Made by a program: the position numbers and the translations under genes
Origin: Pirellulales bacterium
Lineage (GTDB): Bacteria; Planctomycetota; Planctomycetia; Pirellulales; Pirellulaceae
Assembly: GCA_046349935.1 (NCBI GenBank)
Contig: JAXMBK010000012.1
Location: 77,556 to 141,555 of the forward strand
Direction of reading: 5' to 3'
DNA length: 64,000 nt
The notes under the pieces: generated by a model
Database searches by the model: none
The model's input: the letters and a program-made list of their open reading frames with translations, nothing else
What the model was told of the DNA's origin: nothing
Part shown: positions 1 through 64,000 of the stretch, one piece after another
Layout: the number at the start of each line of letters is the position of its first letter
Position numbering within the stretch: position 1 is the stretch's first letter

Positions 1-92
1 TCTTCAGGGCAATATATTCGGGTTTGATGAGTGCGGACCGCGCAAGGTTGGTCGCGGATTCGAAACGAGGTTAGGAAGGGGCAGCGTTTTCC

Positions 93-572
93 ATGTTCTT
101 TGTCAACGATACGGTCGTCCAGCGTCACAAAAAGATTCAGGCGTTTGTCGCGACGGAGCCGGTGATCGCTGTCTTACTAGGTGCGGCGGATTTTGAGTGG
201 ACCGTGCGACGCGCCATCATTGCCTTGGGCGAAAGTCCCAATATGGACATTCGTGAAAAGACACTGAATGGATGTCACGGACTAGATGCGTACAAGACTG
301 CATGGAAAAAAGAAATACAACCTCGTTACAAAAGCGCCCTGGCAGAAGTCATTCCACAATGGCAGTTTTTCAGAGAGCAGGCGTATCCTCTGCGACACAA
401 GATCATCCATGGAGTCATTGGGACCGTGGGAGCTGATTATGCTGGCGAGCGTATAGCTGCCATGCTCAACGCGAGTCGGGCGCTCTGCGAGTTTGCCGGG
501 CAGCACGACTGCGATCTTTACCAACGATTGAAGGTGAGGCGCCGCAAGGCGACATCGCAAGTCGCAATTTGA
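93..572 (+). CDS. hypothetical protein
   Basis: 159-aa ORF with no recognisable motif. Coding potential only. Confidence 0.35.
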   Translation: MFFVNDTVVQRHKKIQAFVATEPVIAVLLGAADFEWTVRRAIIALGESPNMDIREKTLNGCHGLDAYKTAWKKEIQPRYKSALAEVIPQWQFFREQAYPLRHKIIHGVIGTVGADYAGERIAAMLNASRALCEFAGQHDCDLYQRLKVRRRKATSQVAI

Positions 573-1000
573 CGACTCTTTGCGACCATAACCAAGATCA
601 CTGAGGTACGGAGACTTGTCGAGTCGCTCCGAGCAGCTAGACGTGCTGGATGAATAAGAACGAGAAACTTACCTGTCGGGGAACGCAGTTAGCAATCCAG
701 CCTCGAATCCGTCTGACTCGCTCGTTCGACTAACGCAGCCACCGCTATCTCGGTTGCGCTCTCTAAATCCAGGGAACCATCGGAGACGAGGAGAAGGAGT
801 TTTCAGTTGGCATCGGCCAGGCGGCCCAAGCCAAGCTCAAGTTTCAGACTGGCGACAACCTTTCCGGCTGGGCTGAACAAGTGGCAGATCCGAAGATGGA
901 TCCCGTCGAGTTCTGCAAGGCCCCCGGCTATCATGCCGTCCGACTTTGTGGCAGTCGTCCCACATTCGCTCCTTGGGTTTTCTTACACGAGGTGTCCACC

Positions 1001-2077
1001 ATGCCTTCCACGTTCCGAGTCGCCAGCTTCAATTGCGAGAACCTCTTCAGCCGGGCCAAGGTGCTCAACCTGGCCAATTCGCAGGTCGCCGCCGACGCTC
1101 TCACGAAAATCGACCAACTGAACAAGCTGCTCCACAAAGCGACCTATACCGCGGCCGACAAGCAGAAAATGGTGGCGTTGTACGCGGAAGTCGAGACCTA
1201 CGTCGCCATGCGGGAGAATCGCGGCAAAGTCTTCAACAAGGCCAAGACTCAGGTCGTCGCTCAGGGCGCGAGCGACTGGGACGGCGAATTGGAGTTCAAG
1301 CGGGCGAAATTCTCGGAAGTCACCCGGGAGAATACGGCCAAGGTGATCAAGGCGGTCAAGGCCGACGTCGCCTGTCTAGTCGAAGTCGAGGACCGGCCGG
1401 CGCTCGCGGCCTTCAACAGCGAATTACTCGATTCCCGGAAATTCAAGTTCCCCATGCTCATCGACGGGAACGATCCACGGGGGATCGACGTGGGCGTGCT
1501 CAGCAACTTCCCGATTCTGAGCCTCAAGACGCACATCTTCGATGGCTCGGGCAATTCCCGGACGTTCAGTCGCGACTGTCTTCGCGTGGAGATGGAGCTC
1601 CCCAATCAGAAACGTCTGCACCTGCTCTGCAACCACTTCAAGAGTAAGTCGGGCGGCGATGCGGCGTCCGATCCCCGACGCCGGCGTCAGGCCGAACGAG
1701 TCGCCGAGATTCTCCAAGAGTACGATCTGGATCAGGACTTGGTCATCGTAGCGGGCGACCTGAACGACACGCCGGACGCCACGAGTCCGCTACGCCCGTT
1801 GCTGGATGTGGCCGGGTTGCATGACGTGCTGGAACTCCAGTTCCCCCACGATGCCCCGGCTCGCTGGACGTACCACTTCCAAGGCGTGCAGCAGATCGAC
1901 TACCTGCTGGTTTCCAAGCCGCTCAAATCGGCATTCGTACAGGCCGGCGTCGAACGGCGCGGGATACACCGACTGAACGTCATCACGCAAGGACAGGAAG
2001 CTCAATTCGACACCGTCACCAGCGCCGCCAACGCGGCCTCGGATCACGGGGCGGTGTGGGCGGAGTTCTCGTTGTAA
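1001..2077 (+). CDS. endonuclease/exonuclease/phosphatase (EEP) family protein
   Basis: N-terminal motif VASFNCENLF plus conserved Asp/His-rich blocks (VAGDLNDTPD, SDHGAVWAEF) typical of the EEP fold. Start taken at the internal Met (MPSTFRV); the long ORF begins at 881. Confidence 0.7.
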   Translation: MPSTFRVASFNCENLFSRAKVLNLANSQVAADALTKIDQLNKLLHKATYTAADKQKMVALYAEVETYVAMRENRGKVFNKAKTQVVAQGASDWDGELEFKRAKFSEVTRENTAKVIKAVKADVACLVEVEDRPALAAFNSELLDSRKFKFPMLIDGNDPRGIDVGVLSNFPILSLKTHIFDGSGNSRTFSRDCLRVEMELPNQKRLHLLCNHFKSKSGGDAASDPRRRRQAERVAEILQEYDLDQDLVIVAGDLNDTPDATSPLRPLLDVAGLHDVLELQFPHDAPARWTYHFQGVQQIDYLLVSKPLKSAFVQAGVERRGIHRLNVITQGQEAQFDTVTSAANAASDHGAVWAEFSL

Positions 2078-2428
2078 ACGAAGGCAAGGCCCGTGCGACG
2101 TCTCCGCCGCGTCGCAACTCGCTGACAGGCGACCGTGAACGACCGTCACCGAATCGTCGAACTGGTGCAGCCGGTCGATCTGGTCGTCACGGCTGAAATC
2201 CAGCTGGCCGCTTAGGTCGTGGCCAAGCACGCTCAGGCGCTCGATACCCGCGGATATTTGTATACGGAAACAAATCTCCGCGAGCGGCTCTGCGTGCAAA
2301 ACCCGCTCGACGAATTTGCGCGGCGGCGGACACACGGGTGGCGGACCGGCGAACTTCGCAGCGAAGGACCTCCACGCGTTCGCGAATCAACTTGACCGCT
2401 GGCTCACGGCGACTAAGAAAGTGACTCC

Positions 2429-2908
2429 ATGACTTCGACTACTCGCTGGATCGGTCTCGTGTTCTTCCTCGTCGTCTGTCTCGGCGCCGGCGGTCTCGGG
2501 GCGCTTGCCACCACGCCTGAGATCGAGGGCTGGTACAAGACGCTCGCGAAGCCGTCTTGGAATCCGCCCGACTACGTGTTCGGTCCGGTCTGGACGACGC
2601 TCTACGTGCTGATGGCGGTTGCCGCCTGGCTGGTCTGGAAGCCGGCAGGTTTCAGAGCCGCGGCGATGCCCCTGGCTTTGTTCGGCGGGCAGGTGGTGCT
2701 CAACATCGCCTGGTCATTTATCTTCTTCGGCCTGCACCAGCCCGGCTGGGCATTTGTGGAGATCGTGATCTTGTGGCTGGCAATCGTGGCGACGACGGCG
2801 TCTTTTTTCCGCTGCTCGCAGATCGCCGGATGGCTGCTGGCGCCGTACCTGGCGTGGGTGAGCTTTGCAGCCTTGCTGAACATGGCGATTTGGCGAATAA
2901 ACGGCTGA
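2429..2908 (+). CDS. tspO: TspO/MBR (tryptophan-rich sensory protein) family membrane protein
   Basis: Five predicted TM helices. Trp-rich motifs ([40 protein letters not shown]) match the TspO/MBR family. Confidence 0.85.
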
Positions 2909-2924
2909 GAGAGGGAGTCACAAC

Positions 2925-3881
2925 ATGTTCGACCTGATTGGCGACATCCACGGACACGCGGGCGAACTGACCTCGCTGCTGGAAATGCTCGGCTACGGTG
3001 TCCAACAGGGCATCTACCGACACCCGGAACGTACCGCCGTCTTTGTCGGTGATTTCATCGACCGGGGACCGCAGATTCGCGAGGTGCTCGGCATCGTCCG
3101 CCCCATGTGCGAGGCAGGCAGCGCGCTGGCGGTGATGGGAAATCATGAGCTCAACGCGTTAGCCTTCCACACGCCCGACACGGCGAATCCCGGCCAGTTT
3201 CTGCGCGAACACTCCCCGAAGAACGTCAAGCAGCACGCGGCTACCATGAAACAAGTCCCGGAGTCCGAACTGCGGGACCATCTGGAGTGGTTTTGTAGCC
3301 TCCCACTGTGGCTCGACCTCGGTGGACTTCGAGTTGTCCATGCCTGCTGGGATGAGCGAGCGATGAGCCAGATCGCCGGGGCTCATCAGAACCACGGAGG
3401 AGTCACGACCGAGTTCCTGCACTTGGCATGTCGCAATGGGGAACCGTTGTTCGCGCCCGTGGAGATTGTCCTCAAAGGGAAGGAAGGCCAGTTGCCGGAG
3501 GGAATGTCCTTCCGGGACAAGGACGGCCACGTTCGCACCGAGATACGCACCCGCTGGTACTTGCCCCCGGACGGCCACACGTACCGCACTTATGCCCTGC
3601 AGTCCGACGAGATCGCCTGCGACCTCGAACTCGACCCAACGGTGATCGACGCCGCGGCCCCGTATCCCGTAGCGGCCAAGCCAGTCTTCATCGGCCACTA
3701 TTGGCTGTCGGCCCAACGGCCCACCGTCTTGGCGGACAATGTGGCGTGCCTGGATTTCAGCGTGGCCAAAGGTGGATTCCTCTGCGCCTACCGCTGGAAC
3801 GGCGAGCAGAAGTTGAGCAACGAGAACTTCGTATGGGTGAAGAGACGACACTCAGGGATGGACACGTCGTCGCCCGTCTAA
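2925..3881 (+). CDS. metallophosphoesterase (ApaH/PPP-like phosphatase)
   Basis: Calcineurin-like phosphoesterase motifs DIHGH, GDFIDRGP and GNHE in the expected order. Confidence 0.75.
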   Translation: MFDLIGDIHGHAGELTSLLEMLGYGVQQGIYRHPERTAVFVGDFIDRGPQIREVLGIVRPMCEAGSALAVMGNHELNALAFHTPDTANPGQFLREHSPKNVKQHAATMKQVPESELRDHLEWFCSLPLWLDLGGLRVVHACWDERAMSQIAGAHQNHGGVTTEFLHLACRNGEPLFAPVEIVLKGKEGQLPEGMSFRDKDGHVRTEIRTRWYLPPDGHTYRTYALQSDEIACDLELDPTVIDAAAPYPVAAKPVFIGHYWLSAQRPTVLADNVACLDFSVAKGGFLCAYRWNGEQKLSNENFVWVKRRHSGMDTSSPV

Positions 3882-4360
3882 TCGTGCTCTGCATGGCCGT
3901 TCACGAGATCCGTGCTGGCCCTCACTCGGCGCTAGCCAGAGCGTCATCGGCCGGATTTCTACCAGTCTGATGCGATGATTCTGCACGTCGACAAAGGATG
4001 CCGCAAACCAATGCCCAAGTCCCGTCGCGGTAACGACGGACAAATGTCCCACGAGAGCCCCGTCTGCTAGCCTGCACGACTGAGAAGGAACTTACTCCGA
4101 GCCTTCGCGAATGCCGACAGGGCATATGAAAAGGATGTTTCGCGTGGTCCGCGATCGCGAACACTGATGCCAGATCATCATGGGCCGAACACTCGAACTC
4201 GACGCCGGAACGAGCGAGGAACCGGCCGCTCGCGCCCCGCTGCCGGACGAAATGGCGCGACAACTGAGGTTCGAGCTGTCGCGATAGGTGCAAAAGCGAT
4301 CAATTCGCGTGCGGGACGAAACAAACCAGCCAAACTGCCGCAAATCAACCACGCAGCCGG

Positions 4361-4999
4361 TCAGCGCACAAAGTACGAAGCGAGTGCTTCCGCCGCCGGT
4401 TGCCAGAACGTGGCTCGGGACGGATGAGGAATCGGGATGACGCGTGTCATCGCAGCGCCGCCAGGAAGCTGCATGTCGCGTGGCGTGAGCGACTCGAACC
4501 TAGCGTGCGGTGCGTGGGGATAGCAGAGGCCGGCGGCATACTTGCCGACGAGTACTACGTTGGCGGGAACGACGGCGGCGATCAGTTCGTGCAGAATCTG
4601 ATCCATGCTCGCTTGGCACGCCGCGAATTGCGGGTCGCGAATAATTTCCTGGATACCGGTCGGCCCCGTCTGCACGGCGCAACGGTTCATTCCTATCCAC
4701 GTTTCGTCGATACGGATTCCCGCTCGACGGCATACTTCTAAGAGCCCACGTGCGAACTTGTGATCGTGGAAGAGAAACGTGCTCTGTTTCGGCAATCTCG
4801 CCGCAAGTTCGTCAGCGATCTGGTCAGCCGCGATTCCCCCGCCGTCGACGAAATCGCTGTGGTTCGTCCCAATCACGAGCGCCGTGGGGCGGGCGAACAC
4901 GGGCGTGCAGAACGGAATGATGCGATGGCTCCTGGAGAACGGCTCCCACGCCGCTCGCATGGCGTTGAAGAACGACTGCGGATCAAATTCATCCGACAT
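4361..4999 (-). CDS. hypothetical protein, possible uracil-DNA-glycosylase-superfamily fold
   Basis: 212 aa. VIGTNHSD near the N-terminus and IPHPSRATF near the C-terminus resemble UDG-superfamily motifs A and B. Weak evidence. Confidence 0.35.
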   Translation of the reverse strand: MSDEFDPQSFFNAMRAAWEPFSRSHRIIPFCTPVFARPTALVIGTNHSDFVDGGGIAADQIADELAARLPKQSTFLFHDHKFARGLLEVCRRAGIRIDETWIGMNRCAVQTGPTGIQEIIRDPQFAACQASMDQILHELIAAVVPANVVLVGKYAAGLCYPHAPHARFESLTPRDMQLPGGAAMTRVIPIPHPSRATFWQPAAEALASYFVR

Positions 5000-5019
5000 G
5001 GCTCAGGCTCCAGGCTCCA

Positions 5020-5778
5020 TTACTCGCTCGGCGCGGAATCGTTTGACTCGTGAACTCTCAGTAGAAGATTATCCAGTTGGCGAGGGCTGAGGGCGAGTTG
5101 GAGTTTCGAGTCACAGTGTTTTCGTAGGGCTTCGCAGCGTTCGACAAACCGGCCGTATTCTGGATCGCCATTCGTTTCATGCTTGGGGGAGCGAGGGAGT
5201 TCGTCGTTGAGCTTTCGCAACGCCGCCGTTGCTCGCGCGTCGAAGATACAGAAGAGTCGTGGGACGTGAAAATGCAGGTACTTAGACGCCAGCGAGCGGT
5301 TTTCGAGCCCGGAAATCTGCTGGAACAGTTTCATGGTTCGGTCATGCACTTTCACCAGAGTTTCGATGCCCCGAGGCGTACCCGGTTCCGACGCACGCGC
5401 TTCCGACAGCCATTCGTCGAGGTCGGACGTCAGCACCGTCGGCACCACTCTTTGAAGATAGAACCGATCGCCCTTCAAGTCATCTCCGCCCTTACGCCGC
5501 TCAATCGACGCGGCATAGGTCCGCCCGATGAGCAGGATCTTGGCGATGACGGCTTGCTCTTCCGTATGGCCCGGGTGTTCGCGACACAAGTCGTACAAGA
5601 CCTGATTGCCAAGGTCCCATGGGGTTGGGGCCATCGCTTTGGTGACGAGTGCGGCATCCAACAGGCTATTATTTTTCACGACACTCCTCTCATTTGAATT
5701 TCCGTCCGTTGGGCCTGACCGCCGCGGCCGAGTTCTCTTCGGATCATGACTAGCACAAGTGACGCCAGCTGTCTCCAA
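5020..5778 (-). CDS. hypothetical protein
   Basis: 252-aa ORF on the same strand as 4361..4999, 20 bp upstream of it, so a possible two-gene operon. No recognisable domain. Confidence 0.4.
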   Translation of the reverse strand: METAGVTCASHDPKRTRPRRSGPTDGNSNERSVVKNNSLLDAALVTKAMAPTPWDLGNQVLYDLCREHPGHTEEQAVIAKILLIGRTYAASIERRKGGDDLKGDRFYLQRVVPTVLTSDLDEWLSEARASEPGTPRGIETLVKVHDRTMKLFQQISGLENRSLASKYLHFHVPRLFCIFDARATAALRKLNDELPRSPKHETNGDPEYGRFVERCEALRKHCDSKLQLALSPRQLDNLLLRVHESNDSAPSE

Positions 5779-5801
5779 CGCATGGATCCCGCTTCAGCCT
5801 T

Positions 5802-6677
5802 GTGGCGAGCGGTAGGTTCGACTCGAGTAGAACCTCACGTCGCGACACGATACAACATTGCACGCTGGCGATTCGCCTTTTCGACCCAACGCGTGTTGTG
5901 GCGGCCTGGCTTTCCCGACACCTCAACTTGGAGCACCCCGTGCGCATCGTATCCTGGAACATTCTTCAAGGCGGTGGTTCGCGTTCCCAACAGATCATTG
6001 AGCAGCTCAAAGCCTGGAGTCCAGATATCGTCGGCCTGTGTGAATTCCGCGGCGGCAAGGCCAGCAAGTCGATTGCGGACGCACTTCAGGAAATGGGGTT
6101 GGTGAACCAGCATGCCACCACCAACCCCGATCGCGCTATTGATGACCGTCTGATGATCGCGTCGAGATTTCCGATCCAAGTGCAAAAATCCCCGGGCGTC
6201 TTGGGCTCCACAGGACGCTGGATTCATGCCAAGGTCGACGCTCGCCGCACTTTTGATCTCGTGCTGATGTGGGTTCCCAATCGCAGGGAAGCGTGCACCC
6301 AACCGGTCTTCCATCGGCATGTGTTGGACGCACTGGCCCCGTACAGCGGCAAGCCAGTCTTGGCGATGGGCGACACGAACACAGGCGTTCCTGGCGTCGA
6401 TGAAGACTCCAACTACTTCAAGGAAGCGGAAGGGCAATGACTCCAAGATCTGCAAGCCTCCGGTTGGAGCGACGTCTGGCGGCAGCGGAATCCCAAGCGA
6501 CGCGAATTCACGTGGCGGAATAGCCGTGGGAAAAGTTTCCGAATCGACCAATTGTTTGCGACGCGCAAAATGATCGACCGAGTGGAGAGCGTGAAGTACG
6601 ACTGGGGAAAACCCCCGATGGGAAAACACAAGGGGCCCAGCGACCACGCGGCCATCGTGGCTGATGTAGCCGACTGA
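5802..6677 (+). pseudogene. ExoIII-like EEP family nuclease interrupted by an in-frame TGA at 6438..6440
   Basis: N-terminal part 5802..6440 (VRIVSWNILQGG, GLCEF). The C-terminal part 6441..6677 (GWSDVWRQRNP, REFTWRNSRGKSFRIDQLF, SDHAAIVADV) continues in the same frame after the TGA. The stop aligns with the conserved Trp of the ExoIII EREW block. Confidence 0.55.
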
Positions 6678-8304
6678 GCCAATGATTCTGCGGGAAGCAC
6701 AATAACCCCCGGTTTTCGGACCAGGGGGGAAGGGCAATACAGGTGGATCCGTAGTACCACGACGGACATTTGTCCCACGAGGCAGAACTGCGGCTCGAAA
6801 GGCAGCATTTCCGCGTCGAAAGGAGCCAAGGCGTCGCCATGCTCGCCGTCGCACATGAAAATCACACCCGTCAGCAGGCAACTTGACTCTGCATCGAGAC
6901 CATCGCAGGTGGAATTCTGACGGATGCCGTCGACGCGGGAGGCTTGCGTCATCCCACCGTGTCTTGGCCTGCGAATTCTCGACGAACTCGACGGCGAATT
7001 ACCCAGCGATTGCTCGACGGCCTTTCGGCGGCTGAATCGTTGCCGCGACAGCGACCAAGCGGCGGCTTCCTTGCTATGGGCGATACGCGCGAGGCACGTC
7101 ACGAATTGCCGATTGAGAGCTCACTCCAAGTCGCGGGGGTGCCATCGAGAGCGATGAAGTCATCGGCTAGGTCTGCGGCTCCATCCGCCCTCATCTGGCA
7201 GCGTGAACTCCCGACCAAGCGGCGATAATTCACGCGACTCGTCCACTGGAAGACGTTTTTGCCGGACACGAGCTCCCTGCCTCAAGGCCGAGAGTCGCAA
7301 TTCGGTACGATTATTCGCGATCAGTCGGTTCAGCCACTTTTCCATTGCCACTTCGCAAAGAGACGTTTTCCCATTCCGCAGCGGGCCTCCGTCAATGGAA
7401 AATCGCTCGACGATCAGCTGTCGACGTCCTCAGCCAAAGCTTGCTCGGCACACGGTACACCCGTACCTTGGCGAGCGTCAGTCAACCACAGACCGAGACA
7501 GGCGAGCTCAGAAGAGCACTCCCAACCGTTTCCTTCCTTGCAGCGATTCTCGCATGGGCGACGGTCTCACCCGCCGTCGAAACACTGAGTCAGCAACGCA
7601 CAGGAATCCTCGCCGCTTTGGCTCCGGTACGCTGACGAACCGCTCCGATGGCTCGACCACTCGAAGGCAGAAAGTCGGCAGCGGCTCTCTCACGACCGAG
7701 CGGGATCAAAACGGCAAGATGATCACCGGCACGACTCAACCGCTTGGCAGCGGCACCTTCTCGACCGACAAGCCCGGCGGGAGTTCCTCCCAATCGAGTA
7801 AGGCGGTGACGAGATAATTCGAGCGAACATCCAACAGCCTCCCGCCTGTACCGGCATTTTGAGCCTCCCCTACATCGCCGAGTTTTGCAGCTTGTTTCTC
7901 GTTTCTCAATCATCCGTTGACGAGTGGCGGAGTTTCACCAACGAATTCCGCAAGTCACGTGCTCGCTCTCTCCGACCTGTCAGTTACGCGTATTTCGATG
8001 CCAGGTTGGACAAATGTCCGACATACGAATCTCTTGCCAGCGCCTCTATGTACGAGTGTCGCTATCCAGGCTTCTTTTTCTGGCAAGATCGCGACGAGCT
8101 TCGCCGCAGCGTTTGTTTACGACCGGACTCAACGCTTCCGATCGCTAAGTATTGAAGTGATATGTTCAGATCCCATGCTCGAACATGGGCGCGAGGGTAA
8201 TCACCGAGAATCTGTTGGCTCGCACTTCTATCGGCGGTCGCTCCGCCTTCCGCTACGGCGTATCGGGGCCCGGGCTCCGCCCTCTCCGGCCCCGAACGCC
8301 TCCG

Positions 8305-10356
8305 CTACTCGCTCGACTGAACTGCGGCAACGCGGAAGCCCAGGCCGTAGTTCCGGCTTGACGGGTCGACCCTGTCGCGAAGCGCCGACCGGCAGTAGCT
8401 GGGCCTGCTGCCCCAGCTCCCGCCTCGGAAGACCCGGTGCGAGCCCTCGGACGGGCCGATGGGGTCTGCCTTAAGCGATGACTCGTAACTGTCGTACCAG
8501 TCTGAGCACCATTCGTTGACATTCCCATGCATGTCGTAGAGTCCCCAGGCATTCGGAACGTAACTTCCAACGCGCGTGGTGCGTGCAAGGTATTTACCTT
8601 TGGTGCTCGTGCCGTACGGAGTGTTGCCATCGCAATTCGCTCGATCCCCGTTCAAGACGCTGCCGAAGTGGAAGGGCGTCGTCGTCCCGGCTCGACATGC
8701 ATACTCCCATTCGGCTTCCGTCGGCAGTCGATACCGAAGGCCTTTCGCCCGTTCCGCGGGCAAGGCAGATAAACGGCGACAAAACTCGACAGCCTCTTCC
8801 CAACTCACCGACTCTACCGGAAAGCGACTTGTGTCTAGTCCCGCTACGTCATCCTTTCCCTCACCGTCCGGACTGAAGTCACTCGGGTTCTTCCCCATGA
8901 CGCGCAGGTACTCTTCCTGCGTCACCTCGTACTGGCCCAAATAGTAGCCCTGGGTGATTCGTATTTGATGTCGAGTCTCGTTGTCAAAACGCTCCGCTTC
9001 CTCTTCCGGCGACCCCATCCAGAATTCACCCGCCGGGATGTACGCCAACTTCATACCCACGTTGTTGACGGTGATTGCCCCGGGTTGCGGTCGGCCGTGG
9101 TTCGCCCGCCGATCCAACTCTCCACGCACATACGGCACAAACAACGCTACTCGCGCCTTCCCATTCACAAAGTCGCGAGTCGCCGCCAACAGCTCCTGAT
9201 CGGCGTCCTGACGCGGATCGAGCCGCAATAAGATCTCCGCCAGTTGGGACTGCAGTTCGCTCGTGAAGGCACCCGTCGTCGGTTGGCGACGCACACTTGC
9301 CACCAGCGCCGCTAAGTCACCGGCCTTCTTCGCCAGCGGCAATTCACGAGCCGCTTCCGGTCCTTGGTACGACGGCGACTGTTTCTTCTCCGGGTCGCCC
9401 GGGCGACGACGACGATTCTGATCTTCGGTCCACCTCCGCACCGATCGTTCCACGTACCCGGCCACCGAGCTCAAACGCACCACATTCTGATCGTCCGCCG
9501 ACGCGCCGCCCCGTAGGGCCTCGAGCAGCGCGTACGTAAAAACTCCATGCCCAGAACCGCCTAGTTCCGAATGTTCGTAACTGAATTCTCCCACGTCGCA
9601 CGATACTAACTTCGACTGCCCCGTCGGCTTCTTCAGAAGCTCCAGAAAATCGGCCGTCATCGCCCGTCCGCTCGCAATCCGGCTAGAGCGAGCGCCATCC
9701 GACAACCGTTCCTGGCACGCGTCGACCAGCAGCAGCCGATGGCCGGCCTGCGACGCGTTCATCTGCTCTTCCACCGACGACAAGCGGATGGCCGTATCCT
9801 CCAGGAACGTGCGCAATCCGTCGCTCGGCATCACATATCCCACGCGTTTATCCGTGAAGCCATGGGAACTGAATGACACGACCAGCAGGCCCGACTTGGG
9901 CTGAACACCCTGACGCGTCCGCACGAACGATCGCAGAATTGTGCTCTTCTCCGCCCCAACGACCTGTACGCCGAGTTGCTTCAATTCCGCCAGGTGACGC
10001 GTCACGCGTTCGCCCGACGGTTCGCCCGAAATCGCCAAGTAACACTGACGCGCGGGCAGCAGCTTCAATTCGGCGACGAACAAGTGACACTGTTCGACGG
10101 CGTCATTGACTGCGAACCGCAGCGGTTGCATATCGGGATCGGCCGTGAATTGGTTCACCCCAACGAACAACCCACCGTTCCCTGACGACGCGACATCTGA
10201 CAGCGGCGCAAACAGCGAAGCTCCACCGCTGGCTGCGCCCTCGACGACCAGACTGCGCCCCGCCGCGGCCGTTCCGTTCGATGCGTCTTGCGCCCAGCTC
10301 AGCGAAGCGCCCAGGACTACCAACAAGCACCACGTCGAAGAAATTGACCGTCTCAA
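8305..10356 (-). CDS. secreted caspase-like (peptidase C14) protein with C-terminal FGE-sulfatase/C-type-lectin-fold domain; remote DGR target
   Basis: Signal peptide. Caspase His/Cys dyad context (SFSSHGF, LLLVDACQ). C-terminal FGE-family motifs (GSPEEE, VTQEEY, SWEEAVEFCRRLS, RLPTEAEWEYACRAG, GLYDMHGNVNEWCSDWY, RGGSW). The 3' end carries VR1. Confidence 0.85.
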   Translation of the reverse strand: MRRSISSTWCLLVVLGASLSWAQDASNGTAAAGRSLVVEGAASGGASLFAPLSDVASSGNGGLFVGVNQFTADPDMQPLRFAVNDAVEQCHLFVAELKLLPARQCYLAISGEPSGERVTRHLAELKQLGVQVVGAEKSTILRSFVRTRQGVQPKSGLLVVSFSSHGFTDKRVGYVMPSDGLRTFLEDTAIRLSSVEEQMNASQAGHRLLLVDACQERLSDGARSSRIASGRAMTADFLELLKKPTGQSKLVSCDVGEFSYEHSELGGSGHGVFTYALLEALRGGASADDQNVVRLSSVAGYVERSVRRWTEDQNRRRRPGDPEKKQSPSYQGPEAARELPLAKKAGDLAALVASVRRQPTTGAFTSELQSQLAEILLRLDPRQDADQELLAATRDFVNGKARVALFVPYVRGELDRRANHGRPQPGAITVNNVGMKLAYIPAGEFWMGSPEEEAERFDNETRHQIRITQGYYLGQYEVTQEEYLRVMGKNPSDFSPDGEGKDDVAGLDTSRFPVESVSWEEAVEFCRRLSALPAERAKGLRYRLPTEAEWEYACRAGTTTPFHFGSVLNGDRANCDGNTPYGTSTKGKYLARTTRVGSYVPNAWGLYDMHGNVNEWCSDWYDSYESSLKADPIGPSEGSHRVFRGGSWGSRPSYCRSALRDRVDPSSRNYGLGFRVAAVQSSE
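8314..8451 (-). repeat. DGR variable repeat VR1 (remote)
   Basis: ~138 bp matching TR 23253..23391. About 17 mismatches lie at TR adenines (coding strand) and about 6 elsewhere. Covers the RGGSWGS...LGFRVAAV region. Confidence 0.75.
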
Positions 10357-10559
10357 GGAATAACTCCGAGGGAATCGCCTTCAGCCTGTCTCGCGCCTCT
10401 GTCATATGACGCCCATCATCCGGGAGCGACGGCCGTCGTGCAAATTGCGCCCGTTGATTTTTAGCGCGATACGACAGCCTTGCAACACACCCACTTCGGG
10501 GTATTATCTTACGTCCTCGAAGGGTGCAGTTCCGGGACAACACTTCGTCCAGGTGAATT

Positions 10560-11810
10560 ATGTGTGCAAATGGTCTTGGGACCGCTCCGGCCCGTTTATT
10601 CCTGATGGCGGCGTTCGTTTGGGGCTTGACCGCGTTCGTGCATGACTCGACCATGGCGAACGAGCCGACACTGAGGCCGCCCAAGCTCTACGTCGTGCTG
10701 CTGATTGACACGGACAGCAATTTGGCAGCCGATGTCGCAAAAGACCGCGACAATCTTCAGCGCATCCTCTCCGAGGCCTTTGCAACTCGCCCACACCGTT
10801 TCGAGGTGACCGTCCTGCAGGGCCGCCAAGCGACTCGCGAGCAAGTTCTCGCCACTCTGAACGCACTTCGCGGCAAGGTTCGCGAGAACGATTCCGTCTT
10901 CGTTTACTACTCTGGCCACGGCGCCACGCTCCTCAACGACGGCGGACACGCCCTGACGCTTCACCACGACCAAAGGACCCAGAGTCGTTTCTTGCTGCGA
11001 TCCGAAGTGCTGGAAGCGATGCGTTCGTCGTCGCCTCGACTGAGAGTTTTGCTGACGGACTGTTGCAGCAAAATTCCCGAACAGTTGCGAGGACGCCTAC
11101 TCCCCGCGGCCCCCAAAGCAACTTGGCCTGTCATGGACACGTTGTTCTTTCAACACCAAGGACTCACCGACATCAATGGCTGCCAACCGAACGCCTTTTC
11201 CTGGAGTTATTGGGACGCAGACGGGCCTAAAGGAGGCACTTTCACACTCGCCCTCGTCCCCCTCCTTTGCACGAAGCGAGACGACATCAATCCCGTCTTC
11301 GGCGTCAGCGATGGAATCGTCAACTGGCGTACATTCACGAATCCACTCAAACGCGACACAGATCGACACTATCAGTCACTACGCCAAGCGCTGCTTGCGG
11401 ATCCATTGATCGCCGAGTCCGAAAAGTCGGCAATGCGCGACCAGCTCGAACAAACTCCGGAGGTCTTCTCACTCGCCACGTTGGCCCCGCAACCGATCGT
11501 TGACAATGCGTGGATGCTGGGCATCGAACATACCTCCGCCGTTGAGAACGGCAAACCCGTTGTTTACATCGTTCGAGTTTACCCCAACACGCCGGCGGAG
11601 ACGGCAGGCCTGCGTCAGGGCGACACCGTCGTGTCGATCAACGACATCCGAGTCAACGACCGCGAGCAACTTGCGCGTTTGATCGACTATTCGGACGGTC
11701 GCATTAGGCTGTGCTGCCGTAGAAATGGCGAACAGAAATCGTTCGACATCCCCCTGAAGCCCGTAAAGCCCGCTCCGGTCGCGCCCCCCGCGCCTGCGAT
11801 ATCGCGTTGA
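10560..11810 (+). CDS. caspase-like (C14) domain protein with C-terminal PDZ domain
   Basis: N-terminal hydrophobic segment. YYSGHGA and LLTDCCS dyad contexts. C-terminal PDZ-like block (VYIVRVYPNTPAETAGLRQGDTVVSINDIRV). Confidence 0.75.
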   Translation: MCANGLGTAPARLFLMAAFVWGLTAFVHDSTMANEPTLRPPKLYVVLLIDTDSNLAADVAKDRDNLQRILSEAFATRPHRFEVTVLQGRQATREQVLATLNALRGKVRENDSVFVYYSGHGATLLNDGGHALTLHHDQRTQSRFLLRSEVLEAMRSSSPRLRVLLTDCCSKIPEQLRGRLLPAAPKATWPVMDTLFFQHQGLTDINGCQPNAFSWSYWDADGPKGGTFTLALVPLLCTKRDDINPVFGVSDGIVNWRTFTNPLKRDTDRHYQSLRQALLADPLIAESEKSAMRDQLEQTPEVFSLATLAPQPIVDNAWMLGIEHTSAVENGKPVVYIVRVYPNTPAETAGLRQGDTVVSINDIRVNDREQLARLIDYSDGRIRLCCRRNGEQKSFDIPLKPVKPAPVAPPAPAISR

Positions 11811-11864
11811 GCCACCAAAATCCCTATCGAAGACGTCCCCTTCCTCGTATCGTGGAGCCCATGA

Positions 11865-12464
11865 ATGCGTTCGATCGCTCTCGCCTCTAGCATCGTCTTT
11901 ACGGTCTGTCTCTTAATCACGTCGGAAGCCTCCGCCGTCAATTTTGAGCAAGTTTACTTTCGCGATGACGGCACCGTCCTTCTGCAGATCCATTTCAATG
12001 GCGGCATTACCAAGAGATCCAATGCCTCGTGGGACGCCCGTCGCACCTCGAAAGGTGAACTCTACTACCAGTGTCGATATCGGGCGAAAAATGCTGCGGG
12101 TCAGGTCGTAAATGAGCAAGTCCTGTACTACTTTGTCGATGATCCCGTCGATGGCAACACCGATGCTTCAAACCATTGGGTCTACTGGTACAGCGTAAAG
12201 ACGGAGGTGATTTGGGGGCGATGCCCCACCAAGAATCATCCCAACTATCGTCAATGGCTGGCAGCCAAGGGACCGGACCTGTGGCAGGTAGTTCCCAAAG
12301 CAGCTCGGCCCGCCCTGAAAGGCGAGCTGCGAATCTCCGCTGTCGGGCCGAGATTCGCTCTGGAAGTAATCGGCTTGAATGACGAGACGATGCCGAAGGT
12401 GGAGCCTACGACCGCCAATGATGCGATTTTGTGCATCGACCTTGAGAACGCGATTTTCAGCTGA
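11865..12464 (+). CDS. secreted hypothetical protein
   Basis: Signal peptide MRSIALASSIVFTVCLLITSEASA. No known domain. Confidence 0.45.
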   Translation: MRSIALASSIVFTVCLLITSEASAVNFEQVYFRDDGTVLLQIHFNGGITKRSNASWDARRTSKGELYYQCRYRAKNAAGQVVNEQVLYYFVDDPVDGNTDASNHWVYWYSVKTEVIWGRCPTKNHPNYRQWLAAKGPDLWQVVPKAARPALKGELRISAVGPRFALEVIGLNDETMPKVEPTTANDAILCIDLENAIFS

Positions 12465-12548
12465 GTCTCGCTTCGCGCGCAATTCGACGGCGGACATTTG
12501 TCCGCCGTCGGAGATTGCGTCGCGATTCACCCCTTTGGCCGCCGGTTG

Positions 12549-13508
12549 TTACTCCGCCTTCGTCAGCTCAGCAGTCGGAGTCGGCCCCGACTGCTGCTGC
12601 TGGATGGCCGTCTCAGCAGTCGGCGTCGTTTCAAACTCGATCACCAGCGCCGATTCCTCTTGGGCCGACGTCGTCGTCGGCTCTTTGGATAGGGGCACTT
12701 CTCGCTTCGTCGAAGTCGAAACCGCGTCCACGCCCGTCGGTTGGCCGGCTTGCACCGGGATCTCCTCCAGGAATCGGCGGGCCGCCTCCTGGCTGGCCAG
12801 CGCTGGCGACGTTCCTCGCGATTCATCCGCCATCAGTTCCGCAACGCTGCGAACCGGATTGTCCCGCAACACGCGTTCGTTGACGTTGAACAAGGCGTCG
12901 ACCTGCGCGATGAGTTCCTCCCCGACCGCGGTCAACTCGCGCGACTCGAGCAGCTCACGCTGCGTCCCGATCGCCGCCAGCTGCGTTTCGGTCGCATTGA
13001 GTCGGACCACGATCTCCCGAACGCGCTGGTTCGACTCGTCCTGGATTCGCTGGAGCCGCTGGAGCGACTTCTCGAACCCCTCCGCCTCCGCCAACAACAG
13101 GCTCACTTGCGCCACCGCCTGCTCTTCGGTGTAAGCCGCGTTGCGGACGACGATCGGAAATGCGCTTTGCTGGCGAGCTTCCTGGAACCGCTGGCGAAAC
13201 TCCTCCGTCAGTTTCTGCGCTTGATCCCGCAGCACCAGTTGCTCGCGCACCTTGCCGCTCAGCTGATCGGCGTTTCCCACCAGCTCGAAACGGCACTTTT
13301 TCAGCAGAGCTGCTTCGGCCTTGAGCTTCTGCTCGACGTGCCGCGTGAAGCCCGCTGGATCAGCGCGTCGCGCTTCCTCGGTCCAACCGAACCAATCGCG
13401 GCCTTGCATGGCCACCGTGGTCCGCACAGCCGGCGAAACACGATAGGCGCCCGCAAGCAACGCCATGGCCACCACCGACACTCCCACATGTCCCCAAGAA
13501 ATCTTCAT
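12549..13508 (-). CDS. membrane-anchored coiled-coil hypothetical protein
   Basis: N-terminal TM/signal segment, long heptad-like charged region, Thr/Ser/Pro-rich C-terminus. Confidence 0.45.
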   Translation of the reverse strand: MKISWGHVGVSVVAMALLAGAYRVSPAVRTTVAMQGRDWFGWTEEARRADPAGFTRHVEQKLKAEAALLKKCRFELVGNADQLSGKVREQLVLRDQAQKLTEEFRQRFQEARQQSAFPIVVRNAAYTEEQAVAQVSLLLAEAEGFEKSLQRLQRIQDESNQRVREIVVRLNATETQLAAIGTQRELLESRELTAVGEELIAQVDALFNVNERVLRDNPVRSVAELMADESRGTSPALASQEAARRFLEEIPVQAGQPTGVDAVSTSTKREVPLSKEPTTTSAQEESALVIEFETTPTAETAIQQQQSGPTPTAELTKAE

Positions 13509-13695
13509 CGCCCTGCCCTTTCTAAAACGACGCTTCCCAGAATCAAGACTGGGGCATCGCTCGACGCCCCACTGTCATGGAGAGGCTTTCTCCGCGTCGA
13601 GATTGCGCGCCGCGGAAAGAATCGTCGGATTCGCGGTGGCGGAATGTGACCGTATCGACGGTCAACATGGCTGCGCCGCTTCCAAGAGGAGCAAC

Positions 13696-13728
13696 AAAAA
13701 AAGGCGGACCGACGTTTGTCGGCCCGCC
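13696..13728 (-). terminator. Rho-independent terminator after gene 13750..15138
   Basis: GC-rich hairpin ggcggaccgac/gtcggcccgcc (one mismatch, loop gttt) followed on the minus strand by a 7-T run. Confidence 0.55.
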
Positions 13729-13749
13729 CGCGTGAAGGAAATTCGTTGT

Positions 13750-15138
13750 CTATTTCCGCAGGTACAGCGGCGGACTGGTGTTGTCGATCAGCTCCGGCGT
13801 TTGCGTCGCGCCCGGAAAGCGATCCGCGACGTATTCCGGAACCAGCTTCTTCAGTTGAGCCGCGGCCTCCGTGAGCGAGAGCGGCCCCTGCGATTCGCGA
13901 ATCAGCTGGTCGAGGAACTTGGTCATCACCGAGAGATCGCCTTCCTTGCGGACGAACGAAATCTGGGCGGCGCGCGACGAGACCAAAAGCGCCGTCTCCT
14001 TCTGACCGATGTCCTTGGTGTGCTGCAATTCGCCGTCCAGCATGTCGAGGTCACCCAGCGACTTGACGCCGTCTAGCCCGCGCAGCCCCTTCTCGGCGGT
14101 CGCTTGTCCGCCCGAGTGACACGTGTCGAGCAACAGCACGACTTTCCGTCCATCCAGATGCTGCATCAGCCGGCCAAAGTGATCGTCCAGCAGCACCGAG
14201 TTTCGCAGCGTCTCCGGATTGTTGGTTTGCGCGTCGTAGGTCACCAGGAATTCGTCGAGCCCATCCGTTTCGTCTCCGTTATCATCGGCGCACCGGCCGC
14301 CATGCCCCGACCAATAGATGAAGACCGTGTCGCCCGGACGAGTTCCCTGGGCCAACTTGCCCTGAATGTGTTCGACGATCTTGGCGAGCGTGGCTTGCTC
14401 GTCAAGAAGAAGATGTGCTTCATCCAAGCCGCCGTACATCTTCATCGTCTTGAACATGGTTTCGGCATCGGGGCGGCAGGCGGGAAGCGGCCGAATGGCC
14501 TGGTCTCGGTACTTCGCGAGCCCGATAAACAAGCCCACGCGACGCGGTCCGCGGACGGCAGGAGTGCCGTCTTTTGCAATGGTCGTGAAGTTGACCGAGT
14601 GCTCGGCCCATTTGGCGGGCTTTCGGTCGGCCCCTTCGACAAACGCCGCTTTGATACCCTGGTAATCGACCTCCGTCGCAGCGGCCTTGCGCAACCCCTC
14701 ATTGTCAAACGGCAACCGCTCCTTCGTGACAATCGCCTTAAGTACTTCCTCGCCGAAGGGAGCGCCGATGCGAATCCGAAACGCCGGGGCGTCTGGGGGC
14801 GGAACCAACGTATCTTTGTTGGCCTTAATTTCGTTGTCCGTTTGATACTTGTTCGGAAACAGACACCGCACCGTTCCCTGCGAATCGCGATTGAACAGGT
14901 ACAGGTAGCCATCGGCGCTCGACCGCACCGTCGCCGTCAAGGTTTCGCCCTCTCGATAGATGCGGTTCTCGTGATCGACGCTCACGCGCACCAGAAACGC
15001 CTGATGCGGGTTCTGCACTTCCTCCACGAACAGCCCGCGCGGAACAACTTGCTCTTGGCCGTAGCCCCAGCTGGCGAACGCCAGGATCATCACGCCGGTC
15101 GCCATCTTCCAGGCCCCTTGCTTCCCAACCATTTTCAC
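13750..15138 (-). CDS. caspase family protein with N-terminal DUF4384-like domain
   Basis: Signal peptide. DUF4384-like block (GYLYLFNRDSQGTVRCLFPN). Caspase dyad contexts IYWSGHGG and LLLDTCHSGG. Confidence 0.8.
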   Translation of the reverse strand: MKMVGKQGAWKMATGVMILAFASWGYGQEQVVPRGLFVEEVQNPHQAFLVRVSVDHENRIYREGETLTATVRSSADGYLYLFNRDSQGTVRCLFPNKYQTDNEIKANKDTLVPPPDAPAFRIRIGAPFGEEVLKAIVTKERLPFDNEGLRKAAATEVDYQGIKAAFVEGADRKPAKWAEHSVNFTTIAKDGTPAVRGPRRVGLFIGLAKYRDQAIRPLPACRPDAETMFKTMKMYGGLDEAHLLLDEQATLAKIVEHIQGKLAQGTRPGDTVFIYWSGHGGRCADDNGDETDGLDEFLVTYDAQTNNPETLRNSVLLDDHFGRLMQHLDGRKVVLLLDTCHSGGQATAEKGLRGLDGVKSLGDLDMLDGELQHTKDIGQKETALLVSSRAAQISFVRKEGDLSVMTKFLDQLIRESQGPLSLTEAAAQLKKLVPEYVADRFPGATQTPELIDNTSPPLYLRK

Positions 15139-15195
15139 GCTCCTTTTCCAAACGTTGTTGACTCGTCAGTTTCCAAGTTGTTTTGCTTTACCAAG

Positions 15196-17094
15196 CTAGC
15201 CTGCCGCACCTTCGCGACGCTCGCTCGCCGGTTTCTGTTCCGTTTGCTCCGTTTGCTCGGTTCCCGGCTTGTCGCTGGGTTGCGGCTTCGGAGGTTTCTC
15301 TTTTGTCTGAGACGGCGTCTGCTTGGCGTCGGGCGACTGCTTCGGCTTCGCGGGCGCCGCTGCCCCCACATAGAACGCCACCTCATCCTGAGCGAACTCT
15401 CCCAGGTACGTCTTGGGGTCGAGTCGCCCAAACTCCTCCTGGGAGAGGCGTTCTTCACGCTGGTATTGCGCGACCAGCTGCTGAATTTGTTGAGCTTGCG
15501 ACGGCGGCCAGCGAAACTCTTGTCGTTGAAGCTGCTGTTGCTGCGGTTTCGGCGTCGCTTGCTGCTGCTGCGTCGCGTTCGACGCCAAACCGCTCAAGTG
15601 CAGCGGGCGCGAAGTCACCACCGCCTTGATCCGAGCGACTCCCGCCGGCCCTTCGACGCGAATTGCAAACTCGTCCTTGCCCCCGGGAATCGTGAACTTC
15701 GTCGACGCCTCCACCCGATTGGTCTGCCCCGGCTGCGGATACAGCAGCGCCAACTCGCCTTGTCCATTCAAATACAACAGGTACAGGTAGCCCGCCTTGC
15801 TGCTCGACCCGCGCACCTCCAGCGCCTCGCCGATCTGGTACTCGCCGCCATCGAACCGGTCCACCGTGATGTCCAAGGGGAAGGCGGACGTCTTGTTCGC
15901 CACCAGCCCCAATAGCTCCCAGGCGCTTAGCACCACTGGCTGCTCGGCCGGCGTGGGCGCGGGTCGAGGCGGTGTATTCGGAGTCGACGGGACGGTTCCC
16001 GGAACGGGAGGCGCTGGAGTCGGCGGCGGCGGATTGTCGGGATTGGCCGGCAGCATGGGCGTCGGCGGCATGGGCGTCGGAGGCGTGGGAGTCGGAGGCG
16101 CAGGAGTCGGAGGCGGCGCAGGGGGAGTCGGGGGAGCTGGAGTAGGCGTGGGCGGCGGAGGCGACGTTCCCGCGACCGGGCGACCGACGAACTGACGCAC
16201 CTGCGCATAGTCGATTTCGGGATTCTCCGCCCGTTGTACGGTTGGGAACCACGCAAAGTCGGGATGATCCTTGACGCTCGGCCCATGCCACTTACCCGAT
16301 CCGGCGACGATCTTGTTCCCTCGCAGCTCGAACGTGAACCAGTACGTCTGGCGGCGCACTTTGACCCCGACGTAATCCGGCGTCACGAAGTCGTCGGCGA
16401 ACCAGAGGGTCAATTGGGCCAGTTGCTGGTTGTTTCCTCCATGCGGAGCGTACGTGATCTTGTAAGCGTAAACCGGGAAATTCCAAACTTCCTCTCCCGC
16501 TTCGATATCCAACACCAGCGGCAGACGCTGTTGCTTGATATACAGCTTGAGCAGTTGCCACAGTTGGTCGGGCGCCAGGTCGCCGCGGTCCTCCGATCCG
16601 CGGCCGTCGCCGAAGCGATCGCCGTAGGAGTCGGCTTCATCGTAAGCGTGCGTCAGGGACAGCAACCCCTTCTGATCGCCCACGCCCAGCGGCAGTTGAC
16701 GCCCTCGCCCTTGAGCGACGCGGCTTTGCGCGGGCTCCGGCTCGCGAACCGCCGAGGCGGCCCAAGCATGGCAGTATCCGTGCCAGCGCGGCACCTCCGG
16801 TCCCGGCGGATGTTGCTTTCGTTCCCACGCAGCGGCCGCCTTGCCGGTCAGCTGGTCGTATTTGGCGAGCGGCCCGAGAATCTGGCCTTCGCGGTGCGGC
16901 CACCAATAACCGGACCAGGGCGTCCGATCCACTTGTCCTTGATCTTCGCCGGCGACGAGCGGCGACGCGGCCCCCCATGCGACCAGTCCCACTGCCAACC
17001 CCGCGGCGAGGAGCCGCCAGGTCGGCCGTTTCCCTTGAGTAATGCGTTGGTTCATGATTCTTGCTCTCTCCCTTAGACGGCGGACAGGCCGCAT
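15196..17094 (-). CDS. secreted protein with papain-fold-like Cys motif (GYCHAWA), Pro/Thr-rich linker and DUF4384-like domain
   Basis: Signal/TM segment. WSGYWWP...GYCHAWAASA resembles papain/transglutaminase-like active-site contexts. ~70-aa PT-rich linker. DUF4384-like block (GYLYLLYLNGQGELALLYPQ). Q-rich and K/P-rich tail. Confidence 0.55.
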   Translation of the reverse strand: MRPVRRLRERARIMNQRITQGKRPTWRLLAAGLAVGLVAWGAASPLVAGEDQGQVDRTPWSGYWWPHREGQILGPLAKYDQLTGKAAAAWERKQHPPGPEVPRWHGYCHAWAASAVREPEPAQSRVAQGRGRQLPLGVGDQKGLLSLTHAYDEADSYGDRFGDGRGSEDRGDLAPDQLWQLLKLYIKQQRLPLVLDIEAGEEVWNFPVYAYKITYAPHGGNNQQLAQLTLWFADDFVTPDYVGVKVRRQTYWFTFELRGNKIVAGSGKWHGPSVKDHPDFAWFPTVQRAENPEIDYAQVRQFVGRPVAGTSPPPPTPTPAPPTPPAPPPTPAPPTPTPPTPMPPTPMLPANPDNPPPPTPAPPVPGTVPSTPNTPPRPAPTPAEQPVVLSAWELLGLVANKTSAFPLDITVDRFDGGEYQIGEALEVRGSSSKAGYLYLLYLNGQGELALLYPQPGQTNRVEASTKFTIPGGKDEFAIRVEGPAGVARIKAVVTSRPLHLSGLASNATQQQQATPKPQQQQLQRQEFRWPPSQAQQIQQLVAQYQREERLSQEEFGRLDPKTYLGEFAQDEVAFYVGAAAPAKPKQSPDAKQTPSQTKEKPPKPQPSDKPGTEQTEQTEQKPASERREGAAG

Positions 17095-17098
17095 GAAA

Positions 17099-17932
17099 TT
17101 ACCGGTTCCCCGCAGGTTCGACCTTCACCAAGCGACTCCGCGTCACGCCGTTGTCGGAATAGGCCGGCCACGGCAAGTTGGCTTGCCACAACTGGCGGAC
17201 TTGCCGATTGCGTGTGTTCAACTGCACGTTGGCGATCGGCTCGCGGGTGAGGCTCTTGGAGAACTCTGCATGCAAGAGGCCCTTCACTTGGTCTTCTTGC
17301 GCGCCGCTCACCGATTGTTCAATCGCGTAAGAGAAACTCAGGTCGTCGAACGCCTTCACCCCGGCCGGCCCTGGAATGGCCTCGAACTCGAACGCCTTCG
17401 TCCCCTTGGTGTCGGCCTGCTGAAACACGGGCAGATCCACGGGCAGCAGGACGAGCATCGCCACGACGACGGGGGACGGCTGGCCGGTTGGAAACGCGTA
17501 ACTTTCCGTCATGGTGCGTACTTCGCCTGCAACCGTATGCTGCGTTTGCACCTGCCGTAACGCATAGGAATCGCGGTCGACCCACAGTCGAGTGACCGGC
17601 GCTTGCACCTGGGCGTCCAAGCAGTCGATCTGGACGCGAAAACAGGGCCGCTCCGCCACTTGCTCCTCGCCCTGCACCGTAAAGCGCCACGTGAGCGGCT
17701 TGGCGAGGGGAGCGTCCTTGTCGATCGTTTCCCGACGCTGAACTTGCTGCGTCTGGGTTTCAATCTCCCAGCGGTCGCCCACTTTCCAGCGGGGACGCAG
17801 CTTTTCCACGACCAGTTCCCCGTCACGGGCGGTCGCGGCGTTGGGCTGCTGCGCGAACGACCAGGCCCACCCGCCGGCGACGCTCGCCAGCAGCGTGCCG
17901 CAACACACGAGGTTCACAACGTGTTTTCTCAT
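17099..17932 (-). CDS. secreted hypothetical protein
   Basis: Signal peptide. Same strand as, and contiguous with, 15196..17094 and 13750..15138 (likely operon). Confidence 0.5.
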   Translation of the reverse strand: MRKHVVNLVCCGTLLASVAGGWAWSFAQQPNAATARDGELVVEKLRPRWKVGDRWEIETQTQQVQRRETIDKDAPLAKPLTWRFTVQGEEQVAERPCFRVQIDCLDAQVQAPVTRLWVDRDSYALRQVQTQHTVAGEVRTMTESYAFPTGQPSPVVVAMLVLLPVDLPVFQQADTKGTKAFEFEAIPGPAGVKAFDDLSFSYAIEQSVSGAQEDQVKGLLHAEFSKSLTREPIANVQLNTRNRQVRQLWQANLPWPAYSDNGVTRSRLVKVEPAGNR

Positions 17933-18621
17933 GATGATTTTCCTTCAAGAGATGTCGGTTTCCCGCTGACCAGCCCCACCAGCACGCAAAGCGCACCCCG
18001 CAGAGTGACTGGAATCTTAGGACGGCCCTCCGCAGGCCGCAACGCGGGTCTCACTCGGTGAGAGGGGCGGAGCGAGCCAGGATTGCGCTCGCCGCGCTAG
18101 ACGGTGAACGGGCCCGGCTCGGACTCGAGAATTCTTCGCAACGAGCGCAATTCTCGCCGCGACGTCGCCTCTTACGAGCGATGGCGAGGGAGGGGCCGCG
18201 GTCCTCGTCGTCTGGATAAACCATGCCGCGACCCATGCGCACCCCTTCGACGGAGAATTGAATCATGCAGCGCCGTCTTTTCCACGTCAGTCTCACGACT
18301 CTCGCCCTTGCGAGCGGCAGTCTCACCGCCGCCCTCCTGTTCGCGGGGCCCCGCGAATCTCCGCAGCAACAGCAGGAGTCGGCGGTTCAATTTGAGCAGC
18401 CCAGTTTGCTGCCCAACCAAATGGGCCAACAGCAGCAGCAGCAGCAAGAACATCCGGGCGTCCGGCGGCCGCGACAGCACTCTCAGCAAACGCGGCTTCC
18501 GCAACAACAACTGCCGAAACCCAAACTGCAGCCCCGGCATTTTCAACACCTGCAACATACGCCTATCATGCAAGGCAGTCGTCGCCGGTAACCTTCACCT
18601 CGCCATGGTCGCTGGCTTGCC

Positions 18622-21600
18622 TTGCAACCAGCGACCATGTTCCGACGCGGACCCGTGGTATGTCTGTCGATCGAAAGGAATCTCCCGATGCATCGTGTTG
18701 CCTTTCCAGTTCGCATCATGACCGTCGCCTTGTTGTTGTTGGGCGGCGTCTTGGGATGGAATGGCACCGCCCAGGCGGAAGGGCCGTCGACGCTCGACGT
18801 TCAGCAGGCGATCGGTCGATTCTTGGCCGATAAACGAGACTTTGGCGATAACACGAAGTGGGCCGCATTGCGTCGACGCGTGCGGCTGGAACCGGCGATG
18901 GCTTCGGTGATTGATGGACGAATTCACGTCGCCGCACCGATGCTTTGGAAACTTCCGACCGACGAGTCGTCTCAGGCGGTGCGGGAACTTGAGTTGTTAC
19001 TCGCGGCCGCGCTCGAAAAAGCGGCCGGCTCGGACCGACGATTTCGCGGTCGTCCGGCATTCGATTGGGTTCGAGAAAGTACGATTACGACCGCCCCCCC
19101 GGTGGCCATTCGCCGACTAACTGAGGTCAGCGAAGTCGAGGTAATCAGTGTGATCAACGACTATGTGGAGTCGCTGGACCGCGAGAATCGATGGGAAGCC
19201 GAGGGCCTTGGTCCACTTCAACGCAGCCTGCAGCTGCGCGGGCCAAACCTGGGCGTCAGCGAGGCGCGGTTTTGGGGCGACAAGTTGTCGCTCGGGTGGT
19301 CCGCCCTCGTGCGCGATGAGAGCGTTTGGCCATCCGTCACCCCCGCGGTGCGAGCGGCTGCCGCTCGCGCGGCCAGGGAACGTGCCAACGACCGCGACTG
19401 GGCGACGCTCAACAATTTCAATGATCAAGTTCGAACTACCGCGAACCGCCTCCGCGAACGGTACGCCCCGCTCCTTCAACCACTCGTCATCCGAGCGTTG
19501 ACGACGCACGTTGCCGCTCCAGCCTCCGCCCCGCTCCTCGAAGCGGCATCGCCAGCGAGTCTACAAGTCGACTTGTTTCTCGACATCCCCGCGGAATTGA
19601 GGAGGGTCGAGCGCGCAGGAGCAGTCGCAGCGGCGATGCCCCCTGGCGCCGGCAATCGGCGCATTGTGAACGCGGCCGGCAACGACTCAGCTGGCTACAC
19701 GTTTCGCTTTGTCAAAGCCGAGAAGTTGCGACGACTCTCGGCCGAGCAACAACCTGAGCTGACGCATGTGCGGTTAGAAGAAGCAGCCGACTCGGCATCC
19801 GTGAAGCGAAGAGAGTTTCAGCTCGACCTACAAGGATTCTCCGGCGGTACGCTCTCTGCCCTTGAGTTTTCCCCGGACGGCCGACGTCTCGCTGCCGCCG
19901 GCGACGTGCTCCGTATCTGGGACTTAGAGAAGGGCGTGTTGGAGCGAACGTTGCGAGCCGGCCAGATTACCGAGCGTGCAACGGGTTTTCGCGACATTGC
20001 CTATAGCCCAGATGGAAGACTCTTGTGCGCAGCCATGACCGGGACGAAACACCGGATCTGGGTCTACGAAACAGGCGATCTTTCGCGCGTGAAGTTCGCG
20101 TTGGACGGACATGACGAGGAGGTCGAACACCTGGCGTTCTCCAACGACGGCCGACACTTGGCGACCGCCGATATCCAAGGACGCGTCTTTCTTTGGGATT
20201 GGCCCAAGCGCCGCAAGATTTGGGGCTTCAAGTTCGAACACGCGATCAGCCACCTGAGCGTTTCGGAGTTTGAGGTATTGGCGATTGACAGGACGCTCGA
20301 TTTCTCGCGAATTCCGCTCGATCTGGATGCCCCTGGCGGTTGGTTCGGCGACGAAGACCCGCTCATTACGCTCATCAACAACTCGACTTACCCCGGCGCG
20401 AACGCCAAGCTATTCCCTCGTTCGGTGGCCGTTTCGAAAGACTCGCAGACTTGTTTGATCGGCGGGCGATCGGGCCGCGACGGCCAAAACGACAACTACC
20501 ACTGGTGCGCCGCCTTCACCATGGAACAATCGCGTCGCGGCGAACCGCACTCGTCACAGGCGGCGGTCGACCATCGATACACACTGCTGTGTTGCGCGCT
20601 TTCGACCGACGGACGGCTGTGTGCCAGCGGCGATGCGCTTGGCTTGGTTCAAGTATGGGACCGTAAGTCCAGCTTGATCAAACATCGCTTTGAACCGTTC
20701 GGAAAGGGAAACCTGAGCGTCGACTTCGGCGAGTCGCTTGCGGATTGGCGGCTGGGCCGTGATCGCTACATCGGAGAACAGTGGAAGTACAACCATTGGG
20801 CGCCGTTGCACCTTCAGTTCGACTTTGGCAAGCGTATTCTCTCTTCCGTCTCCGCAACCGAACCGCGCGATGCAAGAATCCGCGATCACCAACGTCTTTC
20901 CTACGACTACGATGCAAACCTCCTGAAAATCTACGAGAACGATCAGCTCCAAACTTCCGTCGACTTCAGCTCGCACGGCGCTAATTGGAAACTGTTCGGC
21001 TACGGGTTTTACCCCGTGCAGGGACTCGAAGCCGGCTATGGCGTCATCGTCTGCTCGGAAGGAGGCGGCGTCTTGTGCCTCGATCCGAAGACGCTCCGCC
21101 CTAAACGCATCTTCATCGGCCACAATAGCCGCGTCTGGAGCGCTGCTGTCTCGCGCGACGCGATGAATGGTAAGCGTCTCATCACTACCGGCTCGGACGG
21201 CGTCATCCATGTCTGGAGCCTCGAGCAGTTTCAGCCGACGTATAATTTGGCCGCGTTGGTCGACGAGGATCGCAAGATCACTTACATCTATCCCGGCACG
21301 TCGACGGCCGAACGGCTGGCGATTGGCGATCGCCTCGTGTCGATCGGCGGTCTGACTCCCATCGAATGGCTGGATAGCGACAAGGCCAAGTTAGCGCCCG
21401 ACGATCCAGTGACCGTGGTCATCGAGCGTAACGAACAAAACTACCGCGTGCCGGTCGTCTTGTCCGAAATGGGCGATCTCACGCGGCCTCTCGTCAGCGC
21501 CGTCCTTTCGGAAGATGGCAGCGAATGGGTGATCTGGACGCGGAGCGGCTACTTCGATTGCTCGCCGCAGGCCGGCCGACTGCTCGGCTGGTTGGAGAGT

Positions 21601-22956
21601 CGCGAGGGGGATCAGTCGGCGCAGTTCATCGACGGCGGCCAACTTCGCAAGCTCATGCACCGGCCCGACGTCGTCAACCTGACGCTCACCCTGGGCGACG
21701 AACAACTCGCGCTAAGGCAGGCCGATGCGCTGCGTAACCCAGACGCTCCGCCTCCACCCACGCCCGCTCCCGGCCACGGTAACGTCCCCGTGCCGCTGGC
21801 CTCTACCATCCCGAGCCCTCCCCGCGTGCGTTTGCTGCAACCGCTGGAAGGGTCGGCGACGGTGACCGCCGAAGAGACGGTGGAGGTGCGAGCGGTCGTG
21901 ACGGCGCCTGCCGGTCGGCGACCGGAGATCGTGTTTCGCGTGAACGAGTCGGTCGCCGCCTCGCGCAGCCTGGTCGTCGAGGGGATCGCCCCAGCGCTGC
22001 CGCCGCCGCCGGCTGGCTTCGAGCACTATTTCGCCGGTCAAACGATTTCGCTGCGCTTGGGCTCCAACGTCATCCAAGTGCTGGCGCGCCTGCCCGAAGT
22101 CCAGACTGCCGAGGGCACAAGTTTCGTCATCGTGGAGCGGCGTCCTACCACGGCAAACGGCACATCGACGAAACCCACGCTCCACTGGTGTTCGATCGGC
22201 GTCAACGATTACCAGGGAACGGGTTTGGCCAGCCTGCGATTCGCGCACAACGACGTCGATAAGGTGGCCGAGGCGCTGCTGAAGCGCAAGCAGAAGCCGC
22301 GTTTCCCCTATCAGGACGTGAAGGTGCATCGGCTGGTGGACCAGCAAGCAAGCAAGACGGGGATCGGCGAACTGTTCGACGCCCTCACGAACCCGAATTC
22401 GCCGGATCGCGTTCGTACGGGTGATACGGTGAGCATTCATATCAGCGCGCACGGCGGTAAAGTGGCGGGCACGGACGGCTACATGCTGGTTCCGCATGGC
22501 GGCGACCCTCGCAAGCCGCGCGCAACCTGCGTCTTGTGGAGCGAGTTTGTGGAGTTGGCTCATGCGTTGGGCCAAAAGAATGTCCGCCTACTGTTGTTCG
22601 TGGATACCTGTCGAGCCGGCGGACTGGGCGACATCGAGAGTGGAGCGGCACGGGTCTTCACGAGCGAATTGAGCGGACTGGTCTTCACGGCCAGCGGGGC
22701 CAAGCAGAATGCGTTGGAATCGCCGACTTGGGAGCATGGTGCATTTTCCTTGGCGTTACGCGAGGCGATTGAAGGGCAGCGGCTGTCCGACGTCGAATGG
22801 GCCAGCGGCTTACAGCCCGACCAGGATCGAAACGGCGTCGTCGAAGTACGCGAGCTCGAAGCGTTCCTCCACCGGCGAGTCAAATCGCTCACCATGGACC
22901 AACAAGCCCCCGATTACGCTTGTCCCCGCATGGGGCTCGATCCGGTGTTGTTCTAG
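18622..22956 (+). CDS. large secreted multidomain protein: WD40 repeats, PDZ-like domain, C-terminal caspase-like (C14) domain
   Basis: Signal peptide at the internal Met (MHRVAFPVRIMTVALLLLGG). WD40-like repeats (VWD, HVWS, LWDW). PDZ-like block (IGDRLVSIGGLTPIEW). C-terminal caspase dyad contexts ISAHGG and LLFVDTCRAGG. Confidence 0.75.
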   Translation: MQPATMFRRGPVVCLSIERNLPMHRVAFPVRIMTVALLLLGGVLGWNGTAQAEGPSTLDVQQAIGRFLADKRDFGDNTKWAALRRRVRLEPAMASVIDGRIHVAAPMLWKLPTDESSQAVRELELLLAAALEKAAGSDRRFRGRPAFDWVRESTITTAPPVAIRRLTEVSEVEVISVINDYVESLDRENRWEAEGLGPLQRSLQLRGPNLGVSEARFWGDKLSLGWSALVRDESVWPSVTPAVRAAAARAARERANDRDWATLNNFNDQVRTTANRLRERYAPLLQPLVIRALTTHVAAPASAPLLEAASPASLQVDLFLDIPAELRRVERAGAVAAAMPPGAGNRRIVNAAGNDSAGYTFRFVKAEKLRRLSAEQQPELTHVRLEEAADSASVKRREFQLDLQGFSGGTLSALEFSPDGRRLAAAGDVLRIWDLEKGVLERTLRAGQITERATGFRDIAYSPDGRLLCAAMTGTKHRIWVYETGDLSRVKFALDGHDEEVEHLAFSNDGRHLATADIQGRVFLWDWPKRRKIWGFKFEHAISHLSVSEFEVLAIDRTLDFSRIPLDLDAPGGWFGDEDPLITLINNSTYPGANAKLFPRSVAVSKDSQTCLIGGRSGRDGQNDNYHWCAAFTMEQSRRGEPHSSQAAVDHRYTLLCCALSTDGRLCASGDALGLVQVWDRKSSLIKHRFEPFGKGNLSVDFGESLADWRLGRDRYIGEQWKYNHWAPLHLQFDFGKRILSSVSATEPRDARIRDHQRLSYDYDANLLKIYENDQLQTSVDFSSHGANWKLFGYGFYPVQGLEAGYGVIVCSEGGGVLCLDPKTLRPKRIFIGHNSRVWSAAVSRDAMNGKRLITTGSDGVIHVWSLEQFQPTYNLAALVDEDRKITYIYPGTSTAERLAIGDRLVSIGGLTPIEWLDSDKAKLAPDDPVTVVIERNEQNYRVPVVLSEMGDLTRPLVSAVLSEDGSEWVIWTRSGYFDCSPQAGRLLGWLESREGDQSAQFIDGGQLRKLMHRPDVVNLTLTLGDEQLALRQADALRNPDAPPPPTPAPGHGNVPVPLASTIPSPPRVRLLQPLEGSATVTAEETVEVRAVVTAPAGRRPEIVFRVNESVAASRSLVVEGIAPALPPPPAGFEHYFAGQTISLRLGSNVIQVLARLPEVQTAEGTSFVIVERRPTTANGTSTKPTLHWCSIGVNDYQGTGLASLRFAHNDVDKVAEALLKRKQKPRFPYQDVKVHRLVDQQASKTGIGELFDALTNPNSPDRVRTGDTVSIHISAHGGKVAGTDGYMLVPHGGDPRKPRATCVLWSEFVELAHALGQKNVRLLLFVDTCRAGGLGDIESGAARVFTSELSGLVFTASGAKQNALESPTWEHGAFSLALREAIEGQRLSDVEWASGLQPDQDRNGVVEVRELEAFLHRRVKSLTMDQQAPDYACPRMGLDPVLF

Positions 22957-23252
22957 GCGTTGAACCGCGGAGCGGTCCACAACGAACCGCAGGACAGGCT
23001 TTCAGCCTGTCTCTGGTCGCCGGAGCGTCGTTCCCTCACGGAATCGTAGATGCCCCAAGCGCCTCGCGGGCGGGCCATCCAAGAACGACCGCATGACGGC
23101 TCTCACAAGAAAAACCGCGTCGAGCGTTCGATCAGGGCATCTCCCCAACCTACCAGCACCACGCGGCTCAACGATCGTTTGCCCGCACGGCCGTTCTCTG
23201 CCGCGAGGGACCGGAAAGCAGTCGGTTCCGTCCTGGGGATTCTCTGCTCCCC

Positions 23253-23391
23253 GGATGGAGCTGCGGCAACACGGAAGCCCAGGTTGTTGTTCCGGTTCGT
23301 CGGGTCGTTCCTGTTGCGGTTCGACGACCGGCAGTTCCTGGGACTGTTGTTCCAGCTCCCGCCCCGGATGACCCGGTTCGAGCCTTGTGAC
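23253..23391 (-). repeat. DGR template repeat (TR)
   Basis: ~139 bp, 16 nt downstream of the RT stop. In the target frame it encodes SQGSNRVIRGGSWNNSPRNCRSSNRNRNDPTNRNNNLGFRVAAAPS with 11 AAC (Asn) codons. The two VRs differ from it almost only at its adenines. Confidence 0.85.
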
Positions 23392-23406
23392 TGCTCACCA
23401 GCCTAT

Positions 23407-24396
23407 CTATAGCGTGCGACGACGAAAGCGCCAACTCGCGACGCCGGCTGCTTGCGTGAATGCGACAAGCGCCGTCGCACGCTGCTGTAGTTCAAGGCCG
23501 CTGATTTCACCGCGTTCGTGCTGCCGTTCGAGGCTGGTAATCTTGCGTTGGTAGCGTACGCGGCTGCGACGATTCAGCGTCGCTCCCCACGCGTACACGC
23601 GGCAACCCAGGAAGTCGACGCCCAGATGGCTTCGATTCACGAATGCGTTCGGCTTAAGTTCCAATCCCAGTTCGCCCAGGAAATCTTCGTGCGCCGACTC
23701 CTTAAGTTCTCGGAGCTGATCGCGCGAATCCGACCATAGCAGCATATCGTCCATGTAGCGCACGTAGCCTGGGACGCGCCAGCGCTCCTTGACCCAGCGA
23801 TCGAACCAGCCAAGGTAGAAGTTCGCAAAGTGCTGCGAGGTCAGGCTGCCAATCGGCAATCCTCGTCCTAACTTCCCGCGAAAGCCGGCAATCACCCTTG
23901 CAAACAGCGACAGAAGACGAGCATCTTTGAACAGTCGCGTTAAGCGTGCGTTCAACGGTTGATGCGGGATGGAGTCGAAATAGCGACGAATATCGAGCTT
24001 CAGATACCAGCCGTAACGACGAGAGAATTGCTGCGCACGCAACACGGCGGCAACCCGACCGCGTTCGCGTCGGCAAGCAAAAGTATCGTCGATCAGCCAA
24101 CGATCGAAATAGGGTTCGCAGACATTCATGATCGCATGATGAAGCACCCGTTCCCGAAAGCAAGGCGCGGTGATGATGCGCTCTTTCGGATCGTGAATCA
24201 CGAACTGGCGAAACTCACCGATCGCCAGCCGATCCGTCAAGAGGTCCGTTTGCAGCGCATCGAGATTCCGCTCCAAACAGGCTTGGAACGCACGCGCCTC
24301 GGCACGGTCGCGTTTTCCCCGTAACGCCCTGGCGACCGCCAGTCGCAGGTTATCGCGGTCGGCGATGCTGTCAAACAGATTCGCCACCCGTTTCAT
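23407..24396 (-). CDS. DGR-type reverse transcriptase
   Basis: RT motifs ITAPCFRERVLHHAI, YLKLDIRRYFDSI, LPIGSLTSQHFANFYL (the [LIV]GxxxSQ hallmark of DGR RTs) and YMDD. Start taken at the internal ATG 24396; the long ORF begins at 24480. Confidence 0.85.
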   Translation of the reverse strand: MKRVANLFDSIADRDNLRLAVARALRGKRDRAEARAFQACLERNLDALQTDLLTDRLAIGEFRQFVIHDPKERIITAPCFRERVLHHAIMNVCEPYFDRWLIDDTFACRRERGRVAAVLRAQQFSRRYGWYLKLDIRRYFDSIPHQPLNARLTRLFKDARLLSLFARVIAGFRGKLGRGLPIGSLTSQHFANFYLGWFDRWVKERWRVPGYVRYMDDMLLWSDSRDQLRELKESAHEDFLGELGLELKPNAFVNRSHLGVDFLGCRVYAWGATLNRRSRVRYQRKITSLERQHERGEISGLELQQRATALVAFTQAAGVASWRFRRRTL

Positions 24397-24922
24397 GCAC
24401 GTTCGCCTCCAGCAACTGATCCAGCAACTCCAGGAAGCGCGGCCCATACTTTTCGCTGCGTGCGTCTCCGACTCCAGCAATCGCTGTGAGGGCGGACTTC
24501 GTTCGCACGCGATTCTGCACCATCTGGGCCAATTGCTCGTTGGTGAAGACCGTGTAGATGGGAACCGCCTCCGCCTGCGAAATCTCGCGGCGTAGATCCC
24601 TTAAGCGAGCGAACACCGCGAAGTCCGCCTCGTTCAGGATCTGTTTGTAGTCCTTGCCCTTGCTCTTCCCACTCGAGACGGCGGAGGAACCGTCTCCTGC
24701 CCGGCTCAGTTCCACGTAATCAATGCAGAACGACCAGAACGAGTCGGAACCTTGCTCCACAAAGCGCCGATAAACCGCCAACACGCGATGGCTGCGCAGA
24801 AACCCATTGAGCGCGACTTCGGCCGCCTCCAAATCGCGCACCGGCACCACGAAGAACTTAAACGGCATCCGAACTCCTCGATGATGGGCCGCTCCGCCTT
24901 CCACTGCGGCGTGCCGAGGCAC
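24371..24922 (-). CDS. DGR accessory protein with HRDC-like domain
   Basis: C-terminal block VFTNEQLAQMVQNRVRTKSALTAIAGVGDARSEKYGPRFLELL resembles an HRDC domain. Lies between the target gene and the RT and overlaps the RT start. Confidence 0.6.
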   Translation of the reverse strand: MPRHAAVEGGAAHHRGVRMPFKFFVVPVRDLEAAEVALNGFLRSHRVLAVYRRFVEQGSDSFWSFCIDYVELSRAGDGSSAVSSGKSKGKDYKQILNEADFAVFARLRDLRREISQAEAVPIYTVFTNEQLAQMVQNRVRTKSALTAIAGVGDARSEKYGPRFLELLDQLLEANVHETGGESV

Positions 24923-24991
24923 GGGCTCCGCCCTCTCCGGCCCCGAACGCCTCCGCTCCAGGCTCCGCTCACTCTCTGACCGGCTCCGCCG

Positions 24992-27529
24992 TTACTCACT
25001 GGACGGAACTGCGGCAACACGGAAGCCCAGGCTGCTGCTCCGGCCCGCCGGGTCGACCCCGCTGCGGCTCGACGACCGGCAGCTCCCGGGACTGCTGCCC
25101 CAGCTCCCGCCCCGGAGGACCCGGCCCGAGCCTCGAGAAGGACCGGTCGGGTCCGCCGCTGGCGACTTGCGATAATAGTCACTGTCGTACCAATCACTGC
25201 ACCACTCTAACACGTTCCCTTGCATATCGTACAAACCCCAACCGCTCGGTTTAAACTCGCCCACGGGACTCGTGAACGACCACCGATCATCAAACGAAAA
25301 GCTGGGATATTTGTTGTAATCGAGGCTCGGGTACTTTCGCTCGAAAGAGGCATCTTGAAAGTTGCCGAAACCTTCCAGGCTACGCGGGCGATCGCCGGTG
25401 GGAAAACGCGTCGTGATTCCCGCACGGCAAGCGTATTCCCATTCGGCTTCTCGGGGCAGACGATAGCCGATTCCCGAGACTTCCGAGACCGTGTCGCCGT
25501 CAATCCGGTAACACTCGGTTTTCCCTTCTTGCCGACTCAGCCAATTGCAGTAGCGCACCGCGTCGTTCCAACTCACGTTGACCACCGGATGATCCTCCGA
25601 CTGCGGCCAACCCGTGTTCCGCCAATTGAATTTCCGATCTTGCTTCGAGAATTTTGTCTCTGTGTCGTAACCCCACCCACCCTGCTGGTCCCGTTCGGCA
25701 TCTGTTTCGTACCCAGTCCCCTCCACGAACGACGCGAACTGCCCCTTCGTCACCTCGTAAACGCCCAGCCACAACGGACGCGAGATCTGCACCCGGTGCG
25801 CCGGCGATTCATCCGAGATATCAATTCCAGCCAGCGCGATCCCAGCAGCTTCCAGGTTTGCCGCCGTCTCGTCGCTCCCCATGACAAATTCCCCTGCCGG
25901 AATGTACGCCAACTTCATCCCCTTGGGACTTGTCACGACGTCGCCCGCTTTCGGTTTTGGACGAGGCAGGTGTAGCTGCCACGACGACGAGGTCGGAAAA
26001 CCATCCAGCGACCAGATCTTCTCGCGTGATCCTTGCGAGACGCGTGCGTAGTACCGTCCCGACGACGTCGGCAGCACCGCGCTCGCGAGCTCCAGGCTCG
26101 CTTGCCCACCGGCGCTCGTCGTGGTCCCCCCCAGCGTCTTCCACTCCGTGCTTCCCGTTTCCTGCCACTGCAGCTCCACTCGTACTCCCGACGCCAACGG
26201 CGAGTCCTCCGCGGAACCGTCGCGAACGAGGAACGTCGCCCGAACCATTCGCGGTGGGAGCCGGCCGCGGCGGTCGAGTTCACCGCGCAAGTAGGGCACA
26301 AACACATCGCCGGGGACCTTGCCGCTCACGAAACCTTGCGTCGCGGTCAACAGCACGCGATCGGGTTCCTGCCGCAAGTCGAGCTTGGCCAGCGTTTCCG
26401 CCAACTGCGACCGCAGTTCTCCGCTAAAGGCGGTCGTGGTGGGATGTTTGCGTACGGTGGCGGCCAGCGTCGCTAGGTCCCCCGCCTTCCTCGCCAGCGG
26501 CAGTTCGCGAGAACTCATGGCGCCCGCCGAAAACGGCGTCTGAGCCGGCAGTTTTGCTTCCGCCGACCAGCTTGCGAGATACTTCGAGACAAAGTCTTCG
26601 ACGGCCCTCAACCGCACGAAGTTCTGCCCATCCGCCTCGGCCCCGCCCCGCAGCGCTTCCAGCAGCGCGTAGGTGAACACCCCGTGCCCTACGTTGCCCA
26701 GAGCCGGGTTTTCGTAGCTCAACTGCTTCGGACTGCAGGACGCCAGCTTGTACTGACCGGTTGCCGATACAAATGCCTGCTTGAACGCCGCGTCCATCCC
26801 CTGCTCCGCGGTCGGCGGCCCGACCGACTTCGCGGCGATTCGCTCTTGGCAAGCGTCCACGAACAGCAAGCGATGTCCCGCCTGTGACTGTTCCATGTCC
26901 TCTTCGACCGTATCCAGCGCCACCGCCGTCAGCTTCAAGCGGGTTTTCAATCCGTCGCTCGGCATCACGTACGGTCGGCCCTCGGCCATGAACCCGTGTG
27001 AACTCACCGAACAAACCAACAAATCCGCAGCCTTCGTACCGATGCCGCGCACGGTTTCCAATTGCGAGAGGATCTCGTTGCGATCCGCCGTGCTGACGAC
27101 GGCCTTGGCCGCCTTCAGTTGTTCCAAGTGTCGCTGGACCGATGGCGCCGTCGGCTCGCCCGACAGCAACAAGATGCAGTTCTCGGCCGGAATGAGCTTG
27201 AGTTCGAACACGAAGAGATACGCTTGCTCGACCGCGTCGTGAACGGCGAACTGCAGCCGGTTCAGTTTCTTGTCCTTCGTGAATTCGTTGACGCCGATAA
27301 ACAGCCCCGCGTTGCCCGACGGCGCGGCCCCTGCGACAGGCTCAAATACGGTCCCTTCGACCACCAGACTGCGGCTTGGCCTCGCCGACGGGCCCTCTTG
27401 CCCGCTGGAGAGCGCGATGCACGTGAAGACCAACGCTGCCGTAGCCAAGACGCGATGGGAAGCACGCAGGACATCAGTGGTGGCGCCGATCATGATCGAT
27501 CTGTTCCCTGGAGCAGTGCGGGTTGCCAA
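24992..27529 (-). CDS. secreted caspase-like (C14) protein with C-terminal FGE-sulfatase/C-type-lectin-fold domain; adjacent DGR target
   Basis: Signal peptide. Paralog of 8305..10356 (VSSHGF and LLFVDACQ dyad contexts). Extra central Ig/beta-rich region. C-terminal FGE motifs (HRVQISRP, WGLYDMQGNVLEWCSDWY, RGGSWGS). The 3' end carries VR2. Confidence 0.85.
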   Translation of the reverse strand: MATRTAPGNRSIMIGATTDVLRASHRVLATAALVFTCIALSSGQEGPSARPSRSLVVEGTVFEPVAGAAPSGNAGLFIGVNEFTKDKKLNRLQFAVHDAVEQAYLFVFELKLIPAENCILLLSGEPTAPSVQRHLEQLKAAKAVVSTADRNEILSQLETVRGIGTKAADLLVCSVSSHGFMAEGRPYVMPSDGLKTRLKLTAVALDTVEEDMEQSQAGHRLLFVDACQERIAAKSVGPPTAEQGMDAAFKQAFVSATGQYKLASCSPKQLSYENPALGNVGHGVFTYALLEALRGGAEADGQNFVRLRAVEDFVSKYLASWSAEAKLPAQTPFSAGAMSSRELPLARKAGDLATLAATVRKHPTTTAFSGELRSQLAETLAKLDLRQEPDRVLLTATQGFVSGKVPGDVFVPYLRGELDRRGRLPPRMVRATFLVRDGSAEDSPLASGVRVELQWQETGSTEWKTLGGTTTSAGGQASLELASAVLPTSSGRYYARVSQGSREKIWSLDGFPTSSSWQLHLPRPKPKAGDVVTSPKGMKLAYIPAGEFVMGSDETAANLEAAGIALAGIDISDESPAHRVQISRPLWLGVYEVTKGQFASFVEGTGYETDAERDQQGGWGYDTETKFSKQDRKFNWRNTGWPQSEDHPVVNVSWNDAVRYCNWLSRQEGKTECYRIDGDTVSEVSGIGYRLPREAEWEYACRAGITTRFPTGDRPRSLEGFGNFQDASFERKYPSLDYNKYPSFSFDDRWSFTSPVGEFKPSGWGLYDMQGNVLEWCSDWYDSDYYRKSPAADPTGPSRGSGRVLRGGSWGSSPGSCRSSSRSGVDPAGRSSSLGFRVAAVPSSE
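25001..25138 (-). repeat. DGR variable repeat VR2
   Basis: ~19 of ~104 aligned core positions differ from TR. Every one of them is a TR adenine on the coding strand. Confidence 0.85.
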
Positions 27530-27557
27530 TGGATCGCCGCGTTTACGCGTTAACGCG

Positions 27558-28766
27558 TCAGTTTTTCGGCGATTCCTGGATGTGACGTTCGATTTGATCG
27601 CGGAGCGTGGGATCGTCGACCAGCGGCAAGGCCTGCCGCCAGTAGCGACGCGCGTCGTCCGGTCGTTGCAACGCTTCGCTGGCGAGCGCCGCGTTGATCG
27701 CCGCCGTTGCGGATTGCGGACGTTCCCGCATGACGGCCTGAAAGGCGTCGAGGGCCGCCGTGTAGTCCTGCCGTTCGTAGCGTGCCAACCCTAAGCCCAA
27801 CTGAGCGTCGACGCTGTCCGGCTGACGGTCGAGCGCCTCGCTGAACTGGGATTCGGCCGCCGCGATCGCGCCTGCCTTCAACAGGAACTGTCCGAAATTC
27901 ACCCTTAACAAGAGACTATCGGGATACTTCTGCAGCGCCTGCTCCCATTGCTTCTGTTGTTGCTCAAAGGCCGCGTCGAACGTCGGAAAACCCTTTTGGA
28001 AAGCTTGGCCGTTCAGGTCGTAGCCATAGTCGAGCAAGCCGCCTGATCGAGCCAGCGAAACGATGGCCGGATCGGCGCGCCGCGCTTGCAGGTCTGCGTT
28101 GACTACTTGGTCGGTCGCGACGCCGAGCCGGTCGACGCGTGCTGCGATCTGGCTCACTTGCGTGAAATCGCCTTTCTCCAACCGCTCCACCGCCGCCTTC
28201 TCAGCCGCCTCTCGGGCGACTGAAAGGGCATCGGTACGCAGTGGCTCCGCGACATCGCGACTTATCAGTCCCTCGACGCGCTCCAGCGCCGCCAAGTGGT
28301 CGCCACGTGCGAATTCGCCCTTGGCTAGCGCCAACTGCCCCTCGGCCGAATTGGAACGACCTCCGAAGTAGAGCACCGCCGCCACGAGAGTGGCCGCGAC
28401 CGCCAGCGACGCGATCGCCAGGAATGGTCGTCGCGATCCTCCGAGCGGGCCTTCGAACGCACCGCCACCCGCGCCGGGAGGCGAGCTTGATTGTGCCGAT
28501 GCCGCCATGGAGTCGGCAGTGGATTCCTCAATCAAAGGGAGAACGAGCGTGCCACTCTTCACCATTTGGGCGACGAGCGTCGCACAGCGAGTGCACGCGG
28601 CCAAATGGTCGGTGATCTGGCGGGTTTCGGCCGAATCGAGATAGCCTGCCGACCAACGTTCCAACAACGCATCGTCGTCCGCGACATGCGGTCCCGGCGC
28701 AATGCGGTCGGCCGCTGCAGCACCCAGAAATTGGCGAAAGGCTTCGTGCGAATGCGAAGAGGTCAT
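27558..28766 (-). CDS. anti-sigma factor (zinc-finger HxxxCxxC, single TM, periplasmic TPR repeats)
   Basis: DHLAACTRC zinc-binding motif. TM segment FLAIASLAVAATLVAAVLYF. C-terminal TPR-like repeats. ATGA overlap with the upstream sigma gene. Confidence 0.7.
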   Translation of the reverse strand: MTSSHSHEAFRQFLGAAAADRIAPGPHVADDDALLERWSAGYLDSAETRQITDHLAACTRCATLVAQMVKSGTLVLPLIEESTADSMAASAQSSSPPGAGGGAFEGPLGGSRRPFLAIASLAVAATLVAAVLYFGGRSNSAEGQLALAKGEFARGDHLAALERVEGLISRDVAEPLRTDALSVAREAAEKAAVERLEKGDFTQVSQIAARVDRLGVATDQVVNADLQARRADPAIVSLARSGGLLDYGYDLNGQAFQKGFPTFDAAFEQQQKQWEQALQKYPDSLLLRVNFGQFLLKAGAIAAAESQFSEALDRQPDSVDAQLGLGLARYERQDYTAALDAFQAVMRERPQSATAAINAALASEALQRPDDARRYWRQALPLVDDPTLRDQIERHIQESPKN

Positions 28767-29983
28767 GGTCGTCCTCCTGGCGAACGCTTGCCGGCCGACC
28801 GCGCCCCTCGCTCCTCCCCGGCACCGGCGGCATGCCGCGGTGCATGCTCCTTGGCCAGCAAGAGCGTCGTGAGGTCCAGGTCGTCGCCCAACCGCAGTAA
28901 GTGCTTCAGACAGCCGCTCAGCGAGTTGCCTTCGTGCTTGATGCGCGCGAGTAAGAGGTCGCGCAGCTCCGACAGCCCCCGATCGCGTCGTCGCGTGGCC
29001 GTGCCGGGGGCTACCCCCATAATCCTGGCTGCCTCTTGGTTCTCCAAATCGTCGACGAAGTGATGGAGCAGGGCCTGACGCGGCTCGGGCTCCAACAAAT
29101 CGAGCGAATCGCGCAAGGCGAGACGCACTTTGTCGCGACAGTCTCGCTCTGTCGCGGAAAGGTCGGCGGCGACTGCTTTGGCATCCGCAACGCCCGGAAA
29201 TCCCTCAACGGCCGTCGCCTCGCGGCGCTCGCGTTCGGCGTAATGCATGATTTCGCGAACGAACATCCGACCCAACCACGATTTAAGGCCTGAATGCCCT
29301 TGGTAGTTCGCCAGCTTGCCCCCATGCTTTTCGCGCACCACCAGGGTTGCCTTGAGGTCGTCCCACCAATCCAGTTTCTGGGCGTAGCGAGGCGACGTCC
29401 TGCGGGCGACCGCGACGGCAAAGTCTTCAAAGCACTCCAAGAAGATCCGAGTGGCCCGAGGGTCGCCGCGGAGGACGCCGTCTGCCCAGACCAGATCGTG
29501 GATGACATCGCCGCCCAACGTGCCGCTGCCGAGCCCCCTTCCGTTTCGTATTCGCTGCGCCACCCACATGCCGTCGACCTTTCCGCCATCCGTGACCTTG
29601 CATTCCGCCATCCAATGGTACTTCCAACACTCCCAGAGCTTGCGAGCCAGTTCGTAGTAAGCCTCGCCCATCTCGGCGATAACCGGCTGGTTGAGCAGTT
29701 CCTCACCGCGTTCGGCGATCCACTGTTCTAACCGTTTTGCCAGAACGCCCTTAGCCGATTTCCAAAGGGAGGCGGGCGACGTTGTTTTCGCCTGTGAATC
29801 CGAGAAAGGCTGAGTCAGCAGCCATTCGCGGTCCGGTTCAAACAACGTTTCCCAACCGCTCTGAAGCGGCCGATCGTTATTGGAGAGAGGCATGTCGGGC
29901 ATCGGAATTGCGCGAGGAAACGATCCGAGCGTCCAGATCCAGCCCGCCATTGTAGGGTGGACTCTCAGGGGTACAAGAGACAC
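28763..29983 (-). CDS. sigma-70 family (ECF-like, N- and C-terminally extended) RNA polymerase sigma factor
   Basis: Region-4 HTH (ENQEAARIMGVAPGTATRRRDRGLSELR) and a region-2-like segment. Translationally coupled to the anti-sigma gene. Confidence 0.6.
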   Translation of the reverse strand: MSLVPLRVHPTMAGWIWTLGSFPRAIPMPDMPLSNNDRPLQSGWETLFEPDREWLLTQPFSDSQAKTTSPASLWKSAKGVLAKRLEQWIAERGEELLNQPVIAEMGEAYYELARKLWECWKYHWMAECKVTDGGKVDGMWVAQRIRNGRGLGSGTLGGDVIHDLVWADGVLRGDPRATRIFLECFEDFAVAVARRTSPRYAQKLDWWDDLKATLVVREKHGGKLANYQGHSGLKSWLGRMFVREIMHYAERERREATAVEGFPGVADAKAVAADLSATERDCRDKVRLALRDSLDLLEPEPRQALLHHFVDDLENQEAARIMGVAPGTATRRRDRGLSELRDLLLARIKHEGNSLSGCLKHLLRLGDDLDLTTLLLAKEHAPRHAAGAGEERGARSAGKRSPGGRP

Positions 29984-30943
29984 GAAGCATCAAGCGAGGC
30001 CGGGTCACCTGGTGCAACTTGGCTATGCTTGAGCGATGCCGCCTTGGGCACCGTACTCACTTTTCATCCAGTCTTTGAATCCTGCCCGGGTGGATGCTCC
30101 ACAGGTGTACGTCGGACATTTGTCCCACGAACCGTTTGCGACCGACGTGACGACGCGAACGCGGTCTGAAATGCGGCACGTCGCCGATTGGGGTGCGCGA
30201 GCGCAGCTTCGCAAAGCTCCGGCCGCAACTCGCCCGCCATCGCCACCAAGGCGTTGCTCCGCAGACGTCGCCCTGAGAAAGTTCGTTACGGGGAGAGCGA
30301 ACCAACGGCGTCCCGCAGGACTTTCTTTGCGCCCTGTCAGTCGCCCACATCATCGTCGAGGCTGGTAGGTCGCGGCTGGCTCTGAAGCAGACGCAACAGT
30401 CAGTACCGTCCGGCGCGAGAAGGATCGCTCGGCACACGACGCCGACTAATAACCATGTCCATCGTTGCGTTTTTGGCTGCGGTTTCGCGTCGCGCGTACC
30501 GCTTGTCCTCTTCCTGTCCCTAGCTCCTCTGGCCGACGGGCCCGAAGTCCGTAACATTCCCCCTGGCCGCCCTGACCGTGCGCTGGCAAGACGCCTCCAT
30601 GCATTCCCCCCATGTGGAATCTCGCTCGAATCGTTGACGCACCCCGCTGAATCAGGGTACTTTTGTACCGCCATGCTTCGGCTGCACGTTGATTGCGAGA
30701 CGCGTTACATGACCTGCGGCCGCGAGCGTTGCCCCACCCCCTGGATCCCTCCGCCCTCCGCGAATCAACGACACGTCCCGACCTGTGACACAGGGAAGGT
30801 CCCAAGCCTTTCCTGGTGTTCATGGTGTGGGAGCGACGCTTCACGCACAAATGGCAGCGAAGCGACGCAGGTCCGCCATGGGCGAGTCCGAGATCCACGG
30901 TCGGTCCCAATTTGCAACGGCTCTCACCAACAGGAACTAGCTG

Positions 30944-33058
30944 ATGGCCAATGTTCACGTCCAAAACGAGCGATGGGTGGTGACGAGCACAGACTTCGCG
31001 ACCCGCATCACGATTCCGGATCTCGACGGCTACTTTCGCAACTTGCCCTTAATCAGCAGTTTTCCTAAGGCGAAGACGCTGGTGATCGAACCGGGAACCC
31101 GGGCGTTCGTCATCGAGGACGATCTTTTGGCAGGGGAATTGCCGCCCGGCGCTTACACCTTGGAGTCGTTCGTGGAGCGGCTGCAGTTCTGGCGGTCGAA
31201 ACAATCGACGGTCGTGCTGGCCCGCCAGGAAGACGTCCCGCTGGAGGACGCCGTCGCTGGAATTCTCAGCCTCGAAGGCGTAGGCGTCGATCTCCGCTAC
31301 CGCTGGACCGTCCAGATCTCCGATATCTTGCTGTTCCTGACCAATCTTTTCGGGGCCCGCACCGCCCTCTCGATTCCGGAACTGGACGGCCTACTCCAGC
31401 CTCTTGTGCGTCAAGCGGTCTACGGGATCGTCGGGGCGACCGGCTACGACCAGATCCGCGACTCGCAGTTTGCGGCGCAGCTTGCGGATGCCCTTCGCTC
31501 GCAGCTCGACGTTCGTCTGCAGCGATACGGTCTGCGATTCGTGGACCTGCAGTCAGTTGCGGTCACGTGCGACGATGCCGGACTCCGCGAGCGACACGGG
31601 GAAGCTTGGCTCGGCTGGCGCGAAAACCAGTTGCAGCGAGCCTTGCATCACGTTGAGAACGATCAGCTCGCCGCCCGACTGGAAGACTATCAGCAAAAGG
31701 TGGCGGTCCGGAAACAGCTGCGCGACGTCGTCGCTTCCGATCGGCTGAATCAGGCCCAATCCAAGGAGGACTTTGCGGCCGCGATCTTCGCGCTCGATAA
31801 GCAGCAGTTGCTCCGCCAAGAAGAGCGGGACTCGCTGACCCAAGCCTACGAGGAGCGCAAGGAAGACCAAGCGCAGCAGCGGGCGCACCTGCTGGCCACG
31901 ATCGACCTGCAACGCGAGCGGGAACTGGAGGAGCTGCGCATCGAATTGGACCATGCGCTCCGTCAGAAATCGCTCCTGCAAGAACTCGAGCTCACGCGTT
32001 TGACGCAGACGCGAGAAGCCGAACAGTGGCGGCATGAGCTGAATCGCGAGCGCGAAGCCGCCACGCATCGACGGGATGAAAAACGGGTGGCGCTGCAGGC
32101 CCGCTGGGAGCGTCTGCGCGACGCTCGCCAGCAGCAGCGCAGCGACCAGTGGGAAGCCGTCCTGCATGAACAGAAGCTGGAGGAAGTGCGTCTCGATCTT
32201 GAGCTCAAGAAGGCGGAACGAGCTCGCCAAGTCGCCCTTATCCAAGCCGAATTGGAGAGCCGGCTCGCAGCCGAGAAATACGAACTCCACCAGCGTCAGC
32301 AGGAATGGGAAGCCGCGCAGCGCGAGAAGCAGAGCCACAATCAACTCGAGCGACTGCAGCAAGTCCAGAACATGAATCTGCAGTTCGCCGAACGACAACA
32401 GCGGATGCAGGCTGAATTGGAGAAGCTGAAAGCGGACGGCGAACATCAACGAGAGATCGAGCGACTGCAGGCGATGAGCACGCTGAGTTCTGACGCGTTG
32501 ATCGCCACCGCCGCGATGGGGAACGCGTCTCTGCTCGCCGACCTCAAGAAGACGGAGTTGGTGAAAGACGGCAATGACGGCGGTGCAGCCCAACAAGCCG
32601 AAAAACTAAACGAAGAACGGCAACGCCTCTACGAACGTCTGAACGAGACGGAACGGGCCAAGGCCGACGCCATCGCCGAAGCATACAAGCTGGCCATGCA
32701 GGCTCAGCACGCCAGCGTGAGTCAGATGATTGGCGGGCTCGCACAAGCGGTAGCGCCGCCGGCGGGAGGCCTGTCGCCCTTTACACCTGCTGGGATGGCC
32801 CCGCCCGGCCCGCCCCCGCTCACGCCCGCGGCCGCGACGTGGTATGTGTCGCTGAACGGGCAACAGTCGCCGCCGCTGCCCCTCGCCCAGTTGCATCAGT
32901 ACATCCAGAGCGGCCAAGTGCAGGCCGCGACCCTGGTTTGGCGAGCCGGGTTGCCAGCGTGGTTGCCAGCCGGCCAAGTGGCGGAGCTCGTGCCCTATTT
33001 TGGGTCGTCCGGGGGGCCGCCGCCGCTGCCGGCCGGAGCGGACGCGAAGCCCAGTTGA
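30944..33058 (+). CDS. SPFH/flotillin-like protein with long coiled coil and C-terminal DUF4339 (GYF-like) domain
   Basis: N-terminal band-7-like segment, ~350 aa of E/R/Q-rich heptads, and a C-terminal block (WYVSLNGQQSPPLPLAQLHQYIQSGQVQAATLVWRAGLPAW) matching DUF4339. Confidence 0.55.
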   Translation: MANVHVQNERWVVTSTDFATRITIPDLDGYFRNLPLISSFPKAKTLVIEPGTRAFVIEDDLLAGELPPGAYTLESFVERLQFWRSKQSTVVLARQEDVPLEDAVAGILSLEGVGVDLRYRWTVQISDILLFLTNLFGARTALSIPELDGLLQPLVRQAVYGIVGATGYDQIRDSQFAAQLADALRSQLDVRLQRYGLRFVDLQSVAVTCDDAGLRERHGEAWLGWRENQLQRALHHVENDQLAARLEDYQQKVAVRKQLRDVVASDRLNQAQSKEDFAAAIFALDKQQLLRQEERDSLTQAYEERKEDQAQQRAHLLATIDLQRERELEELRIELDHALRQKSLLQELELTRLTQTREAEQWRHELNREREAATHRRDEKRVALQARWERLRDARQQQRSDQWEAVLHEQKLEEVRLDLELKKAERARQVALIQAELESRLAAEKYELHQRQQEWEAAQREKQSHNQLERLQQVQNMNLQFAERQQRMQAELEKLKADGEHQREIERLQAMSTLSSDALIATAAMGNASLLADLKKTELVKDGNDGGAAQQAEKLNEERQRLYERLNETERAKADAIAEAYKLAMQAQHASVSQMIGGLAQAVAPPAGGLSPFTPAGMAPPGPPPLTPAAATWYVSLNGQQSPPLPLAQLHQYIQSGQVQAATLVWRAGLPAWLPAGQVAELVPYFGSSGGPPPLPAGADAKPS

Positions 33059-33150
33059 TGCATTCTCGGCGTCGTCAATCGACGCTCGTCGTCAGCCCCA
33101 CTCCTCGGAGGCCGGGCCCCCGGACCTCCTCGCCGTCGTGAGAGATAACC

Positions 33151-34737
33151 GTGGAACAGGGACAAGCCGCTTCGATACTCTACAGCCAGGTGAAGAGTCA
33201 GTTGCGACCCGAGGCAACGCTGGCGGAAATCGAAGCGCAACTGCAGGCCGTGGCCGTCAGCGCAAACCTTGCTGCTGGGGTAATCATCGAAGTCATGGCC
33301 CGGTTCCAACAGGATCATCAGGCGATTTCAGAGGGGGCCACGCCTCGTCTACTCGTGAATTGGGGTGAGCCCCCCCGCATGGGACATCAGGTGCGTCCCG
33401 AGTTCAGCCTGATTTGCCCAGGGTACAACGCGCGTCCCGAAGTCGTCGTCGCCGTCGACCGCCAGCTCGATCACGAAGCTCTTGATCTCCGACCGCGAGT
33501 GCAGGAAGACGCGCCCGGGCTCTGGACGTTCAGCGTTCCCTTTCAGATGACATCGCAGGGCCTCGATTGTTGCCCCGGTCAGTATTTGATCGACGTCGCA
33601 GTCTCATTCCGCGACGGCCCCGCGTCTCGCCCGCGCTTTTATCGGTGTCGGATTCGCCTCCATGTCACCGGCGGCGGCGCTGGCAGCGAGGGCGGCGTCC
33701 TGGAGATCGATAGCGACGGTCAGTCGGTCGTCAATCTGCAGGGGTACAACCTGAAGCAGTTCTCGCGCGTCATCCTCAAGGGCGGTCAAGCCGGCATCAT
33801 CAACGTCGCGCAGCCGCTGGGAGAGAGTGCGACCGCGGCCCCCGCCCTGCCGCACCAGCCGGCGACCGCCTTTGCGTATCAGCTACGGGTAGATGCAGAA
33901 AAGGAGGCCCGCCTGCCGCGGCTCGCGCCCCGTTCGCGGCCCCGCAGTAAACTGGAGAAAGCCGGGCTGTTCTTTGCGGACGGGCGGCGAACGATCGTCC
34001 TGGCGAAACGAAAAATCACCTTTGGGCGCAGTCGCGGTAACGACGTCGTGCTCCGCTTCTTGCCATCAGACAAGGCGAACGACGATTATTCGCGAAACAT
34101 CTCGCGCACGCATTTCACGGCCGAATTGACGGCGGAGGGCATCGAACTGCGGGACGAGTCGCGCAGCGGTCTGGAGTTCAACTATGCGGTGGTGCGCGAG
34201 CGACAGGTCATACCCGCGACGTATGCCGGGGATGTACTGCCCGTGGAACTAGGCGTCACGGGAACCGTCCCGAAGAAGTTCGCGCTCGAGATGACGTTGT
34301 TCGCGCCCGATCATCGGTTCGAACAACCGCACGAGCTCGAGTATTGGGATGAACTCTACTGCGAGATCGTGGGCGGCCGCCGTTCGCGGCTAGCGCGGGA
34401 GGCCGTCGAGGTCATGCTGAATGCGGTGCGCTATGACCGGGCCGAAAATCTCGCGGGCGAGGAGTCGTACGTCCATCTCGTGCGGGAAGCCCTCATCGGC
34501 GGTTCCCGCAGCCAAGCGGCGATCGTCCTCCACGATGGCGTCCCCCAACCGCAAGCTCGTTTACTGCACATGGATGAATCTTTCTGGCTGGAACCCCTTC
34601 CTGGCTCTCAGCCGATCAGCATTGACGGGGTCCCGGCGGACCCCCGTTCCCTGCACCCTTTGTCGCCGGGAATGCAGCTGGTGTTTGACACCGAAAGCCT
34701 ACGCTTCGACCTTCCAGCTCAGCGGTACTTGGACTAA
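33151..34737 (+). CDS. FHA domain-containing protein
   Basis: FHA signature ITFGRSRGNDVVL...ISRTHFTAE...GIELRDESRSGLEFN in the central region. Confidence 0.7.
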   Translation: MEQGQAASILYSQVKSQLRPEATLAEIEAQLQAVAVSANLAAGVIIEVMARFQQDHQAISEGATPRLLVNWGEPPRMGHQVRPEFSLICPGYNARPEVVVAVDRQLDHEALDLRPRVQEDAPGLWTFSVPFQMTSQGLDCCPGQYLIDVAVSFRDGPASRPRFYRCRIRLHVTGGGAGSEGGVLEIDSDGQSVVNLQGYNLKQFSRVILKGGQAGIINVAQPLGESATAAPALPHQPATAFAYQLRVDAEKEARLPRLAPRSRPRSKLEKAGLFFADGRRTIVLAKRKITFGRSRGNDVVLRFLPSDKANDDYSRNISRTHFTAELTAEGIELRDESRSGLEFNYAVVRERQVIPATYAGDVLPVELGVTGTVPKKFALEMTLFAPDHRFEQPHELEYWDELYCEIVGGRRSRLAREAVEVMLNAVRYDRAENLAGEESYVHLVREALIGGSRSQAAIVLHDGVPQPQARLLHMDESFWLEPLPGSQPISIDGVPADPRSLHPLSPGMQLVFDTESLRFDLPAQRYLD

Positions 34738-34779
34738 CCCACCAGCGGACCGATGGCTGGCTGATGGCGGCCGGTTGCG

Positions 34780-37623
34780 ATGCGGAGACAGGCGATGCGC
34801 GGCGACACGGAAGGCAGTTTGGGCGACGACAAAACGTCTGCGGGCATGGCACGTTCGGCGCACCACGCGAACAGCCTTGGCTCGGATCCGACGCACACCG
34901 GCGGCACGGCAGACTCGACACCCAGTCTGGGCGACCAGACGACGCTCGGCGGTGAATTGCTCGACGACAAGGACGACGACAAGGACCTGGCCCACGAGGA
35001 GTTCGAGGTCGTTGACCTGGGAGCACGCTACCGAGTCGAGAAATCGCTCGGCCAAGGCGGCATGGGCGCGGTCGTGCTAGCGACCGATACACGGCTCGCT
35101 CGCCGGGTCGCGATCAAACGCATCCTTGGAACGGCCGCCGGCCGCAGAGCTGCGGTCTCGCGGTTCTTGGCGGAGGCCAAGGCGGTTGCCGCCTTAAATC
35201 ATCCCAACATCGTCCAGATTTACGACTATGGTCGCGCCCCGGACGGCCCGTTCTTGATCATGGAGTACGTCGACGGCGATACCTTATTGGCTCGCTGTCA
35301 GACCGGCCCTATTCCCGTGGAGCAAGCGATCGAGCTGACTTGTCAGCTTTGTGACGGACTCGCGAAGGCGCATGCGGCCGGCATCGTCCACCGCGATATC
35401 AAGCCCGCCAACGTTCTCCTCACCGAAGACGGCCTCGCCAAACTCACCGACTTCGGTTTAGCCAAGGCCGAAGCCGCTGACCAGGGCATGACCATGACCG
35501 GTGCCGTGCTCGGCACGCTGGACTACATGGCCCCCGAGCAACGTCGTGATGCGTCACTCGTTGATGCGCGGAGCGATTTGTGGAGTCTCGCGGCGACGCT
35601 GTACCAGATGCTGACTGGCAAAAGCCCAAAGGTGATTCGCCTCCATGATCTGCCGACGTCCCTGCAGTCAGTCCTGAGCAAAGCGTTGGAGGATCAGCCA
35701 AAAGATCGCTACCAGACCGTACGCGAGTTCAAGGAAGCGTTGCGTGGAAAAACAAAAGGCTCTAGCAACCAGGCGTTGGTTGAAGACGCCGAGGACCTCG
35801 GCGAGGGCGTTTGCCCCTCCTGCCGCACCCAGAATGATCTGCAGCGGAAGTACTGTAAGAAGTGTGCCGGCTCGCTGCGAGTTGCGTGTTTGAAGTGCAA
35901 ACAGGAAATTCCGATCTGGGACCAAGTCTGCGGCCACTGCGGCGGGAAGCAACCGGAACTCGTCGCGGCAGAACGAGCCAGAATCGATGCCATGCGAAGC
36001 GAAGCGGAGACGCTCGCGGGCCAGTTGTCGTTCAGCCGTTCTCTGGCCTTGGCGCAGGAAATTGCGGCCATCACCGACCCTCGTCTGCTGCACCAAAAAA
36101 GCTGGGCGGAGACGTTCGTTCCAGAGACCGAGGCGGAGCATCATCGGCAAGTCGAGAACGCTGCTAAGCACTTGTCCGAAGCCCGCAAACACCGCGATGC
36201 CTTCGACTATTCGGCCGCGCTCCACGCAATCGAGTCGATTCCTGCGCCGCTGCGCACGAAGGAAATGCAAGAGCTTCTTGTTACGCTCAATAGCAACCTC
36301 GACGAATTGCGGAACCTGCTGAAGCTCATCAAGAATCGAATCGATGATCGAACGCTGGATGGATTGCTCCAGCCGGTTGAGCGGGCCCTTGAGCTCGATG
36401 GCAGCCGCAAGGATTTGCAGAAACTGCGTCAGCAACTGTTAGATCGAGAGGCGAAGATTACCGCGCAGTGCGACGCGGCGTTTTCCAACGCCGAAAGGCT
36501 GCTGGAACAGGGTAACGCGAAGGCCGCGTTTGCTGCGGTCGAAAACGTGCCGCCCAGTCGCATGACCGCCTCCCGTTCTCAATTACGCAGTCGCTTGCAA
36601 GCGATGTCGACCGCGGAAACAGAGCTTTCGCGACAACTGGCCGCGGCAAAATCAGACGGCGTTGTCGATGCTCAAGAGGCGCTCGACTTGTTGTGTTCGA
36701 CGATCCGCTGCCTGAGGTTGAATCCGCGGCACTCAACGGTGCAGCAGTTGCAGGCGGATCTCTTCAAACGATTGCAAGCCCTGGCGGAACGCCCCTTGGA
36801 TATTCACTTGAGCCAGACAGATGCCCAGGTGCTGGCGCAGCTACCCGTCGACGTGCTGGCGACACTACCGCTCGAATTGCTTCGTCAGTTGCCGGTTTCC
36901 AAGTTCATCTCGATTCCCGGGGTCGACTTACTTCGGCTTACCCCAATCCAGAACAGTATCGGCATGCAATTGAAGCTGTTGCCCGCAGGTATGTTCACCA
37001 TGGGAGAGGGCGCCCAGGCTGATCGAGTCACGCTCACGTGGCCGTTTTTCCTTGGTGTGTATGAAGTGACGCAGGAGCAGTACCAGCGGGTGATGGGGCA
37101 TAACCCTGCAAACTTCAAAGGACCGGACCATCCCGTCGAGAACGTACCGTGGGATGACGCGGTGAAGTTTTGCCGCAAGCTGTCGGCGTTACCGGCCGAG
37201 AAGGCTGCGGAGCGGGTTTATCGATTGCCGACGGAAATGGAGTGGGAGTACGCCTGCCGGGCCGGGACGACGACGAAGTTTAGCTTCGGGGATAACGATG
37301 AGCAGCTGGGCGAGTACGGGTGGTTTAACGACAACTCTCGCGGAACAACACACCCTGTCGGTCAAAAGCAACCGAATCCCTGGGGCTTTTATGACATGCA
37401 CGGCAATGTGTATGAGTGGTGCCAAGATTGGTACGGCGAATTCCCCAAGGGCAATGCGACCAATTCAACTAACGAACTACGGGCCTCGAGTTGCGGCAGA
37501 TACCGGGGCGGCGGTTGGAACAGCAGCTCCACGAATTGCAGGGCGGCGAGCCGCAACGCGCTCCCCCCGACGTTCTGCGAGAACTTCAATGGCTTTCGTG
37601 TGGCGCTGAACTGCACTGGATAG
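34780..37623 (+). CDS. Ser/Thr protein kinase with zinc ribbons, helical repeats and C-terminal FGE-sulfatase domain
   Basis: Hanks kinase motifs GQGGMGAV, AIKR, HRDIKPANVLL, DFGLA, APE. CxxC...CxxC zinc ribbons. C-terminal FGE motifs (RLPTEMEWEYACRAG, GFYDMHGNVYEWCQDWY, RGGGW). Confidence 0.85.
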   Translation: MRRQAMRGDTEGSLGDDKTSAGMARSAHHANSLGSDPTHTGGTADSTPSLGDQTTLGGELLDDKDDDKDLAHEEFEVVDLGARYRVEKSLGQGGMGAVVLATDTRLARRVAIKRILGTAAGRRAAVSRFLAEAKAVAALNHPNIVQIYDYGRAPDGPFLIMEYVDGDTLLARCQTGPIPVEQAIELTCQLCDGLAKAHAAGIVHRDIKPANVLLTEDGLAKLTDFGLAKAEAADQGMTMTGAVLGTLDYMAPEQRRDASLVDARSDLWSLAATLYQMLTGKSPKVIRLHDLPTSLQSVLSKALEDQPKDRYQTVREFKEALRGKTKGSSNQALVEDAEDLGEGVCPSCRTQNDLQRKYCKKCAGSLRVACLKCKQEIPIWDQVCGHCGGKQPELVAAERARIDAMRSEAETLAGQLSFSRSLALAQEIAAITDPRLLHQKSWAETFVPETEAEHHRQVENAAKHLSEARKHRDAFDYSAALHAIESIPAPLRTKEMQELLVTLNSNLDELRNLLKLIKNRIDDRTLDGLLQPVERALELDGSRKDLQKLRQQLLDREAKITAQCDAAFSNAERLLEQGNAKAAFAAVENVPPSRMTASRSQLRSRLQAMSTAETELSRQLAAAKSDGVVDAQEALDLLCSTIRCLRLNPRHSTVQQLQADLFKRLQALAERPLDIHLSQTDAQVLAQLPVDVLATLPLELLRQLPVSKFISIPGVDLLRLTPIQNSIGMQLKLLPAGMFTMGEGAQADRVTLTWPFFLGVYEVTQEQYQRVMGHNPANFKGPDHPVENVPWDDAVKFCRKLSALPAEKAAERVYRLPTEMEWEYACRAGTTTKFSFGDNDEQLGEYGWFNDNSRGTTHPVGQKQPNPWGFYDMHGNVYEWCQDWYGEFPKGNATNSTNELRASSCGRYRGGGWNSSSTNCRAASRNALPPTFCENFNGFRVALNCTG

Positions 37624-37973
37624 ATTGGCGAGTCTTGGGAATGCAGTCGTAACAGACCGTGCTCCTGCCTGATTAGCGAAACCTTATCCCGCAACCGCGA
37701 AATACTCAACTACCGCCTTAAGATTTACCGGCTCCAGGAACCCGAAAAACTAAACAAGTAACCTCAGCGAAAGAAGTCAGGTCGACTCTCCAGCGAAGCT
37801 AGCCAGTCTGGACAAAACTTCATTAAACTCTCGGTCCCCTGAGGACATTGAATCGCGCTGCGGGATCTCTGGAGTACCTCCCACCCGTACCCTGTACTGC
37901 CACTATTCCAGCCAGAAATCCCCGTCACGGTTCCTGTCCACGGACAACAACCTTAGGCCGAGACCACTGATCC

Positions 37974-40900
37974 ATGACGCAGAATCACGACCCGAGCCTG
38001 GGCGACCAAGAGACGCGCGAGCGCGTCGGTCAGCCCGTCGAGCCCGTCGATCGCAGCCTCGGCGATCAGTCGACTCACGGCGACCGCGAAGCGTCGTCGC
38101 TTGGCGGTTTATCGGGAATAATCGTGGCACACGACGGCCCCATCGACGTCGTCGATCTGGCGGCTCGGTATGTAATCGAAGGGCCTGTCGGCCAGGGCGG
38201 CATGGGCGAAGTGCTGCTGGCGACCGATACGCGGCTCAAACGCAAAGTCGCCATCAAACGCGTCCGCGGAGCGATGGCGACGAACCAAGCTGCTCTTGCC
38301 CGTTTTGCCACCGAAGCACAGGCGATCGCCGCCCTGAGCCATCCGCACATCGTGCAGATCTACGACTACGGGCGCGACCAGGACGGCCCCTTCTTGATCA
38401 TGGAGTACGTCGACGGCGGGAGCCTACTCGATCGCTGCCAGACCGGTCCAATTCCCCTTGAGCAAGCGATCGACCTGACCTGCCAGCTCTGCGACGGACT
38501 CGCCAAGGCTCACGACGCGGGCATCATCCACCGCGACATCAAGCCCGCGAACATTCTGCTCACGCAGGATGGTACGGCGAAGCTGACGGACTTTGGGCTC
38601 GCGAAAGCCGAATCGACCGACACCAGCATGACAATGGCAGGGGCCCTACTGGGTACGTTGGACTTCATGCCGCCGGAACAACGCCGCGACGCGTCGCTCG
38701 TCGACGCTCGTAGCGACCTGTGGAGCCTCGGAGCGACGCTCTATCAGATGCTCACCGGCAAGAGCCCGAAGGTGATTCGCCTCCATGAGCTGCCGAAGTC
38801 GCTGCAATCAGTCCTAAGCAAAGCGTTGGAGGATCGACAGGAAGCTCGCTACCAAAGCGCACAGGAGTTCCGGGAAGCACTGCGAAACTCGCACATGACG
38901 GCGTACGACTTTTCTGGAGCGATGATTCCCCCCGCCGGAGAATGCCCGAAGTGCCGCACAAGAAATGAAGCGTCGCGCAAGTTCTGTCGGGAGTGTGCGG
39001 CCTCCTTACGCGTCAACTGCCTGCAATGCGGTGAGGGAATTCTCGCCTGGGAAAAAATCTGCGGTGAATGCGGCGGCAACCAAGCAGATCTCGTCTCAAG
39101 TCGAATTGGGGAGCTTCTTACCGAGTGCAGACGAGCGGAAGCGCTTCGAAGTGAACATGCGTACGATGATGCGATAAGCATCGTAGAGCCGATCGAGTCA
39201 CTGGCGGACGAACGTTTTGCACAAATCAGGACATGGGCAACAGACTTCCTTTCGTCGACTAACGCAGAGCGGGACCGGCAACTTCAACTCGCTCAGCAGC
39301 ATTATTCAGACGCTCAAAGGCATCGAGATGCCGTCGACTATCTCGCTGCGATCTATGAGATGCAGAAGATTCCCGTTCCGTTGCGATCCACCGAGATGGT
39401 CGCATATCTTCAGCAGCTTGAATCCGAGCGAGTGGCTGAATCGGACCGGCAGCTGTTTGCGGAAGCGAAACGGCACAGGAAGAGATTCGACTACCAGTCT
39501 GCCATTCAAGCCATAAAGCAGATTCCTCCTTCTCGACGATCTCGAACCGTGGCTGCCTATCTCATCCGGCTACAGTTCGATCAAGCGGAAGCTCAGCAGA
39601 CGCTCAAGAAGATTGAGGAAAAGATCTCGCAGCGTGACCAAGTCGGTCTTCGAAAACTCGTCGCCCGGGCACTGACGTTATGCGGCGACGACGACGGCCT
39701 ACGCGACCTGTTAACACAACTTGACGATGAAGCGTTTCAAAAGGCTCGAACGAGGGCGGAGTCATTTCGTGCAAAGTACGAATACGAGGACGCGTTGATC
39801 GTCGCTCGTAAGGTAGCAACCAAGGCCGGCGGGTCTATTAGCCATCATCGAGAGTGGGCTGAGGAATTCCTGACGTCAACGAAGCTAGAGTGGGAACAGC
39901 AGAGAAAGTCAGCATCGCAGCGGTTCGAGTTGGCTCGAAGGTATCGGGAGGAGTGCGATCTACAGGCTGCTGTTCAAGAGTTGGAGCGGATTTCTCCTGC
40001 GCTGCGTACGAAAGACATGCTCGCCTTCCTCGATCAGCTTCAGCTAGACTGTAAGAACAACAACAAACTCCATGACGCCCGTACATTAGCGGAGTCCCAT
40101 CGCACGCAGCACGCGTATGAGGCGGCAATGAATGTCGCCCAAAGTGTCGTGACTGCGGCAGGCGACCTCTTCCGCCATCATCGCGAGTGGGCCGAAGAAT
40201 TCCTGTCGTCAACAAAGGCAGAGTGGGAGCAGCAAAGAGAGTCGGCATCGCAACGGTTCGAGTTGGCTCGAAAGTATCGGGAGGAGTGTGACCTACAGGC
40301 TGCCGTTCAGGAATTGGAGCGGATTCCTCCGCCACTACGTACAAAAGACATGGCCGCCTGTCTCGACCAGTTGCAAACTGAGCAAGCCGAAGCCGAGCAA
40401 CTAGTCAGGATCATCGGAGAACAAGTCTCACAGGGCAAGCAACATGGGCTACGGCAACTTGTCGTACGGGCCTTGCAACTGCTGGGCAACAAAAGTGATC
40501 TATGCGAGTTGCTGACCAGGTTAGACCACGAGGAGTTACATCAGGCCCGAACGCGGGCCGAGTCTCTTCGTGCAAAGCACGCCTTCAAGGCGGCGCTGTC
40601 CATTGCGAGAAAGGTCGCGAACAAGGCTGGAGATCAGTTCCGGTGGCATCGCGAGTGGGCCGAGGCGTTTCTGTCGTCAACAACGGCAGAGTGGGAGCAG
40701 CAGAAAGAGTCCGCATTGCAGCGGTTCGAATTGGCTCGAAAGTATCGGGAGGAGTGTGACCTTCAGGCTGCCGTTCAGGAATTGGAGCAGATTCCTGCTG
40801 GGTTGCGTACGAAAGACATGGTCGCCTGTCTCAATCAGCTGCAAACTGATCAGGCCGAAGCGGAGCGACTGCTCAGAGAGATCCGGGCACAAGTCGCAGA

Positions 40901-42611
40901 GGGCCGACAGGTCGGCCTGCGAAGCCTCGTTGTACGAGCCTTGAAACTAGTGGGTGACAGAAGTGATCTACTTGAGTTGCTGACCAAGTTAGACGCCGAA
41001 GAGATCCAAAGAGATCGAACCCAGGCAGAGTCTCTTCGTGCACAACACGCGTATGACGCCGCGATTTATGTCGCTCTCAGGATCGCGAGCACGGCTGGTG
41101 ATCAATTCAGAGAGCATCGAGAATGGGCCGAGGCGTTCCTGTCGTCAAAAGCGGCAGAGTGGGAGCAGCAGAGAGAGTCGGCATTGCAGCGGTTCGAATT
41201 GGCTCCAAAGTTTCGGGAGGTGTGTGACCTTCAGGCTGCCGTTCAGGAGTTGGAGCGGATTCCCGTTGAAATGCGATCCGAACCAATCGACGCTAACCTC
41301 GCACAACTTCGAATTGAGCACGCTGACGCAACTAATCTGAGCCGCGCAATCGAGCAGCAGTTTTCACAAGCAAACCGAGTGGGCCAACTCGAACTTGAGA
41401 CGGTGAATGTAAAGGATCGAACCTCCCTGCGGGCCGCGAACTTTCGGCGAGCCTTACTTGTCGGTTCAACGATCGCGGCGATCACATTTACTGCAGTAAC
41501 GAGCGTTTTCTTGATTCGCTCGACGCAACGAGCATCGGCAGTTTCTCGTGCAATTCGGCAGGGACGATGGGACGATGCGTTGGCAATCGATCCGAGTAGT
41601 ACTCAAGCACTTCTTGGGCGAGCAAAACAACGACTGGATGGATCTGCGTCCGACTTGCACGAGGCAATCGCCGACTTGAATCGAGTCGCGGAGCTCGACC
41701 CGAACAACCGTCAGTTAGCGGATTTACGGGCCTTGGTGGTCGCGTGGGAGTCTCGTTTGGACGGTTCTAAAGCCTCGCAACAGTCGAACGGGCAACAACT
41801 GCCGACGCAAGAGAAGCAAGAAATCAAGACGCACTCAGAAAGCACCCCCCCGGCACAAATGTCCCCGCAGCAACTGCTCCAGCAACGGCCGCTGGTAAAC
41901 AGTATCGGCATGCAGCTGAAACTTCTTCCGGCGGGCACATTCATGATGGGCTCAGCAAGACCTGGCTCACGAGACACGCCTCGACATGTGACACTGACGC
42001 AACCTTTTTACCTGGGCGTCACGGAGGTTACTCAAGAACAGTTTAAGCGAGTGATGGGCAGCAATCCGTCCATCTCTGTTCGCGCACAGAATCCGGTTGA
42101 GAATGTGACTTGGGAAGATGCCGTCGAATTCTGTCGGCGACTATCGGAACTGCCCGAGGAGAGCAAAGCGCGTCGCATGTATCGACTCCCAACTGAAGCC
42201 GAGTGGGAGTACGCTTGTCGGGCGGGGACGACAACGGAGTACTTCTTTGGCGATAGCGGTGCGGACCTGGATCTTTACGCTTGGTACGAAGGTAATTCGG
42301 GCAAGATGGCACATCCGGTATGTCAGAAACAGCCCAACCCTTGGGGTCTGTACGACATGCACGGGAACGTGTGGGAGTGGTGTCACGACTGGCACGGCTA
42401 CCTATCGAGCAGCGAGACAGATCCTACGGGTCCGCCCAGCGGCATGGAGCGTGTCCTCCGAGGCGGCAGTTGGATCAACCCCGCGGCAAGTTGTCGGTCT
42501 ACGCTTCGATACTCGCGTGCTCCGATTCGCCGCGGCCCTCTCGATGGCTTCCGCATCGCTCTGACGCCGTCAAGTGACTCGGCTTACTTGATGCAGGAGC
42601 AACCCAAGTGA
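37974..42611 (+). CDS. Ser/Thr protein kinase with zinc ribbons, tandem helical repeats, TM segment and C-terminal FGE-sulfatase domain
   Basis: Kinase motifs as for 34780..37623. TM segment LLVGSTIAAITFTAVTSVFLI. C-terminal FGE motifs (RLPTEAEWEYACRAG, GLYDMHGNVWEWCHDWH, RGGSW). Confidence 0.85.
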   Translation: MTQNHDPSLGDQETRERVGQPVEPVDRSLGDQSTHGDREASSLGGLSGIIVAHDGPIDVVDLAARYVIEGPVGQGGMGEVLLATDTRLKRKVAIKRVRGAMATNQAALARFATEAQAIAALSHPHIVQIYDYGRDQDGPFLIMEYVDGGSLLDRCQTGPIPLEQAIDLTCQLCDGLAKAHDAGIIHRDIKPANILLTQDGTAKLTDFGLAKAESTDTSMTMAGALLGTLDFMPPEQRRDASLVDARSDLWSLGATLYQMLTGKSPKVIRLHELPKSLQSVLSKALEDRQEARYQSAQEFREALRNSHMTAYDFSGAMIPPAGECPKCRTRNEASRKFCRECAASLRVNCLQCGEGILAWEKICGECGGNQADLVSSRIGELLTECRRAEALRSEHAYDDAISIVEPIESLADERFAQIRTWATDFLSSTNAERDRQLQLAQQHYSDAQRHRDAVDYLAAIYEMQKIPVPLRSTEMVAYLQQLESERVAESDRQLFAEAKRHRKRFDYQSAIQAIKQIPPSRRSRTVAAYLIRLQFDQAEAQQTLKKIEEKISQRDQVGLRKLVARALTLCGDDDGLRDLLTQLDDEAFQKARTRAESFRAKYEYEDALIVARKVATKAGGSISHHREWAEEFLTSTKLEWEQQRKSASQRFELARRYREECDLQAAVQELERISPALRTKDMLAFLDQLQLDCKNNNKLHDARTLAESHRTQHAYEAAMNVAQSVVTAAGDLFRHHREWAEEFLSSTKAEWEQQRESASQRFELARKYREECDLQAAVQELERIPPPLRTKDMAACLDQLQTEQAEAEQLVRIIGEQVSQGKQHGLRQLVVRALQLLGNKSDLCELLTRLDHEELHQARTRAESLRAKHAFKAALSIARKVANKAGDQFRWHREWAEAFLSSTTAEWEQQKESALQRFELARKYREECDLQAAVQELEQIPAGLRTKDMVACLNQLQTDQAEAERLLREIRAQVAEGRQVGLRSLVVRALKLVGDRSDLLELLTKLDAEEIQRDRTQAESLRAQHAYDAAIYVALRIASTAGDQFREHREWAEAFLSSKAAEWEQQRESALQRFELAPKFREVCDLQAAVQELERIPVEMRSEPIDANLAQLRIEHADATNLSRAIEQQFSQANRVGQLELETVNVKDRTSLRAANFRRALLVGSTIAAITFTAVTSVFLIRSTQRASAVSRAIRQGRWDDALAIDPSSTQALLGRAKQRLDGSASDLHEAIADLNRVAELDPNNRQLADLRALVVAWESRLDGSKASQQSNGQQLPTQEKQEIKTHSESTPPAQMSPQQLLQQRPLVNSIGMQLKLLPAGTFMMGSARPGSRDTPRHVTLTQPFYLGVTEVTQEQFKRVMGSNPSISVRAQNPVENVTWEDAVEFCRRLSELPEESKARRMYRLPTEAEWEYACRAGTTTEYFFGDSGADLDLYAWYEGNSGKMAHPVCQKQPNPWGLYDMHGNVWEWCHDWHGYLSSSETDPTGPPSGMERVLRGGSWINPAASCRSTLRYSRAPIRRGPLDGFRIALTPSSDSAYLMQEQPK
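39590..41340 (+). repeat. intragenic tandem repeats (~470 bp / ~157 aa unit, 4-5 copies) within kinase gene 37974..42611
   Basis: Recurring units HREWAE(E/A)FLSST.AEWEQQ.ESA.QRFELARKYREECDLQAAVQELE.IP..LRTKDM seen at the nucleotide level near 39843, 40171, 40647 and 41116. Confidence 0.7.
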
Positions 42612-42734
42612 AGGGACGCTGTAGCGGACCTTTCGAAGTAGAATACGCAGAACATAGGTCTCACGTGCAGAGGAACAGGGCGAAGTGATTTAACCTCCGC
42701 AGTCAGCCCTCACGTTCCGCAAGCGAACAAGCCG

Positions 42735-45700
42735 ATGACTCAGCGAAGAAACCAAAGCCTGGGCGACCAAAAGACACACGAGCGTGTCGGTCAGCCCGTC
42801 GAGCCCGCTGATGGCAGCTTGGGCGAGCAGTCGACGTACGGCGACCGGGAAGCGTCGTCACTCGGCGAACTGTCGGGCAGGATCGTGGCACACGACAGCC
42901 CCATCGACGTCGTCGATCTGGCGGCTCGCTATGTGATCGAAGGGCATGTCGGCCAGGGCGGCATGGGTGAAGTGCTGCTGGCGACCGATACGCGGCTCAA
43001 ACGCAAAGTCGCCATCAAACGCGTCCACGGAGCGATGGCGACAAACTCCTCTGCCCTCGCCCGTTTTGCCACCGAAGCACAGGCCATCGCCGCCCTGAGC
43101 CATCCGCACATCGTCCAGATCTACGACTACGGGCGCGACCAGGACGGCCCCTTCTTGATCATGGAGTACGTCGACGGCGGGAGCCTCCTCGAGCGGTGCC
43201 GCGACGGTGCGTTGCCGGTGGAGCAAGTGATCACCCTCGCCTGCCAGCTCTGCGATGGACTCGCCAAGGCTCACGACGCGGGCATCATCCACCGCGATAT
43301 CAAGCCCGCGAACATTCTCCTCACCAAGGACGGCCACGCCAAACTCACCGACTTCGGCTTAGCCAAAGCCGAAGCCGCCGACCACGGCATGACCATGACC
43401 GGTGCGGTGCTCGGCACGCTCGACTACATGGCCCCCGAACAGCGTCGCGACGCGTCGCTCGTTGATGCACGGAGCGATCTGTGGAGTCTCGCGGCGACGT
43501 TGTACCAGATGGCGACCGGCAAGAGCCCAAAGGTGATTCGCCTCCATGACCTGCCGAAGTCGCTGCAGACGGTCCTCGGCAAGGCCTTGGAGGACGAAAA
43601 GGAAGACCGTTATCAGACCGCACGCGAGTTCAAAGAGGCGTTGCAAACCAGCCAGTCGCATAAGGCAACCGGCGTTGACTTGGCGGAAGGCGACTGCCCC
43701 CACTGCGGCGCGACGAATCCCACAAACCGTAAATTCTGCCGCGAATGTGCGAACTCGTTGGAGGTGCCGTGTCTTTCGTGTGCGCAAAAAATCCCCATGT
43801 GGGAGACTGTCTGCGATCATTGCGGGACGAAGCAGCGCCCGTTGCTTGAGCAACGTCGCCAGCAGATGGCCGCGCAGCAGTCGGAGGCGGAGACGCGAAT
43901 CAAGAATCACGACTTCGACGGCTCCGCGAAGCTGGCTATCGAATTGCGCGACGAATCGGACCTCCGTCTGCGACATCTGAGTGCTTGGGCAGAACGTTTT
44001 CTGACAGAACTCGACGAGACGCGGACTCAGGAGCTCGCGCGTATCGGCCAACTCGTGCGGGAAGCCAAGGCGCATCAGGCGGCATACGACTATGCCGCGG
44101 GTCTGCGCGCCCTCGAGACGGTGCCCGAGATTCTTGCAACCGCCAAACTTCGCGGACATCGGATGACCGTCAACGTCCTGCGAACGTCACTCCAACGTCA
44201 ATTGGACGAAGTCACGCGTCTTGAACGATTGATTCGCGACCGTATCGCCGCTCGCGAGCTCAACGACCTGCTGCCGGAAGTGAACCGACTGCTCGGCCTG
44301 CAACCCAGTCGTACGGATCTGCAACAACTGCGAGATCAGCTGACGCAGCGCGAGGCCAAGTTACGTGCGACTCGTGACGAAGCGTACGCTGCCGCGCTGA
44401 AGCTGTTCGCCGCGCACGACTACGAGAATTGCCTGAAGCAGCTTGCCAGGATCGACACCTCATTGGTCGATGAGGCTATCCGTAATCTGCAAGAGCGTGC
44501 AGGTGCTAGCCTTGAGCGCATCCGGAGCCTACGAAAGACGATCGCCGCTCGCGTAAGCGCAAAGCAGCTTGCGGGCCTGCTAGACGAGGTCGAAGAGTGC
44601 CTGAATCTGCAGCCTAACGCAACCGACTTGAAGAAGTTGCACGTCCAATTGAGAGCTCAATTTCGTCAGATCCAGCAGCGTGACAATGCCTTCAATGAGG
44701 CTCGGAAGCTTCTTTCCGCGGGAAACGCTATTGAAGCCATGAACCTGCTTTGCAATGTGCAATCGTTCGAGCTCACGGCCGAGCAGGTGCAGTTTAAGGC
44801 ACGGATTGAGGCAATAGTGGCAGCGGAACTAGAGTTGGCTGCGTTTTTGAAGGTGGCGGAGGCTGATGGCGTAATTGAACTGCAGGAAGCCATCGTGTTG
44901 CTGGACAAGGCCTGCGATTACCTGAAGCTGAATCCCCATCATGCGAAGATCACAAAGCTCCAGGAGGATGTTCTGAGGCGTTTACGGCAGTCCGCGGTGG
45001 CCGACCTGAACTCGCTTCCCATGAACGTCTTCCAGGTACTTGTTCGCGACATGTTAACGCGGGCCAAGGAAGTCGACAGACCGACGCTCTGGACATATTT
45101 GATTGAGGCCGTTGCCGGTCATGAGGAAAAGCTAGTCATCGTGATGCATTTGTCGCACGACATGTCTGACGAATCGCTCTCATTAGCCATCGAGCGTCTT
45201 GGGGCGAGCATAGCCAAGGTACCGCCGGAAAATCGTCGCGAGATTGGCTTAAGGTTTGTAGAGACGCTGAACTCGCTGCATCGTTCGCCAGCCGAGTTCA
45301 GTCTGCGTCTGGATCGTTTACGACGTGTACAACGATTGATCGGTGATTTGCAGGAGTCGCAGGCCGCGTCGGGCAATGTGGAGCCGTTTTGGTCGCCGAT
45401 TGAGCGTCTGAATGCTTGGTTGCGAGTCCCTGAGATCATCAAGCAAGCGGAGTGGGACGCCAGCCGCAACTCGATTAGGCGTGGCGAGACGCAGGGCGAC
45501 TTGCAGTATCGAGTGGGGAAGCAATTGGCGGAGACCCTGTCTCGCGCCTTACCTCATGGCACTCAAGGCGAGACGATGAGTACCCATGAGAAGGCGATGG
45601 CCATGTATCAGGTGCTGCAATACCTCCATGCCACGGAACTGGTGTCGATCGACTGGCGTAATCGCGCTGCTTACTATCTGGAGTATCATCATTGGCATGA

Positions 45701-47417
45701 TGCGGCCGGATCGCAGTCGGCCGGTAGTTACCGCAAGAATCTGTTGATGATTGCGGGCGGTTTCGGGGGATTGGTCGCCGTGTTGGTGCTCGGACTGTTG
45801 TTCTCGATGTCGAGCGACACAGAAGTCGCGAAAGGGAAGACGAAAGCTGCCGGCTCGAATCCACCTGCGACCAGCAATTCGACGACGAAGCCCGCAAGGG
45901 CGAATCTGCGAACTTCCGTCGTTCCGCCGCCTGTAAAGCCGCTGGTCGTTGCGCCGCCGACGGCGCCCCCGCCGCCGCCCGCGGGCGAGGCGGCGAAAGC
46001 GGAGCAGGATTTGAATAGTCTGCCAGATGAGCAGAAGGACAAAGGCGCCGCGTCGCAAGCGGCGAATGTCGAGGACTCAGCGCAACCCAAGCCGATGGGG
46101 CCGCAGATGCCGCCGCCGCTCGAGCGCGACTGGGAGATCGCCGAGGCACCGCTGAAGCCGGAAGCCAAACTGCCGATTTACATGCCGCTGCCGCCAGTGG
46201 GTGCGTCAGTCCAAGGATTCTCGCCAGAAACGCTGTTTCGATGGGTGATCTGGAGCCAAGAGAATGTGCGATTGGATGCGACGCCGTTAGTCGTGCATGG
46301 GCTCAAAGAAGCAACGGCGACGTGGCGTGCGACGAAGCCAGGTAAAACAACGGTGAGCGTCGAGGAAGTGCAAAAAATCCTAGACGGGACGCCCATTCGC
46401 GCGACGGATAGCGACGGCACCCAATACGAGATCGCCAAGTTCTTCGTCCATCGGGCTCCGGGGAAAGTGACTTTGGAGATGAAGCTGCTGAATGGCATCT
46501 CGCGCAATTTGTTTGAGATTCAGCGTCAGCTGTTCTTCTGCATCGTTGAATTCAGCGACACAACGGGAAGAAAACACTTCGTATCGCTAATGCCCCCCGC
46601 GGAAAGCGCCGCCGTTCCCGTGGATTGGGAGAGCATCAAGAATGGAAACTTGACAAGTTCGACGGGACTCGATGATCGCATCCTTCGCCCCGAAGCGGGA
46701 GGAGATTTGCAGCGGCTCTTTGTAGCTCGAGCCACGCTGAAATGGATTGATGACTCGACCGTAAGTGTGGGCGGACGATCGTGGCGCGAGGCGCCGGAAC
46801 ATGAAGAGTGGCCGTTGAAGTATGACGGAATTGACGGATTGGCCGAGGGGACCAAGCTGGGAGTTCGTTGGGCGGTGGATGCCAAACGAAGTTCGCTGTG
46901 TGTATACACGCCTAAATACAGTTCGCCAATGCTCGATCAAGAAATCAGTGATCTCAAGGCGCGCTCGCAGACGATCTGGGACGCTCGCCGCCAGTTGCGG
47001 AATGCCAAGATAGAAGAGAATGAAGCGAAGCGTATGAAGCAACTTCTGACGAGCATTGAGCGTCTTGCGAAAGTTTTGGATCTCCCTGTCAAGAAGTTTC
47101 CCGATCGGCCAAATCCAGCGGGGGCGGCTGACAAGCGGCGAGAAGTCGAAGCTGCTTTTTCCAAAGAAGTCGCTGAGTTTGACAAGTGGGTGGAATTCCT
47201 GGGAGGCAAGGCTGATGATTTGAAAGCGGAGATCGACGCGAAGATCGCCGATGCCATTCGCCGCAAGGCGGACGCCATGCAACGTCACGCCAACGCTGAA
47301 AAGACGCTCAAAGAACGAGCCAAAAGCATCGAAGCCGAACTGTTTCGCGTGGTGACGACGAAGGACGGACGACGGATTCGAGTGCCGGTAATGGTGTATC
47401 CCTCGAAGGACCTCTAA
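42735..47417 (+). CDS. Ser/Thr protein kinase with zinc ribbons, long coiled-coil region, TM segment and large C-terminal extracytoplasmic region
   Basis: Kinase motifs as for 34780..37623. TM segment LLMIAGGFGGLVAVLVLGLLFSM. First ~100 codons ~90% identical to 37974..42611 (tandem paralog). Confidence 0.85.
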   Translation: MTQRRNQSLGDQKTHERVGQPVEPADGSLGEQSTYGDREASSLGELSGRIVAHDSPIDVVDLAARYVIEGHVGQGGMGEVLLATDTRLKRKVAIKRVHGAMATNSSALARFATEAQAIAALSHPHIVQIYDYGRDQDGPFLIMEYVDGGSLLERCRDGALPVEQVITLACQLCDGLAKAHDAGIIHRDIKPANILLTKDGHAKLTDFGLAKAEAADHGMTMTGAVLGTLDYMAPEQRRDASLVDARSDLWSLAATLYQMATGKSPKVIRLHDLPKSLQTVLGKALEDEKEDRYQTAREFKEALQTSQSHKATGVDLAEGDCPHCGATNPTNRKFCRECANSLEVPCLSCAQKIPMWETVCDHCGTKQRPLLEQRRQQMAAQQSEAETRIKNHDFDGSAKLAIELRDESDLRLRHLSAWAERFLTELDETRTQELARIGQLVREAKAHQAAYDYAAGLRALETVPEILATAKLRGHRMTVNVLRTSLQRQLDEVTRLERLIRDRIAARELNDLLPEVNRLLGLQPSRTDLQQLRDQLTQREAKLRATRDEAYAAALKLFAAHDYENCLKQLARIDTSLVDEAIRNLQERAGASLERIRSLRKTIAARVSAKQLAGLLDEVEECLNLQPNATDLKKLHVQLRAQFRQIQQRDNAFNEARKLLSAGNAIEAMNLLCNVQSFELTAEQVQFKARIEAIVAAELELAAFLKVAEADGVIELQEAIVLLDKACDYLKLNPHHAKITKLQEDVLRRLRQSAVADLNSLPMNVFQVLVRDMLTRAKEVDRPTLWTYLIEAVAGHEEKLVIVMHLSHDMSDESLSLAIERLGASIAKVPPENRREIGLRFVETLNSLHRSPAEFSLRLDRLRRVQRLIGDLQESQAASGNVEPFWSPIERLNAWLRVPEIIKQAEWDASRNSIRRGETQGDLQYRVGKQLAETLSRALPHGTQGETMSTHEKAMAMYQVLQYLHATELVSIDWRNRAAYYLEYHHWHDAAGSQSAGSYRKNLLMIAGGFGGLVAVLVLGLLFSMSSDTEVAKGKTKAAGSNPPATSNSTTKPARANLRTSVVPPPVKPLVVAPPTAPPPPPAGEAAKAEQDLNSLPDEQKDKGAASQAANVEDSAQPKPMGPQMPPPLERDWEIAEAPLKPEAKLPIYMPLPPVGASVQGFSPETLFRWVIWSQENVRLDATPLVVHGLKEATATWRATKPGKTTVSVEEVQKILDGTPIRATDSDGTQYEIAKFFVHRAPGKVTLEMKLLNGISRNLFEIQRQLFFCIVEFSDTTGRKHFVSLMPPAESAAVPVDWESIKNGNLTSSTGLDDRILRPEAGGDLQRLFVARATLKWIDDSTVSVGGRSWREAPEHEEWPLKYDGIDGLAEGTKLGVRWAVDAKRSSLCVYTPKYSSPMLDQEISDLKARSQTIWDARRQLRNAKIEENEAKRMKQLLTSIERLAKVLDLPVKKFPDRPNPAGAADKRREVEAAFSKEVAEFDKWVEFLGGKADDLKAEIDAKIADAIRRKADAMQRHANAEKTLKERAKSIEAELFRVVTTKDGRRIRVPVMVYPSKDL

Positions 47418-47655
47418 CTGGGTGATTGACAGTCTTGGATTCGCAAGCGATTGCCATTCGGTCCAACCCGCCAAGCCTTCGACCAGACGCTCGTTGGACA
47501 AATGTCCCACTTGCCATAACGGGCCAGTGTGTGCGGCGAGCATCCAAGCGACCGGTGGGGACGCGAATCGCACGCCAGCTTGCTGCATTCCGCTGGATAT
47601 CGACAGCCCAGTTTCTCGGTAACGGTCGTCGAGCAGCGACACTTGGTTCGACACG

Positions 47656-48579
47656 TTACGGAGCGAGCCTGGCAGTCCGTTCCTCCAGCAGCTCTCGATA
47701 CTCGGCCTTTTGTTCGGCCGGCAGAAAGCAGCGTTCGAGCAGACCACTCGCCTCGGGCAAGGCCGCAGTCTGGGCATCCAGCACGCGGGCGGCCGCTTTC
47801 GCGGGAAGCTGGCAATACTCGGCAAACGCGAGCCAGTGCTTGCGGTCGAGGTTGTCCTTCTTGCCCAAGATCGAAAGCGCCAGAGGATCGTTGGGAATCA
47901 CCAGCCGCGTACAGACCAGGTCATACGCAGGCGTCAGCCGAATGACGCCTTGTTCATCTACGAGCAACGAGAAATTCTTGAGGTGCATGTCGCCGTTGCC
48001 GCTCCACCACACAAACACCAACAACCGATAGAACTTCTGGATTTCGATCAGCGGTTCCGAAGCGAATCGACGTACCAATTTCACGCTGCGTTCGGCCGAA
48101 GACTCGTACTTCTCCTTCGGCGACAGCTCGGCCAGTTGACAGAAATCCTCTTGCCGGAGTTTCTTACCGTTCTCCAGCCGGTCGAACCGGCGCACGATGA
48201 ACGCGAGCGAACCATCCTTGAGCGACACCAGACCGAACCGCCCCACGTCGATGCCGACAAGCTGCGCGAGTCGCGTCGTCACATGCTCGTTCTCCGGCAG
48301 CGACGGGTAAGCCTCCGTTTGCGGCTTGAGTATGAACCGCCCTGCCCCGGCGGCGACCTGGAGCGTTTCGCGGTCCGCGGAGAGATTCACCGAGATCTTC
48401 TTCTGAGCCCCTGATAACGAGGTGTGACCGACCATGGCAAGCGCTGCCGTATGTAGTCGGCCAATTTCGATCTCCAGCTTGGGCGGTCGGGCGGAGCCGA
48501 ACAAGTTGCGGACGCAGCGGGCATGATACGCTTCCCCGTCGTCAACCCATTCCAAGCAGATACGACAGGCTTCACTCAT
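47656..48579 (-). CDS. hipT: HipA C-terminal kinase-domain toxin (HipT-like)
   Basis: HipA-family catalytic motif VWWSGNGDMHLKNFSLL. Start taken at the ATG in an ATGA overlap with the upstream gene's stop. Confidence 0.7.
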   Translation of the reverse strand: MSEACRICLEWVDDGEAYHARCVRNLFGSARPPKLEIEIGRLHTAALAMVGHTSLSGAQKKISVNLSADRETLQVAAGAGRFILKPQTEAYPSLPENEHVTTRLAQLVGIDVGRFGLVSLKDGSLAFIVRRFDRLENGKKLRQEDFCQLAELSPKEKYESSAERSVKLVRRFASEPLIEIQKFYRLLVFVWWSGNGDMHLKNFSLLVDEQGVIRLTPAYDLVCTRLVIPNDPLALSILGKKDNLDRKHWLAFAEYCQLPAKAAARVLDAQTAALPEASGLLERCFLPAEQKAEYRELLEERTARLAP

Positions 48580-48914
48580 ACTCCCTCCTCCTCCGGCAAG
48601 GGAATGATCTCCACGGCGCCGACGCAATCGGCGCAGGTCGCCAGCAGCAGACCAAAGGCGTCGTCCTTGCTGATCTTCAGCTTCTTGGTTGCCAGCTCGA
48701 GCAGCCAACCCTCCGGCAGCAGGTTTTCAAAGAACGGATGGAGCCCGTCCGAAATATACGGCTCGCCACGCACTGGCAAGGTCAGCGAAACGGGGACCGC
48801 CGCCGGATTGGAGATCCACTCGGCCGTATAGCGGAACTCAACTTGCCGGCCCGTCTCGCGGAGTACACCGACGCATTGTCCGTCGAGACGAACTTCAGCG
48901 CTGCGTTTCTTCAT
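48576..48914 (-). CDS. hipS: HipA N-terminal-domain-like small protein (HipS-like)
   Basis: ~112 aa resembling the HipA N-terminal subdomain (VGVLRE...FRY...LPVRGEPY...FENLLPEGW). Start taken at the internal ATG 48914. Confidence 0.6.
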   Translation of the reverse strand: MKKRSAEVRLDGQCVGVLRETGRQVEFRYTAEWISNPAAVPVSLTLPVRGEPYISDGLHPFFENLLPEGWLLELATKKLKISKDDAFGLLLATCADCVGAVEIIPLPEEEGV

Positions 48915-49158
48915 CAGGCGTCTCCTTCGGCGCGTCGACGATCCCCAGCTGTTTGCCGAACACGGCCAAGACCTTATTGACTTCGTGAAGCCGTACCGTG
49001 CTCTTGGCCCGCTCGAGCTCCGAGATGAAACGCGTGCCGACACCCGCTAACTCGGCCAATTCTCGTTGCGATAACCGGCTCGCCTTGCGGCGGGTCCGAA
49101 CAAAGACGCTCAGCGTCTGGTGGCCGTTGCTTATCATGCTCCATTCCCGAAAGGGCAT
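48895..49158 (-). CDS. hipB: XRE-family HTH transcriptional regulator (HipB-like antitoxin)
   Basis: Cro/C1-type HTH (LSQRELAELAGVGTRFISELERAK). First gene of a three-gene overlapping operon. Confidence 0.7.
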   Translation of the reverse strand: MPFREWSMISNGHQTLSVFVRTRRKASRLSQRELAELAGVGTRFISELERAKSTVRLHEVNKVLAVFGKQLGIVDAPKETPDEETQR

Positions 49159-49498
49159 ATGCGTTGGATGCCGAGGGAATTCTACCGCGAAAAACGGGCA
49201 TATTCAAGAGAATGATCCCGAACGGGAACAGAAGACCATTCCGATGCCGAGGTTGACCAAGGCGGGGGACCGATCTTTCGATATGTTCCCGATCGGGCAT
49301 GACATTCGCGGTAACACGACGATTCGGGCGACAGCCCGCAATCGAGGAATCAGGTCATGGGTTTAAGTACTATCGGGTACGAATTGAGGGCTCAGGTACT
49401 ACCGTTTTTGGCCCCTTTTTGTATCGTTTCGCTACATCTTGCACGAGTCGCATTTTTGCTGTAACTTCCGCCCCCATCGACGGTTCTCGTTGTAACGT

Positions 49499-49562
49499 CT
49501 AGTCGGCTAGTGCAATTTGGGGTGCAAGAGGTCGTGGGTTCAAATCCCGCCACCCCGACTAG
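49499..49562 (+). other. tRNA-like remnant (D-like hairpin, T-arm GTGGGTTCAAATCCCGC, 8-bp closing stem), putative integration att site
   Basis: Canonical T-loop TTCAAAT with a 5-bp stem. An acceptor-like strand CACCCCG is closed by ctagtcgg/ccgactag. There is no anticodon arm, so this is not a complete tRNA. Lies 130 bp upstream of the integrase. Confidence 0.3.
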
Positions 49563-49692
49563 ACTTACGACGATTCCTTTTCGCAGTTGCATCAGCAAAT
49601 TGCATCACGAACCGCCCGCGAACGGCAATTCGCAGGCGGTTTGGCGAGCCTTCCGACTCGACTGTTGTTTCACACAGTGGGAGGGCTCGACG

Positions 49693-50706
49693 ATGCTTTC
49701 GGAACCATGGTTTCGTGAATTTGACGGCTGGTGGTACTGCTACGATCGCTCCAGCGGGCGACGTCGGCAGGTAAAACTCGCCAAGGGACGGGAAAACCGT
49801 GCTGAGGCCTACGATCGCTGGAGCGACCTGAGACGCGGCCGACGTGCCGTCGCCTCGCTCCACACCGAGTCGGTCGCTGCCTTGCTGGATCTCTATCTCG
49901 ACTGGTGCTGCTCGAATCGGTCGGACGCCACCTACAAGCTCTACGTCCGGCTGCTTCAGTCGTTCTGCTCCCACGTCGGCGGAAAATTCGTCGCGTCGGA
50001 TCTACGCCCCAAGGACGTCACCGCCTGGATCGGTTCCCACGACTGGTCGAATTCCACGAAGGCGACCGCCGTGCAGACGCTCAAAGCCGCCTTTCGCTGG
50101 CTGGTACGTGAGGGGCATCTCGAAAAATCGCCCGTGGCCGACGCTCGCGGCCCGGCTCGGGAGAGCCGCGAGGTGATTCTCACGGCCGACGAGTTTGCGG
50201 GAATTCTGAAAAAAGTGAAACGCGACTTCGCCAACTTGCTCGAATTCATCTGGCACACAGGCTGCCGCCCACAGGAGGCCGTGAACCTCACCGTGGCCCA
50301 CTGCGAACTTGAGCTGCGTCGCGTGGTCTTTCCCGCCTCCGAAGCCAAGGGAAAACGCCATCCCCGCGTGATCTATCTTGATGATCGAGCCTTGGAGATC
50401 CTGCGGAACGAACTCAGAAGACGACGTTCCGGAATCGTCTTCCGAACGAGGCAGGACAAGCCCTGGTCGCGAAACACGATTCGCTGCCGGTTCCGCTCGC
50501 TAAAGAAGCAATTCGGCGGGCCGCAGTACTGTGCGTATAATCTTCGCCACTCCTTCGCGACGAACGCTCTCCAGCGACTCGACCCCATCTCGGTTGCGAC
50601 ATTGATGGGGCATACCGACGCTACCACGCTGGCCCGGAACTACCAACACCTGGCGAAACTGCCCGCCGTCATGATCGAAGCGGCGAAGAAGGCGACGAGC
50701 GGTTAG
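49693..50706 (+). CDS. int: tyrosine-type site-specific integrase
   Basis: Phage-integrase catalytic region (CRPQEA, RHSFATNALQRL, LMGHTD, TLARNYQHL). Start taken at the internal Met (MLSEPWF). Confidence 0.85.
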   Translation: MLSEPWFREFDGWWYCYDRSSGRRRQVKLAKGRENRAEAYDRWSDLRRGRRAVASLHTESVAALLDLYLDWCCSNRSDATYKLYVRLLQSFCSHVGGKFVASDLRPKDVTAWIGSHDWSNSTKATAVQTLKAAFRWLVREGHLEKSPVADARGPARESREVILTADEFAGILKKVKRDFANLLEFIWHTGCRPQEAVNLTVAHCELELRRVVFPASEAKGKRHPRVIYLDDRALEILRNELRRRRSGIVFRTRQDKPWSRNTIRCRFRSLKKQFGGPQYCAYNLRHSFATNALQRLDPISVATLMGHTDATTLARNYQHLAKLPAVMIEAAKKATSG

Positions 50707-51034
50707 GGATAAGCGAGACTAGGAGAGTCTGAATTGTCTAGCTGTCAGCGGAGCCCGACTACCATCCGGCCGCGCGCCCCCCGGCGACAAGCCTCCCTTC
50801 GAATTCGGGCACTTGAAGTCAGCGTTTACTGACGAAGAGCGGCGTCTGCCACGGTCGGTTCTACGCCTGTCGGAGCGGGTGTCGAGCCGCTTCGACGTGC
50901 CGACTGCCGGACGACGCAGAGCGACGTAAAGCCCACTGGTGTTGGCATTTGAAGATCTTTCCGCACGCAAGCAGTGGGCGAGCATATATCATTAGTGGGC
51001 AGAGAGACGCCGCCAAAAATGGAGGACTCAGGAA

Positions 51035-51736
51035 ATGCTCGACGCGGATCTGACTCGCATTATCAATCGTCCGCAGAACCCGGAAGAAGTGGCCGCTGGG
51101 ATCAAATACCGTTACAACCACGCGAAACGAGGTGCGGGATCGATTCTTCCGGATTGTGAATCCGAATGCGCCCAGGAAGTGGCGATCAAGCAATTTACCA
51201 ATCCCAAGGAATACGCCAATCGACGTCACGCGGCGGCGATTGCCTTTCTCGAAGGCAAGCAAGGCGCCCTGCGGATTGCTAAGGAACGTCGGCGGTTCCT
51301 GAATGTGTCGGCACTGGCGGACGACTCCAAAGTAGCAGAGAGGATCTTCGCGGACCGGATGCCGGTCGAGTCGCCCGACGAAGAGGCGGAAGCTCGCTTG
51401 GAATGGGCCCGAGCTTATCTGAAAGAGGCACAAAGTCTCGTCAACGAGGCGCAGGAAGTCCTCGCGACTTACCTGAGCCAGATGGAGGAACATCCTCGGG
51501 CCTGGGTCACCGACTGGCTCAACGGTCAATCGGTGCCGGAAATTCGCAAATCGTCCGGGATCCCCACGACGAAGTATCGCATCGGTCAGGAAGTGTTTGC
51601 GCTCTCCCAGGTCCCGGCCATGCGGGGTCTGATCAAAGAAGTGCCGATCTTCTCGGCCGATATCTGGGAACTCTGCAACTATGGAGTTCCGCCCGTCAAA
51701 CGAATTCTCCTCACCCCTCCTTCCGACCGCGGATAG
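51035..51736 (+). CDS. ECF-type sigma factor-like protein
   Basis: Region-2-like CESECAQEVAIKQF and region-4-like WVTDWLNGQSVPEIRKSSGIPTTKYRIGQEVFAL. Immediately upstream of a kinase. Confidence 0.5.
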   Translation: MLDADLTRIINRPQNPEEVAAGIKYRYNHAKRGAGSILPDCESECAQEVAIKQFTNPKEYANRRHAAAIAFLEGKQGALRIAKERRRFLNVSALADDSKVAERIFADRMPVESPDEEAEARLEWARAYLKEAQSLVNEAQEVLATYLSQMEEHPRAWVTDWLNGQSVPEIRKSSGIPTTKYRIGQEVFALSQVPAMRGLIKEVPIFSADIWELCNYGVPPVKRILLTPPSDRG

Positions 51737-51747
51737 GTAATTCTGCC

Positions 51748-53838
51748 ATGTGCACCAACGATGCTGACCTGTTGATTAGCGATTGGTCGCAACAGCCGCC
51801 GGAAGACCTGCATGTCGATTTGGTCGTACGGCTGCAGTCGGCGGCTAATGCTTATGAGATGGCGCGAAACGCGCTCGAGCTGGCGCGTGAGATCGAACGG
51901 CCGCTCGATCTGGCGGTGCTGCTCGAACAATCGCCGCCACACTGCCAGGACGCTGTGCGGAACGCGTTTTTTGACGACCTTTTAGACTTAGAGAGCATCG
52001 AGCAGCTGCTGGTTACTGAAGCTGGCGTCAACGAGTTGTTCGGGGCGATTCCCGCTGGCGAATGGAGTTGCTTCCTCGTGCGCTATCTCGAACGGTCTGA
52101 GGGGACGATCCGGCGGGCAGCGGAACCGCGCGGCATATCGCAATTCTTCCGCCTGCTGCAACCGTACCTACGAAAGAACCTCGCTTGCGAAGCGGCGTTT
52201 TGCCAACATTTTGGACTGCTTGAGCGCGGAACCAAGCTAAAGGTTGATGAGTACGAAATTAAGGGCATCGTTGGTGTCGGCGGGATGGGAGTCGTCTATG
52301 AGGCGCGGCAGAAAGGCGGCAAATCGGTCGCGGTCAAGACGCCGCGTCCAGATTTGCTGCAATGTTTCGAGCACACACGCGAAGCATTTCTTAAGGAAGC
52401 TCATGTCTCCAATCATCTCGAAGGGGAGGGGTTAGTGCCGGTGCATTATGTCGATCGCGAGTTTCCCTTCTATGTGATGCGTCTCGTGCCCGGCGCTACA
52501 ACGTTGCAGCACCGCATGGAAGCCGGTACGTTGGACGTGCGCACTATCGGTGAGATCCTGCAATCGACTGCCCGAGGGCTGCGGAAGCTGCATCACTTTC
52601 GACATCTTCACCTCGATCTGAAGCCGTCGAACATACTTATCACCGACGCCAGCCACGCCTTTCTGACCGACTTCGGCCTCATTTGTCGTCTGTCCAACAA
52701 AGGGACAGCCAAGCTATCCCGTTTTCAGGGCACATCCCAATATGCGGCGCCCGAACAAATACGTGGTGAAACGCTGAATTTCGCGACGGATATCTACTCT
52801 CTGGGCGAAGTCGGGTTGCAAGCGATTAAGGGGATGAAGCCTGGAAAGGATCGCGAGCTTCGACACCATCTCACCGCGATTTGTAACCGCGCTCATAGTT
52901 CTGACCCGACGCGCCGCTACCAAACGGCGACCGAGTTTGAAGCGGACTTAGTGCGCTGCCTCAGCGGCGGTGTACCGTGTGTTTCTGTGAAACATGTCGC
53001 GCTGAGTTGGGCTCGTCGCTGGCGCTGGGGTATCGCAGCGGCCATGATGCTGGTCGTGATCGCGTTCGCATGGGCGCCCGCGGCCCGCGCCTGGCGGGTG
53101 CACCGGTTCTTCAGTGACTATTCTGAGATCACGGCGCTCCAGCACCATTCCCAAAAAATTGTCGGGCGCGGCGAACGCACGGAGCCGATTCCGACGGACC
53201 CTAAGGATCCGACGAAGCTCGCAGTATTGCCGGTCGATCAAGGATTTAGGATTCACGAGGACTCGCGCTTCTTTGACTTAACCGCCTGGAGACCGTTGCA
53301 AGCAGATGAACTTAAGCGCGATACGATCAATCCCTGCTATCACACACGAGCAATTACGGTCTCGAAAACCGACAAGCAGGCGCGCTGGTTACGAGTGCGA
53401 TTTTGGACTAGCGGCTATGCGGTCCATGCGTACTGTGCCAGTCACCCTTATCGAATCGCCGTCGGCTACGACGCCCACCTAGTCGGCCAGCAAATGACCG
53501 AGGTGGAAGAACTGCAGATTGATACCGAGGGCCACGAAGGAGAATTCCAGATCATCGTTCATGCGACGTTTTGGAACGCCTTTCACACCCAAGATCAGTA
53601 TTGGGCTGGCATGAACGTGCTGCACGGTACCAAGAAAGCGCAGCTGGCGGTGCTGATCGGCTATCCGTATCTGCTTGAGAATGTGTCCGAAGTGACCGGC
53701 AACGAACAGGATCCGCACGCTGGAGAACCGCGCGGTCGCGAAAACACGTCTGGACCGCTGCTGGATGTCACGGGGCCACAGTCGATGGTCCACAAACTTC
53801 AATGGAAATCTGTTAAACAGAGCTGGATCGGCTTTTAA
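51748..53838 (+). CDS. Ser/Thr protein kinase with single TM and extracytoplasmic C-terminal domain
   Basis: Kinase motifs GVGGMGVVYEA, AVKTPRP, HLDLKPSNILI, DFGL, APEQ. TM segment WGIAAAMMLVVIAFAW. Start taken at the ATG at 51748. Confidence 0.8.
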   Translation: MCTNDADLLISDWSQQPPEDLHVDLVVRLQSAANAYEMARNALELAREIERPLDLAVLLEQSPPHCQDAVRNAFFDDLLDLESIEQLLVTEAGVNELFGAIPAGEWSCFLVRYLERSEGTIRRAAEPRGISQFFRLLQPYLRKNLACEAAFCQHFGLLERGTKLKVDEYEIKGIVGVGGMGVVYEARQKGGKSVAVKTPRPDLLQCFEHTREAFLKEAHVSNHLEGEGLVPVHYVDREFPFYVMRLVPGATTLQHRMEAGTLDVRTIGEILQSTARGLRKLHHFRHLHLDLKPSNILITDASHAFLTDFGLICRLSNKGTAKLSRFQGTSQYAAPEQIRGETLNFATDIYSLGEVGLQAIKGMKPGKDRELRHHLTAICNRAHSSDPTRRYQTATEFEADLVRCLSGGVPCVSVKHVALSWARRWRWGIAAAMMLVVIAFAWAPAARAWRVHRFFSDYSEITALQHHSQKIVGRGERTEPIPTDPKDPTKLAVLPVDQGFRIHEDSRFFDLTAWRPLQADELKRDTINPCYHTRAITVSKTDKQARWLRVRFWTSGYAVHAYCASHPYRIAVGYDAHLVGQQMTEVEELQIDTEGHEGEFQIIVHATFWNAFHTQDQYWAGMNVLHGTKKAQLAVLIGYPYLLENVSEVTGNEQDPHAGEPRGRENTSGPLLDVTGPQSMVHKLQWKSVKQSWIGF

Positions 53839-53855
53839 AGCAAAGGAGCTTGTAG

Positions 53856-54617
53856 ATGATACGTACTTCGATCGTCATAGTGTTTTCGGTCACTTTCCTG
53901 GGTGCTAGTGCCTGGGCCGGTGAGATCGGACGTTTGCCGTTGCCTGGATCACTCGTGGAGTGGAATTCGTCGGAGGGTCGCAGATTGTTTCGGGAAAGCG
54001 CGTCGTGCCAAGAAGCATTTTGGTCGGTCGCTGAGCATCTGCGGCCCCAGTCGAACCTAGCGACCTGCGCTCCGACGACCGCGCTCATTGTGCTAAACGC
54101 GATGCAGCGGGACTTGCCTCAGGCCAGGGAATACGGACCGTATCCTTATTTCACAGAGGACAATTTTTTCACGGCGGAAGTCGAAGCGATCAAAAAGCGG
54201 ACCGCCGTCAACGGCAGCGGTGTGACGCTCGATCAATTGACGAAAATGCTGAGGACTCACGGTGTCGAGGCCGATGCGATCCATGCGCGCAATACCACCG
54301 TCGACAAGTTCGAGGAAGATTTGCAGAAGACGCTTTCCGGACCAAAGCAGTACGTAATTTCCAACTACTTTCGTCCCGCACTGGGTCAAAAAAGTGCCGG
54401 ACACGTCAGTGTGGTCGTGGCCTATCATGCAACCGAGCATCGGTGCTTGGTGCTCGATTGTGCGTCGTTCAAATATCCGTTCGTGTGGGTCAAAACTGCG
54501 GACCTGTTTAAGGCGATGGGGGAACAGGACGACGAGTCGAAGACCAGCCGTGGGTACATCATTGTCAAAGAGAGAGCTTCCAGCGATACCCGCTCAAGTG
54601 GCCAAGTTGAGCGCTAG
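53856..54617 (+). CDS. secreted phytochelatin-synthase-like (papain-fold, peptidase C83-like) protein
   Basis: Signal peptide. Catalytic-Cys context CAPTTALIVLNAM and a His context GHVSVVVAY, as in phytochelatin synthases. Confidence 0.6.
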   Translation: MIRTSIVIVFSVTFLGASAWAGEIGRLPLPGSLVEWNSSEGRRLFRESASCQEAFWSVAEHLRPQSNLATCAPTTALIVLNAMQRDLPQAREYGPYPYFTEDNFFTAEVEAIKKRTAVNGSGVTLDQLTKMLRTHGVEADAIHARNTTVDKFEEDLQKTLSGPKQYVISNYFRPALGQKSAGHVSVVVAYHATEHRCLVLDCASFKYPFVWVKTADLFKAMGEQDDESKTSRGYIIVKERASSDTRSSGQVER

Positions 54618-54641
54618 CTGCCCGTTGAACTACTCGTGTTT

Positions 54642-56014
54642 TCAGACGCGAGCGAGCATCGTCGCCGTGACGTCTTCCGGGAATCGGTCGTTGCGTACTA
54701 GGCCGGCGAATCGCGCGAAGATCGATCCTAAATTTCCCCAGAGCCATAGATAGGCGAGCTGGAGAAGGCTCAGAGCGTCCGCAGCTGCTCCCCGGCCCGG
54801 TTGGCATCCCTTCGGAGTGCCGATGCCGAAAAGGGCGTGCATGAGAATACCCAGGTTGTGCGCGCCAGCCGCGATCGAGTAGTGCTTCCGGACCTTGCCG
54901 ATTCCGCGATGCCACGTCCGCCTGCCGCCGCCCGTCTCCAGCAAATGCGCGAAGGTACGTTCGACCGGTTCGCTGCGTCGGCGCTGCAGTCTTCGACCGC
55001 GGTCGGTGTTCATCTGCTGACGATTCGCGCGCTCCGCTTCGTCCTTCGCCGACGAGGCGTGCCTGCCGGAGCCGGTACGCGAACCGCGCGGCGGGTTCTT
55101 CGTCTGGTGCCGCAGCTCGGGGATGAACGTTTCATACGGCGTCTCGGTCGCCATCGTTTCCAGGGTCGCGGCGGAGTGATATTCCTTGTCCGCGACAACG
55201 TCCTCAATGACGACTGCGCTGCCAGTGGAGGCCTGATGAGTCTGGGCCGCGTGGACGCTGTCTTCCAGCGTCGCGACATCCGCTTGGTTCGCCGGATAGA
55301 TCTCGGCCGCCCTGATCAGATTCGAGTCCAGATCGACAATGTGTTCCGCCTTGTACGCCAGATGCGTCGTGCCGTCCTTCATCCGTGCGATGCGGGCGGC
55401 GTCATCGATCGGACTCACCCACTCGTCGTTCGCAACTCGCTTATCCGCTCGCTGCCGATCGAAGTTGCGAATCTCGTCCGCCGTGGGCTGGCCGTCCGGC
55501 GCAACGACGCCGTTGGCCTTCATCTGTTGCGTCACGTACGCTTCCCAATCTTCGCCGGTGTCTCGTCGCACGATGCTCTTCATCGCCACGTTCGCTTCTA
55601 GCGTGCTGGAGTCCACGCCGACGGTCTTGCCATTCAGCAACTGATTCTCGCGCGCCAGCTTCAACACCCACGCGAAGACCGCATCGTGCACCTCGTGCGA
55701 AAGCCGATCAAGCAAGTGACTCAGCGACGAATGATCGGGCGTGTTCTCGCTGCGCGGGAGGCCGAGAGACGACTGGATGCCTTCGAAGTAGCCGACGATC
55801 AGTATCCGGAAATAGACGCCGGGCGGAATGCCGGCACGTCCCTTGCCTTGGACAACGGCTCGCAAAGCGTCTTGACACATCGATCGAACCCCGCTTCGGC
55901 CAGCAGTTCGTTCAGCTTCTGGCAGAACACGTGCCCGATCGACTTCGGCAGGTGATCCGCGCGCACGAACAGATCCTGCTGAATGTCGACCTTCCGTCGC
56001 CCTAACCCCATCAT
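54642..56014 (-). mobile_element. IS5/IS1182-family DDE transposase gene, frameshifted (N-terminal ORF 55799..56014, main ORF 54642..55880)
   Basis: N-terminal segment LFVRADHLPK...FDRCVKTLCEP and, in another frame, GIPPGVYFRILIVGYFEGI. DDE region with VVADKEYHS (DKGY-like). Confidence 0.7.
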
Positions 56015-56753
56015 CGCGTCTCCCTACGATCTCTGTTCTTCGAGTCGCGACAAGGATAGCGCCCGGCTCGACATTTTCAACGGGCAGCTAGGCTTATGCA
56101 GTGGTAATCCCGAGAGGCATCGACGGTGAGGTTATGCAACTTCGATCATCGCGCAACGGAGTGACTCGCCGGTTGTCACAGCGATCCCTAGAATTGGCTA
56201 ACGCAGATGTTTCGCGGGGCCTTGGGATGGTGCGATGGCAAGTTTAGATTCTTGGAAGTTCACGATCGACATTTCTGATCGAGCGGATCGCGCACGCTTC
56301 GAGCAGTTTCCCGGCCATCCTTTCGCCACGCTCTCCTACGTTCATGAGTAAGTTTGTCATCTTCGGAGCATCAGCGGATTTCTCTGCTTTGATGTGCTCG
56401 AGCAGTTGCTCACCCTCGGCGTCGCGCCCGCCTGCAAGCTACATGGACTATCTGGGAGCCAATCCGGTATCCGCCTGGTCGACTTTCTGAGGGAGCTACT
56501 GAATCATGCCGGGCGGGTTGGGCCTTGGGAGTTGGATGAATGCACGGTGAAGCACGGAACGTCCTCACACACGTTCCAGGGCTTTGTGACGGAGCGAAAC
56601 ACATTCCAGCCTTTGACTCCGCTGGCGACAATTGAAGGCGTGGCGCGAGGCTTGGACCGGTTCCTCCTCCTCGTCAATCAACATGCTGGGCCCACAGAAG
56701 CGAACTCGCCCGGCCGGAGTGCCGGGCGAGCTGGTTTGTCCGGAATCCCGCGT

Positions 56754-57050
56754 TTAGAGTTCCTTGGTGATGGAGAAGCTGGCTTCTCCCACGATGCGGC
56801 CGTTTTCGGTGCGGGCCTTGGCTTCCAGCTCCGCCTTCAGGCGCCGCTTGGCGTCTTCGTACGAGGCAGCGCCTTTCACCTCGCAGGTGATGACCTTGCA
56901 CTTGTTATCGGCGCACTTGCAGGTGGCAGTGGCCGTGCCGCGCCACTTTTCGCTTTTGGCAATCGAGCCCAGCGAGGCGCTCTGAGCCAACCCGAACCCA
57001 CCCATCACCGCCGGCAGCAGCGCGGCCGCCAAGAAACAGTTTTTCAACAT
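56754..57050 (-). CDS. small secreted Cys-containing hypothetical protein
   Basis: ATG preceded by GAAGGAG at -7. Signal peptide MLKNCFLAAALLPAVMGGFGLA. Confidence 0.55.
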   Translation of the reverse strand: MLKNCFLAAALLPAVMGGFGLAQSASLGSIAKSEKWRGTATATCKCADNKCKVITCEVKGAASYEDAKRRLKAELEAKARTENGRIVGEASFSITKEL

Positions 57051-58699
57051 TACCGGACTCCTTCAGTTCTCGGGACTTGTTCCGGGCCACGCGGCCCTCT
57101 GAGAAGTAAAGGAGGAGGGAGTAGTTGAATGCGGACAAGCGACTTGGTCCACGACTCGGCTCAATCGCGTCCAAGTAAACCCCAGCATTCCGCTGGCAAG
57201 CAGGCAGCAGCACAGAGGCAGGCTCCGCGATCGGCTGGGGCTGGGATGGAACAGGATCACGCAAACACGCCTTGAAGTCCGAGTTGTAGCGACCTCACCT
57301 GGAAGCGTCTCGATATGGAAGGGAAGCAGCGTCGTGGACATGAGCCAAGTAGCGATTCGATAACCGTTATCACCCAGCACCGGATCGCGTTACAGTTTGA
57401 AGGCATAACCCTCGGCCGGAATGTTCTTGTCTACCAACCCGTTTGACGGATCTTGCAGCTCCGGCTTGGCGCGGATAGCAAGAGTGTCGGCGTCTTGAAT
57501 GGCAAAGGTTAGGCCATCGAAGCGGTCATTCGGGTTATGACCGCACTTGGCTGTTTGGGTCAATGTTCCAGTCGAATCCTCTGGGACCGACCAAGAAGCC
57601 GACTTTTCAGCCCTTGAAGGCGATGGAGTTCGCAAAGGTTGTCGGACAGTCGCCCCAGGTGCTTACATGGCAGCCGCTGATCTGCCGTTGATGGCGAGAG
57701 CATCGTCGGCTACGCCTGCGGTGCCACGTCCGTCGTAGGTCATGACGAGTTGCCCGCAGGCGAACAAAGTTGAGACGACTGAGATGTCATGTTCGAAATC
57801 GCTGTTCTTTTGGAAGCCTTTTTCGATAATAGGTGAATGGAAAGTACCTTCCAAATCGAACATGTGGAGCGTCGCTCGGACCTGTGGAACACCGCCCCCA
57901 TCATTATGCCCATAGCCACTGTGCAAAAAAGTGTTCTTTTCATCCCGTCTCATCGCGATCAATTCGTGACGCAGGCGAATACCGACATGAGTTCATCCAG
58001 CTGCTGGTAGGCGCCACCCTCGCAGCGTGCGTCCCCCGCCAGCCTAAGAATCCGTGGCGCAACCATGCTAATTTGGTCCGTGGGTGTAGCTGAGACCGTG
58101 CCCGCTGCCGCTGCTGTTGGCCTAGTTGTGATTCCTGCAGTGGGCCGGCTCGAACCTATAAAGCACTTGGAGTGTGCTGGCAATGGCATCCGACTCCGCG
58201 AAGGCGGACTAGGTTTGATGTCTAGCGCGGACAGTTTGCTACGTGGTTCGGGAGCGACGCTGCCTTGAGCCTCGACTTTTATAAATCAGCTTCTGCGGTT
58301 CCGGATATTCCGAAAAAAAAAACGGATCACCTGCCGGCTATCCTCGCGACAACCGCTCGCCTCGTTGCGACAACTTACCAGGAGTTCATGGCACATCCGC
58401 GTGTATTGGTTCAGCGTGAACTGGAAGAACGTCTCGCCCGAGTCAGTGGGTGGTGGATGACGAGTAGTTTGCCGTGGCCGACGGATTGTAATCGGGCTTC
58501 GGAGCAGCGGCCCACAGATCGAGACCGTTTCCGGATCGTCCGCACTTGAAGCAGTGGAAGATGTGTCCGTCGAGTTGCACGGAGAAGCAGCTGCTGGTGG
58601 GCGACTTCGAGCCGTGCACCGGACAGGGACCGCGTTGCTGCGCGTCGCGCACCGACCGCGGCTGAAACTGCAGAAGTTGCAGCACGGTGCTCATCAAGA

Positions 58700-59755
58700 T
58701 CAAGCGTCGGACGGCGGCGAATTCGATCGGTCGGCGCGCTGCGGCCGCCGGCGCGGCCGGGGCGGCAGGAGCGCCGCGCTTGGTTCGCTGGGCGGCTGCT
58801 CGGCGCTTTGCCGTCGGCAACGACTTCGCTGGCGGGCCTCGGCCAACTTGCGATCGCGCGCGTCATGAATGGCCTGGTCCTGTCCAAATTGTTTGCCGTA
58901 GGGCGTGATGTAGCCGAGCGCGCTTTGGAGTCGGACCGGATTGTAGTGCTGCGCGAAATTCGCGACGAGTCGTCGCGCGTCGTCCAGCGACAGCGGCACG
59001 AAGGGGCGAATGCAATCCTGCTTGGGCGTCTTGTGCCAGCGTTCGATCCTGCCGTTGCTCTGCGGGTAGTGCGGCGACGTTCGGACGTGCGTCATGCCGG
59101 CTAGGCGCATGAACTCCTTGAATTCCTCGGCCAGGAACTGCGGTCCGTTGTCGGAAATGAAACGCGGTCGCGCGTCGGGGTACGCTTCGCGCGCCCGCTT
59201 CGGCCGGATGAACCAGTAAAACGTGCCGGCGAGGTTGAGGTAGCTGACGTCGACGTTCCAGTGTACGTGGGGCGCCAGCGGCTGCACGAACCCGGTTCCC
59301 TTCTTGGTCGGAACGGGAGTGCAGCCGGCCAGCAGACCGGCGTTTTTCAAGAAGCGGTAGACGCTGGCGGGACTACAGGCGACGACGTCGGCGTCGAGCA
59401 TCATGTAAGTCAGTCGGCGGTATTCCTCCAGCGGATTCTGTCGGGCGAACTCGACGATCCGCTCCCATTCGTCGGCGGACAGCCAATGGTCGCGCGGGCC
59501 CCAGGCGTTGTGCTCGTTGACCCGACCGAACCGCAGCTTCCAGTCGTGGAACTTGCTGGCTCCGACGCCAATCCAACCGACCAAGCGACTTTGCGGTAAT
59601 TCGGTCTTGTCGGACCAGCGGCGGACGAAGTCGACGACTTCGTCGCGAGTTTCGTGGGAAGCCCCGCGTCCCTTCAAGGTTCCCCAAGTTTTTTTCGCTG
59701 CACGTGCTCCTCCATGAGTTCGGACAGCACCTCGTTTTTCTTCAGCAGCTTGCAT
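58700..59755 (-). CDS. IS3 transposase OrfB (rve integrase core)
   Basis: DDE integrase motifs. Overlaps orfA in the -1 frame. Confidence 0.75.
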   Translation of the reverse strand: MQAAEEKRGAVRTHGGARAAKKTWGTLKGRGASHETRDEVVDFVRRWSDKTELPQSRLVGWIGVGASKFHDWKLRFGRVNEHNAWGPRDHWLSADEWERIVEFARQNPLEEYRRLTYMMLDADVVACSPASVYRFLKNAGLLAGCTPVPTKKGTGFVQPLAPHVHWNVDVSYLNLAGTFYWFIRPKRAREAYPDARPRFISDNGPQFLAEEFKEFMRLAGMTHVRTSPHYPQSNGRIERWHKTPKQDCIRPFVPLSLDDARRLVANFAQHYNPVRLQSALGYITPYGKQFGQDQAIHDARDRKLAEARQRSRCRRQSAEQPPSEPSAALLPPRPRRRPQRADRSNSPPSDA

Positions 59756-59997
59756 TCCAGGAACGGGATGCGTCGCTGCGCGGCGTCTTCGACGGCTCGC
59801 GACTTGCGATCGCTTTCGAAGGTGGCGTGGCCGTTCTCGAACAGCTCTCGCTGCCAGCGGTAGAACAGGTTGGGCGCGATGCCCAGTTCATCGCATAGGT
59901 CCGAGACGAGTACCTGCTCCAATAAATGCCGTTTCAGCACGGCCATCTTGTCCGATGGCGAGAAAAATCGCCGTTTCGAATCACGCGACTTGCTCAT
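59674..59997 (-). CDS. IS3 transposase OrfA (HTH)
   Basis: 107 aa. The LFYRWQREL motif is typical of IS3 OrfA. Confidence 0.75.
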   Translation of the reverse strand: MSKSRDSKRRFFSPSDKMAVLKRHLLEQVLVSDLCDELGIAPNLFYRWQRELFENGHATFESDRKSRAVEDAAQRRIPFLECKLLKKNEVLSELMEEHVQRKKLGEP

Positions 59998-60618
59998 GGA
60001 AGAGCTCCTTCAGGTTGTTCTAACCCAAAGCGAGAGTTATTCCAGATTCAGCTGAGGCAAAACACGCAGACTTCCGGTGAGTTCATGATGCTTCGACTGA
60101 GCAACTTAGAAGAAAGCTCAAACGGCTCAGCGGCTTGGAAACGCGATTAATGAAGCTGCGCAATTTTGTGCACGAGTGATAGAGCTCTAAGGCGATGCAC
60201 GTTACAGCGACGTTCTCTGCGCTGCAATTCGCAGACGCTGCACACTCTCCCGCTCGTTGGCACGGCGTTCCCCTTAATTACAGGGAAACTTGATCTCGGA
60301 AACTGGGCATCAGCCCGAATGACTGACAGCTCGGCTAAGAGAACGAGACAGGCAGGACGCCGATTTGGGAAAACTCGGTAAGCACGTCAACACGATTCGC
60401 GTGCGCTTAGGGACTGGAGACGGGCGGAGGCGGCACTTGCGATGCCGCCTCCAAGTCTCCGATGGTCCAAGACCGCCCGGGACACCCCATAGCGCCTCCA
60501 GTCTACCAGCCGCGCAGATCGTGAAAACCCAGACGCGTTTTTCGTGGCCCAGACCGCCCGGGACACCCCGTAGCAAGATGTCCTCGGTTGGTTTGGCCAC
60601 TTTCAAGGCCGAACCGCG

Positions 60619-61662
60619 GTGCAGCAGCGGTTCCAACTAGGAGGACGGACCATGTACGACCTGATCAATGGCCGTGCGCAACGGCCGGGACGACGGCGCC
60701 ACCGCTTCGCGCCAGACATTCTGAAGCGGGTGAAGGATAAGTGCGTGCTCGACAACTGGCACGCGATTGTCGCCCTGATCTATATCTGGGCGTTCATCGG
60801 CACGACGGTGTCGGCACCCTACCTGTTGGAGCCCTGGCTGAACTGGTGGGTAGTCTACTCAGTGTGCGTCGTGTTGATGGGGTTCTGGATGCGGGGCCTA
60901 GCCACCCTGCTGCATGAAGGTGCCCATTTCGTTCTCGCGAAGAACGCCGTGGTTAACTTCCTGGCGGCGACCGTCGGGTCGGGCTATCTCATCTTTCACG
61001 CGTTCTTTCCGTACCGCATCAGCCATCTCAATCACCACATCTACCTGGGGAACGAAGGCAAGGACCCCGACCTGATGTTCCTGATCGCGCAGGGAGTCAA
61101 CTCTGCGAAATCACGCGCCGATTTCATTTGGAAGTTCCTCATCTCGCCACTGCTGATGTTCCGCACGCCGGCGAAGATCGTGGACTTGCTGCGCTATCGT
61201 TTCTTCGCGAAGGAAGAACCTTTGGCGGAAAAGCTCGGCAAGGGGATCTTCCTGGCGTTCATCATCGGCCTGCTCATCTATCTGGGACTGGGCCGCATGT
61301 TCTTCTGGATGTGGCTCGTGCCGCTGATCACGACGTTTCCGCTCGTGGCCTGGTACGTGGAACTGATGGAGCACTTTCCGCTCGTATGGGAGAGCGACAT
61401 CGATCTCTACATGACGCGCAATCGTTGGACGGATCCGGCGACCCGCTTCTTCCTCGGAATGTTCAACGAAAACTACCATCAGACGCACCATCTGTTTCCG
61501 CAGTGCCCGTTCTGGCGTTTGCCCGAAGTCCACAAGATTCTGATGGAAGACGAGGAATACCGGAACACTCAGTTCCGGGAGGTCGGCCTGGTGGGTTCGA
61601 TCATCGAAGGCACGCCGAGCATCCTCACGAGCATCGTCGAGCGCCGGCACCGGACGGCGTAG
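60619..61662 (+). CDS. membrane fatty-acid desaturase family protein
   Basis: Three His boxes (HEGAHF, HNHHIYLGNEGKDPD, HQTHHLFPQ) and multiple TM segments. Confidence 0.8.
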   Translation: MQQRFQLGGRTMYDLINGRAQRPGRRRHRFAPDILKRVKDKCVLDNWHAIVALIYIWAFIGTTVSAPYLLEPWLNWWVVYSVCVVLMGFWMRGLATLLHEGAHFVLAKNAVVNFLAATVGSGYLIFHAFFPYRISHLNHHIYLGNEGKDPDLMFLIAQGVNSAKSRADFIWKFLISPLLMFRTPAKIVDLLRYRFFAKEEPLAEKLGKGIFLAFIIGLLIYLGLGRMFFWMWLVPLITTFPLVAWYVELMEHFPLVWESDIDLYMTRNRWTDPATRFFLGMFNENYHQTHHLFPQCPFWRLPEVHKILMEDEEYRNTQFREVGLVGSIIEGTPSILTSIVERRHRTA

Positions 61663-61777
61663 GGGCTCTATGTGCCAACTCTTGTGCCGGCAGATCACCA
61701 CAGATCTGCCGGCCGTCTTGCGTCAATCGCAATTCAATTAGAGAACAACTACTAGTCATCTACTTGGGATAGCGACA

Positions 61778-62203
61778 ATGGATAAGCCTGCAAAAAAGTT
61801 CGCGATCGTGATCAAAGCCGGCGTTCAAGCTGGCAAAGCAATCAATATGGCCTCTCACTTGAGCGCCGAACTCGGCTCGCTGGCTCCGGAACTCGGCGGC
61901 AAGGAAGTGCTCGACGCCTCGGGGGTGAAGCACGCGGGACTTCCGATTTACCCCAATGTGATTTTGGCGGCGTCGGCCGAGGAGTTTCCGCAGGCGGTCG
62001 CCAAGGCCCGGCAGATGGCTGACACCGCTGAGGTCGTCTTCCTGGATTACCCAGAGGAAGGTTTCACGACGAGCACCGACGAAGCCTATCGCTCCGCCAT
62101 CGCGCTGCTCTCGACGGAGGCGATCGTCGTTCAAAGCTTTCTGGTCTATGGACCGCGTTCGCTGGTGAACGCCGTGACGAAAGGACTCATGCTCTGGAAG
62201 TAG
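61778..62203 (+). CDS. hypothetical protein (DUF2000-like)
   Basis: 141-aa ORF followed by a clear terminator. Weak resemblance to DUF2000-type proteins. Confidence 0.4.
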   Translation: MDKPAKKFAIVIKAGVQAGKAINMASHLSAELGSLAPELGGKEVLDASGVKHAGLPIYPNVILAASAEEFPQAVAKARQMADTAEVVFLDYPEEGFTTSTDEAYRSAIALLSTEAIVVQSFLVYGPRSLVNAVTKGLMLWK

Positions 62204-62232
62204 GCACGATGCTGATGGTGGAATGCACTGCG

Positions 62233-62261
62233 GGCCGGTTTTTGTCGAACCGGCCTTTTTT
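62233..62261 (+). terminator. Rho-independent terminator
   Basis: Perfect 8-bp stem ggccggtt/aaccggcc with a 7-nt loop, followed by TTTTTT. Confidence 0.65.
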
Positions 62262-62389
62262 GCGCCAAGGCGGCGACGGCCCCTTTCCATCCGCGGAACC
62301 CTTCGGCTCAATCCCGCAAGCTTTTCGAATGTTACCGGCGCGTGCCGGTCCGCGTGGAAGCGATGCATGCTTGTCGGCATGCACTGCCA

Positions 62390-62745
62390 AGGGGAAACCG
62401 CATCCCCGCATGGTCTACCTTGATGATCGAGCCTTGGAGATCGTGCAAACCGAACTCAAGAGGCGACGTCCCGGGATAGACTTTCGGACGAGGCAGGACA
62501 AGCCCTGGTCGCGAAACACGATTCGCTGCCGGTTCCGCTCGCTGAAGAAGCAATTCGGCGGGCCGCAGTACTGTGCGTACAATCTTCGCCACTCCTTCGC
62601 GACGAACGCCCTCCAGCGACTCGATCCCATTTCGGTCGCGACATTGATGGGGCATACCGACGCTACCACGCTGGCCCGTAACTACCAGCACCTGGCAAAA
62701 CTGCCCGCCGTCATGATCGAGGCGGCAAAGAAGGCGACTTCGTGA
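62390..62745 (+). pseudogene. duplicated 3' fragment of the tyrosine integrase gene (C-terminal ~117 codons only)
   Basis: ~90% nucleotide identity to 50350..50706, including the RHSFATNALQRL and LMGHTDATTLARNYQHL codons. No integrase N-terminal region upstream. Confidence 0.75.
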
Positions 62746-62825
62746 TCGATTGGATGCGCCAGCGTTCCAGCAAGTGATGGGCTGGGATGCCGAGACGCTG
62801 GCGCGGGATGGGTGGCGTATTCCTC

Positions 62826-63620
62826 TCACATGAAGGTTGCCAGCTTGACCACAATTAGCGCTATGGTCGAGGCCATACTCGCTACCGTTAGGAATGTCTT
62901 GACAATTCTAACGCCCCTATCAGTCCCAAAATTTGTGGTGTTGGTCACTAGAATCGAAACAAAAAGAAGAACAAAAAGTAGTTTTCCAAGTGCAAGAAGT
63001 GCAGAAATAACGCCCTTCGCAACGAGATTGCCGCTAGGGTCGATTAAGTGGCAGTAATAGGCGGGAGGCTGGCAGAGACCGTAAGCGAGGCATAGTGCCC
63101 AAATGTAAGTCGCAAAGGGTGGAAATTGTTTCGAAGCCGAATAGGCAAGAAAAAGAAAGCCGCATGTCGCTAGGATCATTCCCGGTGCAGCGACGAACAT
63201 TCGCCAAGCTGGACTGTCGAATGGAAGGTGTTTTCCAAAAATGAGATTCCACGACACCAGCGTCAGGGTTCCAGCCGCCAGATACGCAGAGAAATGCCAT
63301 AGAGTTGGCACCTTGTCTTTGGGCATTAGGGACCACGCCGTCGCAATCAATGCGACATTCGCAAATCCGTCAAACAGCAGAAGTAACCAGTAATTCGCAA
63401 CTGGGTCAGTGATGAGGGAGTACACCACAAGAAGCTCTAACCACCAGCCCATCCAGAAGACGACGCCGGCTGGCACGCCCGGAAATACATCGCTCAGTTC
63501 AATGGTCTTTGATTTGATGGCAAAGGCGAGTGTTCCCCAGGCAATGGCTACTACCATTATTGCCGCGATGTAAATATTTGCATCTGCAATTTTTTCGTCG
63601 ATAAATCGAATGGCGTTCAT
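62826..63620 (-). CDS. polytopic membrane protein, hypothetical
   Basis: About 8 hydrophobic helices. Lower-GC segment than its surroundings. Confidence 0.5.
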   Translation of the reverse strand: MNAIRFIDEKIADANIYIAAIMVVAIAWGTLAFAIKSKTIELSDVFPGVPAGVVFWMGWWLELLVVYSLITDPVANYWLLLLFDGFANVALIATAWSLMPKDKVPTLWHFSAYLAAGTLTLVSWNLIFGKHLPFDSPAWRMFVAAPGMILATCGFLFLAYSASKQFPPFATYIWALCLAYGLCQPPAYYCHLIDPSGNLVAKGVISALLALGKLLFVLLFVSILVTNTTNFGTDRGVRIVKTFLTVASMASTIALIVVKLATFM

Positions 63621-64000
63621 GTTGAATGATCGATTTTAGAAGGGTTTGGTGACGGGGGCGTTCGCGAGAATGCACAAGCGATTTAGTCGAGCATGTATTT
63701 CCAATGCCAAGCCTTTCGCCTGCGATTAGAAGTGCGAGCTGGCGATATCGTCGCGTGACTTTCGGTAGTTCGTGCGAGGTGTCCTTGGATGTTGGCGTTG
63801 TAGTAGGGGGGCCTTCGATAAAGAACTGACCGTGAGTGCCATTCTGAAGGGGCTGTGAAACGCAAGCTTTAGTTCTTGTAGTGGAAATGCCACGACCCCA
63901 CACGTGGTGGTGTGGTACCCTTAAATTCGCGGGGATCGCTTGGATTCTGATTTTTGTCATGTCGAGCTAGGAAATTCAACTACCCTCGAACGGCGGATTC

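Follow-up and report, generated by a model that had tools for sequence, protein, structure and literature searches.

The caspase-FGE gene at 8305..10356 ends in a variable region (VR1) that is probably a genuine target of the HRDC-type DGR at 23258..27529, non-adjacent, long unrewritten and now dormant or decaying. Gene and DGR lie in a 64,000-nucleotide stretch of a Pirellulales genome (contig JAXMBK010000012.1), the whole of which was analysed and is referred to as the window; all coordinates are those of the window. Judged from its sequence, VR1 is very likely a genuine DGR-written, non-adjacent variable region, and it has very likely gone unrewritten since seven substitutions accumulated in it.

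The DGR cassette

The elements of the cassette all lie on the minus strand, in the order VR2 target gene, HRDC gene, reverse transcriptase (RT) and template repeat (TR). They are listed here together with the non-coding stretch that follows the TR.

24992..27529, minus strand: cassette-adjacent target gene, caspase + FGE-sulfatase, ending in VR2
24371..24868, minus strand: HRDC-domain accessory gene (HRDC E 1e-16), between VR2 and the RT
23407..24396, minus strand: DGR reverse transcriptase, 329 aa (RVT_1 E 3e-17), with LPIGSLTSQ and YMDD
23258..23386, minus strand: TR, non-coding, rich in AAC codons, with 32 adenines
23100..23257, minus strand: non-coding stretch 3′ of the TR, kept in four related DGRs, with a T-run at its end

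The RT is of the DGR type by its [LIV]GxxxSQ motif and YxDD, and it has more than 4000 homologues at E<=1e-40. An RT look-up returned only a 1.3-kb Logan contig from run SRR26348422 that is 100% identical to the window. The HRDC gene overlaps the start of the RT by 26 nt, as it does in two relatives (contigs L017 and L018, RTs 62–63% identical) that were fetched with their upstream flanks and have the same target-HRDC-RT-TR layout. The database version of the VR2 gene product is 833 aa long, which moves the start of the gene to near 27493. Within the slightly wider range 23251..23387 the TR holds 33 adenines, of which 17 fall on the first codon position, 13 on the second and 3 on the third. 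The stretch at 23100..23257 appears to resemble, by position, the spacer RNA of BPP-1. A tblastn search of the window found no Avd, and Rfam at gathering thresholds returned nothing in the window.

With the RT, the adenine pattern between TR and VR and the accessory gene all present, 23258..27529 is a complete DGR cassette. It corresponds to the HRDC class of DGRs, to which Wu et al. 2018 (PMC5758913) gave the name architecture C.

The remote gene and the comparison of VR1 and VR2 with the TR

The remote gene encodes a second protein of the same domain composition, and both genes end in a region homologous to the TR.

8305..10356, minus strand: remote target gene, 683 aa, intact, caspase + FGE-sulfatase
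8319..8447, minus strand: VR1, 3′ end of the remote gene, gapless against the TR
25006..25134, minus strand: VR2, 3′ end of the cassette-adjacent gene, gapless against the TR

The product of the remote gene combines a Peptidase_C14 domain (E 1e-11), in which SSHG and DACQ occupy the expected positions of the caspase His/Cys dyad, with a C-terminal FGE-sulfatase/C-type-lectin-fold domain (E 1e-48). The N-termini of both caspase-FGE proteins are signal-peptide-like as judged by eye, in agreement with the sequence-only reading, which had described two secreted protease-lectin fusions. The two proteins share 51% identity in their N-terminal halves and 40% in the FGE domain. The remote protein is 100% identical to NCBI MFO0905747.1 from a Pirellulales MAG, encoded on a contig of 244,761 bp; its cluster has a single member, exact look-ups of the sequence with L or M as its first residue retrieved no contig, and the last 143 aa encoded by the gene, used as a protein query, found no match above 70% identity. 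A check of the genes next to VR1 revealed neither a transposase nor any other gene of a mobile element.

When the 3′ end of the VR1 gene was compared with the window by BLAST, its last ~130 nt matched at 23258..23384 and at ~24995..25140. The comparison with the TR is ungapped and has a single register, the VR1 coordinate being the TR coordinate minus 14939. The homology extends over 8312..8448, at a distance of 14.8 kb from the TR. VR1 differs from the TR at 17 of the 32 adenines and at 8 of the 97 other bases (Fisher p = 2.8e-7), and VR2 at 20 of the 32 adenines and 1 of the 97 other bases (Fisher p = 3e-14). The adenine substitutions of VR1, counted over the wider range 8312..8448, are ten G, six T and two C (G>T>C). 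The initial description of a VR at 8314..8451 in the paralogous caspase-FGE gene, matching the same TR from about 15 kb away with about 17 differences at adenines and about 6 at other bases, was thus essentially right in position and counts.

The FGE C-termini of the two kinase-FGE genes in the window also resemble the TR. They were considered as further VRs and rejected, since they lack a clear adenine-specific pattern (mismatches at 12/26 adenines vs 19/76 other bases, and at 3/8 vs 7/31). As these paralogous domains show no comparable adenine bias, the pattern in VR1 exceeds what domain paralogy would give. As in a DGR target, VR1 forms the 3′ end of an ORF within a C-type-lectin/FGE-sulfatase fold and is TR-homologous with a significant adenine bias. 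The DNA identity between the two caspase-FGE genes rises from 35–68% upstream to 80–82% over the TR-homologous block, and the rise falls at the TR 5′ boundary; taken over block and flank, such a course is consistent with templating by the TR together with a conserved cis element. At the adenine sites VR1 and VR2 share 7 states where 5.3 are expected (p = 0.19). Sharing that does not exceed chance fits independent adenine-mutagenic copying from one TR into two sites.

The IMH heptamer and the 3′ flank

The 3′ end of VR1 and the DNA directly behind it contain the following elements.

8316..8322, minus strand: IMH-like heptamer of VR1, GTTCAGT
8239..8306, minus strand: 3′ flank element of VR1, consisting of AGCGGAGGC, a GC-rich hairpin and GCCGTAGCGGAAGGCGGAGCG
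24890..24991, minus strand: second flank copy, between the VR2 gene and the HRDC gene, with the element itself at 24890..24957

Outside the adenines VR2 departs from the TR only once, by a C>T at TR 23260; this change is common to VR1 and to the cassette VRs of L017 and L018 and marks the IMH/IMH* boundary. VR1 thus keeps the VR-type T at 8321, as do VR2 and the other VR ends, and carries T>C at 8332. The comparison took in seven further distinct VR ends (VR2, the species-B homologue, two sister-MAG VRs, the Black Sea MAG, L017 and L018), and all read GTTCCGT at the heptamer. VR1 alone reads GTTCAGT, its C>A at 8318 being unique. In four TRs the corresponding sequence is GCTCC(G/A).

The flank element of VR1 begins within the stop codon of the gene, whereas behind VR2 the stop codon and the flank copy are separated by a 36-nt insert with further GCGGAGC motifs. 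The element occurs twice in the window, each time directly behind a VR, and the two flanks are 91% identical in a 54-nt blast match and 87% identical in the alignment segment covering the flank. Its framing motifs, with GCGGAGC/GCGTAGC heptamers around a hairpin whose stem sequence differs, also stand behind VR-type gene ends elsewhere. They are found behind such an end in a Black Sea Pirellulaceae MAG (L013, identical to L015) and behind the VR of the cassette on the ENA contig L017; on the JGI contig L018 the heptamers recur and the framing motifs are less clear, and a sister MAG (L014) keeps only the 5′ part of the element. For the VR1 flank a hairpin is predicted in both DNA and RNA. Three elements were folded singly, giving similar hairpins for the VR1 and Black Sea copies and a somewhat different fold for the VR2 copy. 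RNAalifold was run on four flank elements, in an MAFFT alignment that misaligned the hairpins.

Pattern searches added no further DGR loci. A 25-nt piece of the flank had 0 matches in metagenomes, and the 3′ pattern shared by VR and TR had 0 matches in a genome-contig collection among whose entries the source MAG is not found. A degenerate IMH pattern matched three genome loci and one metagenome locus, with no RT or TR at any of them.

In BPP-1 a hairpin/cruciform downstream of the VR is needed for efficient homing (Guo et al. 2011, PMC3240598). The arrangement here is alike in that the VR ends in an IMH differing from IMH* at few bases, with a GC-rich hairpin of varying stem sequence within tens of bases. 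It differs in that the flank is longer (~65 nt), is framed by GCGGAGC-type motifs and has a loop of GGA or GGTA in place of the strict 4-nt GRNA, and its function is putative. VR1 therefore looks equipped in cis as a DGR target would be. When the conserved 3′ ends are compared, as the sequence-only reading had proposed, the 3′ sequence and the flank of VR1 prove to be largely kept, with one lesion in the heptamer.

Origin and present state of VR1

Apart from the boundary site, VR1 differs from the TR at 7 of 94 internal non-adenine positions and VR2 at 0 of 94 (Fisher p = 0.014). The seven differences (8425, 8404, 8398, 8385, 8380, 8359 and 8332) are scattered along the entire VR, amid the adenine-site changes. 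If the RT erred at 7/94 per site, a clean VR2 would be expected with a probability of 7e-4. Four of the seven changes are synonymous as assigned by hand, as expected of drift under purifying selection. The possibility that the TR drifted while VR1 kept the old state was rejected: in the TR of a related DGR (L007–L010, RT 67% identical), 5 of the 7 sites at which VR1 differs have the same base as in the present TR, so that those changes arose on the VR1 side.

Each homing event swaps in TR-derived cDNA and so resets the non-adenine sites. The contrast of 7/94 with 0/94, the VR1-side origin of the changes, the heptamer lesion and, indirectly, the static state of a homologue all argue that VR1 has not been rewritten recently. 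That homologue, the closest one (P0002, 72% identity, from Logan and ENA contigs of a sister species), has an identical VR region in 5 protein variants on at least 7 contigs, and its variants differ at 6 scattered positions outside the VR region, as read from consensus assemblies.

VR1 also lies outside three published limits, namely only A-to-N differences (Wu 2018), more than 80% of mismatches at adenines (Vallota-Eastman 2020) and a perfect match at non-adenine sites (Dore 2024), whereas VR2 lies within all three. Only 68–71% of the mismatches of VR1 are at adenines.

These observations suggest the following history. In the past, copying of this TR, or of its direct ancestor, with errors at the adenines would have yielded a cDNA that took the place of the 3′ end of the gene, the IMH-like end and the hairpin-containing flank probably guiding the exchange. 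Since then VR2 would have been rewritten again and VR1 not, and VR1 would have drifted by ordinary point mutation. The change in the IMH heptamer may itself have lowered targeting. VR1 thus appears to be now inactive or only rarely targeted. It may nevertheless still be competent, as its VR-type T is kept and its hairpin flank is intact, and its seven non-adenine differences are not disqualifying, given that up to 11 occur in one curated target (PMC5758913).

The sequence-only reading had left a choice between a trans-targeted VR and an older, partly decayed one. A TR-derived, non-adjacent and older or decayed VR fits the data; current trans-targeting is unsupported. Its further statement that a single TR would diversify both genes finds no support, as worded, for the present: of the internal non-adenine sites, 94/94 agree with the TR in VR2 and 87/94 in VR1, five of the seven changes are VR1-side, and the heptamer of VR1 carries a substitution.

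The alternative that survives best, although unlikely, is that VR1 is a still-active trans target of the same TR that is seldom rewritten, its non-adenine differences being tolerated, introduced by low-fidelity copying, or due to selection that acted later on the residues for binding. Both the IMH-like end and the hairpin flank are indeed kept at 87–91% identity, the ORF is intact with all domains present, and the independence of the adenine states from those of VR2 suggests a homing history of VR1's own. Targets with several non-A differences have been accepted, and unequal activity within one DGR is documented (PMC5758913, PMC10907252). However, the same RT left none of 94 non-adenine sites changed in VR2, and homing should reset such sites, yet the seven differences span the whole of VR1. 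The substitution in its IMH heptamer is unique among the VR ends compared, and the perfect non-adenine match that served as the criterion of trans activity in PMC10907252 is absent.

It is improbable that VR1 has as its template a second TR, closely related to this one, that belongs to another DGR elsewhere in the genome and matches the seven non-adenine sites. Genomes with several related DGRs exist (PMC10907252), the present view spans 64 kb of a 245-kb contig of the MAG, and GCG at 8385 and CGC at 8332 are common to homologous VRs in two other genomes. However, the 64-kb window holds no TR-like copy besides 23258..23386, none of the best 120 RT matches is a second RT on this contig, and the remaining non-adenine states of VR1 are absent from the homologous VRs of those two genomes.

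Least probable of all is that no targeting of VR1 in place ever occurred, and that recombination or gene conversion instead brought in its 3′ end and flank from a VR2-type paralogue, after which they drifted: paralogues do recombine (P0003 is a mosaic, gene-1-like at its N-terminus and gene-2-like in a middle segment) and the flank, which is not TR-templated, is 91% identical between the loci, but the high-identity block starts at the TR 5′ boundary and not at an arbitrary point, the flank is conserved in distant genomes so that its identity needs no recent copy, and adenine-site states are shared with VR2 no more than by chance.

Comparison with known DGR targets

The dormant or decaying remote target favoured here can be set beside three described groups of DGR targets. 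The survey of Wu et al. 2018 (PMC5758913) assigned non-adjacent targets in 45 of its 372 curated DGRs, among them the HRDC-type DGR of Treponema denticola with seven remote targets, and recorded differences other than A-to-N in 23% of DGRs. Like those with remote targets, the present locus combines a single RT/TR cassette and its HRDC gene with one target next to the cassette and another at a distance of kilobases. The VR likewise forms the 3′ end of an FGE-sulfatase/C-type-lectin-fold domain, and TR and VR show non-A-to-N differences. It differs in that the remote VR1, with 7–8 non-A differences, exceeds the survey's rule of only A-to-N changes with minor exceptions, which the adjacent VR2 respects. 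VR1 accordingly looks retired or rarely used and not like a clear current target.

Orthocaspase-CLec and kinase-CLec variable proteins with remote paralogues have been described in cyanobacteria (2020, PMC7517822). The proteins reported there likewise join an N-terminal caspase-type peptidase to a C-terminal CLec/FGE domain with the VR, and dispersed paralogues occur with kinase-CLec paralogues alongside. By the identity rule of that work, at least 50%, VR1 would count as a remote VP. The host here is, however, a Pirellulales planctomycete, the proteins look secreted, and the 68–71% of VR1 mismatches that are at adenines fall under the TR/VR rule of more than 80%.

In Thiohalocapsa PB-PSB1, several CLec-ended proteins resembling conflict systems (with caspase, kinase and WD40 neighbours) are likewise associated with DGRs. 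The targets of one DGR are unequally active there, some being diversified in populations and others static, and a perfect non-adenine match was used to infer trans activity (Dore et al. 2024, PMC10907252). The static target of PB-PSB1 is still perfect at its non-adenine sites and VR1, judged from sequence alone, is not, which would point to a longer disuse.

Implications

VR1 represents an expected arrangement, as remote targets, caspase-lectin targets and imperfect VRs have all been documented already. What the locus adds is modest: the contrast between VR1 and VR2, together with the conserved flank and heptamer, in a Pirellulales genome.

A broader proposal can be offered tentatively, and is itself rather doubtful. 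The ~65-nt flank (AGCGKAGGC, a hairpin and GCCGYAGYGGAAGGCRGAGCG, rich in GCGGAGC) might be a portable, clade-specific target-recognition module of HRDC-type DGRs, perhaps bound by the HRDC protein, that could enrol any FGE-ended gene. Single-base changes in GTTCCGT, as in VR1, might then retire targets, with a fixed protein variant being kept.

The locus appears to show two states of a DGR target together, VR2 being recently rewritten and VR1 having been frozen long enough for ordinary mutations to appear. Two cis features, the heptamer GTTCCGT and the hairpin flank rich in GCGGAGC, are thereby candidate on/off determinants of targeting in the little-studied HRDC-type DGRs.

Substitutions at template adenines

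In the variable region of the cassette-adjacent caspase-FGE gene (VR2, 25006..25134), 19 of the 21 adenine-site changes relative to the template repeat (TR, 23258..23386) are A-to-G, an excess that is significant (binomial p = 4e-5). In contrast, G and T are about equally frequent among the adenine-site changes of the variable region of the remote caspase-FGE gene (VR1; G10, T6, C2), and likewise in two related DGRs, whose cassette variable regions show G7/T7/C1 and G8/T10/C2. The VR2 A-to-G excess could reflect selection that favors Gly/Ser, or else an unusual step of misincorporation or editing.

Sequences flanking the variable regions and the TR

The 3' flanks of the variable regions in this HRDC-type DGR clade contain a GC hairpin amid clustered GCGGAGC/GCGTAGC/GCGGAAG heptamers. 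The heptamer clusters are located as follows:

Heptamer clusters in variable-region 3' flanks
8239..8306, window, VR1
24890..24991, window, VR2
~7340..7540, L014 (sister-MAG locus)
~5130..5230, L013 (Black Sea Pirellulaceae MAG locus)
~9420..9530, L017 (related cassette, ENA contig)
~9250..9370, L018 (related cassette, JGI contig)

Four flanks retain the framing motifs AGCGKAGGC and GCCGYAGYGGAAGGCRGAGCG, and the sequence of the hairpin stem varies among those four. The flank may represent a clade-specific target-recognition element.

The ~150 nt 3' of the TR (23100..23257, minus strand) are conserved across four related DGRs, with conserved pieces that include GACGGAACCGAC, GGTGCTGGTAG and, ahead of a T-run, GCGAACGCTC. 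Judged by its position, this stretch is probably the counterpart of the BPP-1 spacer RNA, whose role in BPP-1 is to recruit the RT and prime cDNA synthesis. The L018 cassette encodes a bAvd (11387..11635, 3' of the RT) in addition to HRDC, whereas a tblastn search across the whole window yielded no Avd, and therefore the window's cassette appears to be HRDC-only.

Paralogues of the target genes

The sister MAG (GCA_046349915.1) carries seven caspase/FGE paralogues on contig JAXMBL010000005.1. The 3' ends of two of these (L012 2785..3246 and L014 7539..8000) are 88% identical and their differences are concentrated in the VR codons, as though a single TR had been used to write the two; the retrieved flanks of the two loci contain no RT or TR. 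A 789-residue relative found in ENA/JGI (P0003/P0125) is a mosaic, combining an N-terminal caspase half sharing 87% identity with the VR1 gene, a middle segment resembling the VR2 gene, and a different FGE end that bears no VR likeness. Evidently, the paralogues recombine.

The window also encodes three kinase genes:

34780..37623, plus strand, Ser/Thr kinase, double zinc ribbon and FGE-sulfatase
37974..42611, plus strand, Ser/Thr kinase, double zinc ribbon and FGE-sulfatase
42735..47417, kinase lacking the FGE domain

Both kinase-FGE C-termini resemble the TR (70% over 102 nt in the first gene), with no clear adenine-specific pattern in either. The two C-termini represent non-target paralogues or else relics of great age.

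Gene neighborhood

The regions around the DGR and its two targets (10560..22956 and 27558..34737) encode, among others, caspase-PDZ, DUF4384-caspase and transglutaminase-elicitor-DUF4384 proteins, together with a 1444-residue WD40 protein and one TPR, one sigma-70 region 4, one GYF-domain and one FHA protein. Homologues in the sister MAG are flanked by a comparable gene set. The neighborhood looks like a conflict system or a signaling cluster.

Follow-up and report, generated by a model that had tools for sequence, protein, structure and literature searches.

A planctomycete island of predicted exported caspase-family proteases with a probable embedded diversity-generating retroelement

Five caspase-like proteins and their neighbours

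The window, the whole 64-kb stretch of DNA analysed here, comes from a metagenome-assembled genome (MAG) of the Pirellulales (Planctomycetota) and holds five caspase-like proteins in one region, each with an intact His/Cys dyad and a signal-peptide-like N-terminus, and with FGE/C-type-lectin (in two of them), PDZ, DUF4384 or WD40 as partner domains. The minus strand carries, in order, an ECF sigma gene, an anti-sigma gene, the caspase-lectin gene J, an HRDC accessory gene, a reverse transcriptase (RT) and a template repeat (TR). We think it probable that the interval is an island of exported planctomycete proteases of the caspase family and that an HRDC-type diversity-generating retroelement (DGR) is embedded in it. 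The DGR is the organising feature of the locus, and it was overlooked in the original prediction, which passed over the RT, the HRDC gene, the TR and two variable regions (VRs) in the same interval. The protein-coding genes around the retroelement, with one terminator, are:

8305..10356, minus strand: gene A, remote variable protein, caspase-like plus C-type-lectin (FGE-sulfatase, 1.2e-48); MFO0905747.1
10560..11810, plus strand: gene B, predicted exported caspase-like protein (SGHG / DCC) with C-terminal PDZ_6 (1.6e-10)
11865-12464, plus strand: gene C, small predicted exported protein directly after gene B
12549..13508, minus strand: gene D, predicted membrane-anchored or exported helical protein that recurs in related islands
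13702..13729, minus strand: intrinsic terminator after gene E
13750..15138, minus strand: gene E, predicted exported protein, DUF4384 (1.5e-22) plus metacaspase-like C14 (WSGHGG / DTCHSG)
15196..17094, minus strand: gene F, predicted exported transglutaminase-elicitor-like thiol enzyme with Pro/Thr linker and DUF4384 (5.2e-17)
17099..17932, minus strand: gene G, predicted exported LolA-superfamily open beta-barrel protein, first in the G-F-E operon
18622..22956, plus strand: gene H, predicted exported protein of 1444 aa, WD40 (1.3e-20) plus divergent C-terminal caspase-like domain (SAHG / DTC)
24992..27529, minus strand: gene J, DGR-proximal variable protein, Peptidase_C14 plus FGE-sulfatase
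27558..28766, minus strand: anti-sigma-like protein (zf-HC2 0.0026, TPR_16 2.5e-11, ChrR-type anti-sigma 4.8e-4)
28763..29983, minus strand: ECF sigma gene (Sigma70_r4_2 5.8e-09; TIGR02937 sigma70-ECF 44.1 bits, above the 42.9 cutoff)
34780-37623 and 37974-42611: two kinase-FGE genes

Long open reading frames lie where they had been predicted, and Pfam profiles bear out the proposed fusions of C14 with FGE-sulfatase in genes A and J, with PDZ in gene B and with DUF4384 in gene E (C14 E-values of 1.1e-11, 9.2e-09, 5e-15 and 5.9e-11 for A, B, E and J, respectively; all above the 21.4-bit cutoff). Gene H had been described as a caspase with WD40 and PDZ domains: the WD40 repeats stand, the caspase domain lies below Pfam detection and is recovered by hhalign only (97.8%, E 6.7e-13), with a weak PF00656 match in the ortholog from the related MAG, and the PDZ domain is not supported, its match being marginal (E 0.084; 13 bits, the cutoff being 27). 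Loss of the catalytic dyad, which the original prediction had named as evidence against itself, was not seen; the SxHG His and DxC Cys columns are invariant across an alignment of all five domains, as are the catalytic His and Cys in 43 homologs of gene J. In gene E both residues align with the catalytic His and Cys of the yeast metacaspase Yca1 (PDB 4F6O), and an Asp-rich loop is present as in Yca1. The caspase-like domains of the window have the caspase/hemoglobinase fold; the best NCBIfam caspase match is the 'EACC1-associated type', under its cutoff.

Six caspase-like proteins had been claimed and we count five, a profile made from the five domains finding no further one in the 64 kb. The sixth, gene F, is a transglutaminase-elicitor-like enzyme fused to DUF4384 (TGase_elicitor, PF16683, 8e-18; 64.8 bits, the cutoff being 25), with GYCHAWA as its active-site Cys motif, which we take to resemble the GQCWVFA motif of animal transglutaminases. 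The motif, the DUF4384 domain and the Pro/Thr linker (approximately 80 aa) had been recognised correctly, and the papain-like assignment gives way to a transglutaminase-type thiol enzyme. Genes G, F and E form the expected three-gene minus-strand operon, closely packed with 4 and 57 nt between neighbours, and past gene E a 12-bp stem with 9 GC pairs is followed by the T-run TTTTTTGTTG.

All nine genes A–H and J encode an N-terminal hydrophobic 12-mer (Kyte-Doolittle >=1.88) after basic residues, in agreement with the predicted signal peptides; the export calls in this study come from this hydrophobicity heuristic rather than from SignalP. The RT, HRDC, sigma and kinase-FGE proteins, which served as cytoplasmic controls, have no 12-mer of this type. 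Upstream of gene J, the end of the ECF sigma gene shares 4 nt with the beginning of the following gene, which encodes an anti-sigma-like protein with an N-terminal zf-HC2 domain, a single transmembrane (TM) segment near residue 113 and C-terminal TPR repeats; this second gene has the orientation of gene J and ends approximately 30–65 nt before it. A search against known anti-phage systems (PADLOC-DB v2) returned generic 'caspase' and RT models only, with zero matches for genes C, D, F and G and no gasdermin-like or other known defence component.

The same gene set was found again in a second Pirellulales MAG, where the orthologs of B and C are also adjacent and a 58% ortholog of gene D adjoins G-F-E; two further gene D homologs lie in another related island (L023). 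This recurrence, together with the five dyad-intact caspase-like proteins and their signal-like N-termini, upholds the earlier view of an exported protease neighbourhood rather than housekeeping genes. Since G-F-E stands alone in a distant 10-Mb planctomycete genome and most of the caspase-FGE homologs examined have no nearby RT, the caspase cluster is several modules and not a single unit. The PDZ, DUF4384 and WD40 caspase fusions and the operon for LolA-like, transglutaminase and metacaspase proteins are, in our judgement with high confidence, co-resident, separately conserved exported-protease modules that are not DGR targets.

Template and variable regions of the retroelement

A 172-nt repeat occurs in three copies, at the 3' ends of genes A and J and just past the RT. 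The parts of the retroelement and its targets are:

8236..8314, minus strand: GC-rich 79-nt element, copy 1 (repeat D4), downstream of VR1, with hairpin potential
8313..8446, minus strand: VR1, the 3'-terminal variable region of gene A, approximately 15 kb from the TR
23170..23262, minus strand: conserved element just 3' of the TR, possibly a spacer-like part of the DGR RNA
23252..23385, minus strand: TR (repeat family D1), non-coding, beginning 18 nt past the RT stop
23407..24396, minus strand: RT (RVT_1 3.4e-17), reading frame open to 24480
24371..24868, minus strand: HRDC accessory gene, C-terminal HRDC domain (7.9e-17), 26-nt overlap with the RT start
24887..24965, minus strand: GC-rich 79-nt element, copy 2, downstream of VR2; candidate target-recognition (IMH/hairpin) element
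25000..25133, minus strand: VR2, the 3'-terminal variable region of gene J

The RT carries the motifs IGSLTSQ and YMDD, the former an instance of the [I/L/V]GxxxSQ motif typical of DGR-type RTs, and the list of open reading frames holds no Avd-sized frame on the cassette strand. Among the 32 adenines of the TR are those of 11 AAC codons, counted in the frame of the VRs, where these codons read GGC, AGC, CAC, TAC, GTC, GAC and CTT. VR2 differs from the TR at 22 positions, 20 of them (91%) at TR adenines (binomial p 5e-11) and 18 of these 20 being A>G, with non-A mismatches at only 2 sites in 134 nt (98% non-A identity). VR1 shows 29 mismatches, 18 of them (62%) at adenines (p 1.3e-5) and 11 at other bases, for a non-A identity of 89%. 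Neighbouring FGE coding DNA of A and J is 72–76% identical, below the non-A identity of either VR to the TR, and each VR stops 8 nt short of the stop codon of its FGE-sulfatase gene. Against the >80% adenine-specific mismatches asked for in PMC7517822, VR1 falls short at 62%; given this and its 11 non-A mismatches, the retroelement may have targeted gene A long ago or may rewrite it only seldom. The locus brings together the attributes of a DGR, namely the RT type, an adenine-biased TR/VR relationship, a VR in a C-type-lectin fold at the 3' end of a reading frame, with its variable sites at codon positions 1 and 2 of AAC-type codons, and an HRDC accessory gene. The two kinase-FGE genes were rejected as further targets: their likeness to the TR is at the protein level only, with many non-A differences, and the window has no second TR.

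The two copies of the 79-nt element are 87% identical, against 72–76% for flanking FGE coding DNA, and lie past both VRs and stop codons and not after the TR. Copy 1, on the VR1 side, folds as DNA at -25 kcal/mol (z -2.6), and copy 2, on the VR2 side, folds no better than shuffled sequence (z -0.6). A 37-nt stretch of the element is 92% conserved 3' of a caspase-FGE gene in the related MAG. Past the TR, the window has in common with seven related loci the motif order CAGCTC / GAACMGR / ATCCYGYCCCT / hairpin / GGGCAAA; a consensus fold of this element recovers just three pairs because its length-variable inserts align poorly. No Rfam family was found in positions 7000–31000.

Gene J comprises a signal-like N-terminus, the caspase-like domain, a helical linker, a transthyretin-like beta-sandwich and the C-type-lectin (FGE-sulfatase) domain; NCBI places its start at 27493, giving 833 aa (MFO0905758.1) and a His166/Cys215 dyad in that numbering, and an exact look-up found no record of the protein in assemblies. 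The window lectin domains find TvpA as their best or near-best match (in gene A the best PDB sequence match, 2Y3C, 3.9e-31). The pair of copper-binding catalytic Cys of FGE was not recovered in an alignment to the Streptomyces coelicolor enzyme (6MUJ), whose first Cu-binding Cys aligns to a Ser at a hypervariable position of gene J, and a 3-aa deletion after the second FGE Cys is common to gene J and TvpA. Across the 43 homologs, positions that correspond to A-containing TR codons have an entropy of 3.27 bits, compared with 1.09 elsewhere (p 6e-8). As the TR matches the last ~134 nt of A and J with adenine-specific differences, the sequences identify the "FGE" domains as predicted hypervariable ligand-binding lectin folds resembling TvpA rather than enzymes, and both proteins as hypervariable binders fused to a predicted protease. 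The original prediction was right about the protease neighbourhood, and its treatment of FGE/CLec as one more partner domain gives way to DGR-targeted binders. This reading also corrects the NCBI annotation, where the two proteins are entered as 'SUMF1/EgtB/PvdO family nonheme iron enzyme'.

Distribution, mechanism and alternative readings

Relatives of the RT (36–56% identity) lie in the same cassette at 24 related loci. HRDC homologs adjoin the RT in 23 of them, the exception (L036) being a 1.2-kb contig, and at least 10 of the 24, from several phyla, keep the order FGE target, HRDC, RT, TR; the rest have the same parts in other order or are cut by contig ends. Caspase N-termini are absent from the targets of these 24 closest relatives, the nearest of which (L005; 56% RT identity) has a kinase-CLec target. 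The related MAG has at least 10 caspase-FGE paralogs, with no RT or HRDC in 78 kb of its island, and five loci from other related islands have none either; no RT was found within 10 kb of six other caspase-FGE contexts, and one homolog (P0014) is identical in at least three samples. Given these six contexts and the unchanging homolog, DGR diversification is not a general property of the caspase-FGE family today. The comparison with the related MAG suggests that this one family may reach receptor diversity in two ways, there by at least 10 fixed paralogs in an island free of an RT, here by a retroelement. The ~500-aa proteins that follow caspase-FGE genes elsewhere have no homolog in the window.

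By the established DGR mechanism, and read here from a single assembled sequence, the RT would copy the TR transcript into cDNA with misincorporation opposite adenines, and the cDNA would take the place of the VR, with the GC-rich 3' end common to both and the conserved element downstream as guides. The outcome would be random residues at roughly twelve Asn-coded positions where the lectin fold binds its ligand. The domain layout suggests that the products of A and J are exported and join a metacaspase-like cysteine protease, its dyad intact, to a binding head that is hypervariable. Through binding, the protease may be carried to a changing set of ligands, either periplasmic or on the cell surface.

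The gene order invites a further reading, which we consider rather unlikely, that the exported caspase-lectin, once ligand is bound, would cleave the periplasmic TPR domain of the anti-sigma factor and free the ECF sigma factor, as a 'split DdvA'; perhaps the PDZ and DUF4384 caspases would also cleave the anti-sigma factor. Gene adjacency and analogy are what speak for this, but 3 of 7 caspase-FGE contexts have no nearby sigma factor, and the caspase that follows sigma and TPR genes in the related MAG is not homologous to any window protein. Were it true, a retroelement would continually re-tune what a transcriptional stress or defence switch senses, and the same periplasmic proteolytic network would take in, as additional inputs or steps, the LolA/RseB-fold protein and the caspases with PDZ, DUF4384 and WD40 domains.

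The RT, TR and VRs could instead record past mutagenic homing, with A and J now ordinary fixed paralogs. The 11 non-A mismatches in VR1, the identity of P0014 across samples, the lack of an RT in 78 kb of the related MAG, which keeps its caspase-FGE paralogs, and a metagenome scan that found no VR variants in contigs (123-nt pattern degenerate at adenines) all point this way. We nevertheless judge such a relic improbable: the RT and HRDC reading frames are intact with their catalytic motifs, VR2 has just 2 non-A differences from the TR, the TR still holds its 11 AAC codons and the downstream cis element is conserved.

It is very unlikely that the locus is a cytoplasmic conflict or abortive-infection system of the type known from multicellular bacteria, in which the caspase would kill the cell once the lectin detects an invader within it. 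DGR-diversified CLec sensors with caspase or CHAT effectors are known from such systems (PMC10907252, PMC7159879), and the sub-cutoff 'EACC1-associated' match fits them, but A and J have signal-like N-termini, the interval holds no STAND, MoxR, vWA or other NTPase component, and PADLOC returned the generic models without a gasdermin-like protein. Scarcely credible is the reading of the FGE-sulfatase domains as enzymes (formylglycine-generating or SUMF1/EgtB/PvdO-type iron) serving the many sulfatases of planctomycetes, with the repeat as ordinary paralog similarity: the NCBI names and the FGE structures ranked first by Foldseek favour it, but one of the two catalytic Cys is missing, the TvpA match is best or near-best, and one repeat copy is non-coding, adjoins the RT and differs at adenines. 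We retain as probable the reading of an exported-protease island with an embedded DGR; what counts against it is the near-uniform A>G change in VR2, the non-A mismatches of VR1, the poor fold of copy 2, the scan that found no VR variants and the contexts free of an RT.

Relation to known systems

The Myxococcus pair DdvS/DdvA consists of an ECF sigma factor and a transmembrane anti-sigma factor with a periplasmic TPR-CHAT domain (PMC11506125). The window resembles it in a predicted ZAS-type cytoplasmic domain, a single TM helix, periplasmic TPR repeats and a putatively associated periplasmic caspase-family domain; unlike in DdvA, a gene of its own encodes the caspase domain, together with a hypervariable lectin domain. 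In multicellular bacteria, conflict systems use DGR-diversified antigen sensors (Dore et al. 2024, PMC10907252; Kaur et al. 2020, PMC7159879) and share with the window hypervariable CLec/FGS domains, caspase-like effectors and multiple targets, some with signal peptides. The window locus differs in having no STAND NTPase or MoxR-vWA core and in a protease that is fused straight to the sensor and apparently exported.

Asplund-Samuelsson et al. (2012, PMC3501461) reported FGE-sulfatase, with 33 sequences, as the fifth most common partner domain of caspase homologs in bacteria, and the same two-domain architecture occurs in A and J; that survey read FGE as a modifying enzyme with no retroelement link, whereas the window ties it explicitly to a TR and an RT. 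The Treponema denticola TvpA DGR belongs to the HRDC-containing 'Architecture C' (Wu et al. 2018, PMC5758913; structure 2Y3C). Its target is a small lipoprotein with no protease domain, whereas the window has two protease-fused targets and, unlike the TvpA DGR, a TR downstream of the RT.

A close parallel is offered by cyanobacterial DGRs, which diversify orthocaspase-CLec and kinase-CLec proteins, including remote targets (Vallota-Eastman et al. 2020, PMC7517822). In both, the VR lies in a C-terminal C-type-lectin domain joined to an N-terminal orthocaspase-like peptidase, a remote target lies kilobases away, and the genome holds non-diversified CLec paralogs including Ser/Thr-kinase fusions, here the kinase-FGE genes. 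The window differs in its Pirellulales host, in the signal-like N-termini of both targets (most cyanobacterial variable proteins are predicted to be cytosolic) and in its place amid other exported caspases, immediately after an ECF sigma/anti-sigma pair. DGRs with orthocaspase-lectin targets have already been described, as have DGRs of the HRDC type, and the window is a planctomycete example with predicted exported targets. With it, caspase-lectin fusions targeted by a DGR reach beyond cyanobacteria into planctomycetes and, by prediction, into the extracytoplasmic space, and it offers a concrete setting for the function of bacterial caspase homologs: a predicted exported, dyad-intact caspase with a programmable binding head, beside an ECF pair and sister caspases.

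Gene content and protease domains of the caspase interval

The interval encloses a diversity-generating retroelement (DGR) that the original prediction overlooked. Open reading frame (ORF) listing and Pfam searches gave the following gene content, within a window of approximately 60% G+C.

Genes of the caspase interval (domains from Pfam)
8305-10356, minus strand: A, Peptidase_C14 and FGE-sulfatase
10560-11810, plus strand: B, C14 and PDZ
11865-12464, plus strand: C, no family
12549-13508, minus strand: D, no significant family
13750-15138, minus strand: E, DUF4384 and C14
15196-17094, minus strand: F, TGase_elicitor and DUF4384
17099-17932, minus strand: G, weak LolA_like
18622-22956, plus strand: H, WD40
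23407-24396, minus strand: reverse transcriptase (RT), RVT_1
24371-24868, minus strand: accessory gene, HRDC
24992-27529, minus strand: J, C14 and FGE-sulfatase

The best database match of J (845 aa) is the 100% identical MFO0905758.1, while A (683 aa) corresponds to MFO0905747.1; NCBI labels both "SUMF1/EgtB/PvdO family nonheme iron enzyme".

Four caspase domains passed the Pfam threshold. The C-terminal 295 aa of H matched neither Pfam nor any PDB sequence, and aligned to a profile of the other four domains with 97.8% probability (E = 6.7e-13) and with the His/Cys motifs in register. A five-domain profile run over the whole window found no sixth, so that the six caspases first claimed become five plus F, a transglutaminase-elicitor-family thiol enzyme (8e-18). 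The locus qualifies as C14. The S-x-H-G and D-x-C columns are invariant in a MAFFT alignment of the five domains, SHGF and DAC are invariant in 43 homologs of J, and the motifs WSGHGG and DTCHSG of E, together with its Asp-rich loop, line up with YSGHGG, DSCHSG and the corresponding loop of yeast metacaspase Yca1 (4F6O). Because the dyad columns are invariant in both sets, the objection that the catalytic His or Cys has been lost falls away, and the dyads are intact as proposed. The description of H as WD40 plus PDZ holds for WD40, the PDZ match being marginal (E = 0.084). The proposed minus-strand operon G-F-E is borne out, ending in a terminator with a 12-bp stem, 9 GC pairs and a T-run (13729-13702). 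Signal peptides are predicted by a hydrophobicity heuristic rather than a trained predictor: all nine genes A-H and J encode basic N-terminal residues ahead of a hydrophobic 12-mer, a pattern that the same heuristic did not find in the RT, HRDC, sigma factor or kinase-FGE proteins.

Upstream of the cluster, on the plus strand, lie two endonuclease/exonuclease/phosphatase-family proteins and one calcineurin-like phosphoesterase (881-2077, 2925-3881 and 5802-6440), with no connection seen to the caspase genes. GYF_2-domain and FHA-domain proteins (30944-33058 and 33151-34737, plus strand) separate the sigma factor from the kinase-FGE genes; planctomycete systems combining FGS-domain effectors or GYF-domain proteins are mentioned by Kaur et al. 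2020 (PMC7159879). A phage-integrase-family tyrosine recombinase (49510-50706, plus strand) follows the kinase genes, and after it comes a further Ser/Thr kinase (51403-53838). The region as a whole may be a genomic island of a mobile or variable kind.

A diversity-generating retroelement with two lectin-fold targets

A 172-nt repeat occurs three times, at the 3′ end of A (8299-8470), directly downstream of the RT (23238-23409) and at the 3′ end of J (24986-25157). The copies are in register, and the RT-adjacent one, the template repeat (TR), has adenines at the sites where the two coding copies vary. Against a 134-nt TR core (23385..23252, minus strand, 32 A), the variable region of J (VR2) shows 22 differences, 20 of them at TR adenines (binomial p = 5e-11), and that of A (VR1) shows 29, including 18 at adenines (p = 1.3e-5). 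Read in the target frame, the TR holds 11 AAC codons whose counterparts in the variable regions are GGC, AGC, CAC, TAC, GTC, GAC or CTT, which is the standard DGR design. Non-adenine identity to the TR is 98% for VR2 and 89% for VR1, compared with 72-76% between A and J in neighbouring FGE-coding DNA; both regions thus show homogenisation against the TR, recent for VR2 and older for VR1. Substitutions at adenine sites are A>G in 18 of 20 cases in VR2 (25000-25133) and less biased in VR1 (10 A>G, 6 A>T, 2 A>C). The VR2 bias, which turns AAC mostly into AGC or GGC and so makes for a Ser/Gly-rich binding face, may stem from the RT or from selection.

The RT carries the motifs IGSLTSQ and YMDD, and the accessory gene an HRDC domain (7.9e-17); the ORF list contains no Avd-sized ORF on the cassette strand. 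The locus is a DGR whose make-up matches the "Architecture C" that Wu et al. 2018 (PMC5758913) described for elements with HRDC; 4% of the DGRs in their survey had HRDC genes. A GC-rich 79-nt element follows the stop codons of both variable genes (8236-8314 and 24887-24965, 87% identity) and is absent after the TR; its hairpin is more stable than shuffled sequence for the VR1 copy (z = -2.6) and no better than shuffled for the VR2 copy (z = -0.6), and in a related MAG a caspase-FGE gene is followed by a 37-nt part of the element at 92% conservation. The TR is itself followed (23170-23262, minus strand) by motifs found in eight HRDC-type DGR loci of several phyla, the others being L005 (11119-11270), L006, L011, L013, L017, L018 and L019, in the order CAGCTC, variable hairpin, GAACMGR, ATCCYGYCCCT, length-variable hairpin closing in GGG, and A-run. 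RNAalifold recovered three pairs from a crude alignment, and the element may be a spacer-like, self-priming part of the DGR RNA.

In both targets the "FGE" domain is a lectin fold of the variable kind rather than an enzyme. That of A finds its best PDB sequence match in the Treponema DGR variable protein TvpA (2Y3C, 3.9e-31), and J was modelled by AlphaFold from 43 sequences at a mean pLDDT of 88. Aligned to copper-bound FGE (6MUJ), J replaces the first catalytic Cys with Ser at a hypervariable position, shares a 3-residue deletion with TvpA and falls outside the catalytic FGEs.

Relatives of the reverse transcriptase and of the caspase-FGE family

Sixteen species-representative genomes and eight metagenome contigs contain relatives of the RT (36-56% identity), spanning Planctomycetota, Verrucomicrobiota, Kiritimatiellota, Lentisphaerota, Bacteroidota, Desulfobacterota, anammox bacteria, Chloroflexota and Cloacimonadota. 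Wherever the contig is long enough, the RT adjoins an FGE target and an HRDC gene; at least 10 loci keep the window's order target-HRDC-RT-TR, and none of the targets has a caspase N-terminus. In the nearest relative, L005, the target combines Ser/Thr-kinase, coiled-coil and FGE. The window also encodes three large paralogous Ser/Thr-kinase and double-zinc-ribbon proteins without signal peptides (34780-37623, 37974-42611 and 42735-47417, plus strand). In the first two, the C-terminal domain is FGE-sulfatase and matches neither the TR nor any other repeat within the window; this kinase-CLec (C-type lectin) architecture is exactly what the L005 RT diversifies.

The caspase-FGE family (87 matches, nearly all planctomycete) usually has no RT nearby. 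A sister Pirellulales MAG (GCA_046349915.1, JAXMBL010000005.1, ~690-768 kb; L002-L004, L021, L022) contains a 78-kb caspase island with orthologs of the sigma and anti-sigma genes, D, G, F, E, H, B and C, at least 10 caspase-FGE paralogs and an IS110 transposase, and no RT or HRDC gene in those 78 kb. Several paralog C-termini there share a different scaffold, RCxRGGxF...VRCAxR, which suggests that this MAG has a second variable-region family or a TR at another site. The RT is likewise absent from three further caspase-FGE contexts, and a 720-aa homolog, P0014 (L025, L026, L027), identical in at least three metagenome samples with no RT nearby, is a non-diversified member. Across 43 family members, column entropy is 3.27 bits at adenine-containing TR codon positions versus 1.09 elsewhere (p = 6e-8). 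Such a footprint fits DGR activity in the past or in trans, but selection of the ordinary kind on the binding face may instead account for it.

The G-F-E module (LolA-like protein, TGase_elicitor+DUF4384 and DUF4384+Peptidase_C14) is intact in a distant planctomycete (L028, 10001-14170; ENA ERZ24879762, 10.2-Mb contig) and conserved in L029. As no DGR, RT or caspase-FGE gene lies near the former, G-F-E is a separable unit. A WD40 protein lies upstream of that module.

Predicted function and known systems

J is immediately preceded, on its own strand, by genes for an ECF sigma factor (TIGR02937 score over the cutoff) and a zf-HC2/TM/TPR anti-sigma-like protein. The sister MAG also contains a sigma/TPR/C14 triad, and sigma/TPR pairs occur in two further caspase islands. 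ECF sigma control is coupled to caspase-family proteases in two published systems: Myxococcus DdvA, a ZAS-TM anti-sigma factor with a periplasmic TPR-CHAT domain (PMC11506125), and type III-E Csx29, which cleaves Csx30, an RpoE-binding protein that can have DUF4384 at its C-terminus. Recurrence and precedent lend some support to the exported caspases acting on the anti-sigma factor, which we nonetheless consider improbable.

Alongside the observed parts list, adenine-specific TR/VR relation, dyads, folds and N-terminal hydrophobic segments, the established DGR mechanism would have the TR transcript copied by reverse transcription, bases being misincorporated opposite A, and the resulting cDNA replacing the variable region of J; replacement in A would be rarer or have ceased. 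Judging from their architecture, the products would be exported proteins in which a metacaspase-like protease is joined to a binding head that can be randomised at about a dozen positions, so that proteolysis would be aimed at ligands that change, whether periplasmic or on the surface.

PADLOC matched no system to the locus. Cyanobacterial DGRs have orthocaspase-CLec and kinase-CLec variable proteins, remote targets and non-diversified paralogs (PMC7517822), the metacaspase-FGE architecture has long been known (PMC3501461), and DGR-diversified sensors with caspase-like effectors occur in conflict systems (PMC10907252, PMC7159879). This kind of system is already known; particular to this locus are its planctomycete host, the apparent export of both targets, the conserved island of predicted exported caspases around the DGR and the ECF sigma/anti-sigma pair ahead of it.

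Follow-up and report, generated by a model that had tools for sequence, protein, structure and literature searches.

A diversity-generating retroelement of the HRDC-accessory lineage, complete and apparently recently active, with a caspase-lectin target in a Pirellulales bacterium

A locus in which a reverse transcriptase (RT) gene is followed by a short repeat, TR, that recurs in variant form, VR1, at the 3' end of a gene coding for a caspase-lectin fusion protein raises the question of whether this protein is diversified by a diversity-generating retroelement (DGR) and, if so, whether the element is still at work. We have investigated the locus computationally in a 64,000-nt window of a Pirellulales bacterium (Pirellulaceae, Planctomycetota; MAG GCA_046349935.1, contig JAXMBK010000012.1, positions 77,556-141,555, forward strand). 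An earlier note had called it a DGR, a call upheld as a whole since the TR/VR pair, the RT type, the HRDC accessory protein and the target scaffold are each supported by computed evidence. The locus is very probably a chromosomal DGR of the HRDC-accessory lineage that operates as the unit set out in the mechanism proposed below, and this DGR is complete and apparently recently active. Every part is present and intact in the order target, HRDC protein, RT, TR and structured RNA tail on the minus strand, with uninterrupted RT, HRDC and target reading frames in which catalytic motifs are retained; Pfam matches in the cassette genes include HRDC, Peptidase_C14 and FGE-sulfatase. The extent of the element, which reaches approximately position 23108, is newly defined here (Table 1). 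Three gene starts had to be moved, the target from TTG 27529 to ATG 27493, in agreement with the NCBI record, the RT from TTG 24480 to ATG 24396 and the accessory gene from GTG 24922 to ATG 24868, leaving an overlap of 26 nt between the accessory 3' end and the RT start. Nor is the gene order atypical for this RT lineage, as had been supposed, since TR lies 30-40 nt after the RT in 16 of the 16 related loci examined.

Table 1. Features of the DGR locus and its surroundings; nucleotide positions are those of the 64,000-nt window.
Feature	Position	Strand	Remarks
Paralogous caspase-FGE gene	8305..10356	-	683 aa; P0024; Pfam C14 and FGE
VR2	8314..8451	-	Conserved flank 8236..8304
Structured 3' RNA domain (Sp-like)	23108..23252	-	Directly 3' of TR; alignment of 16 loci
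RNA tail, T-run	23114-23108	-	Probable terminator
RNA tail, stem P4	23166-23161 with 23120-23115	-	Encloses GGUAG motif 23154-23150
RNA tail, P3	23209-23205 with 23186-23182	-	Followed by CAAAC
RNA tail, S1'	23223-23211	-	
RNA tail, P1 3' strand	23233-23227	-	Followed by 2-nt linker 23226-23225
RNA tail, inner hairpin	23251-23235	-	
TR	23253..23390	-	Probable copied part 23388..23261; last 7 nt (23259..23253) form helix P1
S1	23389..23401	-	RNA strand directly 5' of TR (CUGGUGAGCAGUC); pairs with S1' 3' of TR
RT gene	23407..24396	-	ATG 24396; 329 aa; P0083
Accessory gene	24371..24868	-	ATG 24868; 165 aa; P0203
Conserved non-coding 3' flank of VR1	24887..24991	-	GCGGAGCC-like repeats and imperfect GC-rich inverted repeat
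Target gene	24992..27493	-	ATG 27493; 833 aa; P0001; start as in NCBI record
VR1	25001..25138	-	3' end of target; counterpart of copied TR 25009..25136
zf-HC2/TM/TPR anti-sigma-like protein	27558..28766	-	TPR_16 E 2.5e-11; weak zf-HC2 match
ECF-like sigma factor	28763..29983	-	Pfam Sigma70_r4_2 E 6e-9
Target, signal-like N-terminus	aa 1-31		...ALSSG-QE
Target, caspase C14	aa ~55-336		His166/Cys215
Target, helical linker	aa 339-408		
Target, beta-sandwich	aa 416-509		
Target, FGE/C-type-lectin fold	aa 519-833		

In DGR-lineage RTs, the sequence [I/L]GxxxSQ stands where other RTs have QGxxxSP. The RT carries the GLPIGSLTSQHFAN motif together with YMDD, and its DGR motif LPIGSLTSQHFAN aligns with PIGSLTSQLFAN of the Bordetella phage enzyme bRT, so that the DGR-specific IGSLTSQ signature read from the sequence earlier is present and matches its bRT counterpart. 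The best PDB match is bRT itself (8ub7, E 3.8e-38, residues 30-320), followed by retron-type and group II RTs at ∼1e-12, and Pfam RVT_1 is matched with an E value of 3e-17. The RT is of the DGR type rather than that of retrons or group II introns. Its lineage is large, comprising more than 3200 relatives at E ≤ 1e-30.

TR follows the RT stop codon (23409..23407) after 16 nt, as previously stated, with homology to VR1 beginning at 23390 and mismatches at 23392 and 23391 bounding its 5' edge. The two repeats align without gaps, each VR1 position corresponding to the TR position plus 1748. Within the probable copied part of 128 nt, VR1 is changed at 21 of 33 adenines and at none of the 95 other sites (binomial p = 4.3e-13). 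The adenine specificity claimed in the earlier note therefore holds in the copied part while its count of about 19 differences does not, and the tabulation of mismatches by TR base that it proposed reveals an adenine bias both in VR1 and in the more distant repeat VR2. Two further changes, C>T (23260) and A>G (23256), are found in VR1 beyond the copied part, in a 3' segment that we interpret as an uncopied, IMH-like end; the VR end GCAGTTCCGTCC and the TR end GCAGCTCCATCC differ at these two positions, one of them, the T at 23260, being common to VR2. The 11 AAC codons that had been counted in the target frame of TR are confirmed, and not one of them is unchanged in VR1. TR adenines are distributed as 17, 15 and 4 over codon positions 1, 2 and 3, respectively, and mutation of any adenine-containing codon never yields a stop, giving a theoretical repertoire of ∼4e17 peptides with up to 19 rewritten codons. 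The present VR1 state is Ser/Gly-rich and its changes are skewed, A>G accounting for 18 of 22 compared with 38% in relatives (p = 3e-5). DGRs have an IMH at the 3' end of VR, a differing IMH* in TR and, further downstream, a hairpin or cruciform. The VR1 3' flank, which contains an imperfect inverted repeat 46 nt from the stop, is a candidate target-recognition or cruciform element. The flank is 87% identical to that of VR2 (8236-8314), paralogous coding DNA being ∼72% identical, and over 65 nt it shares 88% identity with the P0003 flank of another Pirellulales MAG; within the 64-kb window it does not occur as a general repeat.

The target protein matches Peptidase_C14 (PF00656, E 6e-11) and FGE-sulfatase (E 2e-58), and the AF2 model that had been called for has a mean pLDDT of 90.6, with the caspase domain confidently modelled. 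In Foldseek comparisons the target resembles FGEs (TMt 0.75-0.85) and TvpA (2y3c, E 3e-19), indicating an FGE/TvpA-like fold. In DGRs the VR lies at the 3' end of the target reading frame, in a CLec or Ig scaffold. VR1 constitutes the last 46 codons of the FGE-sulfatase domain and aligns without gaps with the C-terminal VR segment of TvpA; the variable residues are thus located, as first noticed, in the C-terminal RGGSW...LGFRV segment of the FGE/CLec fold. The protease domain has a caspase-haemoglobinase fold with a His (SHG) and Cys (DxCQ) dyad, and the two residues are invariant in 20 family members; the domain is apparently proteolytically active. In 13 of 13 family members the N-terminus runs from basic to hydrophobic residues and on to (A/G)-Q(D/E), a signal-like arrangement by which the target would be exported. 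Fusion of the scaffold to a signal-like peptide and a C14 caspase is therefore supported, by N-termini and Pfam, but it is not novel, there being published precedents. In FGE (SUMF1), two cysteines of the C-terminal segment, spaced as C-x4-C, bind copper and serve in catalysis. When the target is aligned with FGEs (...GGSYLCHDSYC...), a serine encoded by a TR AAC codon occupies the first Cys position and the second Cys alone is kept, in conflict with annotation of the protein as a formylglycine-generating enzyme in its database record. Replacement of the first catalytic Cys by a variable residue suggests that the FGE-type domain is a binder, not an enzyme.

DGR cassettes encode an accessory protein of the Avd, HRDC, MSL or CH1 type. 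Here this protein begins with a small beta-alpha-beta-beta domain (aa 1-52), which a disordered linker connects to an HRDC domain (aa 74-159; Pfam E 1e-16). The AF2 model (pLDDT 85.8) superimposes on the HRDC domain of E. coli RecQ (1wud; TMt 0.90, rmsd 0.8 Å). Homologues alignable from residue 1 adjoin the RT in nearly all of the 16 related loci, and an Avd homologue was not found in the 64-kb window by tblastn. The assignment of the accessory protein to the HRDC type rather than Avd is thus borne out by Pfam, fold and tblastn, and by analogy the HRDC protein may act in the place of Avd as the RT helper. One close relative (L026) possesses an Avd fragment alongside HRDC.

In the Bordetella DGR RNA, the TR flanks pair with each other, and a primer strand further downstream pairs with the 3' end of TR (bioRxiv 10.1101/2023.10.23.563531). 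S1:S1', an analogue of the Bordetella avd:Sp 'cPRT stop' duplex, is a complementary duplex found at the same site in 16 loci with mostly different sequences, its mean Watson-Crick run being 8.3 compared with 4.7 in shuffles (p ≤ 0.035 in 11 of 16 loci). In the 16-locus alignment, P1 and P3 pairing amounts to 78.7% versus 37-52% when the strands are slid, and covariation to 0.489 versus ≤ 0.21 in slid controls, a value reached by 0 of 500 shuffles. P4 stems are 8-14 bp long and unrelated in sequence in most loci. Among the 16 aligned loci, A occupies the predicted priming position in 11 and U in five, and no Rfam family matched the RNA. The TR-flanking non-coding RNA is thus predicted, with support from covariation, to share the Bordetella topology, an observation that is new here. 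HRDC-only DGRs may share with Avd-type DGRs the RNA architecture for self-priming, HRDC replacing Avd.

The related loci, which span at least 7 phyla, have TR directly after the RT and HRDC in nearly all cases; adenine-biased TR/VR pairs and the same cassette occur in 13-16 of them, TRs with 70-82% identity occupy the same position in 15 other loci, and the targets of the related loci include Pkinase-, NACHT-, nSTAND- and Metallophos-FGE proteins. Two readings deny an active DGR. According to one, this is the RT of a retron, of a group II intron or of a defence system (DRT), and the repeats are no more than sequence shared by paralogues. The NCBI record does name the RT a 'reverse transcriptase/maturase family protein', and NCBIfam models of other RT types give scores, but all are far below threshold: 99 bits for a group II intron RT/maturase (TIGR04416 cut-off 300; no Rfam intron match in 22900..25300), 41 bits for retron St85 (NF038233, 40.9 bits against a cut-off of 235; no Rfam msr/msd match) and 43 bits for Drt3a (cut-off 200). 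A DGR RT structure leads the other PDB matches by 26 orders of magnitude, Rfam reveals neither intron nor retron RNA, the mismatches are adenine-only (p = 4e-13) and the same cassette with adenine-biased repeats is present in 13 related loci. These tests already refute the non-DGR reading, to which we attach practically no probability. The other holds that the DGR is intact in sequence yet inactive, VR1 having been written earlier and since fixed, with the cassette a passenger. Population variation was not found, the 90% protein cluster of the target having a single member and two metagenome scans revealing no other copies; the A>G-skewed, Ser/Gly-rich VR1 could reflect selection after the last event, the downstream hairpin is degraded at VR1, and a related MAG retains an orthologous gene from which the cassette has been lost. 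Against this, TR and VR1 differ at 0 of 95 non-adenine sites, compared with 8 in the drifted VR2, which implies that the last homing event was recent, while the reading frames are unbroken, the catalytic motifs are kept and the RNA helices are all preserved. Inactivity is therefore very unlikely, and diversification may be ongoing at present.

VR2, located ∼15 kb away in a paralogous caspase-FGE gene, might likewise be a second target of the same TR in current use. The earlier note had listed this third repeat copy; its existence is confirmed, but its differences from TR are not adenine-only, comprising 18 of 33 adenines and 8 of 95 other sites. An adenine bias is nevertheless evident (18 of 26 differences, p = 4e-6), VR2 retains an IMH-like end, and the 3' flank of VR2, which has 87% identity to the VR1 flank, possesses the better hairpin. 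Twelve adenine sites are altered in both VRs with bases differing at 5, indicating that VR1 and VR2 were written at least partly independently. However, the 8 non-adenine differences are spread over the copied part, several being non-synonymous, and homing from the present TR would erase them, which argues against current use. Related loci show at most 5 non-adenine differences per 134-nt frame, mainly at the edges, and the IMH-like ends of VR2 and VR1 differ at 2 positions. Current use of VR2 is thus unlikely, and neither a second RT nor a second TR is present in the 64-kb window. VR2 is an older, drifted target, former or remote, of a DGR and is newly recognised here.

HRDC DGRs, the RT-TR order and caspase-bearing targets have each been published, and the locus is a good new example of a described system. 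RT-TR orders (A2, B2) and HRDC cassettes (Architecture C) were catalogued by Wu et al. (2018, PMC5758913), in whose data set only 14 HRDC DGRs in 11 arrangements occur along with protease-related FGE targets; orthocaspase-like N-terminal domains are described on cyanobacterial DGR variable proteins (PMC7517822) and a CHAT/TIR DGR target is also on record (PMC10907252). With the Bordetella phage BPP-1 DGR (mtd-avd-TR-brt) the locus has in common a homologous RT (E 4e-38) bearing IGSLTSQ, adenine-specific TR/VR differences and a VR at the C-terminus of a C-type-lectin-fold binder. In contrast, the accessory protein is HRDC instead of Avd, the RT is upstream rather than downstream of TR, the element is chromosomal rather than phage-borne, and the target is a putatively exported protease fusion with an FGE-type CLec rather than a tail-fibre tip. 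The Treponema denticola TvpA DGR (Architecture C) similarly has an HRDC gene in the cassette and an FGE-type CLec target, to whose C-terminus VR1 aligns without gaps, but the Pirellulales locus represents a planctomycete lineage, has no detected avd and adds caspase and beta-sandwich domains to the target. In cyanobacterial and 'clade 5' DGRs, a C-terminal variable FGE/CLec domain is likewise combined with an N-terminal effector or signalling domain, reported as orthocaspase-like, CHAT, TIR, kinase or STAND (Vallota-Eastman 2020; Dore 2024; Kaur 2020); that the RT may itself belong to clade 5 (Roux et al. 2021; Dore et al. 2024) is suggested circumstantially by the kinase-, NACHT- and nSTAND-CLec targets of relatives. 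A MoxR/vWA or STAND partner, however, is not adjacent to the Pirellulales cassette, and the target and its whole family have a signal-like peptide and no NTPase, from which it follows that sensing would occur outside the cytoplasm.

In the mechanism that we propose, a minus-strand transcript of the whole unit, possibly including the upstream sigma/anti-sigma pair, would end at the terminator near 23110. On folding, two helices would form: S1:S1', between the sequence just 5' of TR and a strand on its 3' side, and P1, between the final 7 nt of TR and a strand downstream. By analogy with Bordetella, the RT, aided by the HRDC protein instead of Avd, would self-prime cDNA synthesis next to P1 and copy TR from ∼23260/23261 towards 23388, with random nucleotides incorporated wherever the template has an adenine; both self-priming and the exact start site are tentative. 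The cDNA would then replace the corresponding segment of VR1, so that the face with which the C-terminal FGE/C-type-lectin domain binds its ligand would be rewritten. Several observations weigh against this account: population variation of VR1 was not found, an Avd homologue was not found in the 64-kb window and L026 has an Avd fragment beside HRDC, the VR1 changes are skewed to A>G, the inverted repeat downstream of VR1 is imperfect, and the base at the predicted priming position varies between loci.

A putatively exported target with an apparently active caspase-like protease points to a variable module for binding, by which an extracytoplasmic protease would be directed or gated, most likely with the role of sensor or effector within a conflict/signalling island rich in caspases. 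Caspases, WD40, FHA, GYF and kinases abound in the neighbourhood, a trait in common with the DGRs that diversify signalling or conflict proteins. Sigma and anti-sigma-like genes lie directly upstream of the target on the same strand, with spacings of 4 nt and 64 nt, and may be co-transcribed with the cassette. We consider it very unlikely that the caspase-lectin protein acts as an extracytoplasmic sensor-protease that can be reprogrammed and is coupled to this ECF-type sigma/zf-HC2-TPR anti-sigma pair. If it were, binding of a ligand, with specificity rewritten by the DGR, would activate the caspase, which would cleave the periplasmic part of the anti-sigma protein or another local substrate and elicit a transcriptional response, the protein then being an 'adaptive' signalling receptor. 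A homologous sigma/anti-sigma pair also adjoins a caspase-FGE gene in one related locus (L022).

The sequence comparisons identify the element as a genuine and complete diversity-generating retroelement (DGR), as the earlier note had recognized, and one that has apparently been active recently. The minus-strand segment 23392..23252, which contains the template repeat (TR), matches 25140..25000 without gaps at an offset of +1748, the latter segment containing the variable repeat (VR1) at the 3' end of the target gene. Within 23388..23261, taken as the copied part and comprising 33 adenines and 95 other bases, 21 of the adenines and none of the other bases are changed in VR1 (binomial p = 4.3e-13). 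The earlier count of about 19 differing positions, every one a TR adenine, was essentially right, as was the 16-nt gap described between the stop codon of the reverse transcriptase (RT) gene and the TR. The 5' edge of the homology is marked by mismatches at 23392 and 23391, and at its extreme 3' end the TR and VR1 differ by C>T at 23260 and A>G at 23256. In the target-gene frame the TR contains the 11 AAC codons that had been reported from sequence inspection, and VR1 differs from it in every one of these. TR adenines occupy codon position 1 in 17 cases, position 2 in 15 and position 3 in four; stop codons are unreachable from any adenine-containing TR codon and the theoretical repertoire is ~4e17 peptides.

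The substitution spectrum of VR1 is skewed, with A>G accounting for 18 of 22 changes at TR adenines and the VR being Ser/Gly-rich as a result. This differs (p = 3e-5) from 13 VRs of related loci, in which A>T, A>G and A>C were observed 61, 52 and 25 times, respectively, i.e. 38% A>G. Metagenome scans with the 26-mer directly upstream of VR1 and with a 35-mer of the TR returned no match, nor did exact look-up of the target protein, with three alternative starts, in public assemblies; the target protein cluster has one member. A 1.3-kb Logan contig whose sequence is that of the window contains the RT alone and carries no information on the VR.

Features of the retroelement, its variable repeats and its flanking RNA helices
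Feature	Position	Strand	Description
Sigma/anti-sigma-like pair	27558..29983	minus	ECF-like sigma and zf-HC2/TPR anti-sigma-like genes directly upstream of the target, same strand
Target gene	ATG start 27493	minus	833 aa; P0001 in the public record
VR1	25001..25138	minus	3' end of the target gene
Accessory gene	ATG start 24868	minus	165 aa; P0203 in the public record
RT gene	ATG start 24396	minus	329 aa; P0083 in the public record
S1:S1'	S1 23401..23389, S1' 23223..23211	minus	S1 is the 8-13 nt immediately 5' of the TR, complementary to a downstream strand
TR	23390..23253	minus	Template repeat
P1	23259..23253 with 23233..23227	minus	Final 7 nt of the TR paired downstream
P3	23209..23205 with 23186..23182	minus	Hairpin, followed by conserved CAAAA
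P4	23166..23161 with 23120..23115; T-run 23114..23108	minus	Stem enclosing a GGUAG-like motif
VR2 gene	8305..10356	minus	Paralogous caspase-FGE gene, P0024; VR2 at its 3' end

Both YMDD and the motif LPIGSLTSQHFAN occur in the RT. Among solved structures it is closest to the Bordetella phage DGR RT 8ub7 (E 3.8e-38, residues 30-320), with retron-type and group II RTs second at ~1e-12. Group II, retron and Drt identities were rejected, the NCBIfam models for all three scoring far under their cut-offs, in agreement with the DGR-type assignment made earlier. The gene starts of the RT, accessory and target genes proposed at that time were corrected to the ATG codons in the table, in accordance with the public-record proteins, which belong to a 244,761-bp contig of an NCBI MAG labelled Pirellulales. 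The accessory protein contains an HRDC domain (Pfam E 1e-16), and its AlphaFold model (pLDDT 85.8) consists of a beta-alpha-beta-beta domain (aa 1-52), a disordered linker and the HRDC domain, which in the predicted structure superposes on the E. coli RecQ HRDC domain (TMt 0.90, rmsd 0.8 Å). No Avd homologue is detectable in the window, so the earlier description of the accessory as HRDC-type rather than Avd stands. Within the sequence available, an Avd-like gene is absent from the window and from most close relatives; a short bAvd-like gene (9387..9635) is present in addition to HRDC in L026, a relative at 62% identity, and Avd-like genes accompany HRDC in two further loci, L016 (2157..2399) and L017 (5766..5996). 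The N-terminal domain of the accessory gave no significant fold or Pfam match, and the Alba-like matches, with E about 0.4, were not counted as evidence. This segment (24713..24868) is confidently modelled and conserved in about 300 homologues.

A one-genome-per-species scan recovered 16 related loci, with RTs 36-56% identical to the window RT, from Planctomycetota, Deltaproteobacteria, Lentisphaerota, Kiritimatiellota, Verrucomicrobiota, Bacteroidota, anammox bacteria, Anaerolineae and Cloacimonadota; in a wider database more than 3200 RT relatives, including many Pirellulales sequences, reach E <= 1e-30. In all 16 loci the RT is followed, at a distance of 30-40 nt, by a TR-like sequence with 70-82% identity to the window TR, and an HRDC gene directly precedes the RT or directly follows the TR. 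Thus, the gene order, which had been called atypical, is the rule in this lineage. Adenine-biased TR/VR pairs were identified at related loci (n = 13), where the targets are Pkinase-FGE, NACHT-FGE, Metallophos-NACHT-FGE and nSTAND1-FGE proteins, FGE denoting the formylglycine-generating-enzyme-type C-type-lectin fold; L026 contains a Pkinase-FGE / HRDC / RT / TR cassette.

Both the lineage and the target type are already documented. RT-TR cores A2 and B2 and HRDC Architecture C have been classified, HRDC being present in 14 of 372 DGRs, and protease-related FGE targets were described in the same survey (PMC5758913). Orthocaspase-like N-termini occur on cyanobacterial DGR targets (PMC7517822), a CHAT/TIR target and peptidase effectors are reported in RT clade 5 (PMC10907252) and FGS domains are coupled to DGRs in conflict systems (PMC7159879). 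PADLOC called no defence system, its matches being generic RT, caspase and HRDC (DpdF) ones only. The modest additions made here are the family of putatively exported caspase-lectin targets in Planctomycetota, the drifted second target repeat VR2 and a covariation-supported RNA architecture in HRDC-type DGRs. Planctomycetota and such predicted exported targets are not highlighted in the published DGR surveys consulted. HRDC-type DGRs have received little study, and the element is a clean and complete instance of them. In the public record the target is labelled 'SUMF1/EgtB/PvdO family nonheme iron enzyme', the RT 'reverse transcriptase/maturase family protein' and the accessory 'HRDC protein', and as a result of these names the DGR is invisible in public annotation.

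All 16 loci (alignment A3) share the non-coding architecture that surrounds the TR. RNAalifold found P3 alone when run on the raw MAFFT alignment, and single-sequence MFE folds were inconsistent; P1, S1:S1' and P4 were spotted by eye and tested afterwards. S1 and S1' vary in sequence among loci (TAGGGTTGTTTTC/GAAAACAATCCTG in L008 and GGGAACCGGCG/CGCCGGTTTCC in L004), with a mean Watson-Crick run of 8.3 vs 4.7 in shuffles. P1 and P3 are jointly 78.7% paired vs 37-52% with the partner slid, and their covariation of 0.489 vs <= 0.21 was reached by none of 500 shuffles. P4 stems are 8-14 bp, of unrelated sequence in most loci, and are followed by a T-run in most loci. The long P4 stem around GGUAG is terminator-like; the promoter scan found no promoter, and the accompanying search for terminators did not pick up this stem. 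Rfam holds no family for the TR-flanking RNA, returning two chance miRNA-like matches only. Since the structured RNA continues past the TR, the DGR element reaches about 23108 rather than ending at 23253, the lower bound assigned earlier. The structured RNA extends over 23401..23108 on the minus strand of the window, lies downstream of each RT in L002-L017 and spans 9030..9290 in L026.

This layout is that of the Bordetella DGR RNA, in which a TR:Sp template:primer duplex, a two-nucleotide linker, an avd:Sp 'cPRT stop' duplex, a stem-loop and adenosines were described in a survey that took in Avd-containing DGRs only (bioRxiv 10.1101/2023.10.23.563531). The window element has a linker of this length as well, AC at 23226-23225, separating P1 from S1'. 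By analogy with Bordetella, cDNA would be primed at or near A23227 and copying would begin from about C23260, which would account for the differences at 23260 and 23256 not being of the adenine-mutagenesis kind. The predicted priming base is not A in all loci. The comparative result provides a testable priming model for Avd-less DGRs in which specific nucleotides of S1, S1' and P1 are named.

The fusion of a caspase-like C14 domain to an FGE domain described in the earlier note is borne out, as both Peptidase_C14 and FGE-sulfatase domains were found in the target and the caspase dyad, His166 and Cys215, is invariant in an alignment of 20 family members. The AlphaFold model of the target (pLDDT 90.6) comprises, in order, an N-terminal hydrophobic helix, the caspase domain, a three-helix linker, a beta-sandwich and the FGE-type C-type-lectin fold. 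Foldseek matched this model to FGEs (TMt 0.75-0.85) and to the Treponema DGR target TvpA (2y3c, E 3e-19), with whose C-terminal variable segment the VR aligns without gaps. Alignment to true FGEs indicates that a TR-AAC-encoded residue takes the place of the first catalytic cysteine of the pair; the target FGE domain is therefore predicted to be a binder, not an enzyme, making the nonheme iron enzyme name of the record misleading. All 13 N-termini inspected contain a basic stretch, a hydrophobic stretch and an (A/G)|Q(D/E) junction, which supports export of the target. The family of caspase-FGE proteins with predicted signal peptides is common in Planctomycetota and Verrucomicrobiota, frequently with several paralogues per locus and mostly with no RT within 10 kb. 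The many DGR-less paralogues offer a natural comparison between diversified and undiversified protease-binder proteins.

The segment 23392..23252 also matches 8453..8313, ungapped at an offset of -14939, in the paralogous gene bearing VR2 (8314..8451). Relative to the TR, VR2 is changed at 18 of 33 adenines and at eight of 95 other positions, several of the non-adenine changes being non-synonymous. The adenine bias is significant (p = 4e-6), yet the eight other changes are present, and non-adenine identity to the TR is 91.6% vs ~72% for neighbouring paralogous coding sequence; by this comparison, VR2 is a repeat written by a DGR, though not recently by the present TR. Twelve adenine sites are changed in both VR1 and VR2, to the same base in seven. 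No second RT or TR was found in the window, and the C-termini of its two kinase-FGE genes were rejected as further VRs of the TR, showing 70-74% identity and no adenine bias.

The 79 nt downstream of VR1 and VR2 are 87% identical. An orthologue, P0003, in another Pirellulales MAG (L018) has the same 3' flank (12383..12449) and an identical VR end, GCCGCAGTTCCGTCCAG; this locus contains no RT or HRDC gene within 10 kb, the sequence that follows P0003 showed no remnants of either, and an IS110 transposase is located 0.8 kb downstream. The non-coding VR flanks (24887..24991 and 8236..8304) are 87-88% conserved, above adjacent coding DNA, across paralogues and two MAGs. The flank of VR2 contains a well-formed GC-rich inverted repeat, which at VR1 is degraded. 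Motifs of the GGCGGAGCC type in this flank were considered as a genome-wide repeat, which was rejected after checking.

The window is an island of related genes encoding caspase-PDZ, DUF4384-caspase, transglutaminase-DUF4384, WD40-caspase, GYF and FHA proteins and three Ser/Thr kinases, two with FGE domains. This caspase/signalling island spans 10560..22956 and 30944..47417 and includes a transglutaminase-elicitor-DUF4384 protein, a WD40-caspase of 1444 aa and three tandem Pkinase-double-zinc-ribbon proteins, with an FGE domain at the end of two. Four internal repeats of about 300 nt each (39738..41306) occur in gene 37974..42611. In L022 a caspase-FGE gene has a distant homologue of the sigma/anti-sigma-like pair as its neighbour (14345..16653), and a different sigma-70 family gene lies near P0002 in L020 (5126..6172); association of the pair with the caspase-FGE gene is suggestive only. 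A mobile-element-rich region unrelated to the DGR (49510..50706, 54642..55880, 58700..59755 and 62386..62685) contains a DDE transposase, an rve integrase and a tyrosine integrase, the last 300 nt of which recur 12 kb away at 91% identity.

Follow-up and report, generated by a model that had tools for sequence, protein, structure and literature searches.

Does the sigma/anti-sigma pair encoded directly upstream of a hypervariable protein govern the expression of that protein? The question is raised by a 64,000 nt stretch of contig JAXMBK010000012.1 of a Pirellulales bacterium (assembly GCA_046349935.1), hereafter called the window, in which all positions are counted from the first letter. An earlier note on this DNA had proposed that an ECF-like sigma factor and a zinc anti-sigma factor place a DGR target gene under the control of an envelope or redox signal. 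Little is known in general about the regulation of cellular DGRs and the timing of target mutation. The genes concerned form a co-directional row on the minus strand, running from 29.98 to 23.25 kb in the order sigma, anti-sigma, DGR target, HRDC accessory gene, RT and TR. Their coordinates, and those of the elements discussed below, are reported in Table 1.

Table 1. Positions of the genes, repeats and candidate cis-elements in the window.
Feature	Position	Strand	Remarks
ECF-like sigma gene	28763..29902	-	379 aa from ATG 29902; NCBI MFO0905760.1 from 29893, 376 aa
Anti-sigma gene	27558..28766	-	402 aa; NCBI MFO0905759.1, named 'tetratricopeptide repeat protein'
Gap anti-sigma/target	27494..27557	-	64 nt; 28 nt if the target starts at TTG 27529
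Small palindrome ACGCGTTAACGCGT	27558..27545	-	at the anti-sigma/target gap; non-conserved
DGR target gene	24992..27493	-	833 aa; NCBI MFO0905758.1
VR	24995..25138	-	3' end of target gene, ends 3 nt before the stop codon
HRDC accessory gene (not Avd)	24371..24922	-	likely start ATG 24868; Pfam HRDC E = 9.9e-17
DGR RT	23407..24396	-	likely start ATG 24396 (M29 of ORF 24480..23407); Pfam RVT_1 E = 3.4e-17
TR	23247..23390	-	downstream of RT
Promoter-like element P1, housekeeping (sigma-70) type	29949..29976	-	-35 TTGTAC 29976..29971; -10 TACAAT 29954..29949; 16-nt spacer
Bipartite element GCGCAATTC-N14-CCTCT	29886..29913	-	overlaps sigma start codons ATG 29902 and ATG 29893
Bipartite element copy	18145..18172	+	93 nt upstream of small Q-rich secreted ORF 18265..18591
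Bipartite element copy	18061..18088	-	129 nt upstream of secreted 277-aa protein gene 17932..17099
Bipartite element copy	13581..13608	-	73 nt upstream of 319-aa membrane/secreted coiled-coil protein gene 13508..12549
Weak element copy (GCGCAATTT...TCC)	10423..10450	-	~70 nt upstream of paralogous C14+FGE gene 10356..8305

The sigma/anti-sigma pair and the genes behind it

The first gene of the row encodes, as had been claimed, an ECF-like sigma factor. Pfam Sigma70_r4_2 matched residues 288-339 of the 406-aa ORF with 35.9 bits (cut-off 25.7), so that a sigma-4 domain is present, and TIGR02937 (sigma70-ECF) passed narrowly, with 44.1 bits against a cut-off of 42.9, over residues 180-343. A sigma-2 domain went undetected by Pfam Sigma70_r2, and no match to sigma-3 or sigma-1.1 was obtained in the protein. 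Its best PDB sequence matches (phmmer) were SigH and SigE, with alignments beginning in late sigma-2. When an AF2 model was submitted to Foldseek, all top matches were ECF sigmas, but with E values of at least 0.012. The protein consists of a conserved helical N-terminal extension of about 140 aa (WxCWxxHW), for which no structural match was obtained. Behind it come a predicted sigma-2 region, the sigma-4 domain and a short extension at the C-terminus (CLKHLL). Family alignments revealed invariant C, H, C and C residues, distributed over the N-extension, the linker and the C-extension, and the family counts about 230 cluster representatives at E <= 1e-10. The start codon first assigned to the gene, GTG 29983, was wrong: a conserved promoter-like -35/-10 pair (29976-29949) lies within the extension that it adds, and homologs and NCBI use ATG 29902 or 29893.

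The stop codon of the sigma ORF and the start codon of the anti-sigma gene do overlap as ATGA (the sigma ORF ends at 28763, the anti-sigma starts at 28766, and the minus strand reads ccATGAcc), with a GGAGG of the anti-sigma's own 7 nt upstream of its start. Both the overlap and a GGAGG-type Shine-Dalgarno sequence, 6-10 nt upstream, were found in all 12 of the 12 homologous loci examined, which makes the arrangement a family trait rather than a chance event. The HxxxCxxC motif was located at residues 54-61 of the anti-sigma (HLAACTRC, that is H54xxxC58xxC61), and H27, H54, C58 and C61 were invariant in 9 homologs, distant ones included. As for the label of zinc anti-sigma, the motif holds, but the family match does not: Pfam zf-HC2 scored 18.3 bits, below its cut-off of 22.2, so the zinc-finger assignment follows from the conserved motif, not from a family match. 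TIGR02451 (ChrR anti-sigma) likewise gave 20 bits against a cut-off of 124.5. The single TM helix of the earlier note was read from the sequence at about residues 124-146 (FLAIASLAVAATLVAAVLYFGG); it is hydrophobic, preceded by RR, and conserved. Beyond it, a predicted periplasmic domain of about 250 aa is conserved as well, with a DYGY motif and the expected TPR repeats at about residues 270-385 (Pfam TPR_16, E = 2.5e-11). Judged by these sequence features, the pair is a real ECF-like sigma factor with a class-I-type membrane anti-sigma, and the latter, with its predicted zinc-type cytoplasmic domain, is the predicted cognate partner of the sigma.

The DGR target proved genuine. Its product has a signal peptide and, in a caspase-like Peptidase_C14 domain, a His/Cys dyad; the VR is carried by an FGE-sulfatase domain of C-type-lectin fold at the C-terminus (domain residues 542-839 of 845, E = 1.8e-58). 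TR and VR form a 144 nt repeat, 83% identical, in which 22 of the 25 mismatches are at TR adenines, and the HRDC and RT genes complete the cassette. Signal peptides were also found on all other caspase-like proteins of the island. At its 3' end (8305..8452) the paralogous C14+FGE gene has a second, A-biased VR-like repeat.

The target lies on the same strand as the pair, as stated before, but the distance of 29 bp given for it was not right: 28 nt separate it from the anti-sigma gene if it starts at TTG 27529, and 64 nt if it starts at ATG 27493, the start used by PGAP and by the gene calls of the related loci L011 and L012. The bipartite element described below, sigma-70-type promoters and terminators were all absent from this gap in the window, and its RNA fold was not significant (z-score -0.96). 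A scan of positions 22900-31000 returned no sigma-70-type promoter and, for minus-strand terminators, just two weak terminator-like matches, within the RT and sigma genes. Having no element copy, promoter or terminator of its own, the target is likely to be co-transcribed with the pair. Judging by spacing only, the simplest reading is a single transcript that begins near 29.9 kb and extends as far as the TR. A GGAAT-N17-GTT match at 27576..27552, within the 3' end of the anti-sigma gene and kept in L011 and L012, might be an internal promoter.

The gene order was then compared among relatives. In L011 and L012 the target homolog begins 64 nt past the anti-sigma, and is 92% identical over the N-terminal residues reached (416 and 299 aa). 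L017 and L018, with a sigma identity of only 29%, keep the whole order of sigma, anti-sigma, C14+FGE, HRDC, RT and TR, and thereby a complete DGR; their row continues with homologs of three further proteins of the window, the 277-aa protein, TGase_elicitor+DUF4384 and DUF4384+C14. The HRDC gene and TR of L017 are placed as in the window, 22 of its 23 TR/VR mismatches are at A, and its RT is 41% identical to that of the window, in an alignment starting at residue 29. In L020, sigma, anti-sigma and C14+FGE are seen as far as the contig end. The gap after the anti-sigma reaches 160-440 nt and contains hairpins in L017, L020 and L001; in these lineages a separate promoter may serve the gene behind it. 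The pair was also found without an adjacent DGR (L001, the P0160 contig, L019 and L021); the DGR is thus no obligatory partner. As far as gene order can tell, the link between the pair and the DGR target is evolutionarily conserved, and their adjacency is not due to chance.

Candidate promoter elements

Upstream of 29983 and of 27529, where an ECF-type promoter had been suggested as a check, no GGAAC..CGT-type site (GGAAC-N16-CGT) was found. What precedes the sigma gene is P1 (TTGTAC-N16-TACAAT), which aligns across 6 sigma loci and falls within the ORF started at GTG 29983. With a housekeeping-type promoter at this place, the whole row should have a basal transcription that does not depend on the sigma, and with P1 conserved, expression of the DGR target may be constitutive.

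A bipartite element, GCGCAATYY-N14-CCTCT, is present in 4 exact copies in the window, for 0.06 expected. Besides the sigma gene, it is shared by neighbouring secreted-protein genes, in three other units of the window. The two copies at 18061..18088 and 18145..18172 stand back-to-back. Rightwards, the Q-rich ORF is followed by a WD40+caspase gene (18622..22956), and its element has an orthologous copy in L010, at 4714(-). Leftwards, the 277-aa protein gene heads a row with TGase_elicitor+DUF4384 (17094..15196) and DUF4384+caspase (15138..13750), and its L017 homolog has the same element, at 6835. The copy at 13581..13608 lies about 80 nt past a strong intrinsic terminator (~13725..13690). Spacing between the two blocks is rigid, each copy faces a gene that starts 55-135 nt further on, and divergent regions have back-to-back pairs.

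At sigma-gene 5' ends, the element occurs in the window lineage and in L019, and in a variant form in L020; it is missing from the L017 and L021 sigma genes. In L001, a separate C14+FGE gene has the same P1 promoter and bipartite element as the sigma gene. The DGR target has no copy of its own. No conserved start codon was found downstream of the element in the sigma genes, and since the element covers the sigma start, it cannot be a productive promoter for the full-length sigma. Its role at this place might rather be that of an operator or of a site acting at the RNA level.

Proposed circuit and alternatives

We lean towards the following explanation, which we hold to be probable by a little. 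The pair, whose two genes are linked in translation, would head a gene system that is conserved among planctomycetes and encodes secreted caspase-like proteins, in a row transcribed as one unit and given basal expression by P1. The sigma would stay with the anti-sigma at the membrane as long as no extracytoplasmic cue reaches the TPR domain; release would most likely occur by proteolysis, as for other membrane anti-sigmas. Free sigma would then drive a local regulon carrying GCGCAATYY-N14-CCTCT as its own promoter, made of three to four secreted-protein units and of the sigma operon itself, whose 5' copy would lead to more transcription of the anti-sigma, target and DGR genes. The position of the pair before the DGR gene, and the same layout in distant planctomycetes, suggest that production of the hypervariable receptor, and perhaps mutagenesis also, is plausibly wired to an envelope signal. 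The envelope part of the gating proposed earlier is plausible in this sense; the redox part found no specific support.

The element could, alternatively, be bound by a regulator other than the sigma, as DNA (an operator past P1) or as RNA (a linear site where translation starts), and this regulator would co-repress the sigma and secreted-protein genes. It covers the sigma start-codon region in three lineages, about 27-55 nt downstream of the predicted P1 transcript start, and the copy at 10450, before the paralog, directly follows a promoter-like TTGCAA-N16-TAAAAA site. We judge this possible but doubtful. The copies are oriented strictly genewards, their two blocks are spaced as -35 and -10, and back-to-back pairs come as near as 16 nt, which leaves no room for separate promoters. 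One copy lies past a terminator, with no other promoter candidate there, and neither a conserved RNA fold nor an Rfam match was found for the element. There is moreover a precedent for a promoter within a sigma ORF: stress promoters inside the long ORF of M. tuberculosis sigE reportedly yield shorter isoforms. A related case is sigma-R, with a long isoform that begins at an earlier start codon. If the element does serve the sigma, the pair could still control only the other element-bearing units, while the target and cassette are read, independently of any signal, from P1 or from an unrecognised promoter in the anti-sigma gene. The conserved TTGTAC-N16-TACAAT before the sigma, the lack of an element copy at the target, the several lineages with no DGR beside the pair, and the GGAAT-N17-GTT match, which might be an internal promoter kept in L011 and L012, would all agree with such a lack of gating. 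However, the order sigma, anti-sigma, C14+FGE is kept with the DGR at 29% sigma identity, which is hard to account for without a functional link, and the target, read from the same strand, lies downstream of the element at the sigma 5' end. We regard this reading as unlikely.

The direction of control may also differ: the secreted caspase-lectin could be an input that cleaves the anti-sigma, beyond a mere output. A ligand on the variable lectin would activate the target's caspase, a site-1 cut in the TPR domain of the anti-sigma would follow, and the freed sigma would induce the regulon. Signal peptides would put the target and the other island caspases in the same compartment as the TPR domain, and the pair keeps its Peptidase_C14 neighbours also in loci that lack a DGR (L001, the P0160 contig, L003/L015, L021). 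Proteases that release sigma factors are known from defence systems (CalpL/CalpT/CalpS, Craspase/CASP-sigma, PCaspase/PCc-sigma), and an ECF sigma and a TPR protein stand beside EACC2-caspase genes (Kaur et al. 2021). On the other side, cleavage or interaction is purely hypothesised, the known protease-sigma cases are cytoplasmic, no cleavage site was identified, and the L019 pair has no caspase gene within 10 kb; we give the input reading a low probability. It fits co-transcription also; it would make a feed-forward loop, and co-location would then reflect a partnership at the protein level. Extended further, with a periplasmic DGR lectin-caspase that recognises a ligand, foreign or self, and cuts the anti-sigma TPR, and with a sigma that induces secreted caspase-like effectors together with receptor, RT, accessory gene and TR, it would amount to an extracytoplasmic, antigen-receptor-like circuit, which we mention as a speculation of very small probability. 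Finally, thiol oxidation might free the sigma as in RsrA/SigR, being sensed at the anti-sigma's HxxxCxxC zinc site or at the Cys/His cluster of the sigma itself. The invariant H27, H54, C58 and C61 of the anti-sigma and the invariant C, H, C and C of the sigma family are in line with such a switch, and so is the place of SigH, which pairs with a ZAS protein, among the best sequence matches in the PDB. Yet the ZAS motif has a structural role in many anti-sigmas that do not sense redox, RsiW, ChrR and RslA among them. A membrane ZAS anti-sigma with a large periplasmic domain is closer to the proteolysis-controlled RsiW than to the soluble redox sensor RsrA. The TM helix and the conserved periplasmic domain of about 250 aa point to an extracytoplasmic input, and the regulon genes here encode secreted caspase-like proteins, not thiol-stress enzymes. 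A redox switch is in our opinion highly improbable.

Under the preferred explanation, in which a cue-released sigma acts on its own row and on an element-marked regulon, a signal could control the transcription of the receptor and of the mutagenesis machinery alike. Such control can be tested in a concrete case here, on a DGR that stands behind an ECF pair in a layout that distant lineages retain. If the antigen-receptor-like circuit were true, receptor expression and targeted hypermutation would both be triggered by a signal, a bacterial analogue of stimulus-induced receptor diversification. For the ECF field, the locus brings a planctomycetal sigma family with an N-extension, invariant Cys/His, a ZAS-TM-TPR partner and an unusual candidate promoter, as well as a candidate regulon that codes for secreted caspase-like proteins. 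Among bacterial caspase/lectin 'conflict' systems, the locus points to an extracytoplasmic version tied to transcription.

Comparison with known systems

Close parallels are the ECF sigmas paired with membrane ZAS anti-sigmas under regulated proteolysis: SigW/RsiW of B. subtilis, RpoE/RseA of E. coli and AlgU/MucA of P. aeruginosa. They have the two-domain sigma-2/sigma-4 core that is predicted for the present sigma, an anti-sigma made of a cytoplasmic domain, one TM and an extracytoplasmic sensor, and co-transcribed, overlapping sigma and anti-sigma genes, as proposed here; RsiW has the same HxxxCxxC motif. Their complexes are the top structural matches of the modelled sigma, at E >= 0.012. 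Unlike in these systems, the sigma of the window has an N-extension of about 140 aa and a C-extension with invariant Cys/His, the sensor is a TPR array, the genes downstream encode a DGR and secreted caspase-like proteins, the promoter is of housekeeping type, and the candidate cognate element is not GGAAC..CGT.

A ZAS partner is also found for SigR (RsrA), SigH (RshA, ECF12) and SigE of M. tuberculosis. RsrA and RshA are soluble redox sensors, whereas the anti-sigma of the window is membrane-bound, with a periplasmic domain. In SigR/RsrA-type systems two promoter types serve the sigma gene and N-terminally differing isoforms result; the window likewise has two candidate elements. M. tuberculosis SigE also has two promoter types and isoforms differing at the N-terminus. 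In contrast to SigR and SigE, the candidate regulated promoter of the window is downstream of the first start codon, with no conserved alternative start codon.

CalpL/CalpT/CalpS, Craspase Csx30/CASP-sigma and SAVED-CHAT/PCaspase/PCc-sigma are defence systems with protease-released sigma factors, in which transcription is reprogrammed after a sensing event. As in the window, the genes for a caspase-like or other protease, for an ECF-like sigma and for its inhibitor are linked. Those systems are cytoplasmic and cued by cyclic oligoadenylates or target RNA, whereas the proteases of the window are secreted, the inhibitor is a transmembrane anti-sigma, and cleavage is hypothesised only. The EACC2-caspase system (Kaur et al. 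2021, eLife) resembles the locus by a caspase protein with variable C-terminal domains, an ECF sigma and a TPR protein. Its TPR protein is DUF1822 and the EACC2 component is defining, whereas neither family was among the Pfam/NCBIfam matches here, and NF047832 (caspase_w_EACC1) reached 57.4 bits against a cut-off of 140.

The DGRs of multicellular bacteria that vary C-type-lectin/FGE-fold domains in multidomain proteins of signalling or conflict (Vallota-Eastman 2020; Kaur 2020, 2021; Dore 2024) have the same adenine-specific RT/TR/VR, with the VR at the C-terminus of an FGE-sulfatase/CLec domain, fusions to a caspase-type peptidase, and many paralogous caspase, kinase, WD40 and TPR genes nearby. 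In the DGR survey literature that was checked, sigma and anti-sigma factors were unmentioned or appeared in reference lists only. The systems of these papers centre on cytoplasmic STAND, MoxR-vWA or EAD modules, whereas the target of the window and its partners have signal peptides and, unlike in those DGRs, the cassette stands directly behind an ECF sigma/anti-sigma pair.

The sigma/anti-sigma pair and its DGR target

The call of a diversity-generating retroelement (DGR) is sound, since 22 of the 25 mismatches between its template (TR) and variable (VR) repeats fall at TR adenines. The NCBI annotation, whose source throughout is a Pirellulales MAG, lists a sigma-70 family protein (MFO0905760.1, 376 aa), a "tetratricopeptide repeat protein" (MFO0905759.1, 402 aa) and a "SUMF1/EgtB/PvdO family" protein (MFO0905758.1, 833 aa).

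Features of the sigma/anti-sigma/DGR locus and its surroundings (window positions)
Feature	Position	Strand	Remarks
Tight co-directional gene row	29983-23247	minus	sigma, anti-sigma, target, HRDC gene, reverse transcriptase (RT)
P1, TTGTAC-N16-TACAAT	29976..29949	minus	housekeeping-type promoter-like; conserved in cross-locus alignment
Conserved leader block	29921-29930		AC(G/A)CTCGGAT and T-rich TTTCC run, between -10 and bipartite element
Bipartite element, GCGCAATTC-N14-CCTCT	29913..29886	minus	33-38 nt beyond P1; encloses sigma start codons
Sigma-like ORF and overlapping 402-aa ORF	28766-28763 (ATGA overlap)	minus	from ORFs and sequence
GGAAT-N17-GTT	27552-27576	minus	inside anti-sigma 3' end; resembles SigR/SigH-type promoters
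Target, Peptidase_C14 and FGE-sulfatase domains		minus	between anti-sigma and HRDC-domain gene
VR	25138..24995	minus	3' end of target; 144-nt repeat pairing with TR
TR	23390..23247	minus	repeat copy downstream of RT
Glutamine-rich ORF, small, secreted, ~108 aa	18265-18591	plus	between bipartite element and WD40-caspase gene
Element copy	18145	plus	faces Q-rich ORF and WD40-caspase gene
Element copy	18088	minus	faces row beginning with 277-aa protein
277-aa protein, TGase_elicitor+DUF4384, DUF4384+C14 genes	17932..13750	minus	further along the same strand as the DGR row
Strong intrinsic terminator	13690-13725	minus	GGCGGGCCGAC-aaac-GTCGGTCCGCC, then T7; directly after DUF4384+C14
Element copy	13608	minus	faces 319-aa protein; ~80 nt after terminator
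Second VR-like TR copy	8305-8452	minus	3' end of C14+FGE paralog 10356..8305; 148 nt, 78% identical

In the second VR-like copy, 19 of 33 mismatches are at TR adenines, which make up ~24% of TR bases, and the remaining 14 are non-A. A remote second target, at a distance of ~15 kb, and a decayed target are the two readings of this copy. A kinase-FGE gene (37503-37604) was discarded as a third VR, as only 12 of its 31 mismatches are at A, with no clear bias, which points to paralogy. The DGR is split from the genes at 17932..13750 by an oppositely oriented inserted unit (Q-rich ORF and WD40-caspase gene), and signal peptides were found on all proteins of that row and of the inserted WD40-caspase unit. 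The Q-rich ORF is conserved in the related locus L010 and gave no family match. Positions 8305-22956 and 34780-42611 form an island of signalling and conflict-type genes, nearly all with signal peptides. They encode C14+FGE, C14+PDZ, DUF4384+C14, TGase_elicitor+DUF4384 and WD40+C14 (1444 aa) proteins and, further along, an FHA protein and two Ser/Thr kinases with a double zinc ribbon and C-terminal FGE-sulfatase.

The earlier note had placed the start of the sigma gene at 29983, a GTG. This start was given up, because the conserved -35/-10 of P1 lies inside the extension thus created and the homologs have as first residue one of the MPDMPLS methionines (29902 or 29893). The evidence agrees on an ECF-type core, by a narrow margin. 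Sigma70_r4_2 scores above its Pfam cut-off, the general ECF model TIGR02937 is narrowly passed (44.1 bits, cut-off 42.9), and a sigma-2 domain was undetected by Pfam. The closest sequence matches of solved structure are M. tuberculosis SigH and SigE (E ~3e-4). An AlphaFold model (mean pLDDT 69, N-terminal 180 residues mostly >85), searched against PDB folds, gave solely ECF sigma/anti-sigma complexes as top matches, with weak E-values. A PhyR-like pseudo-sigma was rejected, the match being sub-threshold (22.9 vs 27 bits) and a receiver domain absent.

The sigma protein is roughly double a minimal ECF sigma in length; a conserved helical extension of ~140 aa lies at its N-terminus and a short one at its C-terminus. 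A profile search of 1.84 billion representatives recovered 230 proteins at E <= 1e-10; among the matches listed, the best are mostly ~330-350 aa in length and align from the N-extension on. In a 22-member alignment, WxCWxxHW (N-extension) and two Cys residues, one ahead of sigma-4 and the other in the C-extension, are invariant. Across the wider family the invariant residues are C92 and H96 (in WxCWxxHW), C255 (before sigma-4) and C331 (in DCLxxL of the C-extension; 379-aa numbering). These four may form a metal or disulfide centre tying the extensions to the core, and together the proteins look like a distinct ECF-like family with such a possible centre.

The ATGA overlap of sigma stop and anti-sigma start, already noticed earlier, was found in the window and also in each of 12 related loci, and in every one of the 12 a GGAGG-type ribosome-binding site precedes the junction by 6-10 nt. 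The HxxxCxxC motif (H54-L-A-A-C58-T-R-C61), the single hydrophobic helix (~residues 124-146) and the C-terminal TPRs (TPR_16, E = 2.5e-11) were likewise confirmed. Nine anti-sigma homologs, down to ~27-38% identity, keep H27, H54, C58, C61, the transmembrane helix and the TPR region. Because of this recurrence in 12 loci and nine homologs, the anti-sigma and junction features are, judged by conservation, not chance. The designation as a zinc anti-sigma stands as regards the conserved motif, but not as a Pfam assignment, zf-HC2 scoring 18.3 bits against a cut-off of 22.2. The target does follow on the same strand, as the earlier note held, but not at 29 bp: the gap is 28 nt to TTG 27529, or 64 nt to ATG 27493, the start in PGAP and close-relative gene calls.

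Conservation of the association

The link of the pair to the DGR target is real as a genomic association. In the related contigs L011/L012, where sigma is 87% identical, the target homolog begins 64 nt after the anti-sigma and is 92% identical over the N-terminal 416 and 299 residues reached by the two contigs. In L017/L018, identity to the window is only 29% for sigma, 41% for RT and 43% for DUF4384+C14. There, a single strand carries sigma, anti-sigma (4-nt overlap, HLADCPRC), C14+FGE, HRDC, RT and TR, with 22 of 23 TR/VR mismatches at A, and homologs of the 277-aa, TGase_elicitor+DUF4384 and DUF4384+C14 proteins downstream. L020, another distant member, has sigma, anti-sigma and C14+FGE as far as the contig end.

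Other loci have the pair with no DGR next to it. In L001 it is followed by a C14 protein gene and preceded by two C14/FGE genes; L021 has DUF4384+C14 and two other proteases; the P0160 contig has the TGase/DUF4384/C14 set and no RT; and L019 has no caspase gene nearby. The constant theme is therefore the pair embedded among secreted caspase-like protein genes, and a DGR-diversified gene directly behind it is a recurrent variant and not universal.

In L010:2950-4250 (Ga0075471_10011858) the anti-sigma is 85% identical, and only ~40 target codons remain, with ATG changed to ATA. An IS256-type transposase fragment follows, then the first 86 codons of a WD40-caspase homolog on the opposite strand; the entire DGR cassette is missing, through either an IS-mediated deletion or an assembly join. 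Pattern scans for further loci gave one each in genome and metagenome collections, and none in the viral collection.

Promoter-like elements

The earlier note had proposed a search for an ECF-type promoter upstream of 29983 and 27529; no classical promoter (GGAAC..CGT) was found before either sigma or target. A generic sigma-70 scan of 22900-31000 gave no promoter match, missing P1 because TTGTAC scores only 3/6. Both P1, seen only in this way, and the bipartite element, GCGCAATYY-N14-CCTCT, were revealed by aligning the sigma upstream regions of six loci.

The window holds 4 exact copies of the element, compared with 0.06 expected from shuffles, and 8 copies with one mismatch (1.46 expected). 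Each of the three exact copies away from the sigma gene faces a gene start 73-129 nt downstream; at 13608 no other promoter candidate was found. The paralogous C14+FGE gene has a weaker copy in front of it. Among related loci, back-to-back pairs occupy divergent regions of L003/L015, L010 and L001. In L017 the homolog of the 277-aa protein is preceded by a copy, and in L019 and L020 the sigma gene has a copy or variant at its 5' end. A stand-alone C14+FGE gene of L001 has P1 and element arranged as at the sigma gene. The terminator ahead of the 13608 copy lies outside the range of the generic terminator scan (22900-31000).

The two-block build of the element, its fixed spacing and strictly gene-facing orientation, and back-to-back pairs as near as 16 nt to each other favour a promoter, which this sigma may plausibly recognise as its own. 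Two known promoters, GGAAT-N18-GTT (SigR/SigH) and GGAACTT-N16-TCT (RpoE), are loosely similar. At sigma genes the element overlaps the start codon, and no conserved downstream start codon was found there, which leaves room for a linear RNA site or for an operator of another regulator, both being tentative and rather doubtful readings; neither a conserved RNA fold nor an Rfam family speaks for such a site. A structured leader RNA was rejected (RNAalifold consensus -1.4 kcal/mol, covariation unconvincing), as was a known RNA family, Rfam giving a chance miRNA match only. The conserved leader block and TTTCC run occupy the same place in L001, L010, L013 and L016, and no conserved RNA structure accounts for the block. 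In M. tuberculosis SigE, internal stress promoters reportedly yield shorter sigma isoforms, and for SigR the use of alternative promoters and isoforms has been described. Since the anti-sigma gene carries a strong ribosome-binding site to itself, its translation would be independent of that of sigma, and transcripts started at the element, if it is a promoter, could therefore still express anti-sigma, target and DGR functions.

Possible control of the target, and known systems

A PWM scan found no bipartite element before the target, and the gap before its start has no sigma-70-type promoter, no terminator-like site and no significant fold (z-scores -0.96 and +0.44). The simplest account is that transcription from the sigma promoters reads through into target, HRDC, RT and TR. 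Two candidates in the gap were dismissed: the palindrome ACGCGTTAACGCGT as terminator or attenuator, being not conserved in L010 or L011 and insignificant as a fold, and a sigma-54 promoter (27512-27529, minus; TGGCAAC-N-CTGC), its GG-to-GC spacing being one base over consensus. The GGAAT-N17-GTT site could be a coding coincidence or an internal target promoter; L011/L012 keep it, but L010, which has a truncated target, does not.

Operon continuity may differ between lineages. The gaps after the anti-sigma in L017, L020 and L001 measure 160-440 nt and contain hairpins, that of L001 (12387-12460) being a perfect one of ~31 bp just after the anti-sigma stop (-68.7 kcal/mol, z = -7.7). The hairpins of L017 and L020, at the same position, are shorter; the L017 sequence is found again after DUF4384+C14, as a REP or terminator element might be.

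The model to which we give slightly better than even credence joins these parts. A membrane anti-sigma with a zinc-type (ZAS) domain would sequester sigma, and an extracytoplasmic cue on the TPR domain would free it, probably via proteolysis. Freed sigma would drive a local regulon marked by the bipartite element. The DGR target and cassette would be transcribed by read-through as part of the sigma operon, P1 giving basal expression. That same read-through might also express the target constitutively, with no gating at all, which we consider unlikely. We judge it equally improbable that the secreted lectin-caspase is itself the sensor and site-1 protease for the anti-sigma, for which there are precedents in the protease-released sigmas of type III CRISPR systems and in the ECF sigma and TPR genes that adjoin EACC2-caspase genes (Kaur et al. 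2021). A redox switch acting through the ZAS motif of the anti-sigma is very unlikely.

In a full-text literature search of incomplete coverage, the combination of a DGR with a sigma/anti-sigma pair was not found described, which is absence of evidence only: the top match for DGR, sigma and anti-sigma has both terms in its reference list only, and the word sigma is absent from the DGR and conflict-system papers checked. Every part of the locus is of a known kind. ECF sigma/anti-sigma pairs and ZAS domains were known already, as were DGRs diversifying CLec/FGE domains of caspase-containing proteins in multicellular or complex bacteria; beside these, the locus matters chiefly in making signal-dependent control of a cellular DGR directly testable.
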